Of a stretch of 64,000 bases of DNA, positions 1 to 64,000 are shown piece by piece. Origin of the DNA: Candidatus Omnitrophota bacterium (GTDB lineage Bacteria; Omnitrophota; Gorgyraeia; Gygaellales; Profunditerraquicolaceae). How positions within the stretch are numbered: position 1 is the stretch's first letter; each line of letters opens with the position of its first letter. The position numbers and the translations under genes are program-made. The notes under the pieces were generated by a model that saw only the letters and a list, made by a program, of their open reading frames with translations, did no database searches and was not told where the DNA came from. Location: assembly GCA_003598025.1 (NCBI GenBank), contig QZKH01000005.1:4682-68681 (forward strand), read 5' to 3'.

Positions 1-260
1 GTCCAGCCAGAGCAAAAGCCACAAGGAAAAGTTTTTATTTGGCCGCAAAAGAAAGCGTTTTCCATATACGCTTTAAGTATTTTTGGCATATCAACCCGTT
101 TATTAATTATCGGTGTTACTTTTTCCAGCATGCCTTTTATTGCTCTATTGGCTTCAGTAAGCTTGATACTCAATACTATATATTATGTACGTTTAATCCG
201 TATTTATAACAAAGAATATACAAATTTAAATAGAAATTCCAGTAGCGATAGCGGGAAATC
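1..260 (+). other. Hydrophobic helix segment (AFSIYALSIFGISTRLLIIGVTFSSMPFIALLASVSLILNTIYYV), probably the C-terminal transmembrane end of the preceding module, followed by the first SSSP linker at about 262-275
   Basis: Direct translation of frame 1. Two consecutive hydrophobic stretches of about 20 aa are followed by KSSSPISNSPFENNSPSLPP. Confidence 0.4.
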
Positions 261-3200
261 TTCTAGCCCTATATCTAATTCGCCATTCGAGAATAATAGT
301 CCATCGCTGCCGCCATTGGGAGGGCCTATTTTGAGCCATGATATGAGCGAGTATTGGATCCTTGATAAGGAGAAGACAGAAAAAGATTTTATTGTTTTGG
401 GGTTTGGTTTGAAAAAAGGAGTGTTAAATTTAGGTAACGCCGAAGTTATTATTACGCCATGGGCAGTAAGCATGAACTCCTGTTCGCTATATTCAGTTTA
501 CCGAAGCCAGAAACTTGCTCAAGAGATAGTCGTTCGTGCATATCAAGGAGCCTTACATATTGCGCGTAGGCTATGGTTGGACCCACCGCTTGTACATCGT
601 TTCTTCGGGCTTTCTTATACAGAATACATTAGGTTTCAAAATGACGAAGGTGCAGTTGAACCTGAATGGGCAGAATATCCTACTTATCCAATATTTAAGC
701 ACATAGGGTTATCCTATGGGCAAGATTTCCACGAGATATACGGTAACGCTGATATTATTAATCTTGATACTATTTTTGAGCAAAAGATTGGATTCTATCA
801 TCAGGGCGGGAATATGTATATGCGCACAGATGAATTTGAGCGCGTAGTTGAAGCATCTTGGAGGCAATGGTTTTATATCGATAGGGCTCATGCTGTGTAT
901 GGTAATAAGGTTGACCAGTATCCCTATCTTTCTACTTGGCCGGCACCTATACTGTTAATAAACGCAAGAGAAAAGGCAAAAGACCATAGAAACCATTTCT
1001 TAAAAGATAACGAGGATGATTTTATGCGGTTGCTTCCTGGTTCAGTTGATTTTAGTTCTATCTCCTCAGATATTCTGCATAGTCATTTAATGAGAGAAGA
1101 GTGGAAGATTGAAAAACATGCAATCTCGGAAGAGAGGAGGATATCGGCAGAAGGAGATTTCTATTATGGCGTTATATATATTGGCTCTATAAGTATGGTT
1201 ATTACTGATAAAGCAGTAGAATTTTATGTTTGTTCTGATATACATAGAGGGACTAATGCGGTAGGCGCGGGCAGAGAGATGATCACGCGGGCTTTCATTA
1301 CAAGTTATTTTATTGGTAAATACTTAGGTTTGAATCCAAAATGGGCGGTTGCCTATTATACTGTAGGCGAGAATGATGAGCGCGAGGAAGATAAGAATCC
1401 AGAATATCTCAACAGGCTTATTCGGCCTTGGTATGAGTTATTTTCCGAGCTCGGTTTTATGGTAAAAAACTTAAATGATAATTTAGCCAGAAGCTTTTTT
1501 GGAGATTCTGTAAGAAGGGGTCAATATTGGTATCGCGGCCTGGAAGATTTTATATACGATGCAGCAAACAATTGGATAGTTTGGTTTTATACAAACAAAA
1601 TAAGAGCTTTTGAGAGAAAGACCGGAAGTACTTCTATCAGCCATGATACGACGATGTCTGATTCTGATGTTGCTACTATTAGGAATGAGCTGGATGAGAA
1701 TTTAAGAAGAGTGTTGCGTAGGTTAAATTTTGTCGAAGCAAATACTGTATCGTTGTTCTCAAGTGGGAGTTCTCCCTGTGTTTCTAATCATCCTGAGCGA
1801 AGTGGAGGATCTATTCATCGTCGAAATTATTCGGCCTTCGGTATTAGAATGATATTAAATTCGGAGCTTCGCAGTAATTCTGTTATAAATATAAGACCAT
1901 TGCTTAATCCACAGGGTAGTTCACCTTCCGTGCCCCGTTGCAAGATATTTTGTATTCGGTTATATTCTACCTTCCGTGGCTGGTGGAGAATATTTCCAAT
2001 TTTGCAACGGGGCGTGATTGGTGGGGAGCATTTACTCTCTTTACAGAGAGGGCGTTTCGGTACGCAAGTATGGCTGCCCGCCTACCGGGCAGGCAGGCCT
2101 GCCTGCCGGACCATCGGCTTCGCCGAGAGGCGAGTAGGTAGGGTGGAGGACAATTGCGAGTTCTCAGCGGGTTCATCAATTTCATCATCGCCAATATCCG
2201 GATTAAGAATGCATGTATGGTTGGAGTGGCGTGCTTTCCTTGCCGGACTCCCTAAAGTTAAGCTAATCAGTAATGACCCCGTGTCTATGGAAATTGCCTT
2301 ACGCAGGTTAAATCACGGAGAGTACCCTGATCCATGCGGAATTGTTACTACATTCTCAAATCATCTTAAAATAGCAGCTTTAAAGTTAGCAGCGATAGAT
2401 AGTGATGAATCAAGAGATATATTAAGAGACCTTCAGGAGAGCATTGATTTCTTTAACATTATTTCAGATACAGCTGCGGATATAAAAAACATAAGCGCAA
2501 GGTTTATACATTACCGCCGTTATTCGCGCAGGTATTTACCACAGTTATGGAATGAGCAGGCAAGATTAATTCGGAATTTAATCAAATGTACTCTAGCCTA
2601 TCTTGAGAATAATAGAGAATTAACCATGCAGGTTTTTAATTTAACCGGTTTTTCTAATGAGATTCCGGTATTAGAAAGGGCGTTGTTGTACTTTCAGGAT
2701 ACCTTAGCACTGGCCCAAGGCCAGGCAATGCCGATAGAATGTAACGTGGAAGGCTTAAAGGCACAATTTAAAGACTTAGTTTCGGAGTATTCAGGTAGAT
2801 GTGATAAGTTGAAGCTGAGATTTAGGACTTACCATGGTGCGCGCCCTTTATTCATAAACGTCCCGAGAGTAATAGCTGTTGTTGCTAACTTGATTGAAAA
2901 TGCGCTGGATGCAAGAGTTGAGGGAAGGCCGTCTAAAATAGGGATCACTGTTAGTATGGATTATAAAAATGGCATTATAAGAATCGCCTGTAAGGATAAC
3001 GGCAACGGGATGGATAAATATGCCCTTACCCGGGCAAAGCACAGGGATTTTACCACTAAGGCCGAAGGCACAGGCTTAGGCCTAGCTGAGGCTCTGAATG
3101 TAACAGAAAAAGCACATAACGGCAAGCTTATTATCAGGTCGTTATTCGGAAGGTGGACGAAGGTAATATTAGTTTTGCGTTCATCAGATCCACTTGATTC

Positions 3201-6200
3201 TATATTACATTCTTCGGATGATGAATTTTCTAATGACTATGAGTTAGGGGAAGCTTCTTCGCCGATATCCTATATGGATAGAGAGCAGAAGGCAGGGATG
3301 CAGAAAGAAATTAATGATACCGGTGAGAGAATAAGCGTAATTCTAAAAGCCATTGGTATCAATAAGGTGTTATTAACGCTTCAAAGCGAGTTTGAGCATT
3401 GGAGGATAATTGGCTGGCTGCATGATTTAGGACTAATGCATACAGATGAGGTTATAAATCTGGCAACGATAGATTATCATTCCGATACTTACGATGGCCT
3501 TGATTTAGCATCAGGAAATTGGGTAAGGTTTTTAATAACCAGGTATCATCCTAATATAAGATTATTTTGGTTGAGAGATAAATTTCACAGCGAAGGAAGA
3601 GAGTCTGATAGTTTCTTCTCTAAAGTTTGGGCGTTGCCATCTGAATGGGAATATGGTTGGGAGGGTTATGTGACCCTTGATCTGGATTATTTTATGCCAG
3701 TGGCTGCTATTTCTGAGGAGGCATTAAAGGCAGAAGTAAATAATCTTGTGGATGCCTGGGTAAATAATCGGATAAGAATTATTGGCTTGCATATAGATAG
3801 AGGCGAAATAAGGCTGGAGCATACTCTATCGGCCTTAATATTTTTGGCAGAGGCGATTGAAAGAAATGCTAAAGAATTATCTCTGGCACATACAGTTTCT
3901 TCCCCTGTAACTATACTTGCCTCAAGCAAGACAGCCAAAGATTATTTATTTACTTCTCCCGGGCAATTCGGCAACTTAACCCAGGAATTAGTAAGGAACC
4001 AGGGCCTTCATGGCGGTAAGGGGAATATCTTCTCTAATCATAGAGGAGTAACTCCTCCGGGTACAAAAGTAGTAGATTATAATGGCCGGTCATTCCAGAT
4101 TGACGGCGTAAATCTTTACAGGACACCCCGTATAATACCCCCTACTTCAAATAAGAGCGATTCCAAGCTTTCCTTAGAGCGCTTTCTTGAGTTGATTACT
4201 TATAGCCCGTATCAATTATACGTCTGGGTGCATAATAAACCGCGAATGGCAGTTGCTCAGTGTTTGACCGATAAGACTATCCTTGAATTATCCGAAGGTT
4301 CAGTTGCTATGCAGCAGGCAACCGGTTCAACCAATGAAGAGATAAAGATATTATTAGGTAAGATAGGGTTTCAGGCAGATATAGATTGGTGGGATTTCCT
4401 TGATGATTATGTTTTCTGGGTTAAATTCGGCAAGCGCCTGTTAGCAGAGAGAAGAGAAGCTTCTTATTACAGGATACACCGTTCAGCAGTTATTGACCCT
4501 CTTGGTTTTGACCCTGCCACTATCATTGCCCCAAGGCTTGACGTAGAGATAGATAAATATCTTAACGCAGGGTTTAATCTTGAGATGGCAGCAGCAATGG
4601 CCGGCTATGAAGCAGTCCAGGTATTCTCTAAGGAACTCAGCGAGCGCCTAGGCCCGGATAAGACCGCAGTCATTGTGCTCAATGAAGGGATCGGTATGGA
4701 AGGCCATGTCGGTTTTAGCCACAGCGTATTAGTATTTGTTTATACGGATCCGGCTGCCGCTGAGATATTCCTTAATGCAATTCGTAAAAATACAAGGATA
4801 GACAGGGACCGCATATTCCGGTTTGGCCTGCGCTTATACGGACTTATCTTGCGTTACAACCGAATCCTTGATGCATGGTTTAGTTTATATGGCAAGAATA
4901 TGCATAGCCAGCTTCTACGTCCTGATTTCATGGCGCCGATAATGTTTGCTACCGCAATAAATAACTTCTGGGACTTCCTTAAAGACGGTGAAAAAGATAT
5001 CAACCCTTCAATCAAAATTCTCATTGAAGAATATTCACTTTTCAGATTTGATGATTTCTTGCGTTTCTGCGCTAACCCTACATATAAGGCAAGGGCAAGG
5101 ATAGAAGAAGCCTTTGGTTCTTGGGATGCATTTTATGAAGAGCTAATGCGTGTAATTGAAATACTTGAGCGTGTTCCTGAATTCGGTCCTACTCAAGGGC
5201 CTTTAAGCGCCCTGTCCCGCGGAAGAGGTAAAGTTATCCTTGTTGCCAACGGGCCGCACAAATACAGAGTTGCAATCAATTCCATGTTCGCAGAATCAAG
5301 CGCAGAGCATCCTTCAGGTACGAGCGGGCAGGTTGGCGATCGCGTGGTTATAATCACCGAAGATATACTTGAGACTCTGGCCAAGAATGACCTTCCACTT
5401 TACAGAGAGTCTATGCCTTATATATGGCACCTTGATTTTGATTTCCCGAAAGAGTTAGATCCTGATTTGGCGGTGGCTCAGTGGAAAGCTGCCGGTTACC
5501 ATGAGAAGATATATGAGCAGGCCCCGCTTAAGGAGGCGAGAACAAGTAAAACAATAGCCATACCGAATCCCTCAGAGATAGCAGCTTTTGGGCATAGCTC
5601 ATCAAGTCCTATTGAATCCAATGCCCTTATTTTTGACATTATTGAATTAATAGAAGATGCTGAATCGGAATCAGCTACTAAGTATGATTGGGCAGGCAGG
5701 CTTTATGAAGAATATAAATCAAGAAGCCAAGAACCCGGGTTTGATGTTGCATTCAAGGAAGCCATGCATATCCTTTTATTCCATAAGAGCAGTGATGTGC
5801 GTATGGGTGTTGCTTGGATTATTTCGCACGATGAATTTCTAGGCCCTGTACCTCATCCTTCTGTAAGCGGTTATTCTGATAGATCTGTAATCAACGTTAT
5901 GATGCATTGCCCTTCAACGGAGACGCCGCGTATGATTGTTGATTTCTTTAATAGCGTAGACTCGAATGAAAAAAGAGATTGGATTGTTGACCAGCTGATA
6001 AGCGCAACAAGCATAAGCCAGAACGACGGGGTAAGAGAAAGGATCCTTGATACGATAATAAATATATTTGAATTCAAATTATATCCTTTAAATACATCTG
6101 TGCATGATGGCCATCTTTATGAGGCTTTAAGCGCGGGGCGCTTTCATCCTCAAGAAGAAGGGAAAGTCGCAGTTACAAAATATGACCCATTTAATATAGA

Positions 6201-9200
6201 ATTAAGGCATAAGGTAATAAATGGTTATACCCCAAGGGTCTATGTAAATGCGCTTACTGCAAATGGAGCAAAAGTGAGGCTTCCAAAGAATGCCGCTGTT
6301 GTCCAGGAGGGCAAGACAAAAGTTTATTCTTGGAAAATAGATACTTACCGATTTGAAGATTATATAGACGTTGAATTAATCCTGCTTGATTCTTCCGGTA
6401 AATTCAGGCTGATAATAGAAAACAGGCACTTTTTTTATATTGATAAGATACCTCCTGTTAGTATACCTGAACAGAAGGTCGATTATGCGCCATTCTCTCA
6501 ATTGACCGGTAAAAATGTGCTCGTATGCAGCATGGAGGCGACTTTACTTATGCATTGGCTTTATGGTGCCATGGGTGGAGGCTTGGGTGTATTAATGGGG
6601 AGTTTTTTAAGGGCTCTGCGTTATTGCGGAGCCACATTTTATTTTCCTTTGCTTGTTTATCGTGTCGGGCCGCAACAGGAAATAGCTTCAGGTAAGGCAA
6701 CAATGAATCCAAAATCAAAGTTAGATTATTCTGTAATACTGAATGGCTTTGAAGATGATTTAGAGAAATGGGAAAGAATTGATTCTAAGGAAATATCGCT
6801 TAATCTACAAGGCAGAGCTTTCAAGACAAATGTAATATTAATGCGCCTGACAGTTAAGGAGATAGAAGTTGTTTCATATGTTCCTTTTATAGAGATACCT
6901 GATGGCATTGCTGATCGTTTATATCCGGGAGATTCAGCCTCTTTGGAAAGATTCATACAGGCATCTTTCTATTCAAGAGCGGTATTGAAGACAATGGAGG
7001 CGTTTGATATCACCCCGGATATTATTCAGGTACATGAATCTTTTCCAGCCGTATCTTTAGTGCCTGATCTCTTCTATAATCCAGAGTTTAATGCTGACCA
7101 GCGTTTTGAAAGAGGCAGGCAAAATCTGGTAGGATTTGCACATACAGTAGTCCCGCAAGCTTTTCCGTTCTATGAGCCGTATTTCATAGATATGGTTCTG
7201 GGTATGAATGTAGATCAGTATGAAGGTTTACTGACGGATAGGCTAGTAGACGGTAGGCCGCGCAGGTCTTATGATTCATTTTATGCGCTAAGCTTAAAAG
7301 CTAAATGCGTCGGGACTGTAGGGCTTGAACACCGTGGAGTTATGGCTAATACTTTTCCTGAATTTAAGAAGAAATATTTCGCAATAGAGGATTCAATATG
7401 GCCATTTTTCTGGATGTTAAAAGCACAGATCGCAGATGGCGGACAAGTCTTGCCTCAGAGTGTGCTTTGGGAGCAAAAAGAGGCAGCTGAAGCAGAGATG
7501 GTAGAATATATAAAGTTTATCTTTGGAATTGAATTAGAGGCTGGTAGGCCTACTATAGTACAAGCCAGAAGGTTTGCAGATTTTAAGTGGAATACGTTTG
7601 TAACTGGTTTGCCTGGTTTCTCGGACTTAACAGGTATATATTATTTATGTGCTGATCCAGCAGAAGGAGGGTTAGGCTTTAATTTTATTGTTGGCGGCAA
7701 AGCGCATGAAAGAGACAAGCTTTGCCAGGACTGGATTGAAAGATTAAGGAATTTTGCTAAAGATGAAAGTCTTAAAGGCAGGTATGCATTTTTGAATTGG
7801 ACTACCGAAGACTCTCAGGTCGTGATAAGAGGAGCAAAAGCAAGCCTTCAAACTTCAATACCTCCTTATGAGGCAGCAGGCATGAAAGATAAGAAAGATT
7901 TAATTTGCGGGAACATTCCTGTATCAAGTTATACCGGAGGGCCTGTCCAGCAACTAACAAACATCATGTCGCATGGGTTAAGAGGCAACGGCTATCTATT
8001 TGAACCATTTTCTCCGGCAGAGTTGCAAAAAGCCTTAGAAGATCTTTCGGCACGTTTCTATGCGCATATTTTTAGCCAGAAAGGCTTATCTTTCGAAGAA
8101 ATACAGAATTTGCCTAATAAGAAATGGGTAGAGTTGGTTCTTAAATATATGCAGGAAAAGCCCGATGGCATTGTCGACATAATGCATAACGCAACCCGTA
8201 TGCTCCCTGTTGCTGATAGCCGTACTGCAGCAATGAAATTTGCTTTAGTTTATGCAAAGTTGCTCGGAGAGCAGCTTGATTATTCTCAATACCCGAGTTT
8301 TATGACCAGGATGCTTGATAGGTTTAATATGAGGATTGAGAATATCAATGGGGCTTCTTCGCCTTTAGAAGGAGATAGTAAATTTAATATCGATAGAGAG
8401 ATAATTAAGATTTGGAAAACTTTGAGGGGTGGGAAGATAGTTGAAGCAGGCAGGATGCTGGATGAGCTTAAAAGGAGAAATGATAGTTTTCATTTCTGGT
8501 TGATGACTGATTTTGAAAGGTTCGTTGAGCAGCCGCAAGGCGCGCATGAAGAAAATACAATAATTGCTACTCGTTTTACACGCGATGGAGCATGGTTACT
8601 TAATTCTATTATCGGGGTTATTGAAAAGATGCAGGAAGATTTAAGAATTCTTGTTTATCGTGATAATGTTGAATTATCCAGCCCGGGAAAGTTTGCAGCA
8701 TCTGAGATAATTTCAAATATGTGGAAATTTGCACACTCAGGAGTTTTTGTTGCTTACTATTTATTAGGCATGGACGGTAATATTTCAGGGTTAAGGCTTA
8801 TTGGCTTAGATAAAGGGCCCGGGATCAAAGACATAGAGTCTGCTTTAAGGTTAGGGTTCTCAACATACGGTTCGAATGGTAAGGGTTTGTATATTTTGAG
8901 TAATATCACAAGCGCACAATTTACTGATTTTAAGATTGAATCAGTTGCCGGAGAGGGTATCATGGTTTCAGTTGATATATCAGTACCCGGATCATCAAGC
9001 CCTGTTACCAGCTTAGGATCTCTGCCCAGACTAATAAAGTTGAATCCGGATATTTCGGCGAGCAGGTTGTTTGTTGATGTCCACAGATTAAGCCGTATAG
9101 GTTTGATGGGATATGCTTTGATACGCGCTCCTCCGGCAGCAATCTATTTTGTTCCCGCATTATTGAGCCAACCGCAAGCACGTAATATTAGCATCTCCTC

Positions 9201-12200
9201 CAGCCCATTAACTAGCAGGGACGGTTCTCAAACTAAAGCAGAAGCGTCCCCTATAGAAAGGGACAGTTCTCTCATGATTTCAGAACCGTCCCTTCCTAGA
9301 AAGAGTTCCAGCCCGATAGACCCAGAGAGATTACCATCAATCACAGTTAATAGATTAATTTCACATGAGATAAACTCGGATATAACCGATTGGTTGAGGA
9401 ATATCTTCTCATCATACGGAATATTTATAAAATACGGAATATCATATCTTGAAATAGACAGAATTCACATAGTAGGTTTAAACCGAGAGCCCGGAAGGGA
9501 GATTCTCCTGGTTGATCTTTTCACCGGGGAGCGCATTCTCCGTTTCCATGTTGTTTTCTATAAATCAGGGTATAACCTTGATTATGGTATTGATGACGGG
9601 TTTGAGAGGATAAGCACCAGGCTTATAGATATGCACAGAAATTTTAAGTTGATGAAATATTCCGAAGAATTAGCCGTATCGGGCATAGATACAGCCGAAA
9701 TCGTCAGATTGAATAATGAAGCATTCAGGGAGTGGATTGCCGGGCAAGAGTTTACATATTTCAACGGAGGCGGAGATGCTGCAGTCTATATAAATGATGA
9801 ACGCACTTTAGTGGTAAAAAATGTGCATGATTATAATAAGGAATTACTCAATATGCCTGCGCCTTTTAAGGGATACCTTCTTGCAGCAGAAAGATTAGGC
9901 CATTTAGTCGTGCGCTATGTGACACTGGAAGATTTGGTTGTTAAGGTCAGGAATAAAGACGGAGTGGTTGAAGAGAAACTGTTTAAGAAAGCAGTAATAC
10001 AAAAATTCGTTTACGTGTTTTTCAAAGAAGGAGTCTTTGATTCTTCTTTAGGCAAAAGAAGGTGTGAAGGTATATTGGCCGATACTATTGGGCAGGGCGA
10101 TATGCAAACAGCGAAAATGCTGATTGATGAATTCTTATCCAGTATAAGGGCGATTATGGCAAGAGGAATCGCTGACTGGGACATTAAAGCCGAGAATTAC
10201 GGATATGACCCTTCCGTGGGTTATGTCTGTTCTCTGGATATGGGTAAATTTATTGAAGCTTATAACCTGGATTTTCGTATGGCCAGAGTTTTTATAAGAA
10301 ACCTTCAGAGGACAAGAAATGAGATATATTCCTGGACTAAGGATGTTTTAGGGGAGAGAGAGGCAGTTGAGTTGCGCGATCATTTTACGGAAAGGGCAAA
10401 GGAAGTTTTTAGAGTCAGAAGCGATTTTACCTTTGACATAACAAGAAGTGTCGATGATCTTGAAGCAGAGAGCGAGTTGGAAGAAGATATTAAAGATATG
10501 TCTGATTACGAATTGAAAGAATGCCTTCCGGTCTGTTATACCGGTTTACCTGATATAAGAAGGATTGCCGTAAGAAATATCGCCGGGTACTTAAGGGGGT
10601 TAGGCAGGGCTCATAGAGGGTTAGCATTTGTATTAGCAAAGATTGGCTTTAACGAGAACGCAGCTACGTATGCAATGTTTCAGAATCTGGAGGTAAGATT
10701 TGTAGATTCTAAGATCCTGTATTTGCCAATTTATGACAATGATACTTATTGCGGTGTAAAGTTAAGAATGCTTGATAATGTTGCAACCGTTGAGGATATA
10801 CATGAGAGAAGGATTTGGGATAGGCTCAATGTAAGGCGGTATACAGAGGTGCTTAAAGAGGCAGTTAAGACGATAATAAGGTTTTATTATCCACAACAGG
10901 TCGTTTATAACACATTAGCAAGCGAATTCAGTCTTAAGATGGTAGACGTAGCTGACAGGCTTGATACGGCAAATCAGCTTGGCCGGATTAGCGGCGAGCT
11001 GGTGAATACTGAGCGCAGAAAAATATTGCTTAGTAATCTGTTTGGTATAACTGATACAAGTAATTTGGGCCCAAGGGTAAGATTAGCTTTTGATAACTTG
11101 AGGGAGAGAAGAAGGTACCCCTTTGATGTAGAATTACGGGATATATATGTCCGGGAAGAGGCAGGCAGAGTGCATACAGAACTCGTTGCTTTTGGTATGA
11201 CTACCAGAAAATGCCTTGAAATAGAGATGTTTTCTGACCTTATTAACCGCCTGAAAATACCAGAGAATATAGTTTTCCTTGCCATTGAGGAAGAATTAGG
11301 CCAGAGGGGAGGAGCAATATTCCTTGAGAAAGTTTATTTCCAGGGTACCCACGATGATCCTATTGTTCAGTCTGTATCAAGGCAGTTAAATTCTCTGTAT
11401 TCAAGGCAAAGAATGGGTATAGTTTCAGCGCTATTAGTAAAAATGGGATTAATTCCAGCTGAGCCAGTGGAGGTAACCAAGGCCAAAAGGCTGCAAAGAG
11501 AAAGATTAGCTGGTTTGCTTGAGCATTTAAAGAAGGTTAACGGAGGTAAAAATGGGAATGGTAAAACTTCGTCAAGCCCGATAAATAGTGTTATAAATAT
11601 TTTAGTTGTCAGGAAAGCGTTTTCTAAGTTGTTTGTATTATGGCCGTTGCGTGTAATTAAAGGATTTTTGTCTACCTTCTCCTCCTTCGCCCAGCATTTA
11701 TCATGCAGTGCTCCGGAGGACAAGATTACAGGTGCGCCTGAGTGCCGAAACAAAATGTTCTACCTTCCGTGGCTGGTGGGGAGCATTTACCTTCTTTTAC
11801 AAGAAGGTGTTTCGGCGCTCAGGCGTGGCTGCCTGCCTACCCGACCATCGGCTTCGCCTAGAGGCGAGCAGGCAGGGTGGGAGCGAAAACCTCGTGCAAC
11901 CGCGATATTTGCAACCACAATAGGCAGCCTCATAGCTGAAAAAGCAGGAGTTTCTCTTGATGCGCAATATATAGGTAAAGGATTATGGTTGCCTGTAGTG
12001 TTAGAGCGCATGATAGAGGGTCATAACATATTAAATGGTTGTAGATGTCCTTTATGCACTTCAAGCTCTAGCCCGATAAACTCCAGTATCAGGCTTGATG
12101 ATACCACAAAAGGGAAAATCTGCCGCCTTATGCGCCTTTATAAACAGAGTAAGATCACTATTCAAGAATTATCATTCGGGTTAAACAGGCTCACAGATAT

Positions 12201-15200
12201 AAGGAGGTTAACGGCTTATTTCTTAAGCGGGATACAACTGGCAAACCAGCTTGGTGATTGGCGCTCAAGAGATACAATGGAGCAAGTTATCTTTATGACT
12301 AACATACAGGCCGGTGTTGGTAAAGGAGTGCATTATTTCGTAAGGCTTTTACATTCCGAATATAAAGAGGATATCGCATCAGCCCGCCGGGTATTTAAAA
12401 AATGGATGAAGCAAGGGGGCTGGATTACTACAGAGGCTGTAAGGGCATTGACCGATAAAGGAACCCGCGACAGCCACGAGCATACAAGGGATGCTTGTTT
12501 TAGGCTTTTAGTCGAACTGGTCAAAGATGATGCTGGCGCATACGGCCTTATCAGCGCTTATGGCGATTATTTGCACTATGAAACAATGAGGCTAAATAGC
12601 GAGCAGGATAGAATAAAGTTTATACTTGATGCGATTATTGCGGTAGAAAAAGAAGGCATTAGGAACATACTTGAAGAAATTGGAAAAGGGCAGGTTTTAC
12701 TGGATGCTTTAAAGGAATATAAAACAAAGAGTGGCGGTGTTGAGTCAATATCTTCTCCTGTGCCGCAGAAAGAAGCTGCCGGTTCCTATCCAAGAGTAGC
12801 TATTTGGGATATGGATGAGACTCTGGGTTATTATGATTCTGCAATTAACGATGTTGTATTAAGAAGGGATATTTTTCTTGCGCTGGGCTGGTTAGGAAAA
12901 ACAGGTGTAATGAATGTGCTTGCTACATCTGCGCCGGAGAAACACATGAATAGGTTTTTAGACAAAAGCGGGTTAAGGGGCTCTTTTAGCTTGCTTTATT
13001 CCAGGAAAAAAATTATGCCGTTTAAAGGGGTTAAATATTACTCCGAAATATTCACAGAGTGTGGTTATCCCGGCATAGAGTCATCTGATCAAGTAAAGAG
13101 GGAAGCAGCCAGAAGGTCTATCGTTATAGGAGATAACCCGGGATTGGATATCGGATGTGATGTTATCGTAGATGACTTGGGTCCTGTTTTTATTCATCTT
13201 GATGCGCTTAGTAAGACCGTTCCATTGATGCAGGCTTTTGGGACAGATTTAATCAGCGTTTGTGATGTGCTCTTAAGGGAAGGTCGTGGATTTTTCGCAG
13301 ATGGGTTCAACAGTATTTTAAGGAAAGTCTTGAGTGAGCATTATTGGACTTGGAGGGTTTTCCATAATCCTACTTATACTACTGATCATGTCCAATTTAA
13401 GCTTAGCTACGAAAAATTAGAAGGCGATCACATTCCGGTTATCTCTGCAATTAATAGAATAGGGCATGAGAATAATACGGACCAGGCCAGCAATAATAGC
13501 TCAAGCCCGGTTTCCGATGGGCATCCACAGGAATATGTTATAAATCTCTGGGAGCGTTTATTGGATACGGACAAATCTAAACGAATGACAAAGCCAGAAG
13601 CCATGTCTGAATTAATAAGGCTGATCAAGAAAGATTTTAATGTCAATATTGGAGAAGAAGGTGTTAGCTATGACTCCGAAGAGTCAAGACAGCGGATATT
13701 TACGGATATATACAAGGCTGATTTTCCTGAAGCAACCAGTGTTGCTTTTATGCCATATGCTATTCTCCTTGGCTATCTTGAGCAGCCTGAAAGATTACTG
13801 CTTAAATTCTTTGACAGCACGGTCGGAGCAAGACAGCCTTCAAGCATAAGCTTATTGGCAGAGCGTTCTATTAGTCAGATTGTCGGCAGTTCCGTCCATT
13901 TTCATAGCCATAAGTTATTATGGGAAGGAAGAGAGCCAGTTTATTCAAGAGCAGCCGCTAATATTACAAAAGAAGAAGATATCGAGCTTTCCTGCGATAA
14001 ACTAGCTATGCAGAAAATACATGGGGCAATCGAAATCATCAAAAGAAGAGTGGCGCATTTGGGAAAACAGAGTTATGAAGAAGCCTTATCAAATGCCTTA
14101 ACGCATATGACTATTATAATGCTTGGCGGGATAAGGCTTGTTTTCGTAGATTTTGACAACATGATCGTACGCCCTATACATGCCGGCAGGAGAAGGCAGG
14201 TGTTGTATTTACCTGAAGGGTTCTTATCAGATTTTGATTTAGATTCGGATGGTGATATGAATGAACTCGCAGAATATATTTTCCATACAATGCTCTGGTT
14301 GAATACTTACCGTAAGATAGCAGAAAAGAAGAGGCGTGGGAATATGAGGCTTGCGCTTAACAATATCGTAAGGACCTTTACGGAAGATGGAGGCTGGTTG
14401 GGGTTAGTCGAGGAAAGCCAGATAAAGAACAGATTATTATATCTGATGCGTGAGACTGCAGTTGATATATCCAGGGAGGTGGCTCATGCAATACATATTC
14501 ATGACGAATGCCTTACCAGGTTTGACCAGATGGTAAACAGCTTAGAGTTTGGTAAAAGGAGCGTATATGATAAAACTTTCAGAGAATTCGCTAATTCTTT
14601 AAGAAGAAGGTATGCGAGAGCCGGATTTTATTGTGAATTATTAGGCGCAGATAAAATTGCCGAGACTTGCTATGAGCGCATGAGGGAATCAGTAAGGCTG
14701 ATACAGCGCTTTGAGTTAGGTGTAAATCCGGTACAGTTACAATACAATTTGACTATGTTTTATCTTAAGAGGGGGATGTTTAGCGAATTCTTAAGGGAGC
14801 TTGATACATTGTTAACCGGGAAAGATTATCCGGAAGCTGATATTTCGGTGAACGTTTTTGATGCGGCCAGGCAGGTAGTCCTTGTTATGCCGCTTTTAGT
14901 ATCCGGAATGATTGAATTCCTTGAGAAAGAGATTGATTACACATTTACTTATTATAGATCTCAAGTTAAAACCAGCCAGGAGATCCAGCGGTTAAAAGAA
15001 ATACAGGAGAAGGCCAGAGCGATGATTTCTGATTTCCATAAATATAGCAAGGCTGTCGAGGAGTATCAGGCAAGGCACCCTAACAAAGAAGCGACATCAT
15101 CTCCTTTGACGAATTCAAATGAGTTTAATAAAGCCTTTACGGCAATATCAAAACTAGACCCTGGCCAGTGGTTAGGAGAAAGATTAATATCTGCTGTTCT

Positions 15201-18200
15201 TTCCTGCAATAATAAACAACCGCCTTTCGTAATTAAGATTTCTAATGCCGATGATGTAAGGATCCATAGCCATCTTGCCAAAAGATGCCAGGAGAGGCCC
15301 GAGCTTGATCACGAAATAATTGTGCTTGAGGTAGTAAATGTTGAAAGCAGGGCAAGGGCAATTATACGTCTGATGGCCGGGACACGTTCTGATATTGAGG
15401 TATTATTCAGCGACATCCCGGACCATAATGAAGAAAGAGCAAGAAGGCTATTTTTGGATCTTGAGTGTGCTTTTGATTTTAATACAGAGGTTATAGGCAT
15501 TGAGAAATTAATCGGGAGTGAAGCACAGAATATGCTTACTGTGCTTAAAGCTCTATTTGCGGGAGTAGGTTTTGGCCGGGCCAAAGTTATGTTTAGGGTG
15601 CAAGAATTCAGGGATATGGTCCGTTTTCCTAAGGTATTCAATGGGAGAGCTGAAGAAAGCTTGTCTAAGGATTTTCTTGATAGGGCAGCCAGGGTCATGG
15701 CATTGATAGGAAATACAGGATATGCGGAATTGGATGAATTAGAAGGCAGGAGCCTGATTGAGCGTATTTGGTATAGGTTTATAGGCTTTGGTGTCTTAAG
15801 GGTAAGATTAGATAAACTCGCAAGAGTAGATATTAAACAAAGAGCAGCGCAGTGTTTGGCGTTATTGAGCGATGCACAAATAAGCGAAGCCGAGCGTAAT
15901 TCGTTGAACTCCAGCATTGAGGCAGAAAGGAGAAAGCAGCAGGAAATAGACGGACAGATTGCTGATATTCCAGGTAAGCTGAGCTTACTTCAGGCTGAGG
16001 TTGAACGCATCAATGCGGAATTAGCAGAAGAATCAGGTCATTCAGATACGTATAAAGCTAAAGCCGCGGAGTTACATGAGATAAATACCCGGGGTGTTAA
16101 TACTAAGAGAGAAATAGAAGGGCTAGAAGCTTCTTTGGAAAGAACTTTGGCTGGTTTAAGCCCTGCAGACAGAGAGTTATTTGATAAGGTTGCCAGATTT
16201 AAAGCGAATGTTTCTGATTTAGAAACCAGGGTACAAAGAGGAGCAGAAAATAAGGCAGAATTGGAATCAAGAGCCGTTAGGATGAAAGAAGCAGTCACTC
16301 ATTATGAGGCACAACTTAAGCAGGCGGCAGGAGAGGAAGCAGTTTCTCAGATAAGAGACATCGAGCAGCGTATATCAGAACTACAGCCAGCTTATACTAG
16401 ACTTGGTAAAAGGTATCAGGCTTTAAGATTAGAATGCCAGCAGATTGAGCAGGAAGAGGTTTCCCGGAAGGAACAATTACAGAGAAGGGTACTTGATCTA
16501 CAGAAAGAAATTGAAAGGTCTTCCGGGGACAGGCGGAAATTAGAAGAAAATCGAGCTTCTACTCAAGAGGCTTTAGAAGTACTTTTGAAACAATCCGTAG
16601 CGCTTGATGCCAAGATAAGTTCTTATCGGGATAAAATTAACCAGTTTGAGAGTGATAATGCGCTAATGGGCTATGTGCGCCTTAAGCAGGAACTCCAGGT
16701 GATAGAAACGCGTTATGCCAGCCAGCCACAAACTGGGAGGCGCTCGCGTTTCACGGAGTTAAGAAAAAAAGCACAGGACCCGGAAAAGAATTTGAGCCAA
16801 CAAGAGCGCGCAGAATTGGATCAGATTATTGCTGATCGGCAGAAAGAAGCAGAGCTTCTATCCGGGATAAAATCCTATTATTCGGAGGCTGACGTTGTAA
16901 CAAAAGTCGTTGATGACTATTTTGATAATCCGGACAAAATCATGATGTTCTTTGATGCGGGATTGGAGGCTGCAGACAGACCTGAGCTGAAAGATTTAAA
17001 AGAGCAGGCCAAGATTTTAAGGGCAGAGTTGTTGGCTGCAACCGCAGAGCGGGAGCAGTTGCAGAATAGATTATCTGAGATTACAAAGCGGATCTTGGAG
17101 TTATCTACTTTATCTAGGGTAGTCGCAGATGTTGAAGCAGTAATTACCCGTTTATTCAGGCAGGGCAATCAGGCTATCCCTAGTTTAGAATATACTAAAA
17201 GTGATGAAGCAAGCGCTTTTTCGCACGCATCAAGATTATTTGGCAAGCTGATAAGCGCACATAAATTGGTATTGCTCGGTTATTTGGAAGAGCCAAAAGA
17301 TACTCCCAGCTCAAGCCCTATCTCTGTTGACGAGGTTAGGTCAGCATTAGATAACGGCCGCATTCGCAAGACAACCATGCTTTTAAGAGAAACCGACCCC
17401 AAGGATCAATCGTTTGATGCCTTAAGAGAACGCTTAGCGAATAGAAAGAAAGAAAACAGGCGTGTTCTGGAATGGGTACAGAGGATGAGGGAGTTTAGAA
17501 ATGACGGCAGGTTGCATTTGGCGATAAGAAATGCCAAAAGAATACTTGAGTTGAGTCCGGATCATCCGGAAGCAAATGAAGTAGCGGCTATAAGAGGAGA
17601 ATTAAGGAGTCTGGACTTAACCGGGATGAATAATGTTTATGTAAGAGGTTTTCTTTACCGCAGGCTTGACGAGTTCCGCGGTTACCTTCATGAGAAAGGC
17701 TTAAAATTTACCAAGATAATGCTTGTTGAAATGAAAACGAAAATTGAAATCCGCCTTACTTTAAAAAACGGCAGGATTTTGACTTATTCGATAGCCCTTG
17801 ATAACAAAGGCAAGCCCAAAGGAACCTTGCCTAACCAAAGAAGTGCGGACCTACTTTATATCTTACTTATCCATGGCCAGATTCCGTCTATAGTGAATGC
17901 GGATAATCCGTATTTGACGAGGTCATACGGCAAGAATCGCCAGATCCAGCTGGATTTTGTTGATTTCTTCAAAGTCGTAGGCAACAAAGAATTAGCTGTA
18001 TTTACGAAATTTGCCGAGGGAAAAGTTGAGGTATATATAAGTGATGAAGACGAAATGGGCTTGTACGTTTCGATAATGACCAAGAACGGTCTACCGGATG
18101 TTAAGGGTGCTTCCAAGAAACAAAGGCACTATATTGTATTGAATGTTTTGGTTGAGCAGGAAGCTGTATCCAGCGAAGGAATCAGTCTTAAAGACTATAA

Positions 18201-21200
18201 AGCTGATTGGTTGTTAGAGAGAGCAAGAGTTGCTTTAGAAGCTAATGATTTCAATACCGCAAGGCAGAATATACGGGCAGTTTTTGATTTCTATCCTGGA
18301 TCTAAGAAGGCAGCTGAATTACTTAAAGAATACGAAATTGAGAAAAGCATGTATTACCACCGGAAAATAATGGCAGAAAAAATGCTGGTCGGTGAACTTA
18401 AGCCATGGCGTGAGCGTGTAATAGATGACGAAGGCAATGTTTATATTTACCTCCATCAGGATAATGGCAGGCAAACCCAGGGGATCGCGCTTAATTTTGC
18501 TCTTATACCAGACTTGTCAGTTGGTTCAACATTGCAAATAGTGCCTATTGTTTCCCAGGAAGCGTCTTATAGCCGAGTTTCAGTATTAGTTTATAAGGAT
18601 ATGACTGCAGAAGAAATTGCAATAGGGGTATCTCCATTAAGAACCTGGAGCTACGATCTTGAATCTGATAACCTTAGAATAATAGGTGATGGCACGGATC
18701 TGCATATGAAACTGAGAGAAATTGACTCTGCCAAGTTATCCGTAGCTAATACTATGGCTGCAATAGGCAGGATAAGGGGTGAAAATTTTAATGGGGTTTA
18801 TCGGAGACTTTCCGGGCAGGTAGAACAGGTATTATTGCTAATATCAAATGATGCTTCCAAAGAGACAGCTTGTGCATATATGTTCGGCCTCATAGATAAA
18901 GCAAAAAGGAGGTACTCTTCCAGCAGGGTATTGCATGTTCTTCTGGATAGCATATTATATGACCATTTCCTTTATGATGAAGACTCCATTAGAGAACCCG
19001 AAGAAGAACAGCTGAAGGCGCTAAGCAAGAAGCAAATGAAAGAGTTAATGGAGTTTGGCGTCAGCTCTTCTCCCATTGATAATAAAGGCGAATTTTCAAC
19101 CCGGGTTACTGTAATTGCAGATGCTGTAAAGGCCTGGTCTAAAGAAATGTTAAGTATATTCTACTGGGTTTGTTTTGAGCATGCCGGATTGTTATATTCG
19201 GCCTTTTCGGTTAGTAAGCTTGTCCAGGTTAGTGGCGCAACTTTAAGGGTCATAAGGTCGGATTTGGGTAAGCCCTATGTCCATTATTATGTGGTTATAT
19301 CGTGGCCTGAATCTAGCGGTTATTTAGTTGATATTTTTCCTGAAGGTAACAGCAGATTAGATCATCTTAACCACGAAGAAGATAAAAGAAGGTTATTTAC
19401 AGAAAACGGAGCATTGGTCATTCCTCTATCTGAATCTGAAATAATAGAAGAGGGTTTTGGCAGGCCCTCTGATATGGAGATAGTCTATTCTTTAAATGAT
19501 TCAGAAGAGTCTATTGACCCGGAGTTTATTATTTATTTGGGTGAGGCCAGAAGATCGCTGGGAGACTTATGGAGTTTTAACAGAATAGAAGATGAGCATA
19601 TCGGAAGGAGTATCCTTCGTGAAACAGGGTTATCTCATGAGATAGGAAGGAGAAAATTCGTATCAAGCCCTATTATGCCTATTGGAGGAGTATCTTATGA
19701 AGGAGCCGGCCATAACCGCCCTATAGACCTTGGAAATAATTTGTATAGGCTTGTTAATATTAAGAAGCCAAGAGAAATAGTGGTTACATTAGAAAGGTCA
19801 AAAGATGAGGATGTAATCAATCTTAATGAAGCAGTTATTTCGGCTGTTGTAGCATATTTATCCGGGTTGATTGAGGAAGATGTTAGGTCCCGCAGGCTCG
19901 GTGCCGAATTGACTGCAAGGATCAGGTTGCAGAAAGAAAGAATAGAAAAGTTGCGTTCAATACAGCCCGTTTCAGGGTCCGCCCCTTCTTTGACAGCTAC
20001 TGAAACCGGTAAATCTTCATTTAGCATGGTTTTAAATAGTGAGATTACTAAAAGGAGAGGCAGAAATACCTCTTCTCCTATTAATCTGGATGAAAGGCTA
20101 AACAGCCGGATAGTAGACATGCTTTCTGCGGGATTGAGGCCCGAGTCTACACTTGTTATTACGCATGTAGGCAGGCATCCAGATTATGGCGAGGTGGCAG
20201 ATAGGATCATATCCGGCGTGGATAAGCTTTACCAAAACCAGAAAATAGATAGTAGGTTAGTATTATTTTCAAATACGCTTACTTCTCCCTACCCGGGAGG
20301 TTATCATTCCGATGGAGGTGTATTGGCTCCTGATGCTAAAATAGAAGTAAGCGGATCAGGCGACGTATTCGTCATTGCCGGATCAACCGTGGGCGCATGC
20401 CATTTAATAACTTACCAGGAGATAGTAGATATTGTTGCCTCAAGGCACAATACAAGGGCTGTGATTTTTATACCTTTGGAGGCAACGGACAGGACAATCA
20501 ATCCTACCGCAACGGATGAAGCCTATTCCATGTATCTTGCATCAAATATTAGTATAGGCGGATATGAGGTCTTTGATTTTGTTAATCAGCATTTTATCCC
20601 AGGCCCGGGGCAGACACCGGAAATAATATTAGTATGGGTAAAAACATCTCAGGAGGCAATAGAATGGATAGGCCGGATTAAAGAATTATCACAATCGATT
20701 GAACGGGCATCTGTTCTCCTGGGCGCAGTTTCTCAATTTAAGCATGATGTCAATAACCGTCTGACAGCCATAGTGGGCAATATTGATATGGATTTGCTTG
20801 ATGCCGGTATTCAGGAGTCATCTATGAAGGGTAAGCTCAAGCAATTGATAGATAGTGTTCGGGTTTCATTTATAACTATCCCTAAAGGGAATACGCAAAT
20901 TGTTGACATTACGCAGGCAGTATCCATTATTTGGCTATGCCAGTGTTTTATAAGCGAACTTCTGGCCTGGTCGAAAGATACTGATGAAGATGCGATCTTT
21001 GAGGGATTACCATTAAGAAAAGACCAGTTTTCTCCCAGACGTTTTGGTTATGTACGCAGAGAAATAGGAGTCATTAAGAAGATGATAGATGTGCTTAAGC
21101 GCGCCGGTGAAAGCAGCCCTTCCATCATAAATAGAGAAAGAATTGATATAGGCAGGATTATTAAAGAAGAGCTTGAACATATTGAAGGCATGAGGAAAAT

Positions 21201-24200
21201 AATCTCTGAATCCGAGCCAGGGTTGTTTGTTTGGGGTGATGAACTGTTATTAAGGAATATTTTACTGAATTTATTTGTTAATGCCAGACAGGCAATGGCT
21301 TCTTTGATAGAAGTGAAGGTAGGCAGGGTAGAGGCTTCCGGAGAGATAGATATAACTATTCAAGATAACGGCCCCGGGATACCGGAAGAAGATATTCCTC
21401 TTGTATTTGATTTATTTTTTACCACTAAGGTTGACGGTAGCGGCATGGGGTTATATATGGCTAAGAAAGCAACAGAGGCAATGGGTGGAAAAATTTCAGT
21501 TCAGTCTGACCATGGCTCAAGATTCAACATCCGTTTAAACGCAGCATCTTCTCCTTTGGAAAGATTTGGATTTAGTGCGCATGCAATCAACGGCCCCCCG
21601 GCTTTATTTACCGGTTCTGTTCTAAACCCGCATCAAGCAATTCATTCCAGGGGGGCAGTTCTCCGATTACCCGGAGAAACGGTCCTGTCTTCAAGCCCGG
21701 TTAAATATAAAATCGTGGTACATGAATTTACAAGACTTAATGATAATCAGCCTCTTCTTACTCCCAGAGACGGAGTCTATTGGGAAAAGGGAGGGGTTTT
21801 GAATCCTGCTGTTGTAATACGCGATGTAAAAGGGCTAGATGGCAATATCCATTTTATTTATCGCGCTGATGAGGGCGGTTTGCATCCAAGCGGCAGCCTT
21901 GGCTATGCCAGATTTAAGTTTGATGAAGCGCAAAGAAACCTTATCTTGGTTGACAGGTGGGATAAGCCGATAATGTCATGCCATGACCACCAGTGGTGGG
22001 AAGACCCCAGGGCATTTATTTTAAGCGGGGCTTTATATGTCAGCTCTACGCATTGCCAGATCTTTCCAAACAATAACATAGTTACCGAAGGTTGCATCTC
22101 ACACGAAATGAATTTCAATCACGCAGTAAGAAGCCGAAATTTCAGATGGTTAAACAGGTACGTAATAACAGGCAATAAGAAGAAATTTGATAAAGATGTA
22201 GTCCTTTGCCCTCGGAAAGTAAATATACACGGCAGCCAATATTGGGCTGCTTATAATCGTCCATGGCCGGATATAGGGGTAATAGTTTCTCCAAGCGCCT
22301 TTGGCCCGTGGTTCAGGTTCAAGGAACGGGTAATGTCTCCCAGGCAAGGGGATTCTCATATAGGCGCAGGCTCAAATATGGTAGAAATTAAATTTAATCA
22401 TCAACATATGTATTTATTCTTCATACATAGTGTCTTTTATAGGGATAAGGCTGCTGATACCAGGACATATTACGGGAAAGCCGTTCTTGCCCAGGCTGAC
22501 AGGCCATGGGAAATAATTGATGAAACTGATGGCATCGTATATCCGGAATTAGAATGGGAGAAAAATGGCCTTGGCGGTAAATTAGACTGTATTTTTATTA
22601 CCAGCTTTGCTCCTACCTACAGGAGAGGAGCGCGCGTAAAGGGGATAGTTGGCTATGGGGCGGCTGATAAGTATGTAGGTGCTGCCTATGTTGATTTAGA
22701 AATTATCAGGGACGGTTCTCAAAACAAGGCAGAACCGTCCCTGAATGAAAATGCTTCTAGTCCGCTTACTATAGATGATATACAGCGATATTCGGATTCT
22801 GCCGTGAAATGGAGAACCGCAAAATCTATAAGGTATATCGGCGGGTTATTCAGGGATTCATTTTCACCGAAAAGGAGAGAAATAATCCATACGGCCCTTC
22901 TTTCCTTGCTGAAAAATGAGCATCGCGTAGCTTTAAATGAAGTGTTAAAAATAATAGGCATGGAGCAGCAAGATAGAGAGGTGATTTTGGCTGGCCACGA
23001 GTATGGAGTGCATGCAGTCAGGGATATAATCATGAGCCGTGAATTCAGCATTGAGATAAGATTGCGTGCGTTAATGTTTATCTCTGCTTGGTTAAAGGAT
23101 TCAGAGGATAATTTTAGGGAAGAAGCGGTGAACAGTTTTTCGGTTGTTGAATTAAAAGATTTCCTCAACCGTTTAAGAAATAAAAGCATGCTTAAGAGAA
23201 AGCTGGAATCCGGGTTGCCGCTAAGATTTTCTGATGATGTATTAAGGCTGGGTTATGCGGCTGTAGCGCTATTTATTTACCATAAAGGAGCGGGTATTTC
23301 CCTGGCTACACTTTTTGAAATACTGCATAGGATTTTTATAAACGCCAGGATTTCTCCCGGGTATGAAGATGCTAACTCAGGGTTTAATTTCGGAGGCAGG
23401 TTTGCAAGAAAACATTCAGGAGGAGTAGCAATCGGGACCTGCGCTCATGAAATCATGCATAATATATTGTCAATCGAGACAAAACTGGATTCATATGAGA
23501 ATAAAGATGTAGCATCAATTCATGAGTTTATGAGCGATGTAATGGCTTTTGCTTTCTATAGATGGGTTTATTGGCCTATGGAGATAGCAAAAGAACTGGA
23601 ATCTTTCCATTTTGTTGAGCACCTTAATAGCTGCCCTAATTTTATAGCCGCTGAACAGCACCAGGCTGCCCGTGCCCAGCTAAAGATAATTATTGATGAG
23701 TGCTCCGGATACGAGAATGTTGATTGGCCGCTTCTTTTAACAGCAGGGATTACCGTTTTAAGAGGCTGGATAGGCGGAAGCTTTAGTCTTTTTACAGAAC
23801 GAGTTTTACACACATATTTTTTAAATCTGCGGCAAGCCCCCGGGGATAGGCCTGGAGAAGGTCCCGGTTATGGCCTAGTGACAGAAAACTTGTTAGGTTT
23901 GCCTGCCGGAGCCAGCAGTAAAGTTGCCACCAAAATCTTATTGTTGCCTAATTCAGGAGTACGCCGTATCCTGCAAGTTTATAGCATTGGAGCATCATCT
24001 CCCCTGGATTCATCAAATATCATATTGGAAATAGATTCTAGGGCACTCTGCGCTACTTACGGCGGGACTATAAAAGATGTCCCGCAGGCATTCTGGGATT
24101 GGCTTAGTTCTTTAGGTGTAGGCGTAATATGGTTTAAAGGCGTGTGGAGGAAAAGCCCTCTTTCACACCGATTGATGAGGATCTGGGGCAGAAGGCACGG

Positions 24201-27200
24201 GGAAACATTAAAGCGTTGGGCAAGCGCATATGATGTTTATGATTATGAACTTGATCCGGATATCTCTGCTACCGATGATGAGTTTATAAGAGTTGTATCA
24301 ATGTTTAAAGATAGAGGTATAAGGGTAATACTTGATTTTGTCACTAATCATATTGCTTTTGATTCTCCTCTTGTAGAAAGAGTTGAGGGATTAGCCTTAG
24401 CGAACCGTAACATTTCGGCATATGAGAATACGGAGATATGGCTTGATAATGCTTTAAGAGGCGCCTCACAGCCGATTAATCATCCGATATCATATATATA
24501 CCATGCCCGTGTAGGCGAACCCGGGTACAATCCGCCGATGATGAACCTAGCTCAGATTAATTATATGGATAAGAGAGCCAGGGAATATATGATCAAGACC
24601 GTCCTTCATAAAATTGCAAAATTAACATTAGGTGGTGGCTTGCGCGCTGATCTGGCATTCTTGGCTTTCAGATATAATATTTATGATACCTGGGGCAAAC
24701 CTTATGGTATGAGCTGGGAATATTTTGAGCGACAAATGCCGAATGAATTCTGGAGAGAATTTATGGATGAAGTTAATGCTGAATATCCAGGTATGCTGGT
24801 AGTCGCTGAGAGCTATGAATTCGGTGATAAAGAAGGCTGCCCTTGGGAAGGAAGGGCCGGTGCGTTTACCAGGTTAGGCATGATCCCTTACGAGAAACAC
24901 GCATATGACCTTCTTCGGCTTGGTTATGCCGATTCATTCAGAGGGTATACTTTTGTAAATTCTCCAACTGATTTCATGCATTCAACCGTTCATTTCGTTG
25001 AGAATCATGATGAGCCGGCTGCCGTAGAAGCTTTTGGGCATATGAAAAAGGCTTTAGCTGCTTCAATAATTTCAGCAGGATTACCGGGCTATTTCCTTAT
25101 ACCTTTAAGACAGGTGCTAAATATGACCGGATATGGCGTTGTAAAGGAAATGAAGTCAGCTGATGCCGGTATCTATGAATATAAATATCCGCATATTAAC
25201 GAAATACTTAAAGAGCGATTAAGCATACCGGGGTTGGCATGGTTTTTGGGATTCTTAGGAAGAAGATCTTATGGTAACGGAGAATTCTTTAGCGCTTATC
25301 TTGCTAAAATAGAGAGAATGGTGCCTGAAGGATGCCTGAAGTTAAGCCCGGAAGCTACCAGGGAACAGGTTTTGGAAGCAACCGGCTGGAGAGAGGATTC
25401 CAGGGGCAGGGTATGGGAAGATGTTAGCATTAACAACAGTGGGATTATATCTTTTATAAGGCATACACCGCAAGCCGACCTGCTTGTTGTAGTAAATTAT
25501 TCAGGAGAGCATTTTGATTTAATGATCAACAGAGATTCAGCGTTTTCATATTATAACGATAATGAGAATGCGCCGAAGAGTTTGCTTCCTAATTTAGGGG
25601 ATGCAACAGGATTATGCGAATATATTTATGACGATAAAACGGGAAGCTTGGAATTAGAACTCCCTGCCTGGGGTTACGCACTAATTGAATTTACATCTTC
25701 CTCGCCCTTAAATCCAGATAAAATATTGTTTGGGAAATCTAATGTTGAAAGATTAGCTGCCGATTTTGATGAGGACCCCGGTATTATAGAAGGTGACTTA
25801 AGAGCAATTAGCGAGGCCTTAGGTATATCCGGTTTAAAGAATGAGGCGCTAAGTTATCTTGATAGCGGAATGCAAGTTGATATTGATTCAATGGACTTAA
25901 CTGCGTTAGAAGCGTTTGCGCAAAGGACTCATAAACGGGTTTACAAGGTTAGTTTTGATGTTTATCCCAAAGGTCACTCTTTTGAAATGTTATTAAAAAT
26001 TGTTAAAGAGAAGGTCAGGAATACCATGTCGGGGGTTCCGTATGATATGAATTTCATTAATCGAGTGCACCTTGTCGGAGAAAGAATCCGTTCTTCCAGG
26101 GAATGGCTGCATCCACGTTCGGGAGAGCCGATAGAATGCCGCAATAGCAAGCCGAGAATATTATTTACCGAGGAATTAATCCGCTCTCAGGCAACAGGCT
26201 TAACTACCCAGCTTTGCCGTGCGCTAAAAGTCGCTTCTTACATATCTTTATGGGAGATACTTGGCCATAAAGGATTTGTCCTGGACCCAAATGAGTCTAA
26301 TGCCGTTATAAGAATCCATCAGGGGCATCCTGTGGCTACCATAATTGATTTAGACGGGCTTTCAGAGAGCGAAGGCGGAGTTAATGAATTAGAGGTAATT
26401 GACAGCCTGTATGATGAAGGAGATATGGCCTTTGAGCCTATGGCCCTAGGGATTATCCACGCTTTAGGCAGAGAAGGCGCGGTGCAGTTTTTTGGAAACC
26501 TGAAGGACCAGATAATATCAGTACCAAAATCAAGGTTAGCTTTTCTATTTAAAATATTTGAAGAGGGTATTCAAAATCAACCCACCTTATCTTCTTCTCC
26601 GGTAAGCCCTGAGTCTGAAGCTACTATCAGGGCATTTGTGGCTGGCCAAGAAAGAGCCGACTGTTTCTTCCGGTTTACAAGAGAGATTTTGGCTAACAGA
26701 TTATCTTTAAGAGATGTAGTTTCATCCAACGCATTACGTCAGGGTGTGGCAGATTATCATCTTGACCAGATAGGTTATTTGGGAGACGAAAGAGCGCTTA
26801 TCCTGAGGGTTAACGGCGAGTTTTTTGCAGTAAGGTTATCCGGAATAAATAACACCGATGAGATTGAGCCCGTTGTAGCTATTAACAGCGGGGATTTAAT
26901 ATTGCAAGTACTTTCCCGCGAAGATTTTCTTAAGTTATGGAGTAAGGCTACTGGCTTGGATCCAAGTATTTATAACACCGATAGCTCGATATATGTTTTT
27001 ATGCAGGCATTGGTTAGCAATGTACCTGTTAACGGCCATGGTTTAAAGCTGACGATAGAAGATGTTTTAGGCCAGGGGCTTGAAGGCACGGTATTTTTGG
27101 CTAGGGATTTAAACACAGGCAGAAAATTTGCTTTAAAAGTCGCATACAAAGATTTACGCCGGATGTATGAGTTCTGGGCAGATAAATTTGATATTTTGGA

Positions 27201-30200
27201 AAGAGAAGCAGCACATCTTTTAAACCACCTTGTGAGATTTCATTCGTGTGAATTTCATGCTGAGTTTGGCTCTTCGCTGCTCATGGAATACGTTGATCCG
27301 TATTCTTCCATTGAAGATCATATTAAAGCCTTAAACCCGCAGGATAGGCTTAAAGAGGGCTTAAAGATTCTAGGGGAGTCTAGCAGGGTCGTTTCGTCCT
27401 TACATGGTTTTGAAGCGCCGGTTGGAGATATAGGCCTGCCTAATACTCTGGTTACCGGTTTAGACAGGAGAGGGCCTGTTAAGCTTATCGATCCTTTCCC
27501 CGCTGCAATAGAATCACCTGAACAATATAAACGGCAAGACATCTTTCAACTCATGCATATGCTTTATTGGCTGGTTACTGGCATTGTTTGGCCCAATGGT
27601 ACCTATGAGTACAGGAAAAAGGTCATGGCTGGAGAGTATGACCCTGAAGAAGGCAGAAGAATATTTTCATCCCTCCCGCTTTTAAATAACCGGGAATATG
27701 AATCACTGCATAGTATTGCTGTTAATGCCTTATCAGGGACATGGGACAAATATATAGAAGGCATTAATGCGTTAGAGGATATTGCCGCATCGTCTCCCAT
27801 AACTATAGCCAGGACGATACCGGGATGTTCTATTGCTGAAGCTCAAGCAGGCAAAGAAATGCAGGCAGCGTTAAGAATGATAGGTAGTGGTATATTTTTG
27901 CCTGTTTACTCATTGCCATCATTCTTTGGCGAACCTAAGCCGGGGCAGAGAGAATATGGTATAGGGGATTTAGGCGATGCCGCAAAAGAATTCGTTCTCT
28001 TGCTTGCCCAGGCAGGCCAGAGGTATTGGCAGATATCACCGCTTAATCCAACAGACGGGAATAATTGTTCATACCGCACGGATAGCGTTTTTGCACTTGA
28101 TTATAAGATCGTTCCTCCGGGCAGCCTTTTAAGAGATGGTTGGATAACAGAGGAGGAGCTTGATTCGGTACTCCCTAAGCTGGAGCCCGCTAACAGGATT
28201 GCTCTTCCAAGAGGACAGCTTGAATATAAACAGAAACTTTTGTCTTTTGCGTTTGAAAGATATTTAAGAGATAAATTATATAGAGAAGAATTTAATCAAT
28301 TTATGGAAGAGGAAGATTACTGGCTGCAAGATTATGTTTTATATAAGGCAATAGAAGCCGAGAATCCCGGGAGATGGGTGTCCTGGCCGGAGGAATTAAA
28401 ACAGAAAAGGGCACAGGCTACGGTAGAATTCCGTAATAAAAACAAAAATGAAGTTCTGCGTTATGGGTTCTATCAGTATCTTTTGCAAAAATATTTGGAT
28501 GAACTTGTGGATTTTGCTGAAGCGCACGGAGTATATATTATCTCCGATTTACCCGCTTATTCTATGCACGGCAGTTGCGATGTTTGGGCTAATCGCGATG
28601 TGTTTGTGCTTGATAAGAATGGCCAGAGGACATTAGTTGCCGGTGCGCCGGCTGATGCATTTAAAGGAGGAGATGGCCAGGCCTGGAACCATCCTATGTA
28701 CAGATGGGATAGTAAGCGCACGATGGATTTCTGGATTCAGAAATATAGAAGAATGAAACGCCTATATAAAAACGGTTTTGTGCGGGCAGACCACATAATA
28801 GGCCAGATTACTCCCTGGGGTTATAAATTTGGTACACCTGCAAAATACGGATGGAGAGTCAGCGGCCAGTATCTAGCAAAGGTATTTTTTGACAGGCTTA
28901 GAGAGATATTCCCTGACCTTGAGCGCTTTTTAATCGGAGAAGACCTGGGCATTATCACCGAGGAAACAAAGGAATTGATGAGCCATTACGGCTTCATGGG
29001 AATGAGGATATTCCAATTTATGCCGTTTAATAATTCTGAATCAGAAGTGGATAATGATTGGAATAATCCTGCAAATTATTCAAGAAGAAACGTTTTGTAT
29101 ATGGGTACCCATGATTTACCTCTTATCAGGCAATGGTGGAGGCATAGGTTGAGCGGAGAAGGAAGGGCGCGCCTTAATCATTTTTTCAACGACTTTGTAG
29201 ATGACGCAAATGTCGCTTCAAAGGTGGTCAGTTTTATTATGGGGCAGAACACAAATATAACCGTTCTCTCCTTGCCGGATATCATAATTGATGAAGGAGT
29301 TATGGGGTTACTTGATGGGCAGATAAATGATCCTGAAGCCAAAGATGGAAATTGGTCGTGGCGTTTGTTGCCGCAGTTATTTAATGATGTTACGAGGAAG
29401 AGTCTTTTGTCTCTGACAGAAGGGTCTTATAGAACACCGGCAAATGTAATATTCAGGCTTAATGCGCTTTCTCCGTCTTCAGCAGAGGTTATGTTAGCAG
29501 AAGAGGTGCTTAAAGGCTACGCTGACAGCGCTTCGGCCAGCAAGCTTATTGAATTATCTGCGAATGGACTGATAAGAATAGGTGATATTAAAGGAATGCT
29601 TTCTGTAATATATGAACATAACAACGGGAAAAAATTTATCATATTGTCCGATAATAAAGATAGCCAGCGTCATCTGTCTGTTGAAGAAAGGGCAGTAAGT
29701 TTAATCAGGGCTATAGAGCGATATGATGAAACAGGCAGTGTTTCTTCGCCCTTAGAGATTTCCAATGAGGATTTATTGAGCTCTGCTAAAGAAGCTGTTT
29801 TAAGATTTGAATCAAGCTTAAGAGTTTTGTCTGAAATCAGCCCTCAATATCTCCGTGAGCAGATGGTTGCTTTTATGGGCGTATTGCTTGATCCTAAAAT
29901 TAAGATTGAAATATTAGAACCTACCTTAAGAGCCCGGCTTACGAGGCTTGGGATAGAACAACAAGAGAGAGTTGCTTATAGAGAAAGTCTTTATGCACAC
30001 TGGAGAGACTTGTGGATACATTATGAGCGCGCGGGTTATTCCAGGAGAAGAATTATTAAAGGCATTATTGAGGGCGAATTCCCTGAAGCCAGGGGGTTAT
30101 TGAAAGAAATACGCTGGTTGCTACTTAGTGCTTTTGCCGAAGAGTTGAAGATATTAGAGAGTGATAGTGCAAATATTACCAATGCGGTAAATTGTTGGGT

Positions 30201-33200
30201 CGATATTTTGAGCGGCGTTGAGATTGAGAAGCTGCTTTTTGGATTTGGTTTAAACAGTTTTATGTTGGGTAGTTTGAGTGGCCAGGGCATATCCGGCTTG
30301 TTGGCCACTAAAGCCAAAGCAGAAAGAGTTGGGGTAGATACATTTTCTTATAAAGAGCGCGGAGATTTCATTAATTATGCTCAGTGGCTGACAGGTTCGG
30401 CCGGCAGAAAATCAGCTGAGCTAGACAGGATTTCTGAAATATTAAGGCATATCAATCAAATTAGTGATGCCGAGGATAGGGACGACAGATTGATGTATTT
30501 ACTTTCCGCCATGGAGGATAAGTTATTACAAAGGCTTGCAGTTATGCATGCACCGATAATCAGGGACCCGTTGTATCCTTCGTCTGTAGATATGCATCTG
30601 CATTCAGCATATTCTGACTGCGCTTCGGACTCAGTCGCGCATATGGTCTATGAAGCTTATCGCCGGGGATTAAAGACAATCGCTATCAGCGATCATCAGA
30701 GTTTTGATGGGGTGATGAAGGCGTTAGCTATCGGAGAGTTATTCGGTGTCAAGGTTATCCCAGCCGTTGAACTTTACACAGGTGTTTATAGAAACGGAAG
30801 TGTCCAGGAAAGAAGGGATATATTGGTTTATTTCCCCGATGTCGATAATTTTAAGAGTTGGTATGAAGGCGGGTTTGATGATAAAACAAGGGAGATATTC
30901 AGCGATGGATGGGATAGGCATAAGGATCAGTGTTTGTGGGGTAATGTTGACGTGCATAGGGTAGTTGCCTGGGCAAAGGAGCATGGCGGCATACCGGTTT
31001 TAGCCCATCCCGGAAAATGGCATAGAGAAGTTTATGAGACTAGCTCATGGCCATACAGGGACTTTGAAGAGTTATTTATTGATACAGGGCTTTTAGGCAT
31101 AGAAATCAGCCATCCATTTATCCCTGCAGAGAAAACTATATTTTATCTGGATATGATAAGGAAATTTAACAGACTGCACCCGGAATCGCCGCTTATTTTC
31201 ACCGTAGGGACCGATGCGCATAACACCTATAATATAGGTAAAGGAAATATGTCTTTAACTGTAGTCAATATGATTAGCCGGTATCTAAGAGATAATCCTT
31301 CTCTGGTAAATCCGTTTTTGGGGGATATAAACCAGGTTCACTCAAGCTCACCGATACTTACTGATTCAGTCAGAGCGCAAGATGTATTAAGGGCATTTAG
31401 CCTGGGGCCGGATCATGCCAGTTTAGAACTATTAAAGTTTTTTGACGGACAATTAACTAGTAGATTGACAAGAGCTGAGAGAAGGGATTTGCTTAAAGCC
31501 TGGGAAAAAATATTAGTTTCTTACCCGGAGCAAATTATTAGCACCAGAAGGCATGCTTTACGGACAGCTTTAATTGCCATCTTTATTGCCAGGCATCTTC
31601 CGTTGACAAGAGAGAGCCTTATTGACTTAGTCACTGCTGCGCTTGCTCATGATTTAGGCAAGGGTTATGATAGTGAGATGATAGAAGTGGTTAACAAAAG
31701 ACGCAGGCTTAACGAAGATGAATATGCAATCATAATCAGCCATGTGAATAAATCCTTCAAAGTTTTGGGCAGGAAGAAGATAAGAATATCGGATTCTGCC
31801 GCCAAGGCAATATCAAGGCACCATCCGCGCTATTTAGAGAAAAGAGAAAGATTCAGGGTTATTGATTGGGTCTTGCATGTAGCTGATGAGATTGATGCGC
31901 GCCAGGATATGAGCCGGCCATGGAGAATAACCAAGAGAAAACTGCGCAGCTGGAACCCCGAAATGATACTTAATAATATCTCCGGTTTGAGCCTGCCGGG
32001 TAACATTTATATGGCGGTTGCGGCTTTAGTGCTGAACAGGGATAAAGAATATATCGCAGTCATAAGCGATACTTACCGTTGGTGGCAATATCTTTTACTA
32101 AAATATTATTATCTGTCTGGGTTAAGCTGGTTAAGAAGGATCTTCGGCAGGAAAATCATCGAAATCGGGATGAAATCTGGTGAAGACGAGGAAGATGTTA
32201 GTGCTTCTTCTCCAGTTAAGGATGGGATAAGTGAGACAATGCTCATATCGGGAAAATCAAAATTAGGTAGGCTTAAGTTTCTACCATTAGATGAAGAGGA
32301 GAAAACGGATGCTTTAAGAGGTTTAAGCTTGGTATTACCGGCCGTATTTGATGGAGGGAGGCATTTTCTTAAAATATCGCTTCGCAGAGAAGTTGGCGGG
32401 CGCGAAATAAATATATTACGAGAGCTTTATAGGTATGAATCGTTAAGGAATCATCTTCCTGATCGTTTTTATTCCGGGATACTTGATAGAGAAAGCAGGA
32501 GGGTCGTTTCCCGGTTTATGGATTACAACATAGTATTACAAGCCAAAACGGGATTTATTTTATTAAGCAAGGCCAGAGGTCTTGATTTATGGGAAGACCA
32601 GGAGAATATTTATGGAAGAGATGACTTAGATGCCAGGTCTAAAGAGCAGATGGTTCTGCAGCGCTTAATAAACATCGCAATGGCATTAGGCGATTTTCAT
32701 TCAAAGGGTGTTTTCCATAGGGACTTGTCAGAAGAAGAGGTATTTATAGATCCAGCCACCGGAGGCGTAAGTTTTATTGATTTTAATATAGCCGTGACAC
32801 CGGCTATAGGCATTGAATCATTAAAAGCTTTAGGTCTTGAGCAAACGGCTAAGTATAAAAATGGTAAACTTATTGATCCGAATTGGGACAGCCAAAAAAG
32901 AGATATAGCTCAATTGGCATTAATTGCTAAATCTTACTCCTATTTATTGCCAGCTGATTCTTTAGCCCGTCAGCGATTATATAGTTTATTTGGTATCGTT
33001 GCAGAAGAAAACTTTAATATCCCCGGTTTCATTGGGTTATTGCAGGCAATTAGTCGGTCCGTTTCTCCATCTCCTCAGGGACCGTTTCTGTCACTGACCA
33101 GAGAAGTGCCCCCTGAAGCCAGTTCTCCTGTAAGTGCCCCAAGCTATAGAATGACAAAAGAAGAAATTGATGCCTATACTGCTGGTTACGGCCAAAGGTT

Positions 33201-36200
33201 AGCAGAAGTACGCAGCTTACAAAAACTTTCTAAAGAAGAATTGAGTTTTCTGCTGAAAGAGAAAATAGAACCCTGGCAGTTAACCAGGTGGGAGCATGAA
33301 GCTGCGCCACCTCCGGCATTTCTATTAGAGCCTTTAGCTGAGATGTTAGGGGTTTCGGCAGGATATATCAGGGAGGGGGAAGGTCAAATCGACCGGGAAG
33401 CGTTAGAGGAAAGAGGCAGGCGCCATTTAAGGATTAAGAAAGTAAGAGAGTTATTCGGGTTGACTCTTGCAGAAGCAAGCCGTATTGCTAAATATAGAAA
33501 TTACGCATATTTAATGCGTATTGAGGGGGGCGGTACCTTCCCGCGTTACAGCGTTCTATTGGACATGATCAATAAAATATTCGACAGAGAAGTAAGCGCC
33601 CAGTATTTGATGATCGGGACTGATGAGCCTGATTGGTCAATGGTGGGGGTTGTTGATGGCTGGGCAGATAGGATTACTAATGTAATGAAAAAACTTGGTT
33701 TCTCGCAGGATAGCATTACTCGGGAAACCGGAATTGATGAAGGAAGATTTCGCAGGATTATAAGGGGGATAACCAGGCCGGCGATAACAGAGTTAAGAGA
33801 TTGCGCAACCATTATGGGCATTACACCAACATATCTAATAAAAGGTACAGATGAGCCTGACTGGCATTACGGCAGGAGAATAAAAAGCCTGATGGATAAC
33901 TATGGATGGAGTGCTCCAAGGCTTGCGAGAAGACTTAAGGTCAGCTCAACAACGGTTTATGCCTGGATTCATGAAAAATTCCCGCCTAGCTTCGGGCAGG
34001 CAGTTATTATCGCCGGATTATTTGGAGTAAGACCGGAATATATATTAACCGGAATAAACCCTCCGGAAATAAAAGTTAAAGAAGGCTATGGTGATAGGAT
34101 TGCCAAGGCAAGAAAAAAACAGGGATATTCTCAAGCATATGTCGCCTTGTTAGCCGATATGAATCATCTTACATTCTTTAAGCTTGAAAATGAAAGTTAT
34201 GGTATGTCCGTACGAATAGGTCTACTTAAGCGAGTCGCAAAGGCATTGGGCGTAGACAGCCAATATGTTTGCCTTGATTTAAACCCTCCTGATTGGGATA
34301 AATTCGGCGTAACAAGTGGCTATGGTAAAAGGATCAGAAAGGTGAGGGAAGCGCTAAGGATGACTATGCCTGATTTAGCCGCAGAAATGGATGTTTCAGC
34401 AGAGAAGATCTTAAAATGGGAACAGGAGCGCCTTGAATGGCCTAACCATAATGTGATCGCTGAGTTTGCCCAAGCACTCTATGTGCCTGTAGAATACTTG
34501 AAAAACGGTTCCTGGAGAAGCGCATATAAGGATTTTGGTATAAGCCCAGGATGGGGGGAGAGGATCCGTTCCTATAGAGAATTAAAAGGCTTATCAGAAG
34601 ATGATTTGGCCGATAGGCTGGGAGTAGATGTTTATACAGTACAGAGATGGGAATCAGAAAAAGTTAATACCCCATACTCCAGGTTTAAAGCAATGGCAGA
34701 GATATTTGGCATACCCGTAATTCTTCTTATTCATCACACTGCCCATAAAAAGAATTTTCAGTCAGTTTCTGACAAAATATTATTACTAAAACTATACGGA
34801 ATAAGATTGAATTCCGCTCTCTTAAATACGAGCAACGATGAAATAAATGAGTATATTGATAAACAAGTCGTAGATTTATTAAATGACGGTAATGGCAGGC
34901 TCGAGAGCATGATACTTGGGCCCCTGTTTAAAGAGCCGTCAGTTGATATCTTCAGCGATCGTTCAGTGGCTTACCGTGTACTTATGCGCTCTGTCGCCGT
35001 TGATCCGGGGTTGATTCATGTGAAAATTAAAGATTTGCTTAGCGGCAGGAATGGACGGCTTTTAACCGGGAGAAAGCTTTTTTTCTTTCTTGGGCAACCA
35101 GCGGGAGAAGCTTTCTTGGCTGCTTTGAATTCACGCGGATACTCCTTGGACAGTGATTTGGATAGAATAAAATCCGAACACAAGGCATCATCGCCATTAT
35201 CGAGGGTTGCAGGGACCGCAAAATTCAGAAGAACATTGACAAAGTTGGAATTACCGGCAATCGTTGCTATTGACGGTTCAAGCAGTGTCGGTAAGACTAC
35301 CTTTTCCCGTAGTATAGAAAGAGGAGAAATAGACCTCGGCATAAATAACAGAATTTTAGTGATACACGGAGATGTGTGGGATAGCATAGCAAGAGATGCT
35401 TTATACTACAGGTTGGATTATCCGATAGCGAAACAATATAGGCCTATAGAAGAGTTATATAGAGCAGGATTGATAGATGATCGTACCCAAAGAGGGGATT
35501 TATTCCGCATGTTTTTTGATGCAGGGTATGAACAATTATTTTCCGTTCATAATATTGTTATTTTTGAAGTGGCAGGGGCAGTGAGCTTAATAAATGATGC
35601 TCTTTTGCATCATCCATTTGTATTCTTGCCCGCGAGGATTTTAACTTTTCGCATGAGCAAGGATGATAACGGGCGCAGGAGCATTGTCAAGAACGGCAGC
35701 TTTGAATCTATTGCTTACCGAAGGCTGAAGAAATACGGCCCTGCCGGGCTTGAGATATTAAAGCATAAGCGGTGTATAAGCTCGCCTTTAGATGCAGAAC
35801 CTGCGTTAAGAAAAAATAAGCATCATAGCCATGAACATAGTCTTTATCATACACATATACATACTGACCACTTGGGTAGATTGCGTTTTATCTTTGCTAT
35901 AACTTTTGGTTTTGCCTGGGTTGAGCTTTTTACAGGGATTATTTCAGGTTCGGTAGCCCTAACCGGAGATGCAGGGCATATGTTTACGGATGCGATGGGC
36001 ATAGGCGCAGCTTTGTTTGCCCATTGGGCAAATGCCTGGAGCAAGCCTCCTCCGAAAAAATACAATGGCAATACAATTTACGAAGTATCCGCAGCATTCC
36101 TAAATGGCATCACAGTACTAACAGCCTCATTTTATATCGGATACGAAGGTATCCGCAGGCTTCTGGGGCACCCGGCAGACCACCTTACCTACGAAATATT

Positions 36201-39200
36201 CATAATCGCTACATTAGGCTTATTAGTGAATACGGTTTCTGCAATAACCTTGCATTCCGGAAGAAATCATAATCTCAATTTTAGGGGAGCTTATAAACAT
36301 ATTGTCGCAGATATTGCCGGCTCTTTAGCTGCGATGATTGGAGGTCTGTTTATTTGGATTTCTGGAACATATAAAGTAGATGCCATATTGGGGATGGCGG
36401 TTGGCATCTGGATTTTTTATGGTTCTCTCGGGCTTTTAAGAGAATCTTTATCCGCAATAAGATATGTAAATAGTAAAGAGGAGGAAGAAAGTGTATCAAG
36501 CCCTGCTAACTCCGATAGCAGGTTAAGAGATGACAAGCTGAGTTCTCTCAGCAATATAATAAAAGAAGGCCGTATATTTGAAACCGACAGGATTTGGAGT
36601 AGCCTGCCTGCAACTTCCAATGATTCTATAAGGCAGGTTATGTTGCTGCAAGAAGATAGCCAGGGCGGTATTACAGTTACAGCCAGGAACGAAGATGGGC
36701 TTTTATTAGGTTATGTTGTAGGTGTTCCGGAAACAGTAAGATGGGGCGGCAGCTATGGCAGGGATAATGTTTTTTATCTTTATTCCTTATCTGTCCGCGA
36801 TGATTATTCGGGAAGAGGTATAGGGACTGCTTTATTAGGGCATATTTTAAGCCTTGCCAAAGACAAAGGGTTTTTAACAGCTACCGGAACTGTTGAGGGC
36901 AAGAACAGATTAGAGAGCGGAGCCGAACATATATTAACCGATAAATTTGGCGCCCGCCAGGTTGATTCAAAAGGCCTAAATCCTTTAGAAAGATACTGTT
37001 CATTAATGCTTGGTTTGCCGCAACAAGATGATGTTGAGTTGGAGATATCGCTTGCCAAAGACTCGCAGTGGTGGAGTTTAGTCAGTTCGCCATTAGGCAA
37101 ATTAGGAAGCAGGAGAAACCCAGTTGCTTTAACTTCGGGAAAAAGCGCCGTAGTAATTCTTCCTACTTATGAAGCAGACCATAATAAATATTTTTATAGG
37201 CCGGGGCATTCGGTTGCGATTGAGATTATCTCTCCTCTGGAAAGAGCAGGCTATAAAGTTAATACTATTGAAGTAAGTTCTTTAAATGAAGGGCTTGCGG
37301 CAATTCTAGCGCATAGTAAAGATGAGATCGATTTGTTTGTTTTGGCTATACATAGGTCTTTTGTCACCCCTGAGTTAATATATCAATTTCTAGACATTGC
37401 CAAGACAAGATTGAAGGATAAACCTACGGTAATTCTTTATGTTTGCAAAGGAGAAAAAATTGCCAAAGCCGCCAGGAGCATCCTTCATGAAAGCCGTATT
37501 TATTACGATAGAGGTAATATTAACGGGGTGGAGTTGTATTTTTCTCAGGATGGCATGGTTAATGATGTGGTCTTTAATAACACGCGTTCAAGGACGGCAT
37601 TGATTGTATTTGTAACATTGGTGCCTGTTGGCATTTTTGTCTGGGCCCTGGTTAAAGGAAGCCTGGTTTGGATGTTGTTATCAATAATAGGGGGCATTTC
37701 ATTTGCTGTGGCCTTGTGTGCCTGGGGGATGTCAGCCAGTATCAATTACGAAGCTCTGGATGCTCATATCCTTGAACACCAGCGCAAAAATGATGACCAG
37801 AGTAGCTCCCCTGTTACCGCAGCAGCTATGTTTAAAGCAGCGCAGAATTTCCCGGATTTTAGGGAAAGATTTGGATACATAGGTAATGCGTTGATTTATC
37901 TTGTTAATGAAGCCATTAAAAGAGGGTTGATTAAAAGCCAAGCGTCTACTGCACATTTTAAAGTTGCTGAGCGTTTAAAAAATGGTGTTATTGCCTGGAA
38001 TATCCCTGAGCAAGAGATAAGCAGGATTCTTTTTGAGAAAGATTATTTTAATCCTAACTATATAATCAGCCAGATCGTACTTCATGAGTCGCAACCAACA
38101 GAAGCGCAGGGGCTGCAAGCCCAGATAGATACTTTTATCAGTCAGCTGTCCATGGTAGAGCCGGTTAATAGGTTAAGAGGAGTGATAGCGAAAGTTAAGG
38201 CTATTGTATTTGGAGACGGGCATGCTAAATTGCAGGGATTTCGTAATGCCCTTGAGAGAATAAGGTATATTAAAAAAGGCGATTCCTGGCAAGGCGATTC
38301 CTGGCAAGGCGATTCCTGGCAAGATGATTCCTGCTTGGGTGAAAGAACACTTATCCAACTCGGAGATGTTATCTGGGGTGGGATTGGAGAAGAAGCTATC
38401 CAGATAGATTTTTACCATTACCTTAAATCTCTGTCTAATCAGGCACAAAATACTGGGGGTAAGGTGGTAAGAATTCTAGGAAACCACGAGTATGATTTAT
38501 ACGTAGCATATACTAGGGGAGAGGTAAAAGCCCCGGAATTTATTGGTCTTGCCAGAGAAGTAGAGGAAGATATTTTATCAGGGCAAGCTTTGCTGGCAAG
38601 CGAATGTAACGGAAGAATTTTTGTTCATGGCGGAGTATTACCTTATGTGTTAGTGGAGGCTTTTAGGCAAATGAATCCGCATCTTTTGAATCCAGAGATA
38701 GAGTTGAATGAGGCTGCTGAGTATATAGTTAGTAATTTAAGTCAGCATACGGCAAAAAGCATCGCTAAAAAACTGAATGAACTATTGCGTATAAGTGTTG
38801 AGAAGAGAAAACCGAATGCATTGGTGGGATTAGTATTACGTACTCCTTTTGATAACCTCGCTTCAGTGAGTGAAAAATTTCTCATTCCTCAGGTAGTAGG
38901 CCATATCCATCTTAAATCTATAAAACAGAGCCCAGGTGGCAAAGTCATCGATGTGGCTTTATCGGAGACAGATAATTTCTTCGGCCGGTCATATGAGGCG
39001 ATTGGATTTGATGGAGCGGATTGGGGGGTTGTTTCGTTAAACTCTATAAGAGAAGAAAACAGTGTGTTAGTCAGCTCTCCAGTTTATTCAGGAGATCTAG
39101 ATAGCTCTACCTTATCTTTACGTGCCATGGGTGTAACGGCGCTTATTTGGGCTATGGGCCAATTTTTATTTAATACCAAATACGGGATAATGAAAATGCC

Positions 39201-42200
39201 TGGCATTGCTTCATCTCCGGTAAAAAATGTTTCTGCCATAGATGATAATGCAAGAAAGTATTTTTCATTACATATCGATAACGAAGGCAGGATCACCCGG
39301 GCCTTAAGGATTATAAGCGGGATATTTCTGATTTCTATGTTGGCAACCGGGATGATTGATTTAACCATTCATACCAGCAGAACATTTATTCTGCATTATA
39401 GCCTTGTTTTTGGTTTTGCAATGTCCTTAATAGCATATTTTATAGCCAAAAAATCAGATTCGAAACGCATATCCAGAGAGTTGATTGCTCAGAATACAAT
39501 CAATCTTTCAAGTATTGAGGTAAAGAGACTGATTGGAAGGGCCTTAAGGGATAAATTTGACGGAAGTATGAGTTTTGTGATGAATGCAAGTTATATCCAC
39601 CCGTATCCTGTTGAGAGTATTCAAAGCAAGATAAAAAGCCTGGCTTCTTTTATCAGGTATTTTATAAGTCTTACAGAATTCAGGCTTTTCTGCCAGGAAT
39701 ATGAAGGAGAGAGCGATGACTATGGGATCATCCATCTCCCCGATATAACATTGGGAGCTAATGAATCTCAATTCCTTCCGTCGGGAAGGCTGAAGAAAAT
39801 AGAGATTGCTGATGCAACTTGGCCTGAAGTCAAAAGCGAATGGATTGTATTGTTACGAACTGAAGTTTTACCGCGGCTTAAACAGATATGGCTGAGTTTG
39901 CAAAGAATCCAAGGGCTGCCTGAGAATAGCGAACAGATCTGCCACAATATAAGCCTGATAAACTCGTTAAGCCAGGAAGTCGGCGATGAGATAGGAAGAT
40001 TAGCCAGGAGGTATTCAGAGATAAGAAGGCGCCAAGGAGCGAGTTCTCCGATACCCGGATGGGATAGGGTAATAAGGATAGCCAGGGCAATAGCTCCATC
40101 TTTATCTTCTAAGCCTGCTATTGTTGTCAGCAGGCAGGAAGAAGAACCCATGGAGGAACCAAGTGGAGAAGTGCAGAACCCGGAACCGCCGCCTACCATA
40201 ATAAATAAGGAAGAAGAGAGAAGAAGGATAGCCACGAAAGTAGCCAAAATTGTGTTTGGGCTTATAGATAATTGTTGGTTTGAAATAGCGGTTTTAGACC
40301 AGTCAGGCCCGTGCGCAGCGCTAATGAATTACAACGCAGCCGGTTTTCAGCAGATGGATGTATGGTCTAATGAAAACGACTGGACAATAAAAATTGCAAA
40401 AGAAGTTCAGTTGAGAAACAAAACAAAGTCAACTGAGATCAGGTCTTTTGAGATGGATTGGAATTCGGCTGATAAAACTCTGACAATTACTAATACTTTC
40501 GGAAGGAAACAAAAGAAAACTTTTAAGTTTTCCAAAGACCCTCTTTGCAGGCTGGATTTCTCTGCGCGTAAGAATAAGCTAAGTGTGGTTTTTTCAGCGC
40601 AAGCAGCCAGGGCTATAAATAATTCAGGCTTAAGCCTATCGGCTTTATACAGCGAAAGCGATAATTTCGGTTTAGAAATCAAAACTTCCAATAGCTCTAA
40701 CCATAATACAGCCAGCAGCCCTCTAGATAATAATTCAAATGCGGGCAGCATGCCAAACAGTAGATTTTATTATTATCCAGTTACAATACGTCCGGTGGAT
40801 AAATACAATAAATTTAATCCTGCCAAGGTTAAAGTTACATTTATTTCTGGAGAAGCTTATCTTGAAGTTATAGAAAGGGGCGATTTAAGCATAGAAGGGG
40901 AAGCGATATTAAAGCAAAGATTGCGGGATATGCTTGTGTATAGGCCAAATGCTCCTCCTGCGGAAATATTGATTACCCCGGAGACTTCTATTATTGAGAG
41001 GCGCAGAGTGATTGCAGAGTACGATTCTGAAACAAGGGAAATACTATTACAACCATTATTTGTGGATAAAGATGAAGAAATCATTAGTTTATTTAATATT
41101 ACCCCGCCGTACGCTCCTAAGCTACCCGATATCCTATATTTTACTAGTACAGGTTTTGATAATCTTAGGATGGAGACTATAAATTTGTTCAATGTCAACC
41201 CTTTGCAGGCCAGCCAGTTTCTAATGTCTGTCTTAAGAACCGAGTTTGGTTATCTTATTGGTTTAGATTGGGGAGAGGGTGAAATTGATACTTTGGGGTG
41301 GTTACAATCACCAAATAATTTAGATTACCTGGAAGTTAGCATAACGATACTCAGAACTCGTAGAGAAGTATTGGCTGTTGGGGATTGGTTAAATAAATTA
41401 TTGCTAATGCGTTTATCCCAAGAAGCAATCGGATTATTCCCGGTTTTTCCGATACAAGAACGAGGATCTCATATTGTTAATGGCAGCATATTAATGGGGC
41501 CAGTGGAGGGCGTTGATTATATAGATGATAATTGGACAGGCCTATTATGGGATACAGATAAGCGGATAAAACCCGAAGAATTAGATAGGATGATAACCGA
41601 AGTACTTGGCGTATTTGGTTTTAATATGTTGCAGGAAGATAATAGATTAGTGCAATCTATAACCAGGATAAGGTCGTATTTTACAGAGCGGATTAACTGT
41701 TTAGATAATGCTTTAATGTTGAGCTTATCGGAGATTGCCAATGCTTTACAGGATCCTGAGAGATTCGTAGATGTTCTACTAATAGAATTTGTATTTTTTC
41801 CATTATTTCTTCAGAGGGAGAAAATCGGAGATTGGGAGCATTATTGTCGAGATTTTGGTACTAGGCTAGATTCAGGATCTTGCTATGAGCTTTCTATCCA
41901 GAGAACAGCATTCTCGGTCTATAGCCAATTTTTCCATTCCCGAGAACAATTAGGTGGCTTTGTTACTGATTTTGCTCAAAGCATTAGAAATGATCCTAAT
42001 TTAAGAATGAAGCTGGATAGTATAGATAAATTTACTGATTATGTAGCAGGGTTTGCGGTTTTGCCGAAATGTATCGTGTTGGATTGCGACGGTGTATTAT
42101 GGAGTGGGACGATAGATGAAGACGGTATTTATGGTGTAAAAGTAACCCCAGCCCATCAGGCTTTTCAGAGGAAAATACTTGAATTGAAAGAGAGCGGAAT

Positions 42201-45200
42201 GCTACTCGCCATCAATAGTAAAAACGACGCCAACGACGTAGAGGCCGTTTTAGATAATCATCAGGATATGGTTTTAAGAAGGAAGGATTTTGTAAATATA
42301 AAAGCTAATTGGCAAGATAAGGCTACAAATTTAAGAGCAATAGCCGAGGAATTAGGTATCGGGATTGACAGTTTGGTATTTTTTGACGATAGTCCTCAAG
42401 AACGCGGCTTGGTAAGAAGTCTATGCCCGCAAGTAGTTACTCCTGAGCTTACTGAAGATGTTGCAGAATGGGTGAATATATTAAGGGAATTAAATCTAAC
42501 CCCTACCCAGGCGCTTACTAACGAAGATAGGATAAGGACTGAACTTTATGCTGCGCAAAGACAAAGAGAGGATGCCAGGGTGCAGGCGCGTAATCTGGAA
42601 GAATACTTGATGTCATTAGGTATAAATATAAGGATATATGAAGGATTGGGTAATTTGCCTTATCTTCAGAGGTTATCTCAGCTTACTCATAAAACAAATC
42701 GTTTCAATTTAACTAATAGAAGATATAGCGATAGTCAAATTAGGGTGATGATTACTAATCCCGCGTACCGAGTATTTTCTCTTGAATATTCTGATAGGTA
42801 TTTAGATAAGAAAGGGTTTAAAGACCTGGTAGGTTTAATTATTGTTCATAATGGGTATATTGATACATTCTGTTTGAGCTGTAGATCTCTTGATCTAGGG
42901 GTTGAGAGAGCGTTTTTAAGTAATGTTGTCGGCCGCCTGAAAGAAAGTGGACAGAAAAGCCTAAGAGGTATATATATAAAAACAGAAAGAAACCTTTCTG
43001 TTAGAGACTTGTATCCAAATTTAGGCTTTACTCAGCATGCCTCCGGTGCTTATGGTAATGAAAGCACTCTTGCTGAATTTTGGACAGCAAATCTTCAAGA
43101 GATTGTTTTAGAGAAGCCAGCGCATATTTCAGTTTTGGGAGATAGCCAAGATATAGAGCATCGTGGCGATGAAATGGAATATTGTCAACAGGAAGGGAGA
43201 ACAATCTATAGCTATTTTATCGGAGAAAAATGGGGAATAGAAAGATTGAGGCAACGCGATTACTATTTAGTAGATGTAGAGTTTCTTTATTCAGATACGA
43301 GAATAGGCGGTTATAGTTTTGCCATAGAACCTACCGGTGTGTCTATCCATTACTGTTATTTTAATGGTGCGGGAAATTTGGGAAAGGAATTTATCGCAAG
43401 GGGTTTGTTAAGGGGCATAGCGATCAGTAGGATGCTCGGGTATGATACTAAACATATGGCAAGTTATTACGCTTGGGGTATATCTGAGAGAATGATAAAA
43501 GAAATGAGTGTAGAAATAGGAGGAGATACAGAAGATCCGTGGATGGTAGCCAGAGGCAAATTATTTATCGAATTAGGTTTTGCTGAAGATGGAATAGATG
43601 ACATTGTAGATTTTACCAAAACACACGATTTGATCCTTGGAAAACGTAGGATAGCCGTAGATGTTTTTGAGGCCTCGCTAAGAGACAATTTTTTAAGATG
43701 GTTTTATGAAGATAGAATTAAAAAGGTTGAAGGGGAAAGTGCCTGGGAATCTTTTAATACACCTGAGAACTGGGAAGAAGTAACAAAAATAGTAGCTTTA
43801 CGAGAAAGAGCGATTTGGCAAGCAATTGCTGTTGAATTAGCAAAAACGGGACATGAGGCATTTGCAGATCTTGAGCAAGTCATTGAAAAGGGCCTTCAGG
43901 TAACTCTTCCGATATTGATAGGAGGCATGATTTCCAGCAGTCCGCTTTCTAGCTTTGAACCTAGCAAGGGTGTTAATTATCTGAATAGAGCTACCAGTTC
44001 TCCATTGAGGTACTATCCGGCTGTGATTTCAGTGTGTGAAAAGACTCAAAATATATACGAGGATAACATCGTGAATCTTCAAAGGTACATTGAGCGTGCT
44101 TTTAGTGACTTAGGTTTTTCAAATCAAGATTCAAAAAGCATTGTTTTCTTTGATGCCAATTTGAACTATCTTGCTGAAGAGATTGAAGAGGGCATAGCTA
44201 TAAATTTATCCTTAGCAAGTGTTGCCCCGCCGTTTAATCCGAGCCAGGAGGAATCCTGTGATTTTCAAATCTTGATTAGTGATGTTCTCCGTCGCATGTT
44301 GCATGGCAATAGTCATATTCAGGTATCTTCATCAGATAGAAATAACAGTAAGGAGCCCTACGCTTATTTTATAGACAATTTAGATGAATTTATTCATGTG
44401 TGTAAAGCTGGTAGGAATATCGGGCTGGTTGATTTAGGCTACATACGAGATACTGTCAGAGGAATTTTATCAACGGTATTTCTTGAAGGATCACAAAAGA
44501 GAAATGTCCTGGCCCAAGATATCGGTGATTTAGTTGAATTGATTTACGATAATATAGAATGGATACCTTTTTTAACTGAAGAATTGAGAAATGCTGTTGC
44601 TTTAGATTTGGTTTTACGCCCCGCTATATTGATAATAAAGAATTTAATTTCTCGGGGTACAGCTGAAAATGCAACGCAGTTTAGGCGCGTTTTAAAATCC
44701 GCTTTCACAGTTGCTTTGTTGGGTCGCAATATAAAAAAACGAGGCTATTCTGATGAAGCTTTTATGTCAGGAATGATTTTAATAAGTAATGGTAAGCTAG
44801 CTTCGTGTTTAGATGATTTAGACCAAGTGCTTCAGTTGGAAGGCAGGTTATTATGCCGTATAGTAGAAAATGTTTCAGTAGCCTTAGAAAATATCTATAT
44901 GTATGCAACTTGTTTGGATTTGGTAGAACGTTTAGAAGAAGCCAGGGAATATCGCAGAACGAATACAAATGGTGGATATGAATTCGGAGACGTTCAATAC
45001 TTCCCGATAGGTACAGATTATGGACCGGATGAAACTGTCCAAAATTTCTTGATAACTATTCCAAGGTTTAGGCGCGGAATTATGCCTTTAACAATAAGTC
45101 TAAAATTGCTGGATTTGTTTGATGGAGATGTATCGGATACTATGCGAGAAATCTTAAGGCTGAATGAATTGGAAGATTCTTCTTTAGATATCGAGTTTAA

Positions 45201-48200
45201 TCGTTTAGGCTTGGGAACAACAAAAGATGGGCCGAGAAGAGACCAATTATATAAATGTCTTGTTCTTGATTGCGATGGGTTACTTTGGGCGGGGATTGTT
45301 GGAGAAGACGGCTTAACAGGTATTCAGGTAACTGCATCACATCAGGATTTTCAGAGAAAAGTTATGGAGTTAAAAAATAGAGGAATTTTGTTAGCGATAA
45401 ATAGTAAGAATAATCCCGAAGATATAGGCAGCGTATTAGATAATCACCCAAGCATGATCCTAAGGAGAGAACATTTTGCTGTAGTAAAAGCAAATTGGCA
45501 GGACAAGGCTGAGAATTTGAGAGAGATCGCCCAGGAGTTAAATATAGGCACAGAGAATTTAGTATTTCTGGATGATTCTTTGCGCGAAAGGGTATTAGTA
45601 AGAATGCATTGCCCAGAGGTTTTTACTCCGGACTTGCCCGATAAAGTTAAAGACTGGGGAAATTTTTTGTTAAGTTTAGGATTTTCCGAGCAGGAGCCGT
45701 TAACAGCTGAGGATTCAAGAAGGACTGAGATGTACTCGGAGCATAGATTAAGATTAGCTTCGAGAGTACAAAGTATTTCTTTAGAAGATTATTACCTTTC
45801 GTTGGGGATGAAGATAGTAATCAGGGAAGGCAAAGCGAATTTGAATCATACCTTACGCCTGGCCCAGTTATCACAAAGAACCAATCAATTTAATCTTACT
45901 TTTCGTAGGTATAATGAGTGTGAAATAAGAGATAAGGTGATGCATACTGATGACTATAATGTTTTCAGCTTGGAGTATTCGGATAGATTCGGCTCAGCTG
46001 GAATAGTAGGTTTAATTATTGTTTATGTAGGAAGCGGCAAGCCCGAGATACTCGAATTCTGCTTAAGTTGTAGGGCTATTGGTTTGACATTAGAAGAAGC
46101 ATTTATGGGTTATGTGATTAACAGAATAAAGCAGGCAGGTTCGCAGGAGTTGACCGGAGAATATAGGATTGGGCCTAGAAACAATTTAGTGAGTACTATG
46201 TACCAGAGGCTCGGATTTAGCAAACTTGATAATGGACGTTGGAGTATTAATTTGAATGAGACTGCTATTGTTATTCCAGAGTATATTGCTGTTACCAGTC
46301 TAGAGGAAGAGGCAGTTGATGAACCTTCCGAGGAGTTAATAGAATTCACTATGAATAATCCGCCACGTACTTATATAACAGATTGTTGGAGAAACAATGG
46401 ACCATATCGTTGGGGAGAAATCGGAGGAGTAGTTTTATTTGAGGATAGCTCTACTGATTATCGTCAAGATGATTCAGGGTTTGTTTGTGCATATACTGAA
46501 TATACATTTTATTATTATGATCTCTTGGATTTAGAAAATCTTAGGTGCGAATGGTCGCCTTATTTGTTATGGGAAGCATATAAGGAGGGGATTAAGAGGA
46601 ATAAGAACGGAAGCAAGGAAAATGTAACCAGCAGCCCAATAATTCCCAGGTCCGTTTCTCTTGCCCCTCAGAGACCGTTTCTGCCACTGACCAGAGAAGT
46701 GCCCCCTGGAGATTTTATAGTTCCGTTGAAGCGTTTAATCGTTGAACCATTGATCGGAGACAATAAATCATCTTTAGCAGCTAATGGCCTAGATAATTTC
46801 CTTATTTCGGTTTTGCACCATGGGCCGCCACTTGGACAATTTATACCTGCCGTACAAACAAGCTCTCCGTTAAAATTAGACATTAATTTAATAATCCACT
46901 CTTTAATATTTTCTTCAGGAATATATTTGGCAGTTGGCAATCAAGGTGTTTCTCAAATAATCGGCGTTTTCCTTGCTTTAGTACCAAGTTTTTCTTATTT
47001 CAGCATAAAAGATATTCAGATGAACGACGAAGAGATGCCTGAATCAAAATTCGCGTTCAGGATGATAACACGGGCAATTATTGTGCTGGCCGCATTATAT
47101 CTATGCGTAGCTATCAGCAATAAGATAAACGATTTCAATACAGAAAGAATCAAGGTAGAGCAAAATTCAGGCGTAAATCAAAGCAGAAATTCAAGTTCAC
47201 CCGTTTCCTGGCGCAGTATAATTCTATTGACCGCATTACTTATTACAGTAAATTTCGATTGCGGAAATATTTCTAAAGAAGCTGCTGAGATTTCTTCCTA
47301 TCATGAAAGTTCTGTTCAGGAAACAGAGAAACCTGACCTGATGGATTTAGTCGAACGTTACGGTATCCAGCTGCATGAAAACGAAGATGCATTCGTTAAA
47401 TTTAACGTTTGCATGGATTCTCTATTCAAATACGCCTCGCAGGATATCGTTGATACATTAAACAGGCTTCGCAGAGAAAAAAGAATCGCACTTTTTATAA
47501 GCTCCAATATGAGTGGTTTTTACAATGGCTTGCTTAATCTGGGCAATGCTACAGGAGAAAGGGGAATAAGCAATCAATACGGTATTACCCTAAGGGTTGA
47601 AACAGCGGAAGGGAAAGAAATATATTTAACCATCTTTGATAAAGATATTTTCGCTGAGGCCGAGTTAACTTCAGCGACGGTTTTCCATGAAATGGCCGGG
47701 CATGTCGCCAGAACCGAGCTGGAAGGTGAATTGCCGACGATTGCGCTAAACGAAATCAGGGCCTACCAGACGGAGATGGGGCTTATTAAGGAATTACGGG
47801 ATGATATAAGGCAAACCTATAGCCGAGATGCGGAGTCTAACCCGCGAATAAAAAGTGAATTAGAGGCAGGGATTAAAAGATTCGACTCATTAATTAACGC
47901 TGCTGCGGAAAGAATCCAGGATTATAAGAATAGCGCATCTTCGCCTTTGTCTTGTGAAGAGGAAGAAGAAATAGAATTTCAGTATTATAAAAAACTCGGG
48001 TTAATTGATGAATTAGAGGACGGCAGGATTATTTTAATGTATGATTGGGAGCCAGGTAAACCGATCGATGCAATAAGATTCAGGATAACCCTTGATAGTA
48101 AGCACGATGCAGTAGCGGAAGCCCGTCATCTGGCAGCAGGCGTACTTACATTGGAACAAATGCAGACAATCCCTATGCTATGCGCCTTTCTTATGAATTT

Positions 48201-51200
48201 AAAGACTATTAAAGGAAGCAGGGGGATATATAACTGCCAAGACATAGTTAAAGTGATTCAGACTCTTCATGCATTCGCCAGGAGATTGCAAATTATGCCT
48301 GGGTTGGCATTGACAACTTTAACTAATGCTAAAGATACTCCGGCTGAAGGCCTAAGAAGCAAGGTTAGGGAGTTGTTAGAAAGAGAGATTGACCGAAACA
48401 CAACTTCAGCAGATAGCGCTGCTAAAGATGATAAATCCAGTTCGCCGGTAGGATCTGAGCGATTAGCCAGGCATAGTTATACTGTAAGGAAACTTCACTA
48501 TGGCGAGGGAATACGCTTGGGAAGATATTCTGCTAAGTCGCTGGATAGTGTTTTTCCAAATGCGCGCTGTGAAGTGCAGGTTGATGGCAGTATAGCCGAG
48601 CTCTCGGATTATGCATACGCCCTGGTAACCGGGCAAGAGAAAAGATTTTATTTAGGCACCCATCACCATGGTGCATATCTTTTTACGGTTAAGGCATTTC
48701 AGGATGGGTTTATTACCGGCAAGGAACATTTCCTGCATATTGATTCCTGGGGGCATGACGATAACGGGAATGTAAATACCCGTATGCTCAATAATAATTC
48801 TTCTTACCGAGCACATCTTTCTTTTGCAAACTTAACAAATGTCGGCATGCCAGGGCATTTATCCGTAGGAAATTACGTCCGAGCCTTAAGAAAAATTTTT
48901 CCAGCTATGAAGTTTTCTTATCTATACGACGGTGGTAATGCACTCTTTCCTGAAACCGGTTTTAGATGGCAGGGCAATATTTTTGATTATCGCTGCCGGC
49001 CACAAGAAGCTATTACAAGTGTCGACCTTGATATTTTTGACAGTCCTATTGAAAAATATCGGACATTAATGGATAAGATATTTGAACTGGCTGCAAATAG
49101 CAAATTAGTAATGATTTTTACCAGCCCGGGTTATATAAGACAGGCCAAAGCCGTACGCGCCGCCGAGCAGCTTTGCCGCAGGCTTCTGAATGTTTATGAT
49201 GGGGCAAGAAGATCAGATCAGCTCAGGTACAAAAAAGGCAGCAGTTCTCCGTTATTCCTTCGGCACCTTGCCTTTCGTTCCATGCAGCAGCGACAAAGAG
49301 TAATGCAGGAGCTCGATATATTTGAAAGATTCATCGGCCCGGAATTAGAAGAGATTCTAAAAGAAGACGTAGCGGATGAGCGCATTATCCTAAGCACGGC
49401 AGATAGATTATGGGAAGTGCCGGATACCCTCGAAAGGGAGAAACTTGCCCAGCATATATTAGAAGTAGCAGAAATTTGTTTCCAGTGGCAAACATTCTCT
49501 GAAAATTCCTATAAAATATACCAAGCATTAATCCGCCGGAACATCGACCAACAGCGATTTTATGAGCACCTCGATCGTATTGCGTATGTATTAAGCAGGT
49601 ATCTGAAAAGGATAATGAGGCAACACGGAAACAGAAAAGCATTGTTTTCAGCACTAAATGTTACGACAGTGTTACAGGCAAGAGGATACCATAGATTATT
49701 GAGCACTCGTAAAAACTGGGTTTTTGATTTAGAAATAAGCTTCATGAGCGGCGAGTTCTTTGATCCAGAGATACCTATACTTCCTAATGAATACCTGTAT
49801 TCCCGCGCTCCTCTAGAGATGCCTGTATACTATGCTGAAGTTGATTTTGTAACAGGTGAATTATTCTTGGTTTTTAAGAAAGCCGAAATGCATGGTTTGC
49901 CATGCGTGAAAGAACATGGGATCACCAGAGGAGAATCAAGCTCGCCCCTACAGGATGGTTGGCAAATGCCGGAGGAAGAAAAAGCAATTATAGCGAATTT
50001 GCCTCCGCTTCGCCAAAAAGTATACGAACCTAAAGTATTGTTTCTTGGCCCGGGGACATGCAATTTAAAATGTGAACCTTGTTTGCAGAAAAGGGTGCTT
50101 TGTACGCATCTAATCAATAATCGCGATAGATTTATCCAGACACTTGATAACGCAGACGCAGCAGGGATTGAATCTTACGCATGGTGTATCGGGGAAACCT
50201 TTGTTAATCCCGATTTTCTTTTTGAAATATTAAGGCATATGGTCAGCCTGGATGGTTTTAAGAGGGTATGGTTCTTGACTAATACCTCATTCGCCAGAAA
50301 CTTAGATAGGGCAAGAAGTATATTAAGAGAGGTAAACAATATACTTAGCGCCAAGAAGGATATAGATATACAGATGGACTTTAGTTGGGATAGAGCCCAT
50401 AAAGAAGCCGGTGTGACTACGCAGTATATCGTTAATTTCTTAGATGCCCTGGTTCTTGAATGGGGCCAGGGAAATGTCGGGATGCAGGCAATTGATTTAG
50501 CCTATGACCATACTTTCTCGGAACTGATGAATTTTTTGATTACACAAGGCCTTTTAACTGAAGAAGTTGACACCCATGCAACTAAAATTCAACTTACTAA
50601 CGGTTTGACAATCAGGCCACGGAAGATACCGTTATTTGAATTCCCATCCGAGGCTAATTGCAACGATACTTCTTTATGGAGCGCACAATCTATCGACTAT
50701 AAACTGGTCTATACTGATGAAAGAGATGACCCTTTAGGGTATGTACAGGAACATGTAGATGACGTGCCAATGCGTATTAGCCATGGTATCGTCTTAGGTC
50801 CGGATGGCAGGCTATATCTTGATGACGGGTTTATGAATTATCAGGCTATACCTTTGGCAGAAATGCCTGATGTGCAGGGAGCAATAGATATGGTTAATAG
50901 CCACCCATTATTAAGGTCGTTGGTTTCGGAAGGCAAAGGAGTGGCATATTGTTTCGATGCTTTTGAAACGCTCACTCCGCAGGAAAGGGGAGGAGTGGAG
51001 ATATTCCAGCTGGCAAGTAATTTTGATGACCGGATATCGGCGGTGGTATATTGTTTCGTGAATAACGAAAGAGCAAGATTACAAGCCATAAAAGCGCTTG
51101 TGCGTAACGAATTATTAAAAGGGGAATTAGATGGATTTGATATGCAGGATTTAGAGGCTTTACGTAGCGGGCTTAAGGCTGTGGATTTTGATGCGGAAGG

Positions 51201-54200
51201 CAAGCTCTATTTTAGAGATGTTGCCTTTGGTTCATCAGAGGCGTTTCTTCGTGCTTTGGCCGTAGCGCGCCTGGATTTTACAGAAGCAATGTATTCTGGA
51301 AAGTATCCGTTAATTGAAGCCCAGGATAAATGGGGAAGGTACTTTGGTTTGTTGTCCCAAGAGCGGTACGGAGAACTAGAAAGTGAAGTTGCCAGGAATA
51401 TAGCTGCCATGTGGGCCAGGTATTCTCATTCGCAAATATTAAGGCGCAGGAGAGACGTGCATGAGTTTTTGGGATTTTTAATCTATCAGTTTGAACAAGG
51501 CCAGAAAAGAGGTGTTAGCGTTAGTTCTTCGCCTCTCATTGAGCATGATGAAGCCGCCAGTTTAAATAGCAGGCTTAAGGAATTACATTTATATCTGGAT
51601 AAAGACGGTGTATTACGTTTAAACACCGCCAGTTTGCCGAATATTGATCCTTTGGCCAGATTTTTGTCTGCATCGGCAGGTATTATCTTTGATGGCAAAA
51701 AGTTATTGGATATTATCGGCATAACCGGAGGAGCAGTTATTAGGGCCTTGACAGGTGATTATACTGAAAATGGAGACTTGGATTTCTTTGCGCATGACAT
51801 AATTGTGCCTAACTGTAAGATAGATGTTTTAGTCGAGCAATTAAGGCAATACCAGCTTCATTATCTTGGAGAATACCAAACGTTGATGGAGTTGTTTGAT
51901 AAGACTGTTGATCTTACGATTAAACGTATAATCATACGGCCGGTTGGAATTAACCAGGACCCTGTTATTTCAACTATCGGTATAAGCGGGGTAATTGATC
52001 TGTTAAACCATAGAGGAGAGTTAACGAAACGTTCTGCCGGCGCAACATTACATTTATCCAGGGCAGCAAAAAGCGTAACAGTTATGCGCAGGCTTAACCT
52101 TGTGCCTACAAGAAATGCGCTTTTAATCTTGAATGATTTTTTGAATGAAGCTAAAAAATCTTCACACACCTCAAAAGAAGCTGTTTTGTTAAGGGATATC
52201 AGAGCATTTTACCAGGAGTATATTTTATCGGATTCCGATGAAGGCACATCTTCTTCACCTATTAAGGATAGCAGAGAATACGGAGAATTGAAGGGCAGGA
52301 TAAGCGATATACAGAGGAAAGAGCTGAATGCGTATTCTTCCGAAGATTTCGACGAGCTTAATGATATAGCCTTCAGGTTTATCACTCTATTAGAGAGTCG
52401 CCAGGATATAAGCGCTTTTGTCAGGCGGAACGGTAAAGATTTTATCCTTGAATTGCCCGGACAGGCCCTTATAGAGTTGAGCGAAGCAGTAATGAAATGC
52501 GCAGAAGAGGAGCAGGAAATGTATTTCTCAATACTTTACACTGCTCAAAAGGTATTGGATATCGTAGCTCACAGAAGGGACAGAGCAGAATCGGACTTAA
52601 GAAGAACAGATTACGAACAGGTAGCCGCGCTAATTACCGCTGCTTTAATTGTCAGGCCGCAAAACAGGGCTTTATTATGTGACCATGCAACAGTTCTTTT
52701 CCATGTTGGAGAGTATGATCAGGCTCTGGAGATATTCCGCAGATTAGTTACCGATGATCCTGCTGATAGAAGGACAAACTCCGGTATTGGTTATGTTTTG
52801 CTTGAGAGGGCACGCAGGCAACTTGAGCCTTTTAAAGAGAGGCTGCGGCTAAGGGATTGGGACAGGGCATTAGCTTACCTGGAGGAAGCAAAAAGATTGC
52901 TCAGGGATGCTGCTAATTACTTTGAATTAAACGTAAGGGATTATGAGCGTAATCGGGCGCAGGACCCAGGCCAAATACCCCGCTCTCTTTCAGGGCTATC
53001 GGCAGTTTCAAAATTATTGACGGATTATTATTTCAGGTTGCAGAGAAGTTATCAGCATAACCCGCTTAGGGTCTGGAAAGAGAGCCAGGTTATAACGTTG
53101 AATTATGCGGTCGCAAGCCTAAGTTATGCCGTTAAGGCCCTTAAAGTTGAATCAGAACATCCGGGTATCGCAAGTAATGGCGATAATTCGCATTCCATTT
53201 CTTTCTATGATTCTGCTTTTGACGTAGTAAGCAGGGCGATAGTTGCATTAGACAGAATGACACTTGAAGAAAGAAATATAGCGCAACTCGAATCCAATAT
53301 TAATGTTTTGAGCCAGGTGCATGCTCAAAGTAAGCAATTACCCCAATTAAATTCCGCAGATACCCAGGACGCAGAAAGGCGGAGGTGGCAAGGCTTAAAC
53401 GATTCAATAGAAAGGTTAAAGCAGAGAATATCTTTTTATCGTAAGGTCGAGAAAGATTTTAAAGAGGGGGCTTTAAGTTTAGCCTTAAGGCCATATGCCG
53501 ATATAGAGGCTTATGCAGAAGACTTAAGAGGGTATGTTGTCTCTAGGTCCGATGCATATATGTCGAATCAGGCTGAAAGAATATTTTCTCAGCTTTGGGC
53601 TGGCATCAATCCGGATTTAGCGGATGTTCTCATAATCAGGGCGTTTGTTACTGCAGATGATAAAAATATCGGAGAGATAGCTTTGTATCTGGATTTGGCT
53701 TTAGATGAAATTAAAACCCAGGTTAATACCGTAGCCTTGAAAGATGGATTGTCTTGCGAAAGATTAGCTGCCAGGATTAATACGCCTAAGATGGCTTGGT
53801 TGGGAGTAGCTATCAAAAGTATAGAAGATAATGCGGTTATTGCAGAAATTGAAGCGGTGCAGGACAGAGAAACAGCAAAAGAGCCGGATAAATACAGCGT
53901 CGCTGATGCAAAATATTTCCTATCTTCGGATGCTGAAAGGATTGCCGCGCTAAAGGATAATTTAGAGAGGTTGTCCGGTTGGTTTGAGAATATGTTCCCG
54001 GGTAAGCTTGTCCCCCTTAGAGAAGCATTTGCCTCTATTGAGGATAGTTACTCTAGGTTTCATCGGGAAGCGGCGCCGTTAATTGCAGGCAGCCCGTCGG
54101 TAAATAAATCATCGGTATTAAGTTCGCTGACAATGAACCGACTGGGCAGAGACGGCAGAAGCGGTTATGCATCCAGGATGCGCGTATTAAGAGGAAAGCT

Positions 54201-57200
54201 TGATATAGCTAACGCAGCAGTAGCCAGGCGTGTTACCGCAGAGGCTGTAGAAGAAATAGCCAGGAATATCAAAGATGCAGAGGCTATCCTTAGGCAATAT
54301 AGCCTTGCCTGGGTAGAGGCATTAAGAGAAAACTTGCTGGAATTACGCGTGCATGCGCAGGATTTGTTGAATAACAAGCATCCGGATTATCTCAGCTATC
54401 CGGTTTTTCAGGAAACAGTTCTTAACGCAGGCCAGATATGTGAACAGATTAGCGGCTTCCGGGATGCAAACAACACTTTCCTTATAGAACTCTCGAGATT
54501 AAACAGTGATATAGTGGGTCAGATAGAGGGTACCCATGAAGAAGTGCCAATAGGCTTTATCGAAGAATTCGCCAGGCTGCAGGATCATACAAGGAATACA
54601 CTTCTGGAATTTTCATCGCAGGAGGATTGGCAGGATGCACTTACCAAGCATGGCGAGCTGTTGGTAGGACTTCAGAGAATGAACTCTTTTGAGAGGGCTA
54701 TAAGGAATTTAAGGAGTGAGATTGATTTTTTAAGGCAGTTACAAGGGTGGCATTTTTCTCCGGAAGTTGAAGATCAAGAGCGGGAATCCAGAGGTAGGCA
54801 GACCTCTGCCCTGGAAGAGGCAGAGTCTGTTATAAATGGTATTGCTACAGGCTATGCATCCCCTTATTTGCTTGGAGCAAAGTTAGAAGAGTTTGTAGAA
54901 AATTTACCGCGTATCAATGAGTTGATAGATGAAGCGGTGTGCGGTTTGATGGGTATTATAAAAGCAAAGAGGGATTTTATAATACCTCAGTTTAGAGTCA
55001 TACATGAGATGATCAGGGCGCTTAGGGCATGGATAGTTGAAGATTTATCTCCAAGATTTTCCGGAGACCAGGCAACATTAACTAGGAGCAAGAGGGTATT
55101 TGATGATCTGGAATCTTTGTTTACCTCTCTGTTTGCTAATCTAGACCAGTGGGGAAATGACTTGGGGCAAACGGAGTACGCAAGAGTAAATAATGAGTTG
55201 ATTCAGTTAGTCGCTTCATTCGACGGACCCATGGATGGGTTGCATGCGGCTCTATTTAACTTGGTAGATTCAGAAAATAATACTATCGGGGATAAACTTC
55301 TAAGGACATGCAGGGGCATAGTAACCCATTATGTAACCGGGCATCAACTTCAGGGAGTGATGCGGCAGATACCGTATAATATTATTTTTGACGTGTCTGG
55401 CGACGCATATGGATACCCTGTGGAAGTCAGAAGAATAAGAGTTGTCGCTGGCCGTTCGTATGATACGCTTTTAAGCGACTTAGTCGGCAGGGATGACCAG
55501 GTCAGGGCTGTGCAAGATGAATATAAAACCTCTATGAAGAAATGGCAGAATTTTAAGGGAAGAGGAGAATACCCTTCGGCTGAATTTGCTTTTATGATAA
55601 AAGATGCCTTTAGCTATTATATCCGGCTGATACAGGATACATCTGCTCGGCCGCTTAGGCCTGCTTCAGAAGTATTACAGGCTTATTATCAGAAGACTTT
55701 TGCTCAAGTGAAGCGTGTTTTTGATGCTTTACCTCTTGAACAAAATATTCTGGCTCCAGGTGAATATCGTGTTGGCGGAGGCATGCGTAATGAAGAGATG
55801 AAAGAAAAAGGGTTAGTAATACTCTTGTCTATGTTGAGAGATATTTCTGCAACTATAGAAGATATGCCTGACCCGGTAAGGATTAATTTTGAGTCGGAAG
55901 ATGAAGCTCTGGCGTTTTTAAGGGTAAGCTTAGAAGACCTGGAAGGAGATGCCCCAGTTTCTACTACCTCCTCCAGCCCCCTGAAGCCAGGACCGTTTTT
56001 GTCATTGACCACAGAAGTGTCTTCGGATGCCACTTTATCTCCGTTGGATGGGAGGCTAAGTATTTCCCGCAGAGCATTCTTTGTGACTGCTGCAGTAGCT
56101 TCGGTTACAGCCGCATTTCTAGGCGGCAGAAGAGCAGAACATCTTGCGCAGGAGAAGGCGCAGAAAATGCCGGGCAGCTTACGCCTGTTTAATGAATTTT
56201 CCGCGCAACGGCAGACCGTTCTCTTTATTCACGGCGGACTGGGTAGTGATTGTTCTTGCTTTGAGCTTTTTGTTGAACGCTTCAAGGATACGTTTAATCT
56301 CGCGGGATTTGATTATGACGATAGCCTGCCATTGGAAGCGGTATCCCGGAGATTCTCCGGGGAGGTTTTGAATGTGCGCCGCGCGCCGTCAATACCCGGT
56401 GGCTTAATCATCATCGCATACTCTTGCGGCACTACCATAGTCAGGGACGCAGTGCTTAACCGGAATCCCGGCAGAAAGTTATTTAAGGAAGATGCGGTTA
56501 TAGAGATTGCTCCTATTTTAGGCGGTTCTGCCAAAGCGCTGGGAGCTGGTTCAGGTTTGAAACAAGGCGTGTTGCATATTGATGAGTTATTTGGAGGGAT
56601 ATTCGGTATCAAAGGCAGCCCGGAATTAGCCAAGACTACAGATCCGAGCTGGTTTATCCAACAGGCATTATTTAACGAAGAGGCCTGTGATACTTTTGCT
56701 GTAAGCATTGGTAAGCATATTATTATCAGGGATGAGAATGATTCGCATGCCCCTTTTAACTTAGAGGATTCTCCTAGCAAAAGGGAGTTCTTGCGTTTAT
56801 ATGAGAACGGCCTGACCCGCGCGCCGGTTGTGATTAACTTACAATCCGTTGACGGAAAGAGTATGCATAGCAAAATGCTGAAGCAAAAGCCGGTGGTAGA
56901 CTTGGTTGAAGAGTTATTAATTCCTAAAGCTCAAGCTGTGCCTTTGTCCGTAAAGAATTCATCGAGTTCTCCTGTGCAGAAGGCGGGCGCGTTGTTACGT
57001 AGTTATTCACACGTAATGTTCTTTATGGATAAAGACGGCGTAGTGACTGATAATAATAGTTTCATCACGGAAGATATGTTGAGAGCGATATTTGAACTCT
57101 TAATTAAAGGTGCTTATATTTATATTATCACCGGAGGTACATTTGAAAACAGTATTCATAATGTCATTGAGCCCCTTGAAGAATTCGCCAATACTTTAGC

Positions 57201-60200
57201 CCGACCGGAGCTCTTAAATCATTTAGTTTATTTTGTTATGAATGGCAACTATGAGATTAGTTGGCACGATGGAATTCGTTCAGAGCGTTTCTGCGGAAAA
57301 GCGATTAGCGCTGGCGATGCAGGTAAATTAGCAAAGGCTTTTTCAATAGCTTTTATTGAAAAAGCCTCTAAGAAATTATCGCTACACGATAAAGGAATAT
57401 CGCAGGCAATTTATGACGCAGAAAATTTTGAGCAAGTAGCGACTCTTCTTTTAAGGTTCGCCGGTTTTTATCCGGCGGAAATTGGTCACGTGCGGGTTGA
57501 GGCAGGGCAGATACAAGATAAGCGTGCTGTGCGTACCTGTTCTATGGTGCTTGAGTTGAACAAATCCCCAGAACTTCAATCAAGCCGCTCGTTACAAAAT
57601 ATTGATCTTATGCGTGAAATACAAGCACGAGCTAAGGATTTGTTACCGCCTCAATTAATCTCCAGCGGACATATGTTCTTGGGGCCGACGTTTTTATCAT
57701 TCCAAACCTTATTAAAAGAGGATGTGTTGGCGGCTGTAACTTCTCGCTTTCCAACGGAAGCACGAATCTTCCGGGTTGGCGCCGGTGATACTGAGGTTGA
57801 TCTTGCTTTCCTCTCTAAGATTGCTGAAACACAAGGGTATGCGTATTTTGTTGGTGAGAGTATAGGAAAGCTGCCCAAAGGCGTAGTTGCTACTCGCTTG
57901 CGTGGCCCACCTGCACATTTGTTAGAACTCCGCGCTCTCGGCCGGGCGATTAGATTACAAGCTAGCAAAGAGATTGAAGTTGATTTAAGTGTATTATCTC
58001 GCCACCAAAGAATTACCTCAAGTTCTCCTATCCTTGGAAAGAATTTCTATGCTTCACCAAGTTCATCACGATTGCCGAATACAGAATACGCAGAAGTATA
58101 TAAAGGGAACGGTTCTATTTCTTTCGATGGCGCCAGCTCGCCCCTCGGAGAAACATCTCGGGGCGAAGCCTCGCCCGTTTCGCCAGCAAAGCTGGCGAAT
58201 GAGGCGGGCTCGCCGGTAGGGCCTATGTTTTTTCTGCTCAGAAGAAAGATTAGAAGATTGCAGCGTTCATTAGAACAGGTAATCGCCATTATCAAAAGAG
58301 AAGAGCAAAAAGCAGGGCAGCTGGATTTAGTGAAGATATATATCGTGGGAAGCTTTGCCAATGGAAAGTTAAAGAGGACTTCTGACCTTGATCTTGTATT
58401 TGAACCTACGCAACGAATGTTTGGGATATTCGGTAATATCTGGTGGGCATATTTAGATGAGTGGACAGAAGAAATCGAAAGCTCTATCAAGGAGATCGAT
58501 GTTGCCGGGTATCATGCACCGTATGGACGGTACACTCTTGTGGACAGGAATCGCTGTGCGGAGGATCACACGTATTTAGAGGGTCTTTATCGGGATTCGT
58601 TTCGCTCGCCTACAGGCGTCAACGCACAAGAACAAGGAGCCCCTATCTCTAAAAAGAGATACTCAAGGACAGAGGTATACGCTGGGGTATTAGCGGCAAG
58701 ATTATCTTTTGGCAGCAGAGTTATTGATTTAGGTTGCGGTAAAGGCAAACTCGGGTCTTTATTATCGGCAGATAGCGGGATTTCTTACGTAGGGATTGAC
58801 TTGAAACTAAGTAGGTTGCTCCGTGCAAAAAAACAAACTCCAACGGGTAAATTAATTTGTGCGAATGCCTCTTATTTGCCTATCGAATGCAACTCAGCAG
58901 ATGCAGTTGTGTGTATGCATATGATCGAACACTTGGATGAATCAGAAAGACGCCAGCTGTATTCTGAAATAAAACGAATAATAAACAAGGGTGGATATGT
59001 ATTAATTGAAACACCTATACAATCTCCCGGATCCAGATGTTTAAAATTCTTGAAGATTTTGTTCGGGGCAATCCCGCGAAGATCTCTTGATGAGACCGGT
59101 TTTTCAAAGTCGCATCGAGTTTGGTTTACCGAAGAACAATTGTCAAAGGAATTAGAAGAGAATGTATCCCCCTATGAAATAGTCGATCAGAATTATTATG
59201 TGTTTCATACAGTTATTTTTCCGCGAGGATGGTTTTTTGAGTCGGTGCAGAAGGTTCTAGACAGAATTGATAAGGGCAGCCTCATTAAGAGAAGAATCGC
59301 ATTAAGCAAATACGTTTTACTTAGAAACATTGGTTCGAAGGACGGTGAGCTAGGCGAACAACAAACGAAAGCGCGTCGAACCACCAGCTCGCCGGTGCGT
59401 GAAGATAAAGTTGAGACCCAAGTTATTCGGGAACTGAAACCAAAACTTAATTTTATTGAATCGAATCCGTTTTTGCTAGCTTTTGTAGGGGTAATTTTTG
59501 GAGCATTAGGAACGGTCTTCGGAAAAATTCTGGTAACACAGGCACCACCTGAGATTTATTTGATTTTCTTCTATCCTTTTGCATATCTATTGGTTTCAGT
59601 TATGTTCGCTTTATTTGGAAAAGAAAACAGAGGAATGCTGCAAAAGGCATTCCCTGAAAAATATTCTTGGCAAAGATTGGATAGCCGACGCTGGAAGCTC
59701 GCAATCATCTTAAATTCTCTTTTGTTATGCGTAGTAACCCCTATCTGTTATTTTGTCGGCTTAAAATTAATCTCGCCAATAAGCGCAAGCGTTATTTCCC
59801 AGCTTATGCTTATTTTCACCATAATCTTGTGTAACTTATTTCTAAAAGAGAGGATAGGTTTATCAAAAGCTTCGGGGGCTATGCTGGTTGTAGCTAGCGT
59901 GCTCTTTGTGATTATTGAGCCCGAGATTAATTCGCCTTCTGGAATATCCCTATTTAGCTTGTTTAATTCATTTAAGAACGTGGGCACCATACTAATTTTG
60001 TTAAGTTGTCTTTCACTTAGTATCCAGCAGGTTATCGGGCGCCTAATCGTTACTACGCTTAAGAAAGAGGATAGTAATATTCAGATTTCACTAATGAAAA
60101 TAGGTTATCTTTTCGGCATGATATTTATGCTGCCTTTCTTTTTGTTGTGGAACTTTATATGGAATAATCTCGATTTTGTTTCTTTATGGAGTAGCTACTC

Positions 60201-63200
60201 GGAGGCATTAACGCATTATCTATTTGCGCTGATTCTGGTTAATGTTGTACTTTTTACTACACATTGGTATATAAGATACAAAATACAAGGGGTTAGCCGG
60301 TTCCATCAGTCCACTTTTGCTACAGTGTTAGCGACCTCTCCCGGTTTTGTCTGTTTTTTTTCCTACCTTATATTAAATAATGTTGCGATTTCAGGTTTAG
60401 TGTTATTAGCTGTTGGTACGGTTTTCTTGGGAGTGATTCTATCTTCGGATCCGTTTTTAATACTAAAGGCAAAGCAAAGCTATAATTATCAAATCCTGCA
60501 ATGGGCAGGGCGAAAGAAGACGATAACCGAAAGAGTCCAGTTGATTTATAATGCGCGCGTGGAGACTAAAACCAAGCAAATGAAACTCACGGATTATATT
60601 GAAAGAGAATTGATTTCTCGTTTGCCAGCCGGGACAAAATTAAAATCCATAGTAGTACGCGACAGTTTCCTTTGGTCTCCTCAACCGGATGATATTGATA
60701 TTTATGTGGTAGTTGAGGAACCGACGGATGTGGCTATGCCCCACAATAACATTGCTTTTAAACAGGCAAAAGAAGAAACTGCCCCGAAGCTAGCATTTTC
60801 GTTAGGCGCTTCACTCGAAAGTATCAATAAGATAGACCTCTGGTGCGTGGGTTTAAAACATCTTCAGGGCAACCCTTTACAGCGGGCTTGGGTATTAAGA
60901 CGAGGAGTTACTATATATGGGGATAATTTATTTGACAAGTTTAATGATGATCCGGTGTATAGATACTGGGTTGTAGAGAGGGCCTTAGAGCAGGTAGATG
61001 AGGAGATAAAAAATGGAGATGTGCGTAAAATAATTCATAGGTTAATGTTGGCCGTATTTTCTTTAGGCGAGATCGATAATTCATATCGGCAGGAAGCAAG
61101 GGGTATAGTCACAGGCTTATGCCAACAAATATACAACATGCCGGTTGATTCGAAGGCAAGAGAATGTCTTTTTGCTGAAATGCAGGTTTGTTATGAAAAG
61201 GTTAGGGATAGATTTAATCATCTGGAAGATGCGGAAAGGGTAAATAGCGCAAGGTTAGCAAAGGAATTTACCACTTTATGGAGACGATGGAAAAAGAAAG
61301 GCTTCCCCCCGGGAGAATTTGACGCGGATGGTTCTTTTACGGCGCAGGCGGAGCGCACTCTATCAATATATCCTAATAGCAAGCAATGGGTGCTTGATAT
61401 GATACGTTGTGATATTAATAATTTCCCAGTTGAAGAGATTGAACAGCTGCGGCTTGATGCTAAAGTGAAGCGTTTGTTATCTTCTCCAGTAGCATTATTT
61501 TATAATAAAGGGGATGGTTCTATTTTTTCTAACGGCGCCAGCTCGCCCGTAAACAGCAGATTTATTGATTTATTAAGCCATATTAATGATCCGCGCCAGT
61601 ATGACGTTAACCTCCTTGATCAGGAACATGTTCTCTCAAGCAGCGCTTTCATCCGCGAAGGCGCCAAAGGGTTAAAAGGAAATGCGCTGCTTTTGGGGTT
61701 GGGTAATGCCCATGAGTATACCATAGAGGTGTTAGCTGATCTTTATAGACAATTTGATAAGCTTATCATTGTAGATTTGGATGAAAACACTATCCAGCGG
61801 ACGCTGGGGAGGCTTGATAAGCATCTGAGGCGAAGCGGCGTATCGCTGGATCAGGCAAAAATCGAGATTAGAATAATGGATTTAAGCGGAGTGATAGGGG
61901 CTATGGCGATGCTTGTGGACGATATAATCGCGCGCGAAAGGAACCTCCAGGTAATCCAGCATCAAATTCTGCGTCTTCTTAGTGAACCACCGGAAGCGTT
62001 TGAGGTGTCTTGTGCAAAGGCCGCTGGTGCCTCTTATGTTGTTTCTTCCCTTGTTGCGACACAGCCTGCCAAGTTACTCGATGCATATATTGTAAGCATG
62101 ATTGAAGAGAAATTTGGATTAGGCTCTGCAGATTCTTTTGTCCTTTCAGAACAGTTTAGGGTCAGAAAAGCAAAATTTGAATCTCAGCTTCATCAGAAAC
62201 ACGTGCAAGATTTGATGCGGTGGGTAGATAAGCACGGATGCATTTATTTTTCCGATTCGTTTGCTGAAACTAATTTAAGGTATAGCCCGGGAAATATACA
62301 GCCTCTCAGTATTGTTAGCCCTGTGCTTACCTTAATCGATGATAGTGTGGTCAATACATTGCAAAGGCTGTGTGAAACAGAAAAATCAGGAGAATGGTGG
62401 TACCTTTACGATTCTGATCTTATCAGATTTGGAATTGGAAGCGCATTTTATGTGAAGGCGTGGATTTTTAAGCCCAGGGATATAGGAGAAGCTCTTGAAA
62501 CTAATCCGGAGGTTGCTCCCCGCGTTTCCTCGCCCCTGGCGCCAGCATTGTTGCGCATAGGCACTCGTTGGGTTCCGCTTGCTGCCGCAAGTTCTCCGCT
62601 GGCAAGAGATGGCGACTTGAGTTTTAAAATTGAAACTGATGATTACGCAGTTGTATTTGATACCCTTTATTCACTAAAGAACCGCGGCAATATTATTGAA
62701 TTTTCTCAAATTCAGGATGCTTTTGTAAGTCAAAAACCCCAGAAAAAAACAAATTCCGTAAGAATTGTGAATAGGGTCCTTAAATCATTCATCCAGGCCG
62801 GTCTCGCCCAAGAAGTCGGCTTTGGGTATAGCGCGACTATAACAGATGGGGATGAAATCAAGGGTATCCTTAGCGACATTGAGCATCAATCAAAGTTATC
62901 AGAGGAAAAGCTTAAAGAGATAGCATCCGGTTGGTTTCTTGATGTGGGTGAAATAACCCTTTATCACTCTGCTACGTTAGAAAAAATACTTAGTATCATC
63001 GAATTCGGATTTTATGCTCTCCCTGGTGAATTTACGCTTACTTCTGAAAGCCATCGCTTCGGTAAAGTCTTTCGTTTTCGTAAAGGAAAAATTCTCATTG
63101 TATTTAATGTCCCTGTAGGGATGATAGATTTTTCTCATCATTCCTATTATCTGAAAGGTTTCGCGCTTAAATATCCAAGGGCTAAAACTCCAATTATCCC

Positions 63201-64000
63201 AGAAAGTATGGCTGTTGGTTTTCAGAAAGCATGGCAGATGTATCTTGCCGGAGAAAATACCGACAGTAATGCCCAAAAAATGCTGGAATTAGGCCAGCGT
63301 GGAGAATTAGCGCATCTTTCGCCGCAGATGATTAATGCCGAGAAAACTATATGTCTGAATTCTTGCAAAGTTGAAGAGGGAGAATTAGATGAGGGCTCTT
63401 TATGGCTGGTTAAAGAAGCTCTTGTTAGAGGCAACCCCCGTGATTCATCCGGGTCAAAAACAGGGAGCTCTCCTTTAGGCAAGGATGGTGAAACCAAAAC
63501 TATTACTATTTACGGTAAAGATATCAATGCCAATGGAACAGCACTCTCTTTAATAGGGGATGCGGTAAAGAGCGATGCTGAGGCGATAATGAAGTTGAGC
63601 GCAAGGCTTGAGAGGCTCGGATATATTCCCGAAGAAGAAACACTTTCAATACAGGATGTTGAATGGCAAGTATCTCACGGGGAGTTGTATATTCTCAGAG
63701 TTTACCGGGATAAAGATGGCGTAAATGGGTATGCTTATGGAAAACTTGACGCTAATGCCTGGGTTATCCCTCATATAGTAGTTGATGAAAAATCAGAAGG
63801 CCGCGGGATAGGAAGAGCCTTATTTGTTGATATGCTTATGCAATTGGAGAAACGTAAGGCAACTGAGATCCGTCTTACGACCGCAAGCGATGCTATGGAG
63901 CATATTGTATTTACTTCAGGGTTGTTCCAGGGGATGGGTGAGAGGAAATTCAGATTTGTATCCGGACATGTAAATGATGGCAAAGATATAATTAGGGATG
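1..64000 (+). CDS. Internal fragment of a giant mosaic multidomain protein gene, partial at both ends and at least 21,333 codons within the window
   Basis: Frame 1 stayed open in every stretch I translated by eye, including the start through about 5400 and most of the feature regions below. No ORF-track entry lies in plus frame 1, as expected for an ORF that runs off both ends. The translation reads as globular domains with classical catalytic motifs (see sub-features). All minus-strand and off-frame ORFs are short. Confidence 0.85.
1964..2143 (+). repeat. GC-rich palindromic interspersed element, copy 1 (about 180 nt), inserted in a linker of the giant ORF
   Basis: It shares the 5-prime end ttctaccttccgtggctggtgg and the 3-prime core ggaccatcggcttcgccgagaggcga...gggtgg with copy 2 at 11757-11886. 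It contains the perfect palindrome ggcaggcaggcctgcctgcc and the tetraloop hairpin tcgcc-gaga-ggcga. The flanking coding DNA is AT-rich. Confidence 0.7.
2845..3180 (+). other. Histidine-kinase-like ATPase domain (HATPase_c) module
   Basis: N-box NLIENALDA at 2887-2913, G1 box DNGNGM at 2995-3012, G2 box GTGLGLA at 3067-3087. The module ends at linker GEASSPIS at about 3250. Confidence 0.7.
3380..3560 (+). other. HD-domain phosphohydrolase-like module
   Basis: EHWRIIGWLHDLGLMHTDE, with the HD dyad at 3421-3426, in the usual HD-domain context. The module is bounded by the SSPIS linker (about 3255) and the SSPVT linker (about 3900). Confidence 0.5.
6510..7900 (+). other. GT-B glycosyltransferase, glycogen/starch-synthase (GlgA)-like
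   Basis: N-terminal NVLVCSMEATLLMHWLYGAMGGGLGVLMGSF, where the KTGGLGDV-like motif GGGLGV sits at 6574-6591. PDIIQVHESFPAV at 7015-7056 is the conserved PDIIH-H-D/E motif of GlgA/GT4. Confidence 0.5.
8560..8960 (+). other. Second HATPase-like module, of the anti-sigma RsbW/SpoIIAB serine-kinase type
   Basis: IGLDKGPGIKDIESALRLGFSTYGSNGKGLYIL at about 8800-8900, with a DxGxG G1 box and a GxGxGL G2 box. It is flanked by linker ASSPLEG (about 8355) and linker GSSSPVT (about 8990). Confidence 0.45.
9218..9293 (+). repeat. Two adjacent copies of a 33-nt perfect-stem hairpin unit (gggac[g/a]gttctc-N13-[a]gaa[c/g]cgtccc). A third copy lies at 22709-22741.
   Basis: Copy 1, 9218-9250: gggacggttctcaaactaaagcagaagcgtccc. 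Copy 2, 9260-9293: gggacagttctctcatgatttcagaaccgtccc. Copy 3, 22709-22741: gggacggttctcaaaacaaggcagaaccgtccc. The 10-11 bp stems are conserved while the loops vary. In protein terms that gives RDGSQTKAEAS, RDSSLMISEPS and RDGSQNKAEPS. Confidence 0.75.
9750..10300 (+). other. Protein-kinase-like fold module (atypical)
   Basis: Glycine-rich stretch FNGGGDAAVY followed by LVVK at about 9760-9830. Catalytic-loop-like DWDIKAEN at 10180-10197. DFG-like DMG at about 10240. Confidence 0.4.
11757..11886 (+). repeat. GC-rich palindromic interspersed element, copy 2 (about 130 nt)
   Basis: It has the same termini as copy 1 and lacks a 38-nt segment that in copy 1 is flanked by ggtgg direct repeats. It contains the stem ctgcctgc...gcaggcag around the tcgcc-taga-ggcga hairpin. 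Relative to the host ORF it is read in a different frame from copy 1, so the two encode unrelated peptides. Confidence 0.7.
12790..13180 (+). other. HAD-superfamily phosphatase module
   Basis: The module starts right after linker ISSPVPQ. HAD motif I reads VAIWDMDETL (DxDxT) at about 12796-12825. Motif IV reads IVIGDNPGLDIGCDVIVDD at about 13120-13180. Confidence 0.55.
15900..17150 (+). other. Long coiled-coil region of about 400 aa
   Basis: Heptad-like E/K/Q/L/R-rich sequence with no Pro or Gly, for example IEAERRKQQEIDGQIADIPGKLSLLQAEVERINAELAEE ... LRAELLAATAEREQLQNRLSEITKRILELS. Confidence 0.55.
20690..21540 (+). other. Complete histidine-kinase catalytic core (HisKA dimerisation/H-box plus HATPase_c)
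   Basis: H-box SQFKHDVNNRLTAIVGNIDM with His at 20743-20745. N-box LLNLFVNARQA at about 21262-21294. G1 QDNGPGIP at 21361. F-box FDLFFTTK. G2 GSGMGL at 21439-21456. The module ends at linker AASSPLE at about 21550. Confidence 0.75.
21640..22700 (+). other. GH130-like (DUF377 / 5-bladed beta-propeller glycosidase or phosphorylase) module
   Basis: LLTPRDGVYWEKGGVLNPAVVIRDVKGLDGNIHFIYRADEGG at 21760-21880 matches the conserved NPA-AV...DG...YLLYRA N-terminal blade of GH130 and the GH43/32 superfamily. The module begins after linker SSSPVKY. Confidence 0.5.
23200..23650 (+). other. Possible zinc-metallopeptidase-like module (HExxH)
   Basis: GTCAHEIMHNIL with HEIMH at about 23440-23456, and a downstream HEFMSD. 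No other peptidase landmarks were recognised. Confidence 0.25.
24050..25690 (+). other. GH13 alpha-amylase-family catalytic domain (TreS / GlgE / amylosucrase-like)
   Basis: All four GH13 conserved regions are present: region I VILDFVTNH (24325-24351), region II GGGLRADLA (24631-24657), region III VVAES (24799-24813), region IV FVENHDE (24994-25014). The module ends at linker TSSSPLN at about 25695. Confidence 0.75.
26990..27780 (+). other. Kinase-like module (maltokinase / aminoglycoside-phosphotransferase / protein-kinase fold)
   Basis: Gly-loop LGQGLEGTVF with FALKVA at about 27067-27150. Catalytic-loop-like HGFEAPVGDIGLPNTLV at about 27400-27460. VKLIDPFP (DFG-like) at about 27481-27505. 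It is followed by linker AASSPIT at about 27790. Confidence 0.5.
27880..29420 (+). other. GH77 4-alpha-glucanotransferase (amylomaltase, MalQ-like) module
   Basis: PVYSLPSFFGEPKPGQREYGIGDLGDAAKEFVLLLAQAGQRYWQISPLNPTDGNNCSYRTDSVFALDYKIV at 27901-28100. This is the diagnostic GH77 N-terminal signature (YGIGDxGD ... LPLxP ... SPY). The module is about 510 aa and ends at linker SVSSPLE at about 29745. Confidence 0.75.
30590..31260 (+). other. PHP-domain (polymerase/histidinol-phosphatase family) module
   Basis: VDMHLHSAYSDCASDSVAHMVYEAYRRGLKTIAISDHQSFDG at 30589-30710. The H-x-H motif and the later Asp/His ligands are in the canonical PHP order. IPVLAHPGKW at about 30990. The module ends at linker HSSSPIL at about 31347. 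Confidence 0.65.
31540..31900 (+). other. Second HD-domain phosphohydrolase module
   Basis: RRHALRTALIAIFIARHLPLTRESLIDLVTAALAHDLGKGYD with HD at 31648-31653. Downstream lie SRHHPRY and HVADEIDA, which fit the HD metal-ligand pattern. Confidence 0.6.
32400..32900 (+). other. Third kinase-like module
   Basis: FHSKGVFHRDLSEEEVFIDPATGGVSFIDFNIA, with HRD at 32716-32724 and the DFG-equivalent DFN at 32779-32787. Confidence 0.45.
33055..33114 (+). repeat. Conserved linker cassette of about 35 nt (gaccgttt[c/t]tg[t/c]ca[c/t]tgaccagagaagtgcc) encoding PFLSLTREVPP. Further copies lie at 46674-46708 and 55990-56020.
   Basis: 33080-33114 gaccgtttctgtcactgaccagagaagtgccccct. 46674-46708 gaccgtttctgccactgaccagagaagtgccccct. 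55990-56020 ggaccgtttttgtcattgaccacagaagtgtc. The peptides are PQGPFLSLTREVPP, PQRPFLPLTREVPP and KPGPFLSLTTEVSS. The copy at 33055-33084 is preceded by a hairpin cggtcc-N17-ggaccg. Confidence 0.7.
33130..34740 (+). other. Six tandem XRE-family (Cro/C1-type) helix-turn-helix repeats of about 85-90 aa each
   Basis: A recurring pattern G[YW]G(Q/D/K/E)R(L/I)...(R/K)...G(L/M/I)(S/T)..(E/D)L(A/S)....(V/I)S..(T/Y)I...E.G.....(P/I)......LA..L.V....L..G appears six times, for example RLAEVRSLQKLSKEELSFLLKEKIEPWQLTRWE and RRIKSLMDNYGWSAPRLARRLKVSSTTVYAWIH. Consecutive repeats are joined by (T/N)DEPDW-type spacers. Confidence 0.6.
35230..35760 (+). other. P-loop NTP-binding kinase module (uridine-kinase / phosphoribulokinase-like)
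   Basis: Walker A AIDGSSSVGKTT at 35269-35301 lies about 25 aa after linker KASSPLS (about 35190). The module ends at linker CISSPLD at about 35780. Confidence 0.55.
35820..36460 (+). other. Cation-diffusion-facilitator (CDF, CzcD/ZitB-like) integral-membrane transporter module
   Basis: His-rich N-terminus HHSHEHSLYHTHIHTDH right after the linker. The CDF signature ISGSVALTGDAGHMFTDAMG sits at 35941-36000. Several hydrophobic helices follow. The module ends at linker SVSSPAN at about 36495. Confidence 0.65.
36540..37060 (+). other. GNAT N-acetyltransferase module
   Basis: Motif A LSVRDDYSGRGIGTALLG at 36796-36840. Confidence 0.55.
38278..38336 (+). repeat. In-frame 15-bp tandem repeat, about 3.7 copies of gattcctggcaaggc, encoding (GDSWQ)x3
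   Basis: Read directly: ggc gattcctggcaaggc gattcctggcaaggc gattcctggcaagat gattcctgc. It translates as G DSWQG DSWQG DSWQD DSC. Confidence 0.9.
38290..39000 (+). other. Calcineurin-like metallophosphoesterase module
   Basis: LGDVIWGG followed by VVRILGNHEYDLY, with the GNHE signature at 38479-38490. Confidence 0.5.
42060..43060 (+). other. FkbH-like / HAD-IIIC phosphatase-like domain with a C-terminal GNAT-like region (paralog A)
   Basis: CIVLDCDGVLWSG (42079-42102) ... LLAINSKNDANDVEAVL ... IKANWQDKATNLRAIAEELGIGIDSLVFFDDSPQER. The later LGFTQ segment is typical of the FkbH domain family. Confidence 0.55.
45250..46260 (+). other. FkbH-like / HAD-IIIC domain with a C-terminal GNAT-like region (paralog B)
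   Basis: CLVLDCDGLLWAG (45265-45288) ... LLAINSKNNPEDIGSVL ... VKANWQDKAENLREIAQELNIGTENLVFLDDSLRER ... QRLGFSK. Copy B is collinear with copy A at an estimated 55-60 percent amino-acid identity. Confidence 0.55.
47200..47930 (+). other. HExxH zinc-metalloprotease-like module preceded by a signal-peptide / lipoprotein-like hydrophobic segment
   Basis: Immediately after linker NSSSPVS comes WRSIILLTALLITVNFDCGN, a hydrophobic h-region followed by Cys. HEMAGH lies at 47686-47703. Confidence 0.4.
49990..50800 (+). other. Radical SAM module
   Basis: FLGPGTCNLKCEPC contains the CxxxCxxC motif at 50059-50082, about 40 aa after linker ESSSPLQ. The GGEP-like IGETFVNP is at about 50190. Confidence 0.6.
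56030..56950 (+). other. Twin-arginine (Tat)-like signal peptide followed by an alpha/beta-hydrolase (lipase / PGAP1-like) module. The segment is noticeably GC-richer than the rest of the window.
   Basis: LSISRRAFFVTAAVASVTAAFLGG has RR at 56068-56073, the SRRxFF consensus and an Ala-rich h-region. VLFIHGGLGSDCS follows. The nucleophile elbow is IIAYSCGT at 56416-56430. One 60-nt line in this module came to about 62 percent GC when I counted it by eye, against about 20 percent for an AT-rich line elsewhere (41041-41100). Confidence 0.55.
57000..57900 (+). other. HAD-IIB (Cof-like) phosphatase module
   Basis: Motif I FFMDKDGVVTD at 57028-57051 lies about 15 aa after linker NSSSSPVQ. Motif IV GAGDTEVDLAFL is at about 57781-57810. 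Confidence 0.6.
58270..58600 (+). other. Minimal nucleotidyltransferase (Pol-beta-fold NTase) module
   Basis: IYIVGSFANGKLKRTSDLDLVFE. The GS motif is at 58348-58353 and the DxD motif at 58384-58392. Confidence 0.6.
58690..59120 (+). other. Class I SAM-dependent methyltransferase module
   Basis: Motif I VIDLGCGKGKLG at 58720-58752. Post-I YVGIDL. Motifs II and III CANASYLPIECNSADAVVCMHMIEHL. The sequence ...GGYVLIET follows. Confidence 0.65.
59450..60470 (+). other. Polytopic membrane module with a transporter-like pattern (tentatively DMT/EamA-like)
   Basis: The module begins about 20 aa after linker TTSSPVR. It has roughly ten hydrophobic helices, for example FLLAFVGVIFGALGTVFGKIL and LVLLAVGTVFLGVILS. 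I recognised no soluble-domain motifs. The DMT/EamA label rests only on the number and spacing of helices and the small loops. Confidence 0.4.
63650..64000 (+). other. Second GNAT acetyltransferase module, truncated by the window end
   Basis: VIPHIVVDEKSEGRGIGRALFVDMLMQLEK, with motif A RGIGRAL at 63802-63822. Confidence 0.5.

Follow-up and report, generated by a model that had tools for sequence, protein, structure and literature searches.

The window, i.e., the whole 64,000-nucleotide stretch of DNA analyzed here, is filled by a single open reading frame on the + strand (1..63999; 21,333 codons), which is open at both window ends and is a segment of a longer giant gene. As the earlier note on this DNA had claimed, frame +0 contains no stop in its 21,333 codons, against 695-2,044 stops in each of the five other frames (window-wide count). 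The codon usage is AGR/ATA-rich, uniform over the entire length of the ORF and compatible with Omnitrophota; no phylogenetic marker is found within the 64-kb window. Between positions 20001 and 40000, promoter- and terminator-like sites are not in excess and remain at the level of shuffled sequence. The ORF product has few internal repeats in a self-BLAST, and a repetitive protein was rejected as an explanation. Regarding hydropathy, 23 hydrophobic 19-mers can be found, most of them in two transporter modules of the CDF and EamA types; these TM-like segments come from a crude hydropathy scan, which is not a topology predictor. All features described below lie on the + strand.

The SSP[ILV] junction motif

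The ORF contains 58 occurrences of SSP[ILV], against 1.06 +/- 1.1 in residue shuffles, and 26 of the longer SSSP[ILV], against 0.06 expected. The junctions, of 12 nt each, have their first codon at positions 262, 2185, 3256, 3898, 5602, 8356, 8995, 9199, 9307, 11572, 12067, 12751, 13501, 15097, 17311, 19066, 19663, 20071, 21547 and 21691 (sites 1-20); 22756, 23995, 25699, 26593, 27790, 29743, 31345, 32206, 33121, 35188, 35779, 37084, 37804, 39073, 39211, 40042, 40714, 43936, 43996 and 46630 (sites 21-40); and 46861, 47194, 47938, 48439, 49243, 49939, 51526, 52252, 55972, 56965, 58021, 58135, 59386, 61480, 61540, 62527, 62590 and 63466 (sites 41-58). Both the positions and the figures of the earlier note (55-60 sites, with 1-3 expected by chance) are borne out by this motif list and the residue shuffles. 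In a control set of ordinary ORFs taken from other loci, 287,440 aa in total, the motif occurs seven times, i.e., about 0.5 per 21,333 aa, and the most enriched tripeptide of the control ORFs reaches P ~1e-5 to 1e-7, against 3e-48 in the giant ORF.

The logo over the 58 sites reads [S26 A16 V6 T6]-S-S-P-[L24 I17 V17], and no other residue is conserved within +/-14 aa, so that [small]-SSP-[ILV] is the entire conserved junction, in flanks that are hydrophilic and disorder-rich. No variant with a single change (TSP, SAP, SSA and so on) is enriched in the ORF. One variant junction, SSPA (36496..36507; aa 12166), lies between a CDF membrane domain, whose match ends at aa 12152, and a GNAT domain, whose match starts at about aa 12190-12218.

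At both serine positions of the motif, TCN and AGY codons are used, roughly in ORF-wide proportions, and no nucleotide is conserved at the junctions beyond the motif codons. Since the motif codons are heterogeneous, selection acts on the peptide, as had been proposed from the letters, and a junction signal at the DNA or RNA level is ruled out by the lack of extra conserved nucleotides together with the use of both serine codon families. A frameshift leading to a stop was also considered and fits less than half of the junctions. Regarding initiation, in-frame ATG codons are not enriched after the junctions (42 vs 56 +/- 8 expected) and no ATG preceded by a Shine-Dalgarno sequence is found there (0 vs 2.1 expected); together with the promoter and terminator scans, this rules out an independent translation of the modules. 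The idea that the junction takes the place of a start codon is supported, the motif standing where a stop and a start would be.

Units between the junctions

The ORF can be described as at least 59 units strung together, with lengths of about 20-1,240 aa and a median of 292. Not one of the 58 junctions interrupts a detected domain, where 9.5 would be expected to do so (P = 7e-5), an agreement between HMM boundaries and motif that had been named as a check of the idea. Full-length NCBIfam models start 5-22 aa past a junction, e.g., those of GH130 (positions 5-294 of 296), GH77 (7-495 of 496) and ZitB, or finish 0-20 aa before one. Judged by their sequence, many units are equivalent to whole free-standing proteins, namely enzymes, regulators and membrane transporters. 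The proposal that the modules are whole stand-alone proteins therefore holds as to a chain of protein-equivalents with fitting termini, but family matches amount to only about 20 domains and about 16% of the residues. Because the other 84% are without a known family (Pfam/NCBIfam), most modules are defined by the motif alone, and the figure of about 50 housekeeping enzymes was overstated.

The first assignable unit carries a histidine-kinase catalytic domain (HATPase_c; 2797..3183), with the C-terminus of the model about 20 aa short of junction 3256. For a second histidine kinase (DHp/CA region, 21019..21543), the model C-termini project to aa 7179-7185, the junction being at aa 7183. A complete unit similar to GH130 beta-1,2-mannobiose phosphorylases (21730..22707) fits between two junctions, 5 aa past the first and 15 aa short of the second, and an alpha-amylase catalytic domain (24097..25152) is found in the module of aa 7999-8566. 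The kinase-like, GH77 amylomaltase and PHP domains at 26593..31344 form in relatives one free-standing protein of about 1,630 aa, encoded by ordinary genes in their own contigs; these homologues match exactly aa 8875-10443, between the junctions at aa 8865 and 10449, and the two internal junctions, 27790 and 29743, are placed at domain boundaries. They are followed by an HD phosphohydrolase domain (31549..31899, in the module of aa 10449-10735) and by an array of repeated XRE-type HTH domains (33121..35187) recognized by profile matches and self-similarity. The next module, of 197 aa (35188..35778), has a Walker A motif, GSSSVGKT, at +30 aa and is assigned on this motif only, having no family match. 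Position 1 of the ZitB-like model of the CDF membrane domain (35830..36456) lies 11 aa after its junction; the module has a His-rich N-tail after the junction and is devoid of the cytoplasmic C-terminal domain. A GNAT acetyltransferase domain with a Pfam match is found at 36652..36882.

Two FkbH / HAD-IIIC copies with 47-60% identity are present at 42067..43035 (module aa 13572-14645) and 45250..46221 (module aa 14666-15543). A radical-SAM-like CxxxCxxC motif (50059..50082) is located 41 aa past junction 49939 in a module with no Pfam match at E<=0.01, and a Tat-like twin-arginine signal, SRRAFF followed by a hydrophobic region (56065..56130), 32 aa past junction 55972; the latter was recognized by eye and has no model match. 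In another module, a signal-like h-region is seen at +5 aa. The HAD DxD is found at +20 aa after the junction in two modules, one of them at 56965..58020 with motif I DKDGVVTD. Further downstream are a SAM-dependent methyltransferase domain (58651..59157; profile match), an EamA-type transporter module (59386..61479) whose 10 hydrophobic segments begin 18 aa past the junction, and a second GNAT-like domain (63679..63888; weak match). The N-terminal motifs noticed earlier after the junctions are thus seen where they had been placed, but the module with CxxxCxxC has no Radical_SAM match. In its Pfam content the ORF agrees with the 'Module 1/2' published for Omnitrophota giants, with methyltransferase, HK/HSP90 ATPase, GNAT, HAD and sugar metabolism, radical SAM being present as the CxxxCxxC motif only. 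No homologues were found for a 1,400-aa query covering the Walker A module, the CDF module and two modules without assignment, nor for module 21, in a search that depends on shared words.

Some junctions are paired around very short peptides: 43936..44007 comprises two junctions 20 aa apart with a short spacer peptide inside, and the same arrangement is found at 61480-61551 (20 aa) and 62527-62601 (21 aa). Comparable motif pairs, 21-22 aa apart, can be found in the giants P0131, L009 and L008. A 48-aa spacer between junctions 21547 and 21691 (21547..21702) contains a GC-rich hairpin at 21651-21685 (z = -1.7), and two tandem GC-rich hairpins (GGGACGGTTCT...AGAACCGTCCC; 9217..9293; z = -2.4) take up the 36-aa spacer that separates junctions 9199 and 9307; a hairpin related to these (22708-22742) directly precedes junction 22756. 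An unusual structure is found in only two of the nine short spacers, and a hairpin was rejected as a general trait of the junctions. No RNA family or tRNA is found at gathering scores in the whole window, and permissive thresholds around one repeat copy give only sub-threshold snoRNA matches. These DNA repeats and hairpins look non-coding, sit in frame, and one of them is read in two different frames; they are left unexplained by the logic of a polyprotein.

Related giants and their motifs

Giant genes of Omnitrophota have already been described, as the 'Archaeovorin' or 'multi-enzyme metabolic' class; in this group, ORFs of giant size (10,000-147,000 codons) are common, and their products may be cleaved, the cleavage points and the motifs recognized by proteases being stated there as not known (West-Roberts et al. 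2023 bioRxiv 10.1101/2023.11.21.568195; Nielsen & Lui 2026 bioRxiv 10.64898/2026.06.07.730766; Seymour et al. 2023 PMC10066038). The closest relatives of the ORF come from Candidatus Omnitrophota MAGs, in which partial giant proteins take up entire contigs, and an Omnitrophota origin of the window is inferred from these relatives. Such giants are also the best relatives of the FkbH module (39-51% identity). The same [small]-SSP-[V/I/L] logo is found in four independent assemblies (P0199/P0054, P0063, L013 and L011), with 27 sites against 0.45 expected. Regarding the ends of giants of the SSP type, the scaffold L087 is interrupted by an N gap and L013 offers a 3' end only.

Other giants display different, equally sharp motifs at protein-sized spacing, namely SSS[ILVM], A-RT[A/S]T and DGG, again with heterogeneous codons (RTAT/RTST, DGG and SSS[ILVM]). 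The RTAT/RTST motif is found in two adjacent ORFs of one genome and DGG in the giants P0131 and P0176. In P0131, every Pfam domain falls between consecutive DGG sites, and a CDF module truncated as in the window is bracketed by such sites; homologous CDF and FkbH modules are flanked, in different giants, by differing motifs at equivalent positions. Several related giants have no junction motif. In other long proteins, enrichments of 'SGDT', 'MPW', 'RLFH' and 'GGHS' were rejected as junctions, since they trace back to segments present in several copies or to motifs of known domains, namely an NRPS carrier motif and an HExxH domain. The junction motif appears new, and the giant multi-enzyme ORF itself is of a known kind: the bacterial polyprotein suggested earlier is less without precedent than it had seemed, such ORFs having already been described in Omnitrophota.

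An artefact, i.e., an assembly chimera, stop-removing errors or a mis-joined gene neighbourhood, could be invoked on the ground that no relative exceeds about 50% identity. However, errors could neither clear a single frame of all its stops along 64 kb and leave 8-10% stops in the others, nor make 58 motif copies with heterogeneous codons. The codon usage is coherent throughout, and the same motif and architecture are present in independent assemblies from different studies. This explanation is effectively refuted already.

Fate of the gene product

In the reading favored here, to which a probability of roughly 0.55 is given, the window belongs to a gene of the Omnitrophota multi-enzyme type that is translated as one unit and cut at the motif by a dedicated endopeptidase. 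The ORF would be transcribed and translated as a single unit, SSP[ILV] would be the recognition site, and cleavage would free individual proteins together with some short spacer peptides, as in viral polyproteins. Proteolytic processing is the best explanation because no start codons or Shine-Dalgarno sequences follow the junctions and because a Tat-like signal and transporters stand between cytoplasmic enzymes. The Tat-like signal, the signal-like h-region and the CDF and EamA transporters are interspersed with such enzymes, and, as their sequences are read here, they would need a free N-terminus or separate polypeptides. Several points speak against cleavage: junctions 27790 and 29743 cut what is one three-domain chain in relatives, the CDF unit is without its C-terminal domain, some related giants have no motif, and most modules, being without a family match, are defined by the motif alone.

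The protease search suggested by the earlier note came back empty within the window, where no peptidase domain is found (Pfam/NCBIfam); nor was one found by Pfam in the complete motif-bearing giants P0131/P0074 or among the downstream neighbours of the L013 giant. A regular-expression search of the window for catalytic signatures gives one HExxH, in module 21, which has no assignable family and whose single-sequence AlphaFold model (pLDDT 39) is unusable. If cleavage takes place, the endopeptidase would be encoded outside the window, elsewhere in the ORF or in the genome. In other giant lineages, SSS[ILVM], A-RT[A/S]T and DGG would be used likewise, and the different motifs in different lineages imply that site and protease co-evolve. 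That a bacterial clade makes much of its proteome as polyproteins, cut at lineage-specific motifs (SSP[ILV], SSS[ILVM], ART[A/S]T, DGG) by co-evolving proteases, is a tentative generalization whose chances are put slightly short of even.

The product could also stay uncleaved, as an intact, membrane-anchored multi-enzyme scaffold in which SSP[ILV] would be a linker signature, e.g., a hinge, or a place where Ser is phosphorylated or O-glycosylated (as a proline-directed 'SP' site, perhaps a target of the kinase-like modules). This is in line with the published view of single giant membrane-associated proteins, of which peptides of one have been detected, with the TM-like segments of the window, with the hydrophilic linkers, and with the absence of a detected protease from the window and from P0131/P0074. 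However, structural linkers usually vary, whereas an invariant word of 4-5 residues without tolerated variants is found here and unrelated words stand in for it in other lineages; motifs paired around peptides of 20-22 aa are hard to read as hinges, and a Tat-like signal, a signal-like segment and complete transporters amid ATP- or SAM-dependent and DNA-binding modules would give a single chain an implausible topology. An uncleaved product is accordingly regarded as unlikely, with perhaps one chance in four.

Separation during translation has to be considered as well, with the nascent SSP-[ILV] triggering 2A/StopGo-like skipping or release at the ribosome. Selection at the peptide level, a proline adjoining the putative break, the absence of start codons after the junctions and, again, the lack of a protease in the window and in complete motif-bearing giants would all suit such a mechanism. 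Known 2A signals require about 18-30 residues, with D(V/I)ExNPG-P at the C-terminal end, and bacterial ribosomes are not known to respond to them; at the junctions, conservation is limited to 5 residues, with nothing upstream, and motifs devoid of proline (RTAT, DGG, SSS) fill the same role in other giants. Skipping is thus very improbable.

Endopeptidase processing would also be expected if the modules were effectors, secreted or injected as an array and processed in prey or host like MARTX or polymorphic toxins. Omnitrophota have been described as predatory or parasitic nanobacteria with giant ORFs tied to attachment and prey degradation, and kinase-like, GNAT, HAD phosphatase, methyltransferase, HD and nucleotidyltransferase modules are typical effector chemistries. 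However, histidine kinases, XRE regulators, CDF and EamA transporters and glycogen-type enzymes look self-directed, and the window has no RTX repeats, CPD, translocation or secretion domain, nor a toxin-type N-terminal trafficking domain (Pfam/NCBIfam); an effector array is therefore considered improbable.

The strict boundary motif makes the fate of the giants after translation directly testable, since protein ends at the motif can be looked for in existing metaproteomes. It also allows giants to be cut in silico into units for structure prediction and annotation, and a comparison of gene families across motif types could point to the protease. If processing by an endopeptidase is confirmed, a cellular organism would for the first time be seen to use polyproteins on a large scale, a mode of gene expression otherwise recorded in viruses alone; the motifs would supply the cleavage map that is lacking for the largest proteins known, and the way in which 'the largest proteins' and the coding capacity of these reduced genomes are counted would have to be revised.

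Among known systems, the described Omnitrophota giants are the closest, sharing an ORF far above 20 kb, a mixed content of methyltransferase, HK-type ATPase, GNAT, HAD, sugar-metabolism and radical-SAM-like modules with scattered TM helices, and a low sequence conservation among giants. Unlike in the window, where a strict motif delimits the modules, the papers on this class give no linker or junction motif, and full-length giants are reported with N-terminal C39/S8 and SecA-DEAD-like domains, none of which is seen in the window, a segment that does not reach the N-terminus of the ORF. MARTX toxins likewise combine heterologous functional domains in one giant bacterial protein with short linkers, which are cleaved in MARTX. 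However, their CPD sites are simply Leu-(A/S/G), they carry about 3-5 effectors and neither transporters nor regulators, in contrast to the dozens of units here, and the analogy drawn in the earlier note finds no support in RTX repeats or CPD, which were not detected in the window. The DGG motif of P0131 and P0176 ends in Gly-Gly, as in the leaders of bacteriocins and RiPPs processed by C39 peptidases, but those classical leaders are single and N-terminal, the motif of the window is SSP[ILV] and not GG, and no C39 domain was found in P0131.

Viral polyproteins (potyvirus NIa, picornavirus 3C and nidovirus 3CL; ASFV pp220/pp62 with its GG-X site) yield many mature proteins from one ORF, as is predicted here. 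They have short, strict junction motifs that differ by lineage, embedded membrane proteins, and spacer peptides between paired sites. Unlike them, the window belongs to a cellular genome, holds about 60 or more units in 64 kb of an ORF that is longer still, and carries metabolic, regulatory and transport cargo with no protease module found. Cellular polyproteins with conserved short linkers cut by a dedicated protease are the precursors of LHCP and of the RuBisCO small subunit in Euglena and dinoflagellates; these repeat a single protein in tandem, in contrast to the window, where nearly all units are different.

Open frame and its place among Omnitrophota giants

The single uninterrupted frame claimed in the earlier note was borne out: plus-strand frame 0 is open over 21,333 of 21,333 codons, vs 695-2,044 stops in the other five frames over the whole window. 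GC content stays at 0.39-0.43 along the window with a constant, positive GC skew, and codon usage is coherent over the ORF (AGR accounts for 68% of Arg, ATA for 42% of Ile codons); an artefactual origin of the frame is unlikely. No credible gene was found in the other frames of the window, where no ORFs reach 130 aa except 15309-15917 (minus strand) and five others of 141-186 aa, all antisense and probably by-products of the coding frame.

An exhaustive search with the FkbH domain of module 37 returned 11,560 relatives. Ordinary ones are about 570-640 aa long and come from many phyla; among the best-scoring matches are 2,500-7,100-aa proteins, each taking up a whole contig and bearing the name 'partial [Candidatus Omnitrophota bacterium]', and a genome scan placed Omnitrophota MAGs on top. 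According to published descriptions (bioRxiv 10.1101/2023.11.21.568195; bioRxiv 10.64898/2026.06.07.730766; PMC10066038), most Omnitrophota have giant ORFs, among them a 39,678-aa protein of V. archaeovorus and giants of up to 85,804 aa and 147,155 aa in different publications. In Pfam content the window agrees with their 'multi-enzyme metabolic' class (methyltransferase, HK-type ATPase, GNAT, HAD, sugar metabolism, radical SAM), and a giant mixed-enzyme ORF is thus of a known kind; judged by its nearest relatives, the window ORF would be an Omnitrophota giant multi-enzyme ORF, a kind known but poorly understood. Those papers speculate on cleavage, describe the cleavage points as unknown and make no mention of a linker motif; none of the papers searched joins Omnitrophota with 'polyprotein'. 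Neither the motif at the junctions, nor its recurrence, nor its lineage-specific counterparts seem to have been described.

The junction motif and the units between junctions

The junction motif SSP[ILV] occurs 58 times in the window ORF vs 1.06 +/- 1.1 in shuffles, and SSSP[ILV] 26 times vs 0.06; the coordinates, the count of 55-60 and the chance estimate of 1-3 made by eye in the earlier note were all correct. The consensus is [S26 A16 V6 T6]-S-S-P-[L24 I17 V17], none of its one-residue variants being enriched in the window ORF. As had been remarked, the Ser codons are heterogeneous, TCN and AGY both being used at either Ser position in about ORF-wide proportions. No further conservation is found within 14 residues or 30 nucleotides of the junctions, and ribosomal skipping at these sites is unlikely. 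A control of 287,440 aa of ordinary ORFs from other loci contains 7 SSP[ILV], and its top tripeptide enrichment reaches P ~1e-5 to 1e-7 vs 3e-48 in the window. The observation made on the window is right and highly non-random.

About 20 unrelated domains were recognized in the ORF with Pfam and NCBIfam, and there are few internal repeats. They comprise two histidine-kinase catalytic regions, an alpha-glucan-phosphorylase-like stretch, GH130, alpha-amylase, a kinase-like domain, GH77, PHP, HD, an array of XRE HTH domains, a CDF transporter, two GNATs, two FkbH/HAD-IIIC domains, a nucleotidyltransferase motif, a SAM methyltransferase and an EamA transporter. Because these cover only 16% of residues, the claim that each module is a whole recognisable enzyme could not be verified. 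In the single 689-aa module at 33121-35187, diverged XRE-type HTH domains form an array of three at minimum and probably of six or more, which is unusual for such a DNA-binding domain.

The proposed agreement between domain boundaries and junctions held, since none of the 58 junctions lies within the 3,495 aa of domain matches (9.5 expected, P = 7e-5); the 10 residues on each side of the junctions exceed background in hydrophilicity and in their share of disorder-promoting residues. Wherever testable, junctions match protein termini. Free-standing homologues of about 1,630 aa (40-43% identity), which are ordinary genes on their own contigs with unrelated neighbours on both strands, are colinear with aa 8875-10443, between junctions at aa 8865 and 10449. 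The GH130 match (aa 7244-7569, model positions 5-294 of 296) lies between junctions at aa 7231 and 7586, a junction at aa 7183 falls within the range (aa 7179-7185) where full-length histidine-kinase models end, the GH77 match (7-495 of 496) begins 22 aa past a junction, and position 1 of ZitB falls 11 aa past another. Walker A, HAD motif I (twice), CxxxCxxC, the His-rich CDF tail, a SRRAFF Tat-like signal and a signal-like hydrophobic segment follow junctions at their usual N-terminal distance, as had been proposed. Two exceptions were met: junctions at aa 9264 and 9915 divide a protein that relatives have as a single three-domain chain, [S/T]PL being already there in relatives at the site of the latter, and the CDF unit has no cytoplasmic domain, past its end coming first a solitary VSSPA and next a GNAT domain.

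Recurrence and counterparts in other giants

Among the relatives fetched, SSP[ILV] recurs in four independent assemblies, represented by the fragments P0054 / P0199 (GCA_028710905.1 / GCA_028713695.1) and P0063 (GCA_023818885.1), by locus L013 (Omnitrophota DeMMO2_11), in which the ORF ends, and by L011 (CAZFPS010000035.1, a MAG labelled 'uncultured Planctomycetia'), whose ORF is open at both ends. P0199, P0063, L013 and L011 together have 27 occurrences in 13,133 aa vs 0.45 expected, again with a small residue at position -1 (S12, T4, V4, G4, A3). N-terminal signatures directly follow the relatives' junctions (receiver 'VLVVDD' at +3, HAD 'KCLVLDADG' at +8). The region downstream of the L013 giant (12495-20584) encodes a GH94 phosphorylase and a sugar ABC transporter and has three PilZ-domain genes, which fits the published association of giants with carbohydrate import.

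Some giants without SSP[ILV] have other sharp words at protein-sized spacing: A-RTAT-[T/V/I] in P0074, a complete 4,302-aa ORF (n=9), x-RTST-[A/I] in the adjoining ORF of the same genome (n=5), DGG in P0131, a complete 4,815-aa ORF (n=22 vs 1.9 expected), and in P0176 (n=9), and x-SSS-[I/L/V/M] in L009 (n=18), as well as in L015, which overlaps it, and in L008. The codons of RTAT and DGG are heterogeneous, and all Pfam domains of P0131 fall between consecutive DGG sites. Homologous modules carry different motifs at equivalent flanking positions: the FkbH unit is bracketed by SSP in P0063 (605 aa), SSS in L009 (610 aa), RTAT in P0074 and DGG in P0131 and P0176, and in the window the truncated CDF membrane domain lies between SSPL and VSSPA, in P0131 between two DGG. 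Tandem giant ORFs in L006 (JGI 3300009431, Ga0120401_1001988; 751-13659 and 14036-23659+), separated by a 376-nt AT-rich gap, bear ARTAT and xRTST; such sister motifs suggest that both ORFs share a recognition system at the level of the genome.

Paired junctions 20-22 residues apart, enclosing peptides of about 17 aa, occur in the window (43936/43996, 61480/61540, 62527/62590), in P0131 (aa 3608/3629), L009 (aa 2959/2981, 6432/6454) and L008 (aa 760/782), hence in several lineages regardless of motif; the window alone is weakly significant (P = 0.04).

Giants P0050, P0058, L010, L014, L016, L019 and L020 have no junction-type motif, which limits the generalisation to some lineages. Some apparent word enrichments in giants were rejected as junctions, being domain motifs or repeats. 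The L016 giant (CAZAPC010000003.1) repeats 'RLFHE[FL][CG]H' (HExxH-type) at aa 4042, 4476, 5702 and 6522, which may be a repeated metallopeptidase-like domain.

Embedded elements and possible processing

In-frame ATG within 150 nt after junctions is not enriched (42 vs 56 +/- 8), Shine-Dalgarno-like sequence with ATG is absent there (0 vs 2.1 expected), and promoter- and terminator-like sites in the window are at shuffle level only. No module therefore has its own signals for initiation or termination, and independent expression of each is unlikely. The frame stays open through linkers and short spacers, including several elements that resemble one-time intergenic elements, or signals acting in RNA, kept stop-free. 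GC-rich hairpins with arms GGGACGGTTCT / AGAACCGTCCC (9217-9250, 9260-9293, 21651-21685, 22708-22742), with no copy in the 87 fetched loci, lie in frame, either within short spacer modules or immediately ahead of junctions, one directly past the end of the GH130 unit, and look like retained intergenic terminator- or REP-like elements. A 63-nt direct repeat (33056-33118, 46649-46711, 55967-56029; 60-89% identity) is read in one frame throughout, as the peptide (G)PFL(S/P)LT(R/T)EV adjoining three junctions. A GC-rich repeat of about 130-190 nt (1962-2146 and 11755-11880, 77-96% identical) has a predicted multi-stem structure with 3 compensatory pairs between copies, and is kept as nucleic acid and not protein, because the ORF reads its copies in different frames; no Rfam family reached gathering score anywhere in the window, and a permissive scan of nt 1850-2300 gave sub-threshold snoRNA matches only. 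A 44-nt repeat (58100-58143 and 61505-61548, 84% identity) accounts for the greater part of two short spacer peptides (YKGNGSISFDGA / YNKGDGSIFSNGA), each with a junction at its end. No local hairpin in the window is stronger than that at 58166-58215 (-30.7 kcal/mol for 50 nt), which lies 30 nt past the junction at 58135, and about four tandem copies of the 15-nt repeat AAGGCGATTCCTGGC (38276-38333) lie inside the module of aa 12602-13024.

With a probability of roughly 0.55, the best explanation is that the giant ORF would encode a polyprotein processed proteolytically. We infer cleavage from a strict peptide word where protein-equivalents begin and end, the lack of start and stop signals, the interleaving of exported and membrane proteins with ATP-, SAM- and DNA-dependent modules, the short peptides between paired sites and the lineage specificity of the words. 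The main rival, an uncleaved scaffold with the motif as hinge or modification site, seems doubtful, as the word is invariant, unrelated words replace it elsewhere and a topological conflict would arise. Searches for a peptidase domain came back empty for the window, for two complete motif-bearing giants and for the genes beside the L013 giant, and the only HExxH of the window is in a module without family assignment. With the junction motif and its counterparts, the long-standing question of whether and where giants are cut becomes directly testable. Viral polyproteins, in which cleavage motifs and protease evolve together, are the closest functional analogues of such a processed polyprotein.

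Follow-up and report, generated by a model that had tools for sequence, protein, structure and literature searches.

GC-rich hairpins inside a giant Omnitrophota-type gene, probable members of an undescribed dispersed non-coding family

REP and BIME sequences are dispersed structured palindromes that lie between cistrons and are transcribed together with the flanking genes. They are defined by conservation of the stem, with a GTAG tetranucleotide at its 5' foot. They are thought to affect mRNA stability or processing and to be moved in Proteobacteria by a single-strand-specific HUH enzyme (RAYT, TnpA-REP), and their loops are insertion targets of IS1397 and ISKpn1. The nick sites of HUH enzymes are strand-specific single-strand hairpins with a conserved loop and variable stems, which are cut and joined at a fixed position. 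Integron attC sites carry conserved R''/L'' and L'/R' boxes (GTTRRRY) at the hairpin base, one per cassette. Prokaryotic MITEs (Correia, ERIC, BOX, SPRITE, Chunjie) are small, non-autonomous, hairpin-forming and multi-copy, and are sometimes found in-frame in genes or operons without disrupting them (PMC10969869). Rickettsia palindromic elements (RPEs) are short palindromic repeats in protein-coding genes that leave the frame intact and are translated as an extra peptide, with a conserved peptide encoded in one frame (PMC10969869). Here we describe structured elements within a giant gene of the Omnitrophota type. Such genes reach 147,000 codons, and the cleavage points of their products have been stated as unknown (West-Roberts et al.).

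The window, i.e. the whole analysed stretch of 64,000 nt, is open in frame 1 over its entire length, with 0 stops compared to 695-2044 in the other five frames. The host reading frame (1-63999, 21333 codons; this and all following features are on the + strand) encodes HATPase_c, GH77, alpha-amylase, HTH_3, cation efflux, GNAT, HD, PHP, methyltransferase and EamA domains, and its modules are parted by S-S-P-[I/L/V] motifs. We counted 63 S-S-P motifs, encoded with synonymous codons, where 4.6 are expected. The window is part of an Omnitrophota-type giant multi-enzyme gene in which unrelated enzyme modules are arranged in a chain.

Two GC-rich patches within this frame, already paired with each other in a first-pass annotation, are indeed homologous (blastn E 2e-15, nhmmer E 5e-16), and neither program detected a third copy in the 64-kb window. 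Their GC content is 55-59% in comparison with 41.6% for the window, and both fold far better than shuffled sequences (copy 2: MFE -87.2, z -6.6; copy 1: z -5.0). From one copy to the other the aligned blocks are shifted by 9793, 9755 and 9734 nt. As 3 divides none of these offsets, both copies are read in different frames throughout. The other repeat families checked in the window (D1, D5, D7, D8) are all spaced by multiples of 3. The annotation had described the patches as stop-free in the host frame and translated differently, which is confirmed including both of its translations. The termini it had assigned hold only in part: the shared ttctacc (from 1965 and 11758) and gggtgg (up to 2146 and 11880) are real, and the extents derived from them are wrong, as both elements begin further upstream, copy 1 at about 1923 and copy 2, which spans 11729-11880, at 11729.

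Copy 2 contains an intact element at 11729-11831, which was defined by its fold and by a model match at 11751-11790 (54 bits). The outer stem (11729-11752/11808-11831) is paired at 23 of 24 positions and encloses an inner stem (11753-11760/11781-11788), an invariant core (11761-11780) and a side hairpin, ACCTTCTT-TTAC-AAGAAGG (11789-11807). The same architecture is present at locus L017. Copy 2 is located inside a 165-codon segment between two junctions, 52 codons past one S-S-P (11572-11580) and 79 codons ahead of the next (12067-12075), so that the earlier placement of both copies just downstream of a junction applies to copy 1 alone, which abuts the S-S-P codons at 1918-1926.

Copy 1 is a nested composite, in which a complete second element of 84 nt sits in the loop of an older one. 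The older outer element starts with a 5' half-core, ACCTTCCGTG (1923-1932), which overlaps the S-S-P codons and is parted from its 3' half by the insertion; the same split-core pattern was found in L007, L026, L055, L059, L061 and L072. The younger element (1933-2016) comprises 80 nt, CCCCGTTG...CAACGGGG, plus a duplicated CGTG. It forms an outer stem (1929-1947/1998-2016) and an inner stem (1962-1967/1988-1993) with a 5' spacer at 1948-1961, and its invariant core (1968-1987) lies within a model match at 1958-1997 (56 bits). An increment of exactly this length separates empty from filled sites in other genomes. The extra 38 nt previously taken for an indel in copy 1 are a mis-parse and belong to this nested element. 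The remainder of the outer element (2017-2070, block D2) is 77% identical to copy 2 and consists of a degenerate 3' half-core, ATTGGTGG (2017-2024), an inner 3' arm, GGAGCATTT (2025-2033), a small hairpin, CTCTCT-TTAC-AGAGAG (2035-2050), and an orphan outer 3' arm, GTTTCGGTACGCAAGTA (2054-2070), that has no upstream partner. The best upstream duplex for a displaced 5' arm reaches -20.1 kcal/mol, which equals the shuffle mean, while copy 2 gives -44.4. Together with its 3' domain the composite occupies most of one 89-codon segment between junctions, the next S-S-P being at 2185-2193. A comparison of both copies revealed compensatory changes in the small hairpin, which reads ACCTTCTT-TTAC-AAGAAGGT in copy 2, and in the stem adjacent to the core. 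The earlier reading had missed that the invariant part is the apical loop instead of the termini, as well as the nesting of two elements in copy 1.

Downstream of the hairpins both copies share a 3' domain with 90% identity (block D6), which falls outside the family model described below. In copy 1 (2071-2146) it is composed of GCC[C/T]GCCTACC, a 21-nt palindromic extra (2087-2107), GACCATCGG, the hairpin TCGCC-GAGA-GGCGA (2120-2133) and GTAGGTAGGGTGG; in copy 2 (11832-11880) of CCTGCCTACCC, GACCATCGG, the hairpin TCGCC-TAGA-GGCGA (11854-11867) and GCAGGCAGGGTGG. Taken alone, the domain does not fold significantly better than shuffled sequences (z -1.2 for copy 2 and -2.3 for copy 1), and the long stem that had been thought to be kept by different sequences turned out to be a register shift on the repeated GCCTRCC motif. 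None of the 74 genome loci considered below contains the 3' domain sequence GACCATCGGCTTCGCCNAGAGGCGAG. Its one match among the metagenomes lies on a contig of 1.4 kb in which every frame has stops, i.e. in a non-coding context. We rejected the idea of a repeat of its own, in view of this absence and of the copy 2 fold, which is no better than shuffles.

To look beyond the window, loci were sampled by an exact match to the 19-mer core, which was found in 74 genome loci; this way of sampling overstates the breadth of core conservation. About 66 of the loci are from MAGs labelled Omnitrophota, uncultured Planctomycetales or unclassified bacterium, and the 8 loci from other taxa lack the hairpin and were set aside (about 4 chance matches are expected according to our own estimate). 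In total, 69 copies in about 60-70 Omnitrophota-type loci were analyzed, with about 55 species genomes known as carriers, which answers the earlier question about further copies. The core comprises 18-19 nt, (T)ACCTTCCGTGGCTGGTGG or (U)ACCUUCCGUGGCUGGUGG as RNA, and folds apically as a small hexaloop hairpin closed by CC/GG. It caps a variable inner stem of 4-11 bp, followed by an asymmetric internal loop or side hairpin and by a GC-rich, variable outer stem of 10-23 bp. At least five unrelated classes of outer-stem sequence share this nested-hairpin architecture, with a median of 15 outer-stem pairs versus 7 in shuffles and random anchors. The Chi octamer of E. coli, GCTGGTGG, is part of the core; the rest of the window shows no enrichment of it, and we regard its presence as coincidence.

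The stems covary while the loop stays unchanged. In 65 distinct hairpins 96.5% of the inner-stem cells are paired, compared to 48-62% in slid controls, and the inner stem shows 127 double-sided changes versus 29.5 in shuffles, a number reached by none of 500 shuffles; the covariation that had been suggested as a check is thus present. G·U pairs outnumber A·C pairs 82 to 18 in the inner and 155 to 56 in the outer stem, which indicates that the folded strand is the sense strand, either as RNA or as single-stranded DNA. Syntenic copies are 90-94% identical, with flanks at 20-89% and adjacent coding DNA at 54-75%. Their substitutions preserve pairing, and the conservation extends to the unpaired spacers. 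At gathering thresholds, no Rfam 15 family matched the window (0 matches), and a permissive search around both copies (E up to 10) yielded only eukaryotic or archaeal families that are unrelated, at sub-threshold scores of 11-17 bits. An Rfam search of L075, a tRNA/tmRNA scan and a search of viral contigs for the core were likewise without match. We found no paper on the core sequence or the family, and the giant-gene papers contain nothing on hairpin, stop-codon or junction terms. Taking this together, we think it rather likely that the two patches are members of an undescribed dispersed family of non-coding hairpins specific to Omnitrophota-type genomes.

Within the fetched loci (2-8-kb stretches around each copy), 65 of the 69 copies are located in sense orientation inside ORFs that are open across the locus. 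The core is read in all three codon phases (14, 30 and 21 copies), and every one of the 65 is stop-free in the host frame, whereas this holds for 36% of shuffles (0 stops versus 1.0 expected per frame). Stops are also missing from the other two frames in 57-62% of the copies, in comparison with 16% of coding controls. As the copies occur in all three phases and are always stop-free inside giant ORFs, ribosomes appear to read through them. This agrees with the earlier proposal of a nucleic-acid-level element that is tolerated by the ORF and is not a coding unit. Four copies lie outside long ORFs, and the three examined (L018, L048, L071) are intergenic, directly after a gene and in the same orientation. 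The nearest SSP is at a median distance of 36 aa versus 200 aa for random positions (p = 2e-5). A T tract (6 or more T among the 10 nt that follow) is present after 22% of the copies against a background of 4.7%, with upstream flanks being equally T-rich. An intrinsic (Rho-independent) terminator was rejected since the tract is present in only about one fifth of the copies and in neither window copy. In L029 and L074, small out-of-frame ORFs with strong Shine-Dalgarno sites are located downstream of the element; they resemble each other weakly and have no Pfam match.

Evidence for insertion comes from copies nested into each other. The insertion point in the older copies is the apical loop, CCGTG|GCTGG, and each insertion adds exactly 84 nt (28 codons); in all 8 cleanly nested copies the distance from CCGTG to CGTGG is 90 nt, i.e. 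increased by 84 nt. L065 has an intact loop where L072 and L059 contain the exact 84-nt insertion, and a pair of empty and filled sites within one genome (L022/L026) shows a 4-nt CGTG overlap. The insertion assumed in the annotation is thereby documented. The nested insertions are flanked by a CGTG duplication that can be parsed as 1-4 nt. L036 and L050 from the same MAG have a common 67-nt unit with 94% identity between unrelated flanks and no target-site duplication, and the flanks of about half of the simple class-A copies suggest a 2-nt match. The copies are discrete units whose flanks are unrelated within one genome. Unit lengths range from 67 to 103 nt (including 67 and 76-83), and many are not divisible by 3. 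In four pairs of related giant genes, homology breaks off 9-40 nt downstream of the element; in L044/L070 the break coincides with an indel of a 1.5-kb module, and in L005/L042 it follows directly after the SSSPV codons. The 667-codon stretch around copy 2 has no homologue among 5.8 billion proteins, and therefore an orthologous empty site is not obtainable for the window copies.

A comparison with the described systems shows partial likeness to several of them. Like RPEs, the elements are palindromic repeats located in-frame in ORFs, stop-free and translated (65 of 65), but they lack a fixed phase and a single conserved peptide. They further differ from RPEs in the invariant loop on variable stems, the strict sense orientation, the nesting into loops and the occurrence in giant multi-module Omnitrophota ORFs; we set the family beside the RPEs by these features and not by a sequence relationship. 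REPs are extragenic and conserve the stem and the GTAG foot, whereas here there is no GTAG foot, the 18-nt loop is conserved and nearly all copies are inside ORFs. With outer stems of 10-23 bp as terminal inverted repeats, a size below 500 bp and no coding capacity, the elements resemble MITEs. In contrast, MITEs typically are AT-rich and occur in both orientations; their terminal inverted repeats are conserved, they are flanked by target-site duplications, and most have a related IS. The elements described here are GC-rich and strictly sense, vary in their termini between classes and show a consistent duplication at nested sites only. The HUH and attC sites share with them the single-strand hairpin that is read strand-specifically, but unlike in attC the base of the stem is variable, the loop is conserved and there are two element loci for 63 junctions.

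On balance we favor the view of a mobile hairpin family similar to REP, MITE and RPE elements, which is tolerated in the linkers between modules and whose invariant loop would be read by a putative protein; the MITE-like or REP-like element or structured RNA motif suggested earlier was the right neighbourhood. The hairpin would be non-autonomous and spread by means of an enzyme acting in trans, which may recognise the invariant loop on the single-stranded nucleic acid of the sense strand. Survival in a giant ORF could be due to three features: the element has few stops in any of the three frames, events would persist only if they are length-neutral (multiples of 3), and landing sites would be inter-module linkers where the peptide sequence is unimportant. 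Conservation is higher in the syntenic copies than in the coding DNA beside them, so that some copies at least are probably retained for a role at the transcript level at module boundaries. Our guess would be a protein-bound barrier, a processing site or a pause site on the giant mRNA. It should be mentioned that classical MITEs and REPs conserve termini or stems, while in this family the center is conserved and the ends vary, which speaks against a mobile hairpin. The lack of a consistent target-site duplication outside the nested cases and the many unit lengths not divisible by 3 point the same way. Moreover, a host function would account better than a purely selfish repeat for the syntenic conservation, which includes the unpaired spacers. 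In this analysis, the element is the first conserved nucleic-acid landmark found inside giant Omnitrophota genes; it labels the linkers between modules, and breakpoints between related genes fall at its position. The 18-nt invariant loop provides a simple probe, and together with a covariance model it can be used for surveys of complete genomes, metatranscriptomes and proteomes.

An explanation that overlaps with the mobile hairpin and differs in emphasis is an RNA module with a host function at module boundaries, whose loop is bound by a conserved host protein and whose mobility is secondary. It might act as a barrier against 3'-to-5' exonucleases, as an RNase III/E processing site, as a translation-sensitive attenuator or as a ribosome pause that helps the upstream module to fold co-translationally or to be cleaved. 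The strict sense orientation, the intergenic copies 3' of a gene (L018, L048, L071) and the excess of G·U over A·C would fit well, and an invariant loop on covarying stems is the usual pattern of RNA hairpins read through their loop. The enrichment near S-S-P junctions, the identity of syntenic copies with maintained pairing and the T-rich tract after the GC-rich stem in about 20% of the copies point in the same direction. However, the window has two element loci for 63 junctions, and hence the element cannot punctuate modules in general. Near-identical copies within a genome, with unrelated flanks and inserted into each other, behave as repeat elements, copy 1 is still open without its 5' arm, and the window copies have no T tracts. 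We see the host-functional module as a tentative alternative, with about one chance in four. A similarly tentative and more far-reaching proposal is that the hairpins are working parts of the giant-gene system, i.e. a strand-specific signal whose loop is read by a conserved Omnitrophota protein on the giant transcript or on exposed sense DNA. They might segment, stabilise or attenuate the mRNA at module boundaries, with transcripts of 60-440 kb in this functional reading, or might be a nick or recombination site for in-frame insertion, deletion and shuffling of modules, like an integron at work within one open reading frame. If true, either role would help to explain how giant genes are built and expressed.

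Less probable, in our opinion, is a recombination site at the DNA level, in which the sense-strand hairpin would extrude and be nicked in its loop at CGTG|G by an HUH/Y1-type or integron-integrase-like enzyme, so that modules of the giant gene could be acquired, lost or exchanged beside it, comparable to an attC-like cassette system inside an ORF. The insertions exactly at CGTG|G in the loop, the breaks of homology in the four giant-gene pairs, the strand specificity and the layout of a conserved loop over variable stems as in HUH nick sites are in line with it. On the other hand, most module junctions have no element, the extra 1.5-kb module of L070 is not accompanied by a second element, and a domain scan of 60 kb of the window revealed neither a recombinase or Y1 transposase (such as RAYT) nor a reverse transcriptase, and no associated Rep, relaxase or integrase. 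The breakpoints may just mark junctions or linkers that are tolerant of rearrangement.

Removal before or during translation, by bypass as in T4 gene 60 and the yeast mitochondrial byp elements, as a tiny intron or as an intein, had been considered in the annotation with reference to the byp-type precedent, and the GC-rich structured inserts within an AT-richer gene are reminiscent of it. Bypass elements form an untranslated gap that tolerates stops, but there is no host-frame stop in 65 copies; this absence is expected under read-through and unnecessary if the element is skipped, and thus bypass is not supported. Furthermore, the nested insertions are exactly 28 codons long, Rfam contains no matching group I/II intron or ribozyme model, and 22-35 codons are far too short for an intein. 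Excision at the stem boundaries was also rejected, as the lengths modulo 3 are spread 24/18/24 and 28/17/24, with imprecise boundaries. We consider removal very improbable.

The notion of ordinary protein-level linkers, paralogous or of low complexity, is suggested by the position of both copies in linker-like segments between S-S-P motifs and has next to no probability left, as copies 1 and 2 nowhere share a frame, identical nucleotides are read in three phases over the set of 65 copies, and conservation tracks base pairing instead of codons; the frame analysis thus refutes ordinary paralogs in one frame, which had been named as the refuting alternative. The family is a natural example of one sequence that is kept for its fold and yet is translated in all three frames. 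The resulting filler peptides depend on the frame (..YLPWLVG.., ..TFRGWWG.. and ..LPSVAGG..), and gene callers, protein-family databases and protein language models would otherwise take them as protein motifs.

Two GC-rich patches in the window, copy 1 (about 1923-2146) and copy 2 (11729-11880), show DNA-level homology (blastn E 2e-15, nhmmer E 5e-16 within the window), and no third copy is present in the 64 kb. Their GC content of 55-59% compares with 41.6% for the window. As none of the offsets of the three aligned blocks (9793, 9755 and 9734 nt) is divisible by 3, both copies are translated in different frames over their full length, which bears out the first-pass annotation of two homologous patches read in different frames. 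Both fold more stably than dinucleotide shuffles, with an MFE of -87.2 kcal/mol for copy 2 (z -6.6) and -106.3 kcal/mol for copy 1 (z -5.0). The outer stem of copy 2 (11729-11752 with 11808-11831, plus strand, 23 of 24 positions paired) encloses a hairpin with TACCTTCCGTGGCTGGTGGG at its tip and a small side hairpin. Both elements begin further upstream than first annotated.

In the host gene, plus-strand frame 1 runs through all 64000 nt as 21333 codons without a stop, as revealed by a six-frame stop count that gave 695-2044 stops in the remaining five frames. A domain search of the translation yielded a chain of complete, unrelated enzymes, transporters and regulators, namely HATPase_c, a full GH77 4-alpha-glucanotransferase (E 3e-93), alpha-amylase, three XRE-type HTH domains, a cation-efflux transporter, GNAT, HD, PHP, methyltransferase and EamA. 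The gene belongs to the "multi-enzyme" class of giant Omnitrophota genes (West-Roberts et al., 2023; Nielsen & Lui, 2026). Between the domains we found 63 S-S-P motifs versus 4.6 expected (plus strand, 1-63999; 262, 1768, 1918, 2185, 3256 ... 63466) with the consensus [S/A]-S-S-P-[I/L/V]. Their codons vary synonymously, serine between TCN and AGY and proline as well. At the protein level S-S-P is thus a junction motif, and it is a candidate site for cleavage of the giant polyprotein. West-Roberts et al. state that the cleavage points of giant-gene products are unknown, and the terms "SSP" and "junction" are absent from both texts. Copy 1 occupies most of an 89-codon segment between two such junctions and copy 2 lies in one of 165 codons. 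In the other repeat families checked in the window (D1, D5, D7 and D8) the spacing is a multiple of 3, and these are protein repeats. The repeats at 33056-33118, 46649-46711 and 55967-56029 and the pairs 9210-9259/22701-22750 and 58100-58143/61505-61548, with the same kind of spacing, encode the same peptides beside S-S-P junctions, RSVSxxPQxPFLxLTREVPP, RDGSQxKAE and KGxGSIxxxGASSP; they are protein-level junction-flanking motifs and not nucleic-acid elements.

Copy 1 is a composite of two elements, the younger nested in the older (all plus strand). The older core is split into ACCTTCCGTG (1923-1932) and ATTGGTGG (2017-2024) by a complete hairpin element of 84 nt (1933-2016), whose intact core at 1968-1987 is recovered by covariance-model match and fold. 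The 38 extra nucleotides annotated earlier are a mis-parse of this 84-nt insert, which arose because the younger inner core had been aligned to the core of copy 2. From 2013 on, the two copies are collinear (77-90% identity) except for a palindromic extra of 21 nt in copy 1 (2087-2107). Of the older element the 5' arm is lost; the 3' arm remains at 2054-2070 and has no upstream partner beyond chance (-20.1 versus a shuffle mean of -20.5 kcal/mol), whereas the corresponding duplex of copy 2 reaches -44.4 kcal/mol. The 3' domain (2071-2146 and 11832-11880, plus strand) is common to these two copies only, is not significant when folded alone (z -1.2 and -2.3 versus shuffles) and is not explained by the hairpin family; the compensated long stem proposed there is really a register shift on a repeated GCCTRCC motif. 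A single further occurrence of its motif GACCATCGGCTTCGCCGAGAGGCGAG was found, at 1228-1253 of L075 (Ga0180009_10111031), a metagenome contig of 1.4 kb that has stops in each of the six frames and no Rfam match. There it is close to the palindrome CCTGCCTGCCGGCAGG, similar to the 21-nt extra of copy 1, and motif and palindrome may together form a second, rarer small element.

An exact search of a species-representative genome collection with the 19-mer core TACCTTCCGTGGCTGGTGG returned 74 stretches. Eight of them belong to unrelated taxa (Streptomyces, Bacteroidales and others), have no hairpin and were excluded; by our own estimate about 4 matches are expected by chance. The other loci come from MAGs labelled, as given in the records, Candidatus Omnitrophota, "uncultured Planctomycetales" or unclassified bacterium, and frequently carry multiple copies per contig, so the further copies sought after the first annotation exist in many Omnitrophota-type loci. 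These copies have a common architecture: from the base, the outer stem measures 10-23 bp and is followed by a side hairpin or asymmetric internal loop, 4-11 bp of inner stem and an invariant tip folding as UA-CCU-U-CC-[GUGGCU]-GG-U-GGG. By sequence, at least five unrelated classes can be told apart among the outer stems, CCCCGTTGGAAAG/CTTTCCAACGGGG (including the inner unit of copy 1), GGCCGCTGCGG/CCGCAGCGGCC, GGCCTCGGCT/GCCGGGGCC, GGAGAGGCAG/CTGCCTCTCC and GTGCCGAAAC/GTTTCGGCAC (including copy 2 and the locus L017). A covariance model of the inner hairpin found 75 copies in 518 kb, only four with a variant core, two of them differing at the first base alone, although seeding the sample on the exact core overstates the breadth of this conservation. 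The 3' end of the core, GCTGGTGG (1979-1986 and 11772-11779), equals the E. coli Chi octamer, which besides these two has one minus-strand copy in the window, at 59388; without enrichment outside the elements, this identity is probably a coincidence.

Several measures give evidence that the structure is under selection. The outer helix has a median of 15 pairs versus 7 both for shuffled flanks and for random genomic anchors. When 65 distinct inner hairpins are aligned without gaps, 96.5% of cells are paired (48-62% in slid-register controls), and the stem covariation asked for earlier is found in 127 double-sided changes versus 29.5 ± 6.4 in shuffles, none of 500 reaching this number. G·U outnumbers A·C by 82 to 18 in the inner and by 155 to 56 in the outer stem, against about 1.5 to 1 which we estimate from base composition alone. 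This excess indicates that the fold is selected on the sense strand, either as RNA or as single-stranded sense DNA, two forms which would look alike in sequence.

Among 69 copies, 65 lie in sense orientation within a frame open across the entire fetched locus (up to 8 kb) and none is antisense; three of the remaining four (L018, L048 and L071) are intergenic, shortly 3' of a gene and in the same orientation. The core of the 65 occurs in each of the three phases (14, 30 and 21 copies) and is translated as ..YLPWLVG.., ..LPSVAGG.. or ..TFRGWWG... The host frame is stop-free in 65/65 copies versus 36% of composition-matched shuffles, so ribosomes read through the element, and this speaks against the suggested bypass, splicing or other removal at the RNA or translation level. 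In the remaining two sense frames 57-62% of copies have no stop, versus 16% for neighbouring coding DNA, and the family is thus intrinsically stop-poor. Together with the covarying stems, three-phase, stop-free reading upholds the view of a nucleic-acid-level, non-coding unit tolerated by the ORF. In ORFs with S-S-P motifs, the median distance from the element to the nearest one is 36 aa versus 200 aa for random positions of the same ORFs (p = 2e-5), and several elements are flanked by them on both sides at a distance of a few codons.

Mobility is evident from empty and filled sites, in support of the MITE/REP-like reading. At a locus common to three genomes, L065 carries a GGCCGTTGCGG-class element with intact loop (...CCGTG|GCTGG...), and L072 and L059 differ there only by an exact 84-nt insertion at the loop point (CCCCGTTGG...CCAACGGGG plus a second CGTG). 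Within one genome, L022 is simple, and in L026 an insertion of 80 nt plus a 4-nt overlap interrupts the same element. In all eight cleanly nested copies CCGTG to CGTGG spans 90 nt, i.e., +84 nt or 28 codons, like the nested unit of copy 1, and internal stems and spacers differ despite the constant length. The element prefers the exposed loop of its relatives as target. L036 and L050 of one MAG share exactly 67 nt from outer stem to outer stem (94% identity) between unrelated flanks. These exact insertions and discrete units with unrelated flanks indicate a unit copied to new sites; a duplicated CGTG or 4-nt overlap accompanies the nested insertions, and no duplication is seen at L036/L050. In L007 and L061 (JACQXK010000004.1) the 3' half of the hairpin element, a unit of 38 nt (CGTGGCTGGTGGGGAGAAYYCGTTCATTTKCAACGKGG), is repeated two to three times in tandem between direct CGTGGCTGGTGG repeats created by nesting, and the giant frame stays open across the arrays. 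Unit lengths are not always a multiple of 3, and frame keeping at such sites is not explained by the present account.

Syntenic copies of different species are 90-94% identical, unpaired spacers included, versus 54-75% for adjoining coding DNA where alignable (L019/L034 and L044/L070), and their substitutions mostly keep pairing by compensatory changes or G·U transitions. Furthermore, in four pairs of related giant genes from different species (L005/L042, L044/L070, L065/L072 and L072/L059) the element is followed within 9-40 nt by the end of nucleotide homology. One of these breaks comes right after SSSPV codons and at another a 1.5-kb HAD-like module is present or absent, which suggests that modules are exchanged at these breakpoints. 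Recent exchange or gene conversion could be an alternative source of the high identity. Conservation and breakpoints together fit a host-level or recombination role better than a decaying passenger. As the likeliest benefit to the host, a protein-bound hairpin on the giant mRNA could act as decay barrier, processing or pause site at module boundaries, a guess to which we give a fairly low probability.

The element is most likely a REP/MITE/RPE-like non-autonomous hairpin repeat, folded on the sense strand, which would be moved, possibly as a single strand, by a trans-acting enzyme recognising the invariant loop. Giant ORFs would tolerate it for three reasons: stops are scarce in all of its frames, only length-neutral insertions persist, and it lands in inter-module linkers. 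REPs are likewise structured, inter-cistronic and co-transcribed repeats, and IS1397 inserts into their loops, but they are extragenic and conserve stem and GTAG foot, whereas here the loop is conserved, mostly within ORFs. HUH nick sites also show a conserved loop over variable stems; no such enzyme was found in the 60 kb of the window scanned for domains. RPEs are in-frame translated palindromes as well, but with one conserved peptide per family, and MITEs are equally small, non-autonomous and hairpin-forming but conserve termini and have duplications (PMC10969869); here the core is read in three phases, the loop is conserved and the stems vary. No Rfam family matches in the window or around either copy, the core does not occur in the searchable literature, and hairpins, stop codons or junction motifs are not mentioned by West-Roberts et al. 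(2023) or Nielsen & Lui (2026). The family is new and varies the theme of selfish or exapted palindromes in coding DNA; it is unusual in its invariant loop, strict sense orientation, three-phase translation, self-nesting and, save the four copies outside long ORFs, confinement to giant genes of one phylum.

In about 20% of copies, among them L044, L070, L053 and L060, a T-rich run directly follows the GC-rich outer stem (e.g., GGCGGGGCTTTTTATTTT); it is absent from both window copies. Such a stem and run inside an ORF looks like an intrinsic terminator, which would be active only if translation lags transcription. Downstream of the element in L029 and L074, a strong Shine-Dalgarno motif (AAGGAGGTAAC) is followed after about 34 and 97 nt, respectively, by the ATG of ORFs of 79 and 87 codons, in a frame other than the giant ORF, which stays open across them. 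Their products have no Pfam match and are only weakly similar to each other (E 0.004); these ORFs may represent small genes embedded out of frame or may have arisen by chance.

Follow-up and report, generated by a model that had tools for sequence, protein, structure and literature searches.

The window, i.e. the whole 64-kb stretch of DNA that was analysed, is filled by one giant ORF (Table 1), in whose frame (+0) no stop codon occurs versus 695 to 2044 stops in each of the other frames. Judged against the published description of the Archaeovorin giant proteins it is an Archaeovorin-like giant gene of heterogeneous modules, and the Pfam matches in the window comprise HATPase_c, alpha-amylase, GH77, HTH, cation efflux, GNAT, methyltransferase and EamA. 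A GH130 module, which a first-pass annotation made from the sequence had placed near 22.7 kb, is not supported by any GH130 Pfam match there, and protein searches with aa 2893-3600 and aa 7234-7998 returned no homologues of the modules flanking the two sites described below. The motif SSP marks 63 junctions in the 64 kb, and positions no more than 6 aa away from such a motif make up 4.4% of the window protein. The cleavage points of giant proteins are stated as unknown in a preprint on giant genes.

Table 1. Features of the window; element names follow from sequence comparison and fold prediction
Feature	Position	Strand	Basis
Giant ORF context	1..63999	+	single uninterrupted frame, 21,333 codons, open at both window ends
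SSP junction motif, aa 3067-3069	9199..9207	+	3 codons 5' of REPIN
REPIN (REP doublet), in-frame, encodes RDGSQTKAEASPIERDSSLMISEPSL	9215..9295	+	alignment, covariance model, HMM, fold
REP unit 1 (forward), AGGGACGGTTCTC-AAACTAAAGCA-GAAGCGTCCC	9217..9250	+	inverted-repeat and identity comparison
Inter-REP spacer, CTATAGAAA	9251..9259	+	alignment columns 37-45
REP unit 2 (inverted copy), GGGACAGTTCTC-TCATGATTTCA-GAACCGTCCC	9260..9292	-	alignment, RNAalifold, RAYT-flank comparison
SSP junction motif, aa 3103-3105	9307..9315	+	4 codons 3' of REPIN
REP singlet, in-frame, (S)RDGSQNKAEPSL	22706..22744	+	inverted repeat, fold, covariance model, HMM
SSP junction motif, aa 7586-7588	22756..22764	+	4 codons 3' of REP singlet

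Within this ORF, three inverted repeats had been noticed in the first-pass annotation, and all of them are present at 9218-9250, 9260-9292 (given there as 9293) and 22709-22741 in one shared frame. The units are 33 nt long with stems of 10-14 bp; the 10-bp stems of the first two contain one G.G and one A.C mismatch, respectively, and the third hairpin extends to a perfect 14-bp stem with a loop of 11 nt. Compared with shuffled sequences, the RNA folds reach z values of -3.8, -3.2 and -7.5 in this order. The fold of the 22.7-kb copy amounts to -25.9 kcal/mol, and as single-stranded DNA both of its strands score z about -7.2 to -7.5. With up to 2 mismatches permitted, 11 matches to the 12-mer arm are present in the window versus a shuffle mean of 1.68, and none of 100 shuffles reached 11. 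Two further candidates were discarded. The segment 21652-21685 has a fold z of only -1.1 and was not recovered by the models described below, and the weaker hairpin reported at 33055, ahead of a PFLSLTREVPP cassette, gave z +0.07, no match to the covariance model (E<=10) or the HMM, and only a loose minus-strand regex match.

The two units at 9.2 kb had been read as separate tandem hairpins with freely varying loops, a description that has to be revised in both respects. They form one composite element of about 77 nt, in which a spacer of 9 nt separates a forward from an inverted REP. The 3' arm of unit 2 pairs perfectly with the 5' arm of unit 1, and the minimum free energy structure is a single nested hairpin (-37.7 kcal/mol, with z -5.7 for RNA and -5.3 to -5.6 for DNA). 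That the second copy appears to differ is mainly due to its inverted orientation relative to its partner, the first. Copies 1 and 3 have 8 of 11 loop bases in common and are identical at 29 of 33 positions overall, and their loops fit the family-wide consensus AACTCAAAGCA; unit 1 is likewise 29/33 identical to the REP1 family consensus. The doublet lies forward relative to the ORF and is bordered on both sides by TCCAGCCC, which simply represents the SSP motif. After the stems come TTCCTAGAAAG and TGAATGAAAATG, i.e. no T-tract, and a terminator scan of the + strand called neither hairpin (14 calls in the region versus 11.7 expected from shuffles). Rfam gave no match in the window at gathering thresholds, and the hairpins of five related loci were likewise without a match at E<=0.1.

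The same element is found far outside the window. The core GGGACGGTTCTC...GAGAACCGTCCC was recovered at 240 distinct sites in the public contigs retrieved, many of them in Omnitrophota and almost all outside long ORFs, with only a handful inside; hence, the repeat is neither limited to the three copies nor the product of one local duplication, the latter as the first-pass annotation had held. An exact-pattern scan with one genome per species listed at least 120 loci versus about 2 expected in random DNA by our estimate, approximately 26 of them from at least 12 Omnitrophota or Omnitrophota-like MAGs, and a stricter pattern yielded 103 metagenome loci. Among the matches listed, MAG LacPavin_0419_WC90_MAG_41_16 is represented by at least 11 copies and Oribacterium NK2B42 by more; the 20 kb around one RAYT gene hold only its two flanking REPs. 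Perfect hairpins are common, and a few tens of cross-phylum matches might arise by chance and then become amplified within genomes.

The intergenic members occur as singlets or as doublets of about 75 nt with a forward REP, a spacer of 5-9 nt and an inverted REP, typically 2-16 nt past a stop codon and 10-60 nt ahead of the next ribosome-binding site. With respect to the flanking genes 22 copies are co-oriented and 8 are not, the commoner orientation being that of the window doublet. In blastn, the window doublet is 81% identical over 79 nt to an intergenic doublet of Omnitrophica UBA6233, and it aligns over its full length with 16 intergenic doublets in an alignment of 18 sequences. An HMM built from the 16 intergenic doublets only, i.e. 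with the window copies left out, matched the window doublet with 68.7 bits (E 5.5e-19, model positions 2-77 of 79) and the singlet with 33.8 bits (E 4e-8, model positions 2-39, corresponding to REP1). A covariance model scored 84.1 bits on the doublet, which had been included in its construction, and 38.3 bits (E 3e-7) on the singlet. RNAalifold predicted the nested hairpin for the 18 members, with the 12-bp outer stem paired in 214 of 216 cells; reading the same alignment as two individual hairpins leaves the second with a mismatch in all sequences and 82.9% pairing. All aligned copies start with (A)GGGAC, and the outer arms act as terminal inverted repeats of 12-13 bp. No consistent direct repeat indicative of a target-site duplication was found in the flanks of 41 copies. 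By these sequence matches, doublet and singlet are members of a REP/REPIN family that is typical of Omnitrophota.

This assignment is linked to a putative transposase partner. ORFs in the loci L135, L146 and L047 match the NCBIfam model NF047646 'REP-associated tyrosine transposase' with 92.2, 85.2 and 81.3 bits (cut-off 80 bits), and all candidate RAYT ORFs match Pfam Y1_Tnp. At L135, L146, L224, L225, L227/228 and L229/230 a REP1 half is located upstream and a REP2 half downstream of the RAYT gene, so that the doublet equals the two ends of a REP-rayt-REP unit, and unit 2 of the window corresponds to the downstream REP. Relatives of the RAYT at E<=1e-20 number 1201, and every organism name attached to them is Candidatus Omnitrophota or Omnitrophica. 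In four of these genomes the gene resides beside mnmG/gidA and a ribonucleotide reductase gene, a conserved position that agrees with the single-copy, vertically inherited nature of RAYTs (PMC5581495). The window itself contains no RAYT gene according to tblastn. The concentration in Omnitrophota together with the RAYT association argues that the repeat family is real, and the suggestion of REP-like elements, which headed the list of candidate roles in the first-pass annotation, has thereby been borne out.

The system closely resembles the REP/REPIN-RAYT systems of Escherichia, Pseudomonas and Stenotrophomonas (PMC2817692, PMC3116915, PMC5581495), which likewise comprise short imperfect palindromes whose stem is invariant while the loop varies more, inverted doublets folding as one long hairpin, a Y1/HUH gene between two inverted REPs at a conserved chromosomal position (here seen in related genomes), and copies that are overwhelmingly extragenic just downstream of genes. 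It differs in its host phylum, since the literature searched contains no description of REPs or of a REP/REPIN-RAYT system in Omnitrophota, and in its core (A)GGGACGGTTCTC, which lacks the GT(A/G)G head of the gammaproteobacterial REPs; that head marks one REP clade and not the whole class (PMC2817692). The 12-mer core is also common to Firmicutes, where REPs accompany RAYTs that are about 40% identical (examples are L114, L001 and L008). A further deviation from usual REPs is that the two window elements are situated inside an ORF and are translated. In this regard they are similar to the Rickettsia palindromic elements (RPEs) and to intragenic MITE-like repeats such as ERIC, BOX and the Coxiella QMITE (PMC10969869, PMC5896051), i.e. 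to palindromic mobile repeats that are inserted in frame. RPEs add a family-specific peptide that is tolerated by the host protein, as do the window doublet and singlet and the copies at L033 and L134. However, RPEs are about 100-150 bp long, Rickettsia-specific and without a known RAYT partner (PMC10969869), whereas the present elements measure 33-77 nt, are mostly intergenic and enter ORFs only at giant-gene linkers. The likeness to RPEs is probably an analogy of outcome and not family membership.

Other repeats with a similar appearance also have to be considered. Uptake-sequence pairs (DUS of Neisseria, USS of Haemophilus) and intrinsic terminators present fixed 10-12-mer inverted pairs or hairpins right after stop codons, and occasional in-ORF copies of uptake-sequence pairs are limited to tolerated frames. 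The elements share with uptake sequences a fixed short core in inverted pairs, a likeness by description only, but the flanked RAYT gene offers a sufficient and different explanation; from terminators they are distinguished by the lack of a T-tract after the stem.

How the repeats came into a giant gene is illustrated by contig JACQXK010000004.1, on which another giant ORF likewise has SSP junctions and contains a REPIN in frame (L033). A linker cassette, SSP-GTAGGCGCGGTGGTG, is found at three junctions of this ORF, one of which is split by exactly 84 nt consisting of ATAATT, the REPIN and ACAAA. The cassette is intact at the two other junctions, which indicates that the REPIN was inserted after the linker existed. 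The same contig also carries a RAYT gene (L224), and the REPs on either side of this gene match the halves of the L033 REPIN at 30/33 and 31/33 positions, including its idiosyncratic loop. The TTCAGAACC variant (TGA to TCA) was considered as a stop-removing adaptation, but the same variant flanks the L224 RAYT and is hence a lineage variant.

The L033 insertion bears on the alternative that the repeats are fossil intergenic spacers, left over from read-through intergenic regions when neighbouring genes were fused into the giant gene. Such an origin would suit modules that resemble stand-alone genes (histidine-kinase ATPase, GH77, amylase, HTH regulators, CDF and EamA transporters, methyltransferase), and it would be in line with the fact that REPINs normally reside exactly between co-directional genes as the window REPs reside exactly between modules. 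However, at L033 the insertion appears to have gone into an existing linker, the junctions consist of a uniform SSP[ILV] peptide and not of degraded stop, ribosome-binding site and start remnants, and ancient relics would not be as well preserved as these copies. We therefore regard a fossil origin as very improbable.

The alternative at the protein level is that RDGSQxKAE[PA]S represents a conserved linker peptide with incidental palindromy. In the translation, doublet and singlet appear as linker inserts of 26 and 12 aa of the RDGS...EPS type, and all in-ORF copies (three in the window, L033 and L134) share one reading frame and yield similar peptides. However, this common frame is explained by stop-codon content, because RDGS...EPS is usually the stop-free frame of the element: it is free of stops in 15 of 16 intergenic doublets, and every other frame in at most 8 of the 18 aligned sequences. 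Moreover, the arms of the in-ORF copies use identical codons with no synonymous variation while non-synonymous changes (G to S, P to A) do occur, whereas the true peptide motif SSP has serines encoded by mixed TCN and AGY codons. For unit 2, even the frame differs between the window and L033, as it is set by the length of the spacer. Finally, the same nucleotide sequence is overwhelmingly non-coding elsewhere, and the intergenic copies spell out the same 'peptide', with no RDGSQxKAE family existing at the protein level. A peptide-level linker motif is thus effectively refuted, and the shared peptide is, as far as the alignments tell, a by-product of the DNA repeat. The earlier view that conservation acts on nucleotides and not on the peptide was hence correct.

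It had also been proposed that the hairpin structure is maintained by selection inside the gene. Across the family the stem sequences do not vary, and not one stem pair has changed on both sides; invariant stems without two-sided changes fit a sequence-specific repeat recognised by a transposase and not the compensatory upkeep of a structure. Likewise, there is no evidence for a role as module-boundary, pausing or processing signal. Mapping the pattern onto the SSP junctions confirmed that both window sites are at most 4 codons away from a motif, as is the L033 site (at most 4 aa for each), but only 2 of the 63 junction linkers carry the element and 61 do not. A search inside the window for paralogous linkers without the element gave no convincing match.

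Another alternative is an exaptation, in which the hairpins would slow ribosomes at boundaries, protect mRNA 3' ends, as REPs do for processed mRNAs of some operons, or serve as RAYT-cleavable recombination points. The hairpins are very stable, all sites are close to a junction, the stems are little decayed, and the predominance of co-oriented intergenic copies makes transcription of these copies probable. However, the scarcity of the element among the junctions speaks against such a function, as do the missing T-tract and terminator signature and the absence of covarying pairs; modules downstream of a cleavage in the giant mRNA would lack a start site, and the proximity to junctions is equally explained by insertion tolerance of the linkers. 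Taken together, exaptation appears unlikely. The near-intact stems as such are compatible with a recent arrival and also with maintenance for some function.

Collectively, our data make it likely that the hairpins are REP/REPIN mobile repeats of Omnitrophota that were dispersed by a RAYT and reside in frame in linkers of the giant gene. That the window itself belongs to Omnitrophota is made probable by L033 and UBA6233. RAYTs are HUH/Y1 enzymes that act on hairpins in single-stranded DNA and disperse REPs. The window copies may owe their presence to dispersal by a RAYT or to recombination with other copies, and the targets would be linkers that tolerate insertions. The conserved stems would then reflect recognition by the transposase or the young age of the copies and not a task in the giant mRNA, and the encoded peptide would be a passenger. 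The copies in the window and at L033 have derived bases in common (the AAAC loop start, GAAGCG and TTCAGAAC). Because of these bases and the one frame at four in-ORF sites, part of the in-ORF population could also descend from one captured cassette via intragenic recombination, as opposed to independent insertions.

Mobile repeats of this kind would account for the conserved-stem pattern, which would then come from mobile DNA and not from a peptide or boundary signal, so that the hairpins should not be taken as functional punctuation of the giant gene. The related genomes also document a REP/REPIN-RAYT system, with the RAYT at a conserved locus, in the Omnitrophota. A rather improbable extension is that REP hairpins at junctions act as breakpoints for the gain, loss or exchange of modules via single-strand cleavage or recombination. 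If so, a domesticated transposase system would help to build and remodel the largest bacterial genes, and the junction linkers would behave as intergenic space within a polyprotein. The otherwise intergenic repeat enters the giant ORFs only a few codons from SSP[ILV], which suggests that these linkers are insertion-tolerant and in this sense 'intergenic-like'. This placement independently supports the view that SSP[ILV] lies between autonomous modules or cleavage products. Finally, REP copies might be used as presence/absence markers for alleles of giant genes, and they represent a potential source of assembly ambiguity.

The paired hairpins at 9.2 kb and the single hairpin at 22.7 kb are a REPIN and a REP of an Omnitrophota system with a REP-associated tyrosine transposase (RAYT), carried in-frame in the junction linkers of the giant gene. 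Here, REP denotes the short palindromic repeat and REPIN the doublet of a forward REP1, a spacer and an inverted REP2. The three inverted repeats lie where the first-pass annotation had placed them (see table), and comparison with shuffled sequences gave RNA folding z-scores of -3.8, -3.2 and -7.5 for copies 1, 2 and 3, respectively, the DNA folds being equally significant on either strand. Moreover, the 12-mer of the arm occurs 11 times in the window with up to two mismatches, against 1.68 expected, and none of 100 shuffles reached 11. Other parts of the initial description had to be revised. The loops are not free to vary, as copies 1 and 3 agree at 8 of 11 loop bases and show an overall identity of 29/33; the weaker hairpin proposed at 33055 is not more stable than shuffled sequence (z +0.07); and the GH130 module named as a neighbor of copy 3 was not detected with Pfam. 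The tandem pair at 9.2 kb exists, but not as separate units, since copies 1 and 2 form an inverted pair.

The search for the pattern beyond the window revealed a sizeable hairpin family, for the most part intergenic, that is not limited to these copies. One genome per species was scanned for the exact pattern, which gave at least 120 loci. Among those listed, Oribacterium, Neobacillus and Micropruina have REP-like arrays; about 26 belong to at least 12 Omnitrophota-type MAGs, in which the hairpin is intergenic and usually situated a few tens of bases past an ORF end; an intergenic tandem pair of Omnitrophica UBA6233 is 81% identical over 79 nt to window 9216-9293. From the 103 loci of a stricter metagenome scan a canonical doublet of about 75 nt emerged, AGGGACGGTTCTC-AACTCAAAGCA-GAACCGTCCC-CTAAAAA-GGGACAGTTTACCTTTGGTTT-GAGAACCGTCCCT, which is placed 2-16 nt past stop codons and 10-60 nt ahead of the next RBS and ATG (flanking genes co-oriented in 22 cases, otherwise in 8), and with which window 9215-9295 aligns over its full length. 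RNAalifold on 18 members predicted a single nested hairpin whose 12-bp outer stem is paired in 214 of 216 cells and in which part of one loop pairs with the other; taken as two separate hairpins, the second carries a universal A.C mismatch and its pairing is just 82.9%. No stem pair has changed on both sides, hence the stems are conserved in sequence and not merely in structure, which speaks against the selection on secondary structure initially read from them. A covariance model placed hits at 9215-9295 and 22706-22744 (E 3e-7 for the latter) and nowhere else in the window at E<=10, and an HMM built from 16 intergenic doublets only detected the same sites (E 5.5e-19 and 4e-8). No Rfam family matches the hairpins. 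In one otherwise ordinary gene of the public locus L159, a 683-codon frame takes its final 11 codons and its TAA from a REP singlet that is read in a different frame (ending GTVLKIKQNRP); thus, REP copies can remodel the C-termini of normal genes.

When all ORFs in the retrieved loci were examined for HUH/Y1 motifs, small ORFs emerged that match Pfam Y1_Tnp and have a hairpin on either flank. Three of them match NCBIfam NF047646, "REP-associated tyrosine transposase", with 92.2, 85.2 and 81.3 bits (curated cut-off 80). At locus L146, the gene product equals an NCBI protein entitled "transposase [Candidatus Omnitrophota bacterium]". On one side of this gene is a hairpin of REP1 type carrying the canonical loop AACTCAAAGGA, and on the other side one of REP2 type (GGGGACAGTTTACCTTTATTTTGAGAACCGTCCCT); hence, the doublet corresponds to both ends of a REP-rayt-REP unit, an arrangement that defines RAYT/REP systems and REPINs (PMC2817692, PMC3116915, PMC5581495). 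For the L146 protein, 1201 relatives were retrieved at E<=1e-20, and all attached organism names are Omnitrophota or Omnitrophica. The RAYT locus is conserved in four further genomes including UBA6233, where it adjoins mnmG/gidA and ribonucleotide reductase; the gene is located between these two, sometimes with an intervening phosphoglycerate mutase gene, an arrangement that holds for at least four different genomes, and without exception REP1 is upstream and REP2 downstream. The Omnitrophota RAYT thus has the appearance of a transposase kept in single copy and inherited vertically. RAYTs of several Firmicutes, about 40% identical, have the same 12-mer REP core GGGACGGTTCTC in their flanks, which accounts for the cross-phylum hairpin matches. 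Because REPs are usually described as species-specific, such conservation across phyla is unusual. In Clostridiales UBA3678 (L001), the RAYT is situated between arrays of 4-6 arms each with 21-nt spacing in opposite orientations.

Features in the window and in the fetched public loci
Feature	Sequence	Position	Remarks
Copy 1	window	9218-9250	10-bp stem, one G.G mismatch
Copy 2	window	9260-9292	10-bp stem, one A.C mismatch
Copy 3	window	22709-22741	perfect stem, lengthens to 14 bp at 22706-22744
SSP[ILV] junctions (examples)	window	9199-9210, 9307-9318, 22756-22767	
Modules flanking the REP sites	window	8677-10800, 21700-23994	aa 2893-3600, 7234-7998
REP singlet	L159	3040-3073, minus strand	
RAYT gene	L224	10001-10474	
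RAYT gene	L225, L227, L228, L229, L230	1501-1977	
Firmicutes-type RAYT/REP core	L008	780-1790	Oribacterium NK2B42
Firmicutes-type RAYT/REP core	L114, L001, L047		
Second palindromic family	window	1915-2165, 11755-11880	duplicates 77-90% identical
Second palindromic family	L033	41-272	tandem arrays, 46-nt and 38-nt units
Cassette (R)PFL(S/P)LTREVPP	window	33056-33118, 46649-46711, 55967-56029	DNA identity <=89%
Cassette KG(N/D)GSI..(D/N)GASSP	window	58100-58143, 61505-61548	DNA 84% identical
15-nt tandem repeat	window	38276-38333	about 3.9 copies

A second giant gene links the translated copies to this system. Locus L033, from the Omnitrophota MAG GCA_016208765.1 (contig JACQXK010000004.1), is an unbroken ORF of 8 kb bearing SSP[ILV] junctions, with a REPIN in-frame directly past one of them (SSPII-RDGSQTRLEASPGGTLSSAVQNRP). 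The same contig also encodes a RAYT; the REP upstream of it is identical at 30/33 positions to one half of this REPIN and the REP downstream at 31/33 to the other, an agreement that extends to the REPIN's unusual loop AAACACGGTTA and to the variant TTCAGAACC. Three junctions of L033 carry the linker cassette SSP-GTAGGCGCGGTGGTG (SSPVGAVV), and at one of them it is split by exactly 84 nt consisting of ATAATT, the REPIN and ACAAA. The REPIN is here an in-frame insertion into an already existing linker; I still follows SSP at the split junction, thus the junction motif was preserved.

The frame encoding RDGS is free of stops in 15 of 16 intergenic doublets, whereas each other frame is so in at most 8 of all 18 aligned sequences; copies surviving within ORFs should hence be found in that frame. 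As the spacers measure 9 nt in the window and 5 nt in L033, the second REP is not read in the same frame in both, which argues against a constraint on the peptide. The earlier view that the conservation is not at the peptide level is upheld. At each of the two window sites and at the L033 site, an SSP motif is no more than 4 aa away, while only 4.4% of the window protein is within 6 aa of one. Among 240 collected hairpin sites, the clear in-ORF cases in AT-rich DNA (about 40% G+C) are the window sites, L033 and L134, a short contig whose copy has no SSP nearby.

The window copies probably arrived in the way in which REPINs spread between genes, which could be through RAYT acting on single-stranded DNA hairpins or through recombination of copies with one another, and they would be retained since a short hydrophilic insert in the sole stop-free frame is tolerated by the linkers. 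Since the window and L033 copies have a few derived bases in common, some in-ORF copies may have passed from one giant-gene linker to another by recombination instead of by separate insertions. The role as module-boundary signal suggested at first is unsupported, as the element occurs at 2 of 63 junctions only, lacks a T-tract and shows no covariation. There is a slim chance that the stable hairpins may slow ribosomes locally or act as recombination points. REP/REPIN-RAYT systems are well known from Proteobacteria, and no description of REPs in Omnitrophota was found in the literature searched. The Omnitrophota system belongs to this familiar class; its translated position is unusual. Rickettsia RPEs and some MITEs are palindromic repeats found in-frame in genes (PMC10969869). 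The REPs are of value chiefly because they mark the SSP junction linkers as stretches with the behavior of intergenic DNA.

The window itself is a single plus-strand ORF of 21,333 codons without stops over 64 kb, while the remaining five of the six frames contain 695-2044 stops apiece. Its Pfam modules are an assortment of ordinary types that includes HATPase_c, alpha-amylase, GH77, PHP, HD, XRE-type HTH, cation efflux, GNAT, methyltransferase and EamA, and the protein resembles the "Archaeovorin" giant proteins of Omnitrophota, for which the cleavage points are stated to be unknown (bioRxiv 10.1101/2023.11.21.568195). Large parts are orphan sequence, and the modules flanking both REP sites have no detectable homologue in a collection of 5.8 billion proteins. 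SSP occurs 63 times (median interval 298 aa) and SSP[ILV] 58 times, against 4.5 and 1.05 in shuffles. The serine codons mix TCN and AGY synonymously, hence SSP is conserved as a protein-level motif of the module junctions; SSP[ILV] represents a candidate processing or cleavage site or module delimiter.

Further repeats were observed inside the giant genes. A second in-frame palindromic family, GC-rich with a 15-bp stem CGTGCCCCGTTGCAA...TTGCAACGGGGCGTG (fold z -4.2), may be another mobile or structured repeat. The threefold linker cassette (R)PFL(S/P)LTREVPP adjoins SSP junctions; it was rejected as a REP member by the covariance model and the HMM and has no significant fold. The twofold cassette KG(N/D)GSI..(D/N)GASSP stands directly before SSP, and a 15-nt tandem repeat, AAGGCGATTCCTGGC, is likewise located within the window ORF.

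Follow-up and report, generated by a model that had tools for sequence, protein, structure and literature searches.

A 30- to 63-nt cassette recurs at three module junctions of a giant open reading frame (ORF) that fills the 64-kb stretch of DNA analysed here (the window). We interpret it as a repeat private to this gene and shared at the DNA level, the footprint of short-tract copying between unconstrained linkers that is probably tied to module rearrangement, and give this interpretation a probability of roughly 0.5. The copies are homologous as DNA, have sharp edges and unrelated flanks, are rare among the junctions and absent from the other sequences searched, and have an independent analogue in another gene.

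The giant ORF and its junction motif

The ORF extends from nt 1 to nt 63999 of the plus strand, 21,333 codons with no stop in frame +1, and runs off both ends of the window, in which each of the other five frames has 695-2044 stops. Pfam scans revealed domains tiled along the frame, namely two HATPase_c domains, alpha-amylase, Pkinase, GH77, PHP and HD, an HTH_3 array, Cation_efflux, GNAT, HAD, methyltransferase and EamA. These domains are mutually unrelated, with no single Pfam family dominating, and both sugar enzymes and transmembrane segments are present. We take the ORF to be polyprotein-like and similar to the giant genes of the 'multi-enzyme' kind in Omnitrophota. In one class of this phylum, Gorgyraeia, giant 'multi-enzyme metabolic cluster' proteins are known (West-Roberts et al. 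2023, bioRxiv 10.1101/2023.11.21.568195; Nielsen & Lui 2026, bioRxiv 10.64898/2026.06.07.730766). As in those proteins, which have at least 10,000 residues in one ORF, more than 21,000 codons are free of stops and many unrelated Pfam domains are combined. Their characteristic content, methyltransferase, HATPase_c, GNAT, HAD, HD and sugar enzymes, is also found here, including the components of their 'Module 1' (PF08241 methyltransferase, PF02518 HATPase_c, PF00583 GNAT, HAD and HD).

The modules are divided by 63 [S/A]SSP[L/I/V] motifs within the window, and the SSP tripeptide is encoded with every one of the six Ser and four Pro codons. This junction motif is conserved at the protein level, the cassette, in contrast, at the DNA level, and the signal that defines the junctions is [S/A]SSP[L/I/V], not the cassette. 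There are therefore two layers at the junctions, a rare cassette at the level of DNA and a universal delimiter at the level of protein.

Cassette copies

A near-identical 35-nt string had been reported in the initial annotation at three distant junctions. The repeat is real; exact matches to the pattern GACCGTTTCTGYCACTGACCAGAGAAGTGCCCCCT are at 33080-33114 and 46673-46707, two copies that differ at one base, and 100 dinucleotide-preserving shuffles contained none. The second copy thus exists as reported, one base upstream of the position first given (46674-46708). Copies 1 and 2 are parts of a repeat larger than first noted, identical at 56 of 63 nt and encoding RSVS[P/L][S/A]PQ[G/R]PFL[S/P]LTREVPP[E/G]. 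The third copy, correctly described as more diverged, matches copy 1 at 28 of 35 nt over the length originally considered, and is real but shorter. All three copies are, as had been stated, next to an SSP junction, 1-3 codons from the tripeptide, which follows copy 1 and precedes copies 2 and 3. A profile search of the window placed the cassette at 3 of the 63 SSP junctions and nowhere in the other five frames (Table 1).

Table 1. Copies of the cassette and related repeats in the 64-kb window
Feature	Position	Strand	Description	Context
Cassette copy 1	33056..33118	+	63 nt, RSVSPSPQGPFLSLTREVPPE; repeat family D1, exact pattern match and alignment	C-terminal end of a weak kinase-like module, just upstream of SSP 33121-33129
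Cassette copy 2	46649..46711	+	63 nt, RSVSLAPQRPFLPLTREVPPG; 89% identical to copy 1	10 nt downstream of SSP 46630-46638; after FkbH/HAD-IIIC-like m44, before a module with hydrophobic segments
Cassette copy 3, core only	55990..56019	+	30 nt, GPFLSLTTEV; 27/30 nt identical to copy 1	10 nt downstream of SSP 55972-55980; upstream of the twin-arginine-like signal SRRAFF from nt 56065
15-mer beside copy 3	55976..55990	+	GCCCCCTGAAGCCAG; exact match, E=0.006-0.002	directly upstream of the core
15-mer in copy 1	33108..33122	+	GCCCCCTGAAGCCAG	follows the core; overlaps the last cassette codons and the first Ser codon of SSP
Tentative fourth copy, partial, inverted	21646..21693	-	TGAAGACAGGACCGTTTCTCC...GGAGAACTGCCCCCCTGGA on the minus strand	abuts SSP 21691-21699

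DNA-level and peptide-level conservation

Copies 1 and 2 have an identical codon at 15 of their 16 shared residues, where codon usage in this gene predicts 5.0 (P<5e-6), and copy 1 and the core of copy 3 share 7 of 9 codons (2.9 expected, P about 0.005). The identity is nucleotide-level homology, with a codon identity far above what selection on a peptide would need. The seven differences between copies 1 and 2, over 63 nt, are confined to five codons and almost all change the residue, so that 5 of 22 residues are replaced, as fits a young and weakly constrained copy. Copy 3 carries a different signature, as two of the three differences between its core and copy 1 are synonymous (CTG to TTG). 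With nine residues invariant in all three copies (S.S.....PFL.LT.EV), this makes some selection on the peptide possible.

The cassette could then encode a selected short linear peptide (core PFLxLTxEV) with a role in docking or sorting, as a pro-peptide or as the extension of a protease site at some junctions. The invariant residues and synonymous differences argue for this, as does the location of copies 2 and 3, since cleavage between SSP and [LIV] would leave them at the N-terminal end of modules that are membrane-targeted or exported. We nevertheless consider a selected peptide unlikely, as the cassette is present at so few junctions, copy 1 is on the other side of SSP from copies 2 and 3, the most similar pair of copies differs almost exclusively by residue replacements, the 15-mer GCCCCCTGAAGCCAG is read in another codon phase, and neither the SSP-type relatives (P0133, P0143 and L008) nor any protein searched (E<=10) contains the cassette. 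The proposal in the initial annotation that the peptide is an extended protease recognition site is likewise not supported. A processing site is expected at most or all junctions, in a fixed position and as a conserved peptide with free synonymous variation that is common to related genes; the cassette is at 3 of 63 junctions only, has variable residues encoded by near-identical codons, is N-terminal to SSP in copy 1 and C-terminal in copies 2 and 3, and is absent from SSP-type relatives.

Permuted, inverted and other linker repeats

The 15-mer GCCCCCTGAAGCCAG follows the core in copy 1 and precedes it in copy 3, and is translated in different phases, as VPPEAS in copy 1 and SPLKPG beside copy 3. 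This permutation points to rearrangement at the nucleotide level and is unexplained by selection on a peptide. The best minus-strand match of all three cassette copies is the same site, 21646-21693, for which the Smith-Waterman score with copy 2 is 32 compared with a null mean of 23.8 (sd 1.8, maximum 28, 40 codon shuffles); copies 1 and 3 score no higher than the null. The window therefore contains three cassette copies in one frame, the 15-mer in another phase and one tentative inverted partial copy.

The junctions hold an excess of such repeats. Windows of +/-90 nt at the SSP junctions contain ~8 nucleotide-level repeat pairs, versus 0-3 (mean 0.85) in 20 matched control sets. These pairs form three small families, D1 (the cassette), D7 and D9. 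The cassette and the D7 hairpin family have the string CAGGGAC[C/G]GTT in common, but a link between them was rejected, as the string is short and in another codon phase. A second repeat family inside the same ORF, with copies rA (1962-2146) and rB (11755-11880), is read in different frames.

These features raise the possibility that the cassette is an active att-like recombination site or an in-frame miniature mobile element, a tool for adding modules and not a passive scar. Nucleotide-level identity, the permuted 15-mer, the probable inverted partial copy, an internal 12-nt direct repeat within the cassette (GGWCCGTTTCTS, read in two phases) and the frame-independent rA/rB family are all compatible with such an element, as are the direct repeats around one module of L008 and the GC steps at two of the three copies described below. 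There are, however, no clear terminal inverted repeats or target-site duplications, with weak inverted pairing in copy 2 only (z=-1.7), and strings of the form GCCCC(C)T..AG in the cassette flanks look like degenerate short direct repeats. Pfam scans of the window found neither a recombinase nor a transposase domain, there is no copy in public collections, and only 3-4 copies are visible in the window. An active element is accordingly conceivable but rather unlikely.

Ogata and colleagues reportedly described, in 2000, Rickettsia palindromic elements, small repeats whose insertion into protein-coding genes preserves the reading frame. Like these, the cassette is a short repeat within an ORF that leaves the frame intact, with parts read in more than one phase and perhaps in both orientations. 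It differs from them in its length of 30-63 nt, in having no convincing palindrome or hairpin and in being limited to 3-4 copies at the junctions of one gene.

Cis-acting signals

Identity at the nucleotide level could also reflect a cis-acting nucleic-acid signal at the level of the RNA (a hairpin or processing site), of translation (a pause) or of transcription (an internal promoter or terminator), and a strongly constrained cis element had been one of the initial suggestions. There is a weak imperfect palindrome in copy 2, but the fold z-scores of the cassette are unremarkable (sense 0.25, -1.72 and 1.00 for copies 1-3; antisense 0.33 and -0.53) and the predicted RNA structures differ among the copies, whereas those of a structured cis-acting RNA would have a stable fold in common. 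Rfam (gathering threshold) and tRNA searches returned no match in the window. Neither promoter-like sites (40 vs 41.9 in shuffled sequence) nor terminator-like sites are in excess, and none of either kind coincides with a cassette copy. VPPE and VPPG motifs can stall ribosomes, their efficient translation depending on EF-P, and VPPE in copy 1 and VPPG in copy 2 are therefore potential stalling motifs. Stalling at polyproline was rejected as an explanation, as Pro-Pro dipeptides are not enriched (33 vs 28.9 expected) and copy 3 has no Pro-Pro. A cis-acting signal is very improbable, and the initial suggestion is not supported.

Flanking modules

Self-BLASTP of all SSP-delimited modules joins m32 and m45 only through the 22-residue cassette, which bears out the earlier view that the flanking modules are unrelated and that this is no simple segmental duplication. 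The DNA alignment of copies 1 and 2 has sharp edges, with identity at background within a few bases on either side, and the flanking domains differ in kind, being kinase-like/HTH at copy 1, FkbH/membrane at copy 2 and TPR/hydrolase at copy 3. The gene does contain diverged paralogous modules (m42 and m44, 49% identical, and the two HATPase_c modules), and the cassette could in principle be the remnant of a larger segmental duplication in which the module bodies have diverged beyond recognition. With 89-97% nucleotide identity in the cassette, duplicated flanks would, however, remain recognisable, and BLASTP found nothing beyond the 22 residues; such a remnant is extremely improbable.

The descriptions originally given to the modules downstream of the cassettes proved correct in part. 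The module upstream of copy 1 has weak Pkinase/Kdo matches, and the HTH array that follows was confirmed by Pfam. The module after copy 2, previously labelled as membrane/protease, has 3-4 hydrophobic segments consistent with the first half of that label and no protease domain; the string HEMAGH was rejected as a zincin HExxH motif because its spacing is HExxxH, and an AlphaFold2 model of the module has a pLDDT of 48.6. The predicted Tat-hydrolase after copy 3 begins with SRRAFF, a twin-arginine-like signal, followed by alpha/beta hydrolase-like sequence that has no Pfam match.

Deviant GC content would be expected of recently arrived modules. The GC steps at cassettes 1 and 3 are unusually sharp (93rd-98th percentile of all positions), and there is no step at cassette 2. 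Of 47 modules, the one that follows copy 3 has the highest GC content (z +3.1), and no other 13.5 kb of the window is as AT-rich as the block that separates copies 1 and 2. The low GC of m44, upstream of copy 2, is shared by its paralogue m42, which has no cassette. The steps at two copies, the GC-rich module and the AT-rich block weakly favour a connection with module rearrangement.

Distribution in related genes and databases

Neither exact nor degenerate forms of the cassette DNA were matched in collections of genomes, metagenomes and viral contigs, and a profile of the three copies had no match at E<=10 among 5.8 billion proteins. A search for protein homologues of the region around copy 1 found none. 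None of 86 related loci (920 kb in total) contains the cassette. No orthologue of the giant gene was found, the best relatives sharing single modules only, with 46-53% identity. Among giant genes of this kind, Nielsen & Lui describe a pair that is 58.6% identical along the full length. A GTDB genome protein scan with residues 10737-12166 as the query recovered only an archaeal cation-efflux (CDF) gene, and a metagenome scan with an FkbH profile recovered 80 loci, the best at 46% identity, with neither an orthologue nor a cassette among them. The closest long relatives of the FkbH module, which include P0133 and P0143, are annotated as Candidatus Omnitrophota and have a GC content of 0.40-0.42, compared with 0.416 in the window. 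The window itself contains no marker genes, and its origin in Omnitrophota is inferred.

An analogous repeat is present in L008, an unrelated SSP-type and Omnitrophota-like giant-gene fragment. This has its own 38-nt direct repeat, 95% identical between 3979-4016 and 4750-4787, with one methyltransferase module between the two copies and unrelated sequence around them. As further analogues, repeats in L006, L009 and L040 were rejected because they are inside paralogous modules, and two complete smaller giant genes, P0165 and P0135, have no junction-proximal nucleotide repeats.

Proposed short-tract copying between linkers

Codon identity, sharp edges, the permuted 15-mer, the probable inverted partial copy, the excess of repeats at junctions, the L008 analogue and the restriction of the cassette to this gene all argue for short-tract copying between linkers. 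The synonymous differences in copy 3, the absence of a GC step at cassette 2 and the low GC that m44 shares with m42 weaken the case. A 30-63 nt tract in the unconstrained Pro/Ser-rich spacers of the polyprotein-like ORF would have been copied from one junction to others, by illegitimate or homology-facilitated recombination, by template switching or by Campbell-type insertion of module blocks at a linker. This would have left the direct repeats that now bracket module blocks of 13.5 kb and 9.3 kb, with the copies then drifting almost neutrally. The initial annotation had proposed copy-and-paste of junction cassettes as the footprint of module insertion; copying of short DNA segments is borne out, and the mechanism of copying and its link to module gain or rearrangement are inferred.

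In modular polyketide and non-ribosomal peptide synthase genes, the linkers between modules are subject to recombination and gene conversion. As in those linkers, short tracts of high identity are located here at the boundaries of modules with differing bodies, consistent with module exchange. The modules here are, however, unrelated enzymes, transporters and regulators and not paralogues, so there is no flanking homology to drive conventional gene conversion, and we know of no standard mechanism that would copy 63 nt without it. As a young repeat in the spacer DNA of one gene, the cassette is a minor feature in itself, and its value is as a marker. It suggests that short DNA tracts pass between the linkers of giant genes whose module bodies remain unrelated, as would be seen if recombination at linkers added, removed or relocated modules, and 33056-33118, 46649-46711 and 55976-56019 are candidate breakpoints.

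More speculatively, the cassettes and the 38-nt repeat of L008 could be scars or sites of a dedicated in-frame integration of modules, with gene-specific junction motifs as the processing sites of a bacterial polyprotein system. We regard this combined proposal as doubtful; if correct, the giant genes of Omnitrophota would be built by adding pre-formed modules at linkers, and the cassettes would mark the most recent insertions.

Junction motifs as candidate cleavage sites

The cleavage points of the giant proteins have been stated to be unknown (West-Roberts et al. 2023, bioRxiv 10.1101/2023.11.21.568195). In text searches of West-Roberts et al. 2023 and Nielsen & Lui 2026, junction motifs, linkers and the location of cleavage points had no relevant mention, and neither the linker cassette nor the [S/A]SSP[L/I/V] delimiter is therefore described there. 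As a candidate for such cleavage points, [S/A]SSP[L/I/V] is better than the cassette. Like the 3C or NIa protease sites of viral polyproteins, it is a short motif between modules that differs from gene to gene (SSP, DGG, RTAT and others). The analogy fits the SSP tripeptide as a candidate site, and not the cassette, which is rare, variable in position and conserved as DNA. The gene-specific junction motifs are more interesting than the cassette itself. In place of the [S/A]SSP[L/I/V] of this ORF, other giant genes have DGG, ARTAT[T/V], RTST, SGDT or DNGG.

Copies of the linker cassette

A linker cassette recurs in the DNA beside three of the 63 SSP tripeptides that separate modules in the giant ORF. 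The string reported in the initial annotation is present, with exact matches in the window to GACCGTTTCTGYCACTGACCAGAGAAGTGCCCCCT at 33080-33114 and 46673-46707 and none in 100 dinucleotide-preserving shuffles. Its start in copy 1 was correctly placed, but copy 2 had been positioned one base too high (46674), and the 35 nt assigned was too short as the repeat shared by copies 1 and 2 spans 63 nt, encoding RSVS[P/L][S/A]PQ[G/R]PFL[S/P]LTREVPP[E/G]. The diverged third copy is real but shorter, consisting only of a core. A profile of the three peptides detected no further copies in the six frames of the window. For all three copies, the best minus-strand match is the same segment, and because only the score for copy 2 (32 versus a shuffle maximum of 28) exceeds every shuffle, this is considered a tentative fourth copy. 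The cassette is on the N-terminal side of the SSP in copy 1 and on the C-terminal side in copies 2 and 3.

Positions of cassettes, repeats and related features in the window
Feature	Position	Adjacent SSP	Description
Cassette copy 1	33056-33118	33121-33129	63-nt repeat with copy 2, 56/63 identical; weak kinase-like module, then HTH array
Cassette copy 2	46649-46711	46630-46638	63-nt repeat with copy 1, 56/63 identical; FkbH-like module, then hydrophobic segments
Cassette copy 3, core	55990-56019	55972-55980	30 nt, 27/30 positions as copy 1; TPR-containing module, then twin-arginine-like signal and hydrolase-like sequence
Tentative copy 4	21646-21693 (minus strand)		Adjoins another SSP
D7	9216-9250 / 22707-22741		Junction repeat family, 89% identical
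D7 hairpin	22706-22744		Perfect 14 bp, inside ORF, adjoining SSP junction
D9	58100-58143 / 61505-61548		Junction repeat family, 84% identical
rA / rB	1962-2146 / 11755-11880		Repeat of about 130-185 nt, 77-90% identical
HEMAGH	47686-47703		Module after cassette 2
Kinase-like and GH77 modules	about 27000-29750		49% identical to a stand-alone protein
FkbH/HAD-IIIC-like pair	about 40720-46640		Residues 13575-15546
Tandem 15-nt repeat	38276-38333		About 3.9 copies, inside ORF

Conservation of the cassette as DNA

Copies 1 and 2 share 16 of 22 residues, and 15 of these 16 have the identical codon (5.0 expected from the codon usage of the gene, P<5e-6), which bears out the nucleotide-level identity noted initially. 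Their seven nucleotide differences are within five codons and change the residue every time. Copy 1 and the core of copy 3 have nine residues in common, seven of them with identical codons (2.9 expected, P about 0.005), and of their three differences two are synonymous. The 15-mer GCCCCCTGAAGCCAG is located 3′ of the core in copy 1 (33108-33122), where it is read as VPPEAS, and 5′ of the core in copy 3 (55976-55990), where it is read as SPLKPG, so the same DNA is present in another position and codon phase. As judged from these comparisons, the cassette is conserved as DNA and not as a peptide. Selection may also act on the peptide, given nine invariant residues and mainly synonymous change in the older copy.

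Alternative origins and functions

Segmental duplication was rejected, and the cassette is unlikely to be a remnant of such an event. In a self-BLASTP of all SSP-delimited modules the junctions with copies 1 and 2 are linked through 22 residues only, DNA similarity between them is lost within a few bases past both edges, and the flanking modules differ in kind, as the initial annotation had argued. The HTH array it placed after copy 1 was confirmed, but 'protease' is unsupported for the module after copy 2, which has no Pfam match and a low-confidence AlphaFold2 model. The HEMAGH in this module resembles a metalloprotease motif, but is HExxxH and not HExxH.

A proposed role as a protease recognition site was not sustained. 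With only 3 of 63 junctions having a cassette, on either side of the SSP, with residues that differ between the youngest copies, and with none in SSP-type relatives, a simple processing site was rejected. A search of 86 related loci (920 kb) likewise found no cassette, and even at E<=10 nothing matched among 5.8 billion proteins. A cis-RNA signal is similarly unlikely, and the suggestion of a constrained cis element was not supported: fold energies are ordinary (z = 0.25, -1.72 and 1.00 for copies 1, 2 and 3), the predicted RNA structures differ among the copies, Rfam and tRNA searches returned no matches, and the cassettes are not enriched in promoter-like or terminator-like sites. Pro-Pro dipeptides could stall translation; they occur at the expected frequency.

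Possibly, the cassette is an active att-like site or an in-frame mini-element, as a second repeat family, rA and rB, is present in the ORF. Because the distance from start to start (9734-9793) is not divisible by 3, the two copies are translated in different frames, both open. At the site where rA has CCGAGAGG, rB has CCTAGAGG, an in-frame TAG being avoided in rA. Of two hairpins in the repeat, one shows a compensatory change (CUCUCU/AGAGAG versus CCUUCUU/AAGAAGG), and the repeat could be a mobile or structured element embedded in the gene; nucleotide-level elements therefore clearly can reside in the giant ORF.

Nucleotide repeats at module junctions

Junctions are enriched in short nucleotide-level repeats: about 8 repeat pairs lie within 90 nt on either side of SSPs, versus 0-3 (mean 0.85) in 20 control sets. 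These pairs form three small families, D1 (the cassette), D7 and D9. The D9 copies, encoding YKGNGSISFDGASSP and YNKGDGSIFSNGASSP, end at two SSPs and bracket a 3.4-kb block with methyltransferase and EamA modules. A different direct repeat (38 nt, 95% identical; L008 positions 3979-4016 and 4750-4787) is present in L008, an independent fragment of an SSP-type giant gene. It codes for SP-ALKPEPIT[D/E]N, and its two copies, whose flanks are unrelated, enclose one methyltransferase module. GC steps at cassettes 1 and 3 are at the 93rd-98th percentile and the module after copy 3 has the highest GC among 47 modules, but there is no step at cassette 2. No other 13.5 kb of the window is as AT-rich as the block from copy 1 to copy 2. 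Composition thus weakly supports a tie between cassettes and module turnover.

Given this concentration at junctions, the L008 analogue and the weak compositional signal, the cassette is most likely the trace left when short DNA tracts were copied from one unconstrained linker to another. This copying probably accompanied the insertion or rearrangement of module blocks, and the copies would then have drifted near-neutrally. Copy-and-paste at junctions, as originally envisaged, is favoured in this form, with the mechanism one that we infer. This repeated linker cassette is not described in the two papers on these genes, but is of a familiar kind, namely young intragenic repeats at module boundaries.

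The L008 sequence SSP-A-LKPEP resembles SSP-LKPGP of copy 3 (13/15 nt), possibly by chance. The D7 hairpin (TCAGGGACGGTTCT/AGAACCGTCCCTGA) has a fold z of -5.45, and its partner is in the same frame 13.5 kb upstream.

Gene-specific junction motifs

More notable than the cassette is the gene-specific, protein-level junction motif. SSP occurs 63 times in the window versus 4.6-4.7 expected, with a median spacing of 272 residues, in the context [S/A]SSP[L/I/V] (L, I or V next in 58 of 63). The motif makes use of all six Ser and all four Pro codons, so it is maintained at the protein level. None of the 63 is inside a recognised domain (9.2 expected), and several are 2-40 residues from a domain edge. 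From the sequence, the general junction signal appears to be SSP, not the cassette, and [S/A]SSP[L/I/V] looks like a protein-level module delimiter.

Related giant genes (P0165/L005, P0135/L006, P0125, P0121, P0230, L008, L009 and L011) have their own recurrent junction motifs, with similar spacing and synonymous codon variation. SSP is present in P0133, P0143 and L008, DGG in P0165 (22 times), P0230 and L011 (14 times), DNGG in P0121, SGDT in P0125, and ARTAT[T/V] in P0135 (9 times; RTST in the neighbouring gene); ASSP[A/I] and LFHTR are also among such motifs. A cation-efflux module is SSP-bounded in the window (residues 11927 and 12166) and DGG-bounded in P0165 (3392 and 3608). No description of these motifs was found in West-Roberts et al. 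2023 (bioRxiv 10.1101/2023.11.21.568195), in which the cleavage points of Omnitrophota giant proteins are stated as unknown, or in Nielsen & Lui 2026 (bioRxiv 10.64898/2026.06.07.730766). The gene-specific motif, [S/A]SSP[L/I/V] in the window, and not the cassette, is the natural candidate for a polyprotein processing site.

Module content of the giant ORF

The ORF (1-63999, plus strand, frame +1) has 21,333 codons, lacks stops and extends beyond both ends of the window; each of the other five frames contains 695-2044 stops. Scattered, unrelated Pfam domains (two HATPase_c, alpha-amylase, protein-kinase-like, GH77 4-alpha-glucanotransferase, PHP, HD, an HTH_3 array, cation-efflux transporter, GNAT, HAD, nucleotidyltransferase, class I methyltransferase and EamA transporter) are separated by large stretches with no Pfam match. 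This giant stop-free frame and its methyltransferase, HATPase_c, GNAT, HAD and HD content, typical of the Omnitrophota 'multi-enzyme metabolic cluster' proteins in the papers on these genes, match that class, which is already known. An exhaustive HMMER search (residues 14669-15868) found the FkbH/HAD-IIIC module in many very long, mostly partial proteins, the long relatives being named Candidatus Omnitrophota by their sources.

The FkbH/HAD-IIIC-like modules form a paralogous pair (49% identity over 364 residues) where the window is richest in AT, and this type of module has the widest distribution among other giant proteins. The kinase-like and GH77 modules exist elsewhere as a stand-alone 1028-residue protein (P0001, locus L001) in an ordinary gene neighbourhood (GCA_947258835.1), and the SSP at residue 9264 corresponds to the interdomain linker of that protein. 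The tandem repeat, AAGGCGATTCCTGGC, encodes GDSWQ repeats.

Follow-up and report, generated by a model that had tools for sequence, protein, structure and literature searches.

How can a twin-arginine (Tat) export signal serve any purpose when it is encoded deep inside a single giant polypeptide? Bacteria are known to encode giant proteins, the longest with 147,155 residues, and whether these persist as single chains or are cut is explicitly an open question (10.1101/2023.11.21.568195; 10.64898/2026.06.07.730766). The stretch of DNA analyzed here (the window, 64,000 nucleotides in all) poses this question at one locus. Its frame +1 is free of stop codons from nt 1 to 63999 (21,333 codons) and open at both window ends, whereas each of the other five frames contains between 695 and 2,044 stops. 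All features described below lie on the plus strand, in this open reading frame (ORF). The ORF is tiled by Pfam families, comprising two HATPase_c domains, an alpha-amylase, GH77 (7e-95), PHP, HD and four HTH domains and, further, Cation_efflux, two GNAT domains, NTP_transf_2 with Methyltransf_11, and EamA. With more than 10,000 codons, many unrelated families and transmembrane (TM) helices, it has the characteristics of the giant multi-enzyme proteins of Omnitrophota. No protease domain was recognized in Pfam searches of the window.

Direct translation of nt 56047–56148 yields DGRLSISRRAFFVTAAVASVTAAFLGGRRAEHLA, so that the signal-like sequence which an initial annotation had placed here, about 18,700 codons inside the ORF, is indeed present. 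The twin-arginine motif S-R-R-A-F-F occupies nt 56065–56082 (aa 18689–18694), with the arginine pair itself at aa 18690–18691 (nt 56068–56073). The pair is preceded by at least 18,689 codons, a minimum because the ORF runs off the 5' end of the window. Compared with the consensus S/T-R-R-x-F-L-K, the stretch S-R-R-A-F-F-V (aa 18689–18695) matches exactly at S, R, R and F, with L replaced by F and K by V. The h-region, AFFVTAAVASVTAAFLGG (nt 56074–56127, aa 18692–18709), consists of 18 uncharged residues rich in Ala, Val, Thr and Ser; in hydropathy scans its mean Kyte-Doolittle value was a moderate 1.81, and AF2 predicted it to belong to a helix at module residues 33–64. Directly past it lies a second arginine pair (nt 56128–56133, aa 18710–18711), a basic c-region of the "Sec-avoidance" type. 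No clear A-x-A signal-peptidase site was found past the h-region, where EHLA and QEKA were inspected.

The segment has both the consensus and the uncharged h-region of a Tat signal. In such signals the arginine pair is located within roughly the first 35 residues; as encoded, the pair in the window is far from the N-terminus, and only a cut at the S-S-S-P at aa 18657–18660 would bring it to about residue 30. The description as a textbook Tat signal holds for these hallmarks and for the position, where homologues also have signals, but is somewhat overstated because the curated Tat profiles PF10518 and TIGR01409 match neither the window segment nor the corresponding segment of its best homologue, P0001. 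The ORF holds one instance of the strict Tat-like pattern, with 0.15 expected from shuffles; on its own the motif is only weakly significant, and it gains its weight from position and homology.

An alpha/beta-hydrolase had been proposed directly downstream of the signal, and the structural predictions agree. The esterase/lipase-like domain spans nt 56179–56919 (aa 18727–18973). AF2 modelled the module with a mean pLDDT of 79 and a pTM of 0.74, predicting an alpha/beta core at module residues 70–316, and Foldseek returned 599 PDB matches to the model at E ≤ 1e-3, the top matches listed being esterases, lipases and related alpha/beta-hydrolases. The predicted catalytic residues Ser18808 (in A-Y-S-C-G, nt 56422–56424), Asp18914 (nt 56740–56742) and His18956 (nt 56866–56868) are invariant in 13 homologues (alignment A2). 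In fold, in the A-x-S-x-G elbow and in the Ser-Asp-His triad the domain resembles secreted esterases and lipases such as BlEst2 of Bacillus licheniformis (6wpx/6wpy). It differs in sequence: identity to that enzyme is only about 14%, the hydrolase profile matches it weakly (6wpx, E = 0.0044), and no Pfam family matches the domain at E ≤ 0.01. Model and alignment together confirm the prediction of a serine hydrolase of the alpha/beta-hydrolase fold with an intact triad.

Homologues of the module (n = 34) were obtained from an exhaustive phmmer search of representatives. Word-index similarity searches with the module and with alignment A2 returned no homologue, and scans of genome-contig and metagenome-contig collections returned no relative of the window. 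P0001 is a complete protein of 4,957 aa in which the module is embedded as well. Its homology to the window is confined to aa 18663–18992. The P0001 signal, TMARRIFLGLAAGAGALAAL, combines RR-I-F-L with an uncharged helix of 15 residues, and its identity to the window in the signal region is about 42% (own count), equal to that in the catalytic domain. The window motif aligns with this RR-I-F-L and with the RR-T-F-L of P0004. Embedded signals were also read in P0004 (TTRRTFLQMLAMSIAALFL) and P0009 (ARRDFLKKALAMGAAGSLGPLL), which score 18.1 and 26 bits with TIGR01409 against a cut-off of 16.7, and in P0032 (ISRRAALQ...VTGC); the twin-arginine variants among the homologues are RR-I-F-L, RR-T-F-L and RR-D-F-L-K. 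Lipoboxes are found in embedded P0012 and P0013, and Sec-type signals in embedded P0018 and P0021. Standalone homologues have N-terminal Sec signals, lipoprotein signals or anchors. Ahead of the domain, about 7 of the 17 embedded homologues have nothing that resembles a signal, so signals can be lost. Four chains (P0004, P0009, P0012 and P0021) carry an N-terminal signal in addition to the internal one, and two signals per chain are hard to fit with a simple in-to-out use of the second in an uncut chain.

The block shared with P0001 is delimited in the window by a recurrent motif, referred to here as SSP. The upstream junction S-S-S-P-L lies at nt 55969–55983 (aa 18657–18661) and the downstream junction S-S-S-P-V at nt 56962–56976 (aa 18988–18992); P0001 homology begins 2 residues past the former and stops at the latter, so that the homologous region coincides exactly with the block between the two motifs. 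The string TSSSPLKPGPFLSLTTEV described for the junction was found, with SSSP at aa 18657–18660, while the arginine pair follows about 30 residues past its Pro rather than the twenty first given. An extended junction element, PGPFLSLTTEV (nt 55987–56019, aa 18663–18673), comes next. It recurs beside SSP junctions as PFL[SP]LT[RT]EV, in three copies starting at aa 11028, 15559 and 18665, and its PGP is also kept in P0001. The AF2 model had pLDDT below 50 in the 33 residues past the upstream junction and in the last 12 residues of the module, which places the motif in linkers predicted to be disordered.

Across the ORF, [S/A]-S-S-P-[L/I/V] occurs 58 times, the upstream junction included, against 1.1 times expected, so the junction noted earlier is real and far stronger than had been recognized. 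None of the 59 SSP[ILVA] sites falls inside the 3,405 residues of recognized domains (P < 5e-5). These sites comprise 41 distinct 9-mers and use both TCN and AGY serine codons. A DNA-level origin of the junction, as a recombination scar or repeat, was rejected given the 41 distinct 9-mers and a codon usage that mirrors the ORF; as read from the sequences, the motif is conserved at the protein level. In one bin, 10–20 nt upstream of SSP, 12 Shine-Dalgarno-like matches were counted against 3.5 expected, which probably reflects Lys, Glu and Gly codons. A giant gene on an unrelated contig of another organism (L002) contains 16 similar motifs. Among other giant or multi-enzyme proteins, P0001, P0017, P0018, P0032 and the L003 ORFs lack the motif, which is therefore lineage-specific and not universal; since P0001 keeps its internal RR signal without any SSP, signal retention does not require SSP processing. 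In six of the eight membrane or signal modules of the ORF, helix 1 is found 7–36 residues past an SSP. The motif, present at every cassette border, may mark cutting sites of the giant protein. Classical signal peptidase I would not tolerate Pro at P1', and no signal-peptidase or viral protease site is known that matches a motif with Pro at the third position.

Further membrane elements lie mid-chain, as the initial annotation had pointed out. A cation-diffusion-facilitator (CDF) module (nt 35884–36456, aa 11962–12152; Pfam Cation_efflux, E = 3e-32) has about 6 helices in hydropathy scans, the first starting 36 residues past an SSP. An EamA/DMT-type transporter module (nt 59452–60438, aa 19818–20146; Pfam EamA, 7.5e-17) shows ten hydrophobic peaks, indicating about 10 helices, and its helix 1 starts 22 residues past an SSP. 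These two modules had been taken to impose contradictory topologies; with their even helix counts they are topologically neutral. A second N-terminal-type signal, read from sequence and hydropathy as SSSP-VSWR-SIILLTALLITVNFDCG (nt 47191–47265, aa 15731–15755), is likewise present. WRSIILLTALLITVNFDCG itself covers nt 47203–47265, beginning 3 residues past SSSP, and its hydrophobic core begins 7 residues past the junction. The "HEMAGH protease" label given to the module behind this signal was not supported: no Pfam or PDB sequence match was obtained, and the putative protease motif is HExxGH, not HExxH.

A topological difficulty arises locally, at the hydrolase. Between aa 18710 and aa 19818, where EamA helix 1 begins, no Kyte-Doolittle peak reaches 1.5. 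This interval holds HAD-like and then nucleotidyltransferase and SAM-dependent methyltransferase modules (nt 56965–59385, aa 18989–19795), all without a hydrophobic helix; Pfam detects NTP_transf_2 (7.8e-5) and Methyltransf_11 (1.9e-16) and gives no match for the HAD-like module, in which FFMDKDGVV was read. The RR helix is followed by about 1,100 cytoplasm-type residues and then by a 10-helix transporter, with no return helix in between. In an uncut chain, an N-in/C-out helix would put the methyltransferase outside the cell and invert the transporter. Thus, Tat-type use of the segment would imply cutting. Helix parity over the whole chain was not relied on, as hydropathy gives ambiguous helix counts in modules 12362–12601 and 15621–15731, and the topology argument is built only on the local fact that no helix is found at aa 18710–19818.

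The reading that we tentatively favor treats the RR segment as a Tat-type export signal that is both genuine and inherited, the leader of a self-contained esterase/lipase-like cassette between two SSP junctions; the giant product would be cut and the module exported. In its favor, standalone homologues carry export signals, and several embedded ones keep theirs at the same place. The giant product would be cut at or close to SSP junctions, releasing a precursor of roughly 330 residues with the arginine pair about 30 residues from the new N-terminus. Already folded, this precursor would be exported via Tat or be inserted as an N-in/C-out anchored exo-enzyme. The neighboring cytoplasm-type modules (HAD-like, nucleotidyltransferase/methyltransferase and GNAT) would remain inside, and the transporter modules would insert on their own. 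The junction as cleavage site, cleavage before export and Tat as the route are three steps that we infer. Liberation by proteolysis, one of two possibilities raised initially, is the reading that would best resolve the local topology problem, and the earlier interpretation is partly supported overall.

The explanation that comes closest to this one leaves the chain uncut. The RR segment would then be one more TM helix of a polytopic giant membrane protein, as a signal-anchor, a stop-transfer segment or a Rieske-like internal Tat helix, and the arginine pair a positive-inside or TatC-binding determinant; we regard this as rather unlikely. Internal hydrophobic segments routinely act as signal-anchors. 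P0001, which lacks SSP, has two helices (aa 2594 and 2617) past its hydrolase, so that this domain might form a loop in the periplasm, and the flank charges of the window helix are balanced (+2 on each side, own count), so that an N-out/C-in orientation with a cytoplasmic methyltransferase is conceivable. In published giant proteins of Omnitrophota, helices number from tens to hundreds (10.64898/2026.06.07.730766). Moreover, internal Tat signals are established (PMC5449189, PMC3471235), and the initial premise that a Tat or Sec signal needs a free N-terminus to work was too strong. Helices handled by Tat have three distinguishing features, namely a twin-arginine motif, weak hydrophobicity and positive charges on the C-terminal side, the last with a described role (PMC5449189); the window segment has all three. 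Like the proteins of that study, the window has an arginine pair away from the N-terminus, directly ahead of a weakly hydrophobic helix, after which come positive charges and then a globular domain. In those proteins, however, the Tat-dependent helix is the last, only one globular domain follows it and this passenger reaches the C-terminus, whereas in the window at least 2,600 residues follow, including the 10-helix transporter. The window also differs in its passenger, a predicted cofactor-less serine hydrolase, and in its upstream chain, which comprises at least 18,689 residues as opposed to 2–4 helices. The homologues, in addition, put the hydrolase outside the cell; an N-in/C-out helix would then be without return for 1,100 residues, the next membrane element being the 10-helix EamA module. 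Nor does an uncut chain explain why a strict four-residue motif is maintained at 58 module borders.

The cassette could alternatively be a whole gene captured recently, with a signal that is a functionless relic, not yet decayed and tolerated for its weak hydrophobicity. Base composition agrees with the capture. The compositional island (nt 55972–56964, aa 18658–18988) has a GC content of 0.478 and deviates in GC and GC3 more strongly than any other module of the ORF; its GC3 is 0.480, where the modules average 0.382 ± 0.031 (z = +3.1, the top value among 50 modules). Of all 331-codon windows in the ORF, the one with the highest GC3 begins at aa 18641, and GC3 falls from about 0.50 to about 0.35 just past the downstream junction. 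Since it is the strongest GC3 outlier among the modules, the cassette looks like a later acquisition than its neighbors, from a higher-GC source. Together with the SSP-to-SSP homology to P0001, this bears out the earlier idea of a captured whole-gene unit. With an acquisition that looks recent, too little time for decay could explain in part why the signal is intact here; the score below the curated Tat profiles, the missing A-x-A site and the losses among embedded homologues point the same way. Against a relic, RR-x-F and the uncharged helix persist in P0001, where the module is compositionally ameliorated (GC3 of 0.636, host-like, against 0.665). Several other embedded copies keep these too, and two of them, with related RR-x-F-L motifs, pass the TIGR01409 cut-off. 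An 18-residue charge-free stretch, with an estimated probability of about 0.6% under the ORF composition, would also erode quickly if neutral. We therefore consider the relic, the second possibility raised initially, unlikely.

An internal translation start, for instance at the TTG at nt 56044 (MDGRLSISRRAFF...), would produce a separate hydrolase with a free N-terminal Tat signal. The window does offer this in-frame TTG 8 codons before the arginine pair, and P0001 an ATG one codon before it (TMARRIF), yet no Shine-Dalgarno-like sequence precedes either codon, and the C-terminal side would stay attached. Past SSP, Met is not enriched (median distance of 46, against 36 at random positions). Internal starts as a general mechanism were rejected in view of this lack of Met enrichment and of any clear Shine-Dalgarno pattern, and at this locus we hold such a start to be highly improbable. 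Chance emergence of a Tat-like motif in a very long protein is the least credible explanation and appears effectively refuted by the homologue alignment: the strict pattern, expected 0.15 times per shuffled ORF, is alone not very rare, but the segment sits exactly where homologues have signals, matches the RR-x-F-L of P0001 and P0004 residue for residue and stands immediately ahead of a domain whose family is exported elsewhere.

Export of a module cut from the giant product, the reading favored above, can be extended to the whole ORF, a step that we consider possible although doubtful. The ORF would then be a true bacterial polyprotein of at least 60 gene-sized modules cut at [S/A]-S-S-P-[L/I/V]. 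Each module would be targeted independently, by Tat for the folded esterase, by Sec/YidC for signal-anchored and polytopic modules and by no signal for cytoplasmic enzymes, and new modules would be captured as in-frame cassettes with their own signals. In the polyproteins of Flaviviridae and similar viruses, gene-sized modules are made in one product, internal signals and anchors target the modules, and short motifs lie at the borders. The window is like these in its gene-sized modules, its internal signals and its border motif, SSP being a short motif at module borders with conservation at the protein level. It is unlike them in being bacterial and at least 10 times longer, and in that no protease domain was recognized in it.

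The window further resembles the giant Omnitrophota proteins (West-Roberts et al. 2023, 10.1101/2023.11.21.568195) and their "multi-enzyme metabolic cluster" class (10.64898/2026.06.07.730766) in its very long ORF, in the unrelated Pfam families joined in one polypeptide and in its scattered TM helices. The nearest homologues of the module come from Candidatus Omnitrophota MAGs (P0036, P0032 and P0018 are annotated as such; one homologue is from Elusimicrobiota), and the last gene on the related contig L002 encodes PilZ, an arrangement reported for giant genes. The authors of the first of these papers state that they had no information about cleavage points, and in the second, internal signal-peptide calls were suppressed as chunking artefacts. 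Term searches of both turned up neither a junction motif nor cleavage points, and none of the papers searched mentions Omnitrophota together with twin-arginine (Tat). In contrast to both studies, the present analysis defines a motif for the junctions and derives the internal signal from a gene family whose products are exported.

That an internal signal is kept in several embedded copies argues that at least some modules of giant proteins act as separate proteins, each targeted on its own, and the strict motif at every module border, conserved at the protein level, argues likewise. Calls of an "internal signal peptide" in giant proteins have so far been dismissed as artefacts; the result suggests that they carry biological information, and also that giant genes grow by the capture of whole-gene units. 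If the polyprotein reading is true, SSP would supply the map of cutting sites that has been missing for one lineage of giant proteins of the Omnitrophota type.

Frame +1 of the plus strand contains no stop codon over nt 1-63999 (21,333 codons), whereas each of the other five frames contains 695-2,044 stops. Thus, the window is an internal slice of a single giant gene, open at both ends. Pfam matches across the product belong to unrelated families, mostly whole-protein-sized units, and the majority of the chain is without a match. All on the plus strand, they comprise two HATPase_c domains, one alpha-amylase, a full-length GH77 4-alpha-glucanotransferase (7e-95), PHP and HD domains, four Xre-type HTH domains, a cation-diffusion facilitator (CDF), two GNAT domains, a nucleotidyltransferase with a SAM methyltransferase and an EamA transporter. 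Homologues of the modules originate from Candidatus Omnitrophota MAGs. The architecture fits giant Omnitrophota proteins of the 'multi-enzyme metabolic cluster' class (10.64898/2026.06.07.730766, 10.1101/2023.11.21.568195).

Within this membrane-associated giant protein, the four DNA-binding HTH domains stand in tandem in one module (aa 11223-11573, nt 33667-34719), neighbored by the CDF transporter and a GNAT domain. FkbH-like / HAD-IIIC modules occur as two paralogues (aa 14023-14382 and 15078-15457; nt 42067-43146 and 45232-46371), each sitting within a ~1,000-aa module; their best homologues are found among Omnitrophota multi-module proteins and actinomycete polyketide synthases. The initial annotation also listed a second signal-like segment, a CDF and a multi-helix domain, all of which are present, but its HEMAGH 'protease' is a label without a family match. 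HEMAGH (aa 15896-15901, nt 47686-47703) is an HExxGH rather than an HExxH motif, a form like that of DPP III / M49. The sole true HExxH of the window is HEIMH (aa 7816-7820, nt 23446-23460), and neither its module nor the HEMAGH module matched a protease family.

The module under study (aa 18658-18988, nt 55972-56964, plus strand) carries the segment DGRLSISRRAFFVTAAVASVTAAFLGGRRAEHLA at aa 18683-18716, the translation confirming the sequence initially read there. It consists of a twin-arginine part, S-R-R-A-F-F, an uncharged stretch of 18 residues rich in Ala, Val, Thr and Ser (mean Kyte-Doolittle hydropathy 1.81) and two Arg immediately past this stretch, and is directly followed by an alpha/beta-hydrolase. 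The ORF has a single strict Tat-like pattern versus 0.15 expected in shuffles, and the curated profiles PF10518 and TIGR01409 did not match the window segment; therefore, the motif by itself is suggestive only. In the AF2 model of the module (pLDDT 79), disorder at module residues 1-33 precedes a helix (33-64) and an alpha/beta core (70-316). Foldseek against the PDB yielded 599 matches at E <= 1e-3, the top matches listed being esterases, lipases and related alpha/beta-hydrolases. Ser18808 (within A-Y-S-C-G), Asp18914 and His18956 are invariant across 13 homologues.

Run exhaustively against 1.8 billion representatives, phmmer returned 34 matches. Each standalone member (260-420 aa) begins with a Sec signal, a lipoprotein signal or an anchor, hence the family normally lies outside the cytoplasm. 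Many of the others form part of long multi-module proteins, in which a signal-like segment occupies the equivalent position immediately before the hydrolase domain. There, P0001 (4,957 aa, complete gene) has TMARRIFLGLAAGAGALAAL with RR-x-F-L, P0004 (950 aa) has TTRRTFLQMLAMSIAALFL (TIGR01409 18.1 bits, cut-off 16.7), P0009 (1,172 aa) has ARRDFLKKALAMGAAGSLGPLL (TIGR01409 26 bits) and P0032 (3,934 aa, Omnitrophota) has ISRRAALQ...VTGC, with RR and a lipobox-like Cys. Lipoboxes without RR occupy this position in P0012 and P0013 (618 and 714 aa), and Sec-type segments without RR in P0018 and P0021 (4,890 and 1,709 aa). When the homologues were aligned with the window, RR-x-F was in register among the window, P0001 and P0004. 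P0001 and the window have only aa 18663-18992 in common (39% identity, 6e-56), exactly the block between the two SSSP junctions. The segment very probably represents a genuine export signal, inherited with a captured esterase cassette.

Five embedded copies (window, P0001, P0004, P0009, P0032) contain RR-type signals, versus one of seven standalone homologues looked at closely (P0002), in which RR leads into charged residues and an anchor of strong hydrophobicity, not a Tat-type h-region. In this small sample the bias is only suggestive, and would fit a need of the released, folded module for Tat. The signal-like segment is absent in about 7 of 17 embedded copies, indicating that loss also occurs. 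P0004, P0009, P0012 and P0021 have an N-terminal signal in addition to the internal one, which is a puzzle for all models. The N-termini of P0001, P0004, P0009, P0017 and P0021 display a similar leader, in which [N/Q]D[I/Y]AW(A) or FTVVGPA comes after a hydrophobic core; long multi-module homologues with such a leader also have a second signal, internal and ahead of the hydrolase domain, creating a topology paradox. Adjoining the P0004 gene on contig L003 (JGI 3300009538) is a 2,940-aa ORF (878-9700) without the SSP motif, in which NAPRTase, isochorismatase, NUDIX, CN_hydrolase and NAD synthase are fused, seemingly an NAD-salvage pathway joined into one protein.

The studied module is bracketed by SSP junctions at nt 55969-55983 and 56962-56976. 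S-S-P-[I/L/V] is present in 58 copies in the window versus 1.1 expected (maximum 4 in 200 shuffles), preceded by S, A, V or T in 54/58. The sites (58-59) span nt 262 to 63466 with a median spacing of ~290 aa. Since the 59 SSP[ILVA] sites comprise 41 different 9-mers and use both serine codon families in proportions usual for the ORF, the constraint acts on the protein, not on the DNA. None of the 59 lies within a recognised domain (3,405 domain residues, P < 5e-5). Domains typically start 29-69 residues past SSP (EamA 29, amylase 34, GH130 35, CDF 35, GH77 37), and AF2 shows disorder in the residues flanking both SSP sites of the studied module. Contig L002 (JGI 3300035659, Ga0373628_0006670; GC 47%), which carries the 3' end of a giant gene from a different organism, contains 16 [A/G/S/V]-S-S-P-[A/V/L/I/M/T] motifs. 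The motif is absent from the other giant or multi-enzyme proteins examined, and a term search of 10.1101/2023.11.21.568195 and 10.64898/2026.06.07.730766 found no mention of it; the former states that cleavage points of giant proteins are not known. [S/A/V/T]-S-S-P-[L/I/V] is a candidate processing or recognition site.

On L002, the giant-gene end (71-12845) is called as overlapping ORFs of 2,737 and 1,543 aa, possibly owing to a frameshift; a PilZ gene follows, and an FkbH-like module is shared with the window (44% identity). A longer element, PFL[S/P]LT[R/T]EV(PP), stands beside SSP three times in the window (aa 11028-11050, 15559-15575 and 18663-18673; nt ~33082, 46675 and 55987), and the contexts G[N/D]GSI..[D/N]GASSP (aa 19379, 20514) and AEPSL...SSP (aa 3103, 7586) also recur. 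Shine-Dalgarno-like words (AGGAG, GGAGG, GAGGT, AAGGA) occur 10-20 nt upstream of SSP 12 times versus ~3.5 expected, which may be a by-product of Lys, Glu, Gly and Arg codons before the motif. P0036, a partial homologue from a Candidatus Omnitrophota MAG (2,098 aa), has another border element, YPL[A/L]VPQ[E/D]xQ, each of its four copies preceding a repeated domain in which the motif HELI[ST]H resembles that of zinc proteases; a different lineage may arrange its junctions and protease in this way.

The initial premise that Tat and Sec signals work only at a free N-terminus is too strong and, as stated, incorrect. Internal Tat signals are known from dual Sec/Tat substrates, actinobacterial Rieske proteins among them, in which a twin-arginine motif is followed by a weakly hydrophobic last helix and then by positive charges (PMC5449189, PMC3471235), and the window segment has all three features. 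However, the passenger of these substrates reaches the C-terminus, whereas in the window further modules follow the hydrolase: HAD-like, nucleotidyltransferase with SAM-methyltransferase, a 10-helix EamA transporter and GNAT. No hydrophobic helix is found over the 1,100 residues from the segment to the transporter. With an uncut N-in/C-out helix, enzymes that depend on SAM and acetyl-CoA would end up extracellular and the transporter would be inverted, and a passenger with all these modules could not be handled by Tat. Cutting at or near SSP would reconcile the exported family, the Tat-type features, the cytoplasm-type downstream modules and the strict junction motif. The giant product would be cut into a ~330-residue precursor with RR ~30 residues from its N-terminus; as the folded module would be freed after translation, Tat rather than Sec would logically be needed. 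Liberation by cutting is plausible, and we tentatively put forward the whole mechanism, in which cutting, its enzyme and the export route are all inferred. Alternatively, the chain stays uncut and the segment serves as a helix, ordinary or Rieske-like, a reading favoured by P0001, with its later helices and without the SSP motif; the missing return helix in the window and the unexplained junction motif make this rather doubtful.

Among 50 modules of at least 100 aa in the window, the studied module ranks first in GC (0.478) and GC3 (0.480; mean 0.382, sd 0.031, z = +3.1). The highest 331-codon GC3 window of the entire ORF begins at aa 18641, and GC3 drops to 0.31-0.41 on either side of the cassette. 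This composition suggests that nt 55972-56964 is a foreign cassette acquired in frame from a donor of higher GC, in support of the whole-gene capture initially proposed. Because the cassette stands out in composition, its intact signal is weaker evidence of function than retention in P0001. There, the module is host-like (GC3 0.636 versus 0.665 for the gene), yet RR and the uncharged helix are still present; an embedded signal can therefore persist long, which argues against a purely decaying fossil, the unlikely half of the initial interpretation. That the segment is a relic of recent capture would agree with the GC3 island and with the lack of a profile match, but is improbable given that the signal is kept in ameliorated and in profile-positive embedded copies. 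Translation starting internally at TTG 56044, in frame 8 codons before RR, is very improbable, with no Shine-Dalgarno sequence and no Met enrichment. Chance resemblance, for all the 0.15 expected per shuffle, is ruled out by the alignment of homologues and has a negligible probability.

Overall, the initial observation is confirmed and its interpretation supported in part. Neither giant genes in Omnitrophota nor internal Tat signals are without precedent. To judge from the literature searched, what is new is that the two occur together, that the module behaves as a cassette and forms a compositional island and, most of all, that a junction motif is kept at the protein level. Tat-type signal, cassette, island and junction motif make the question of processing testable.
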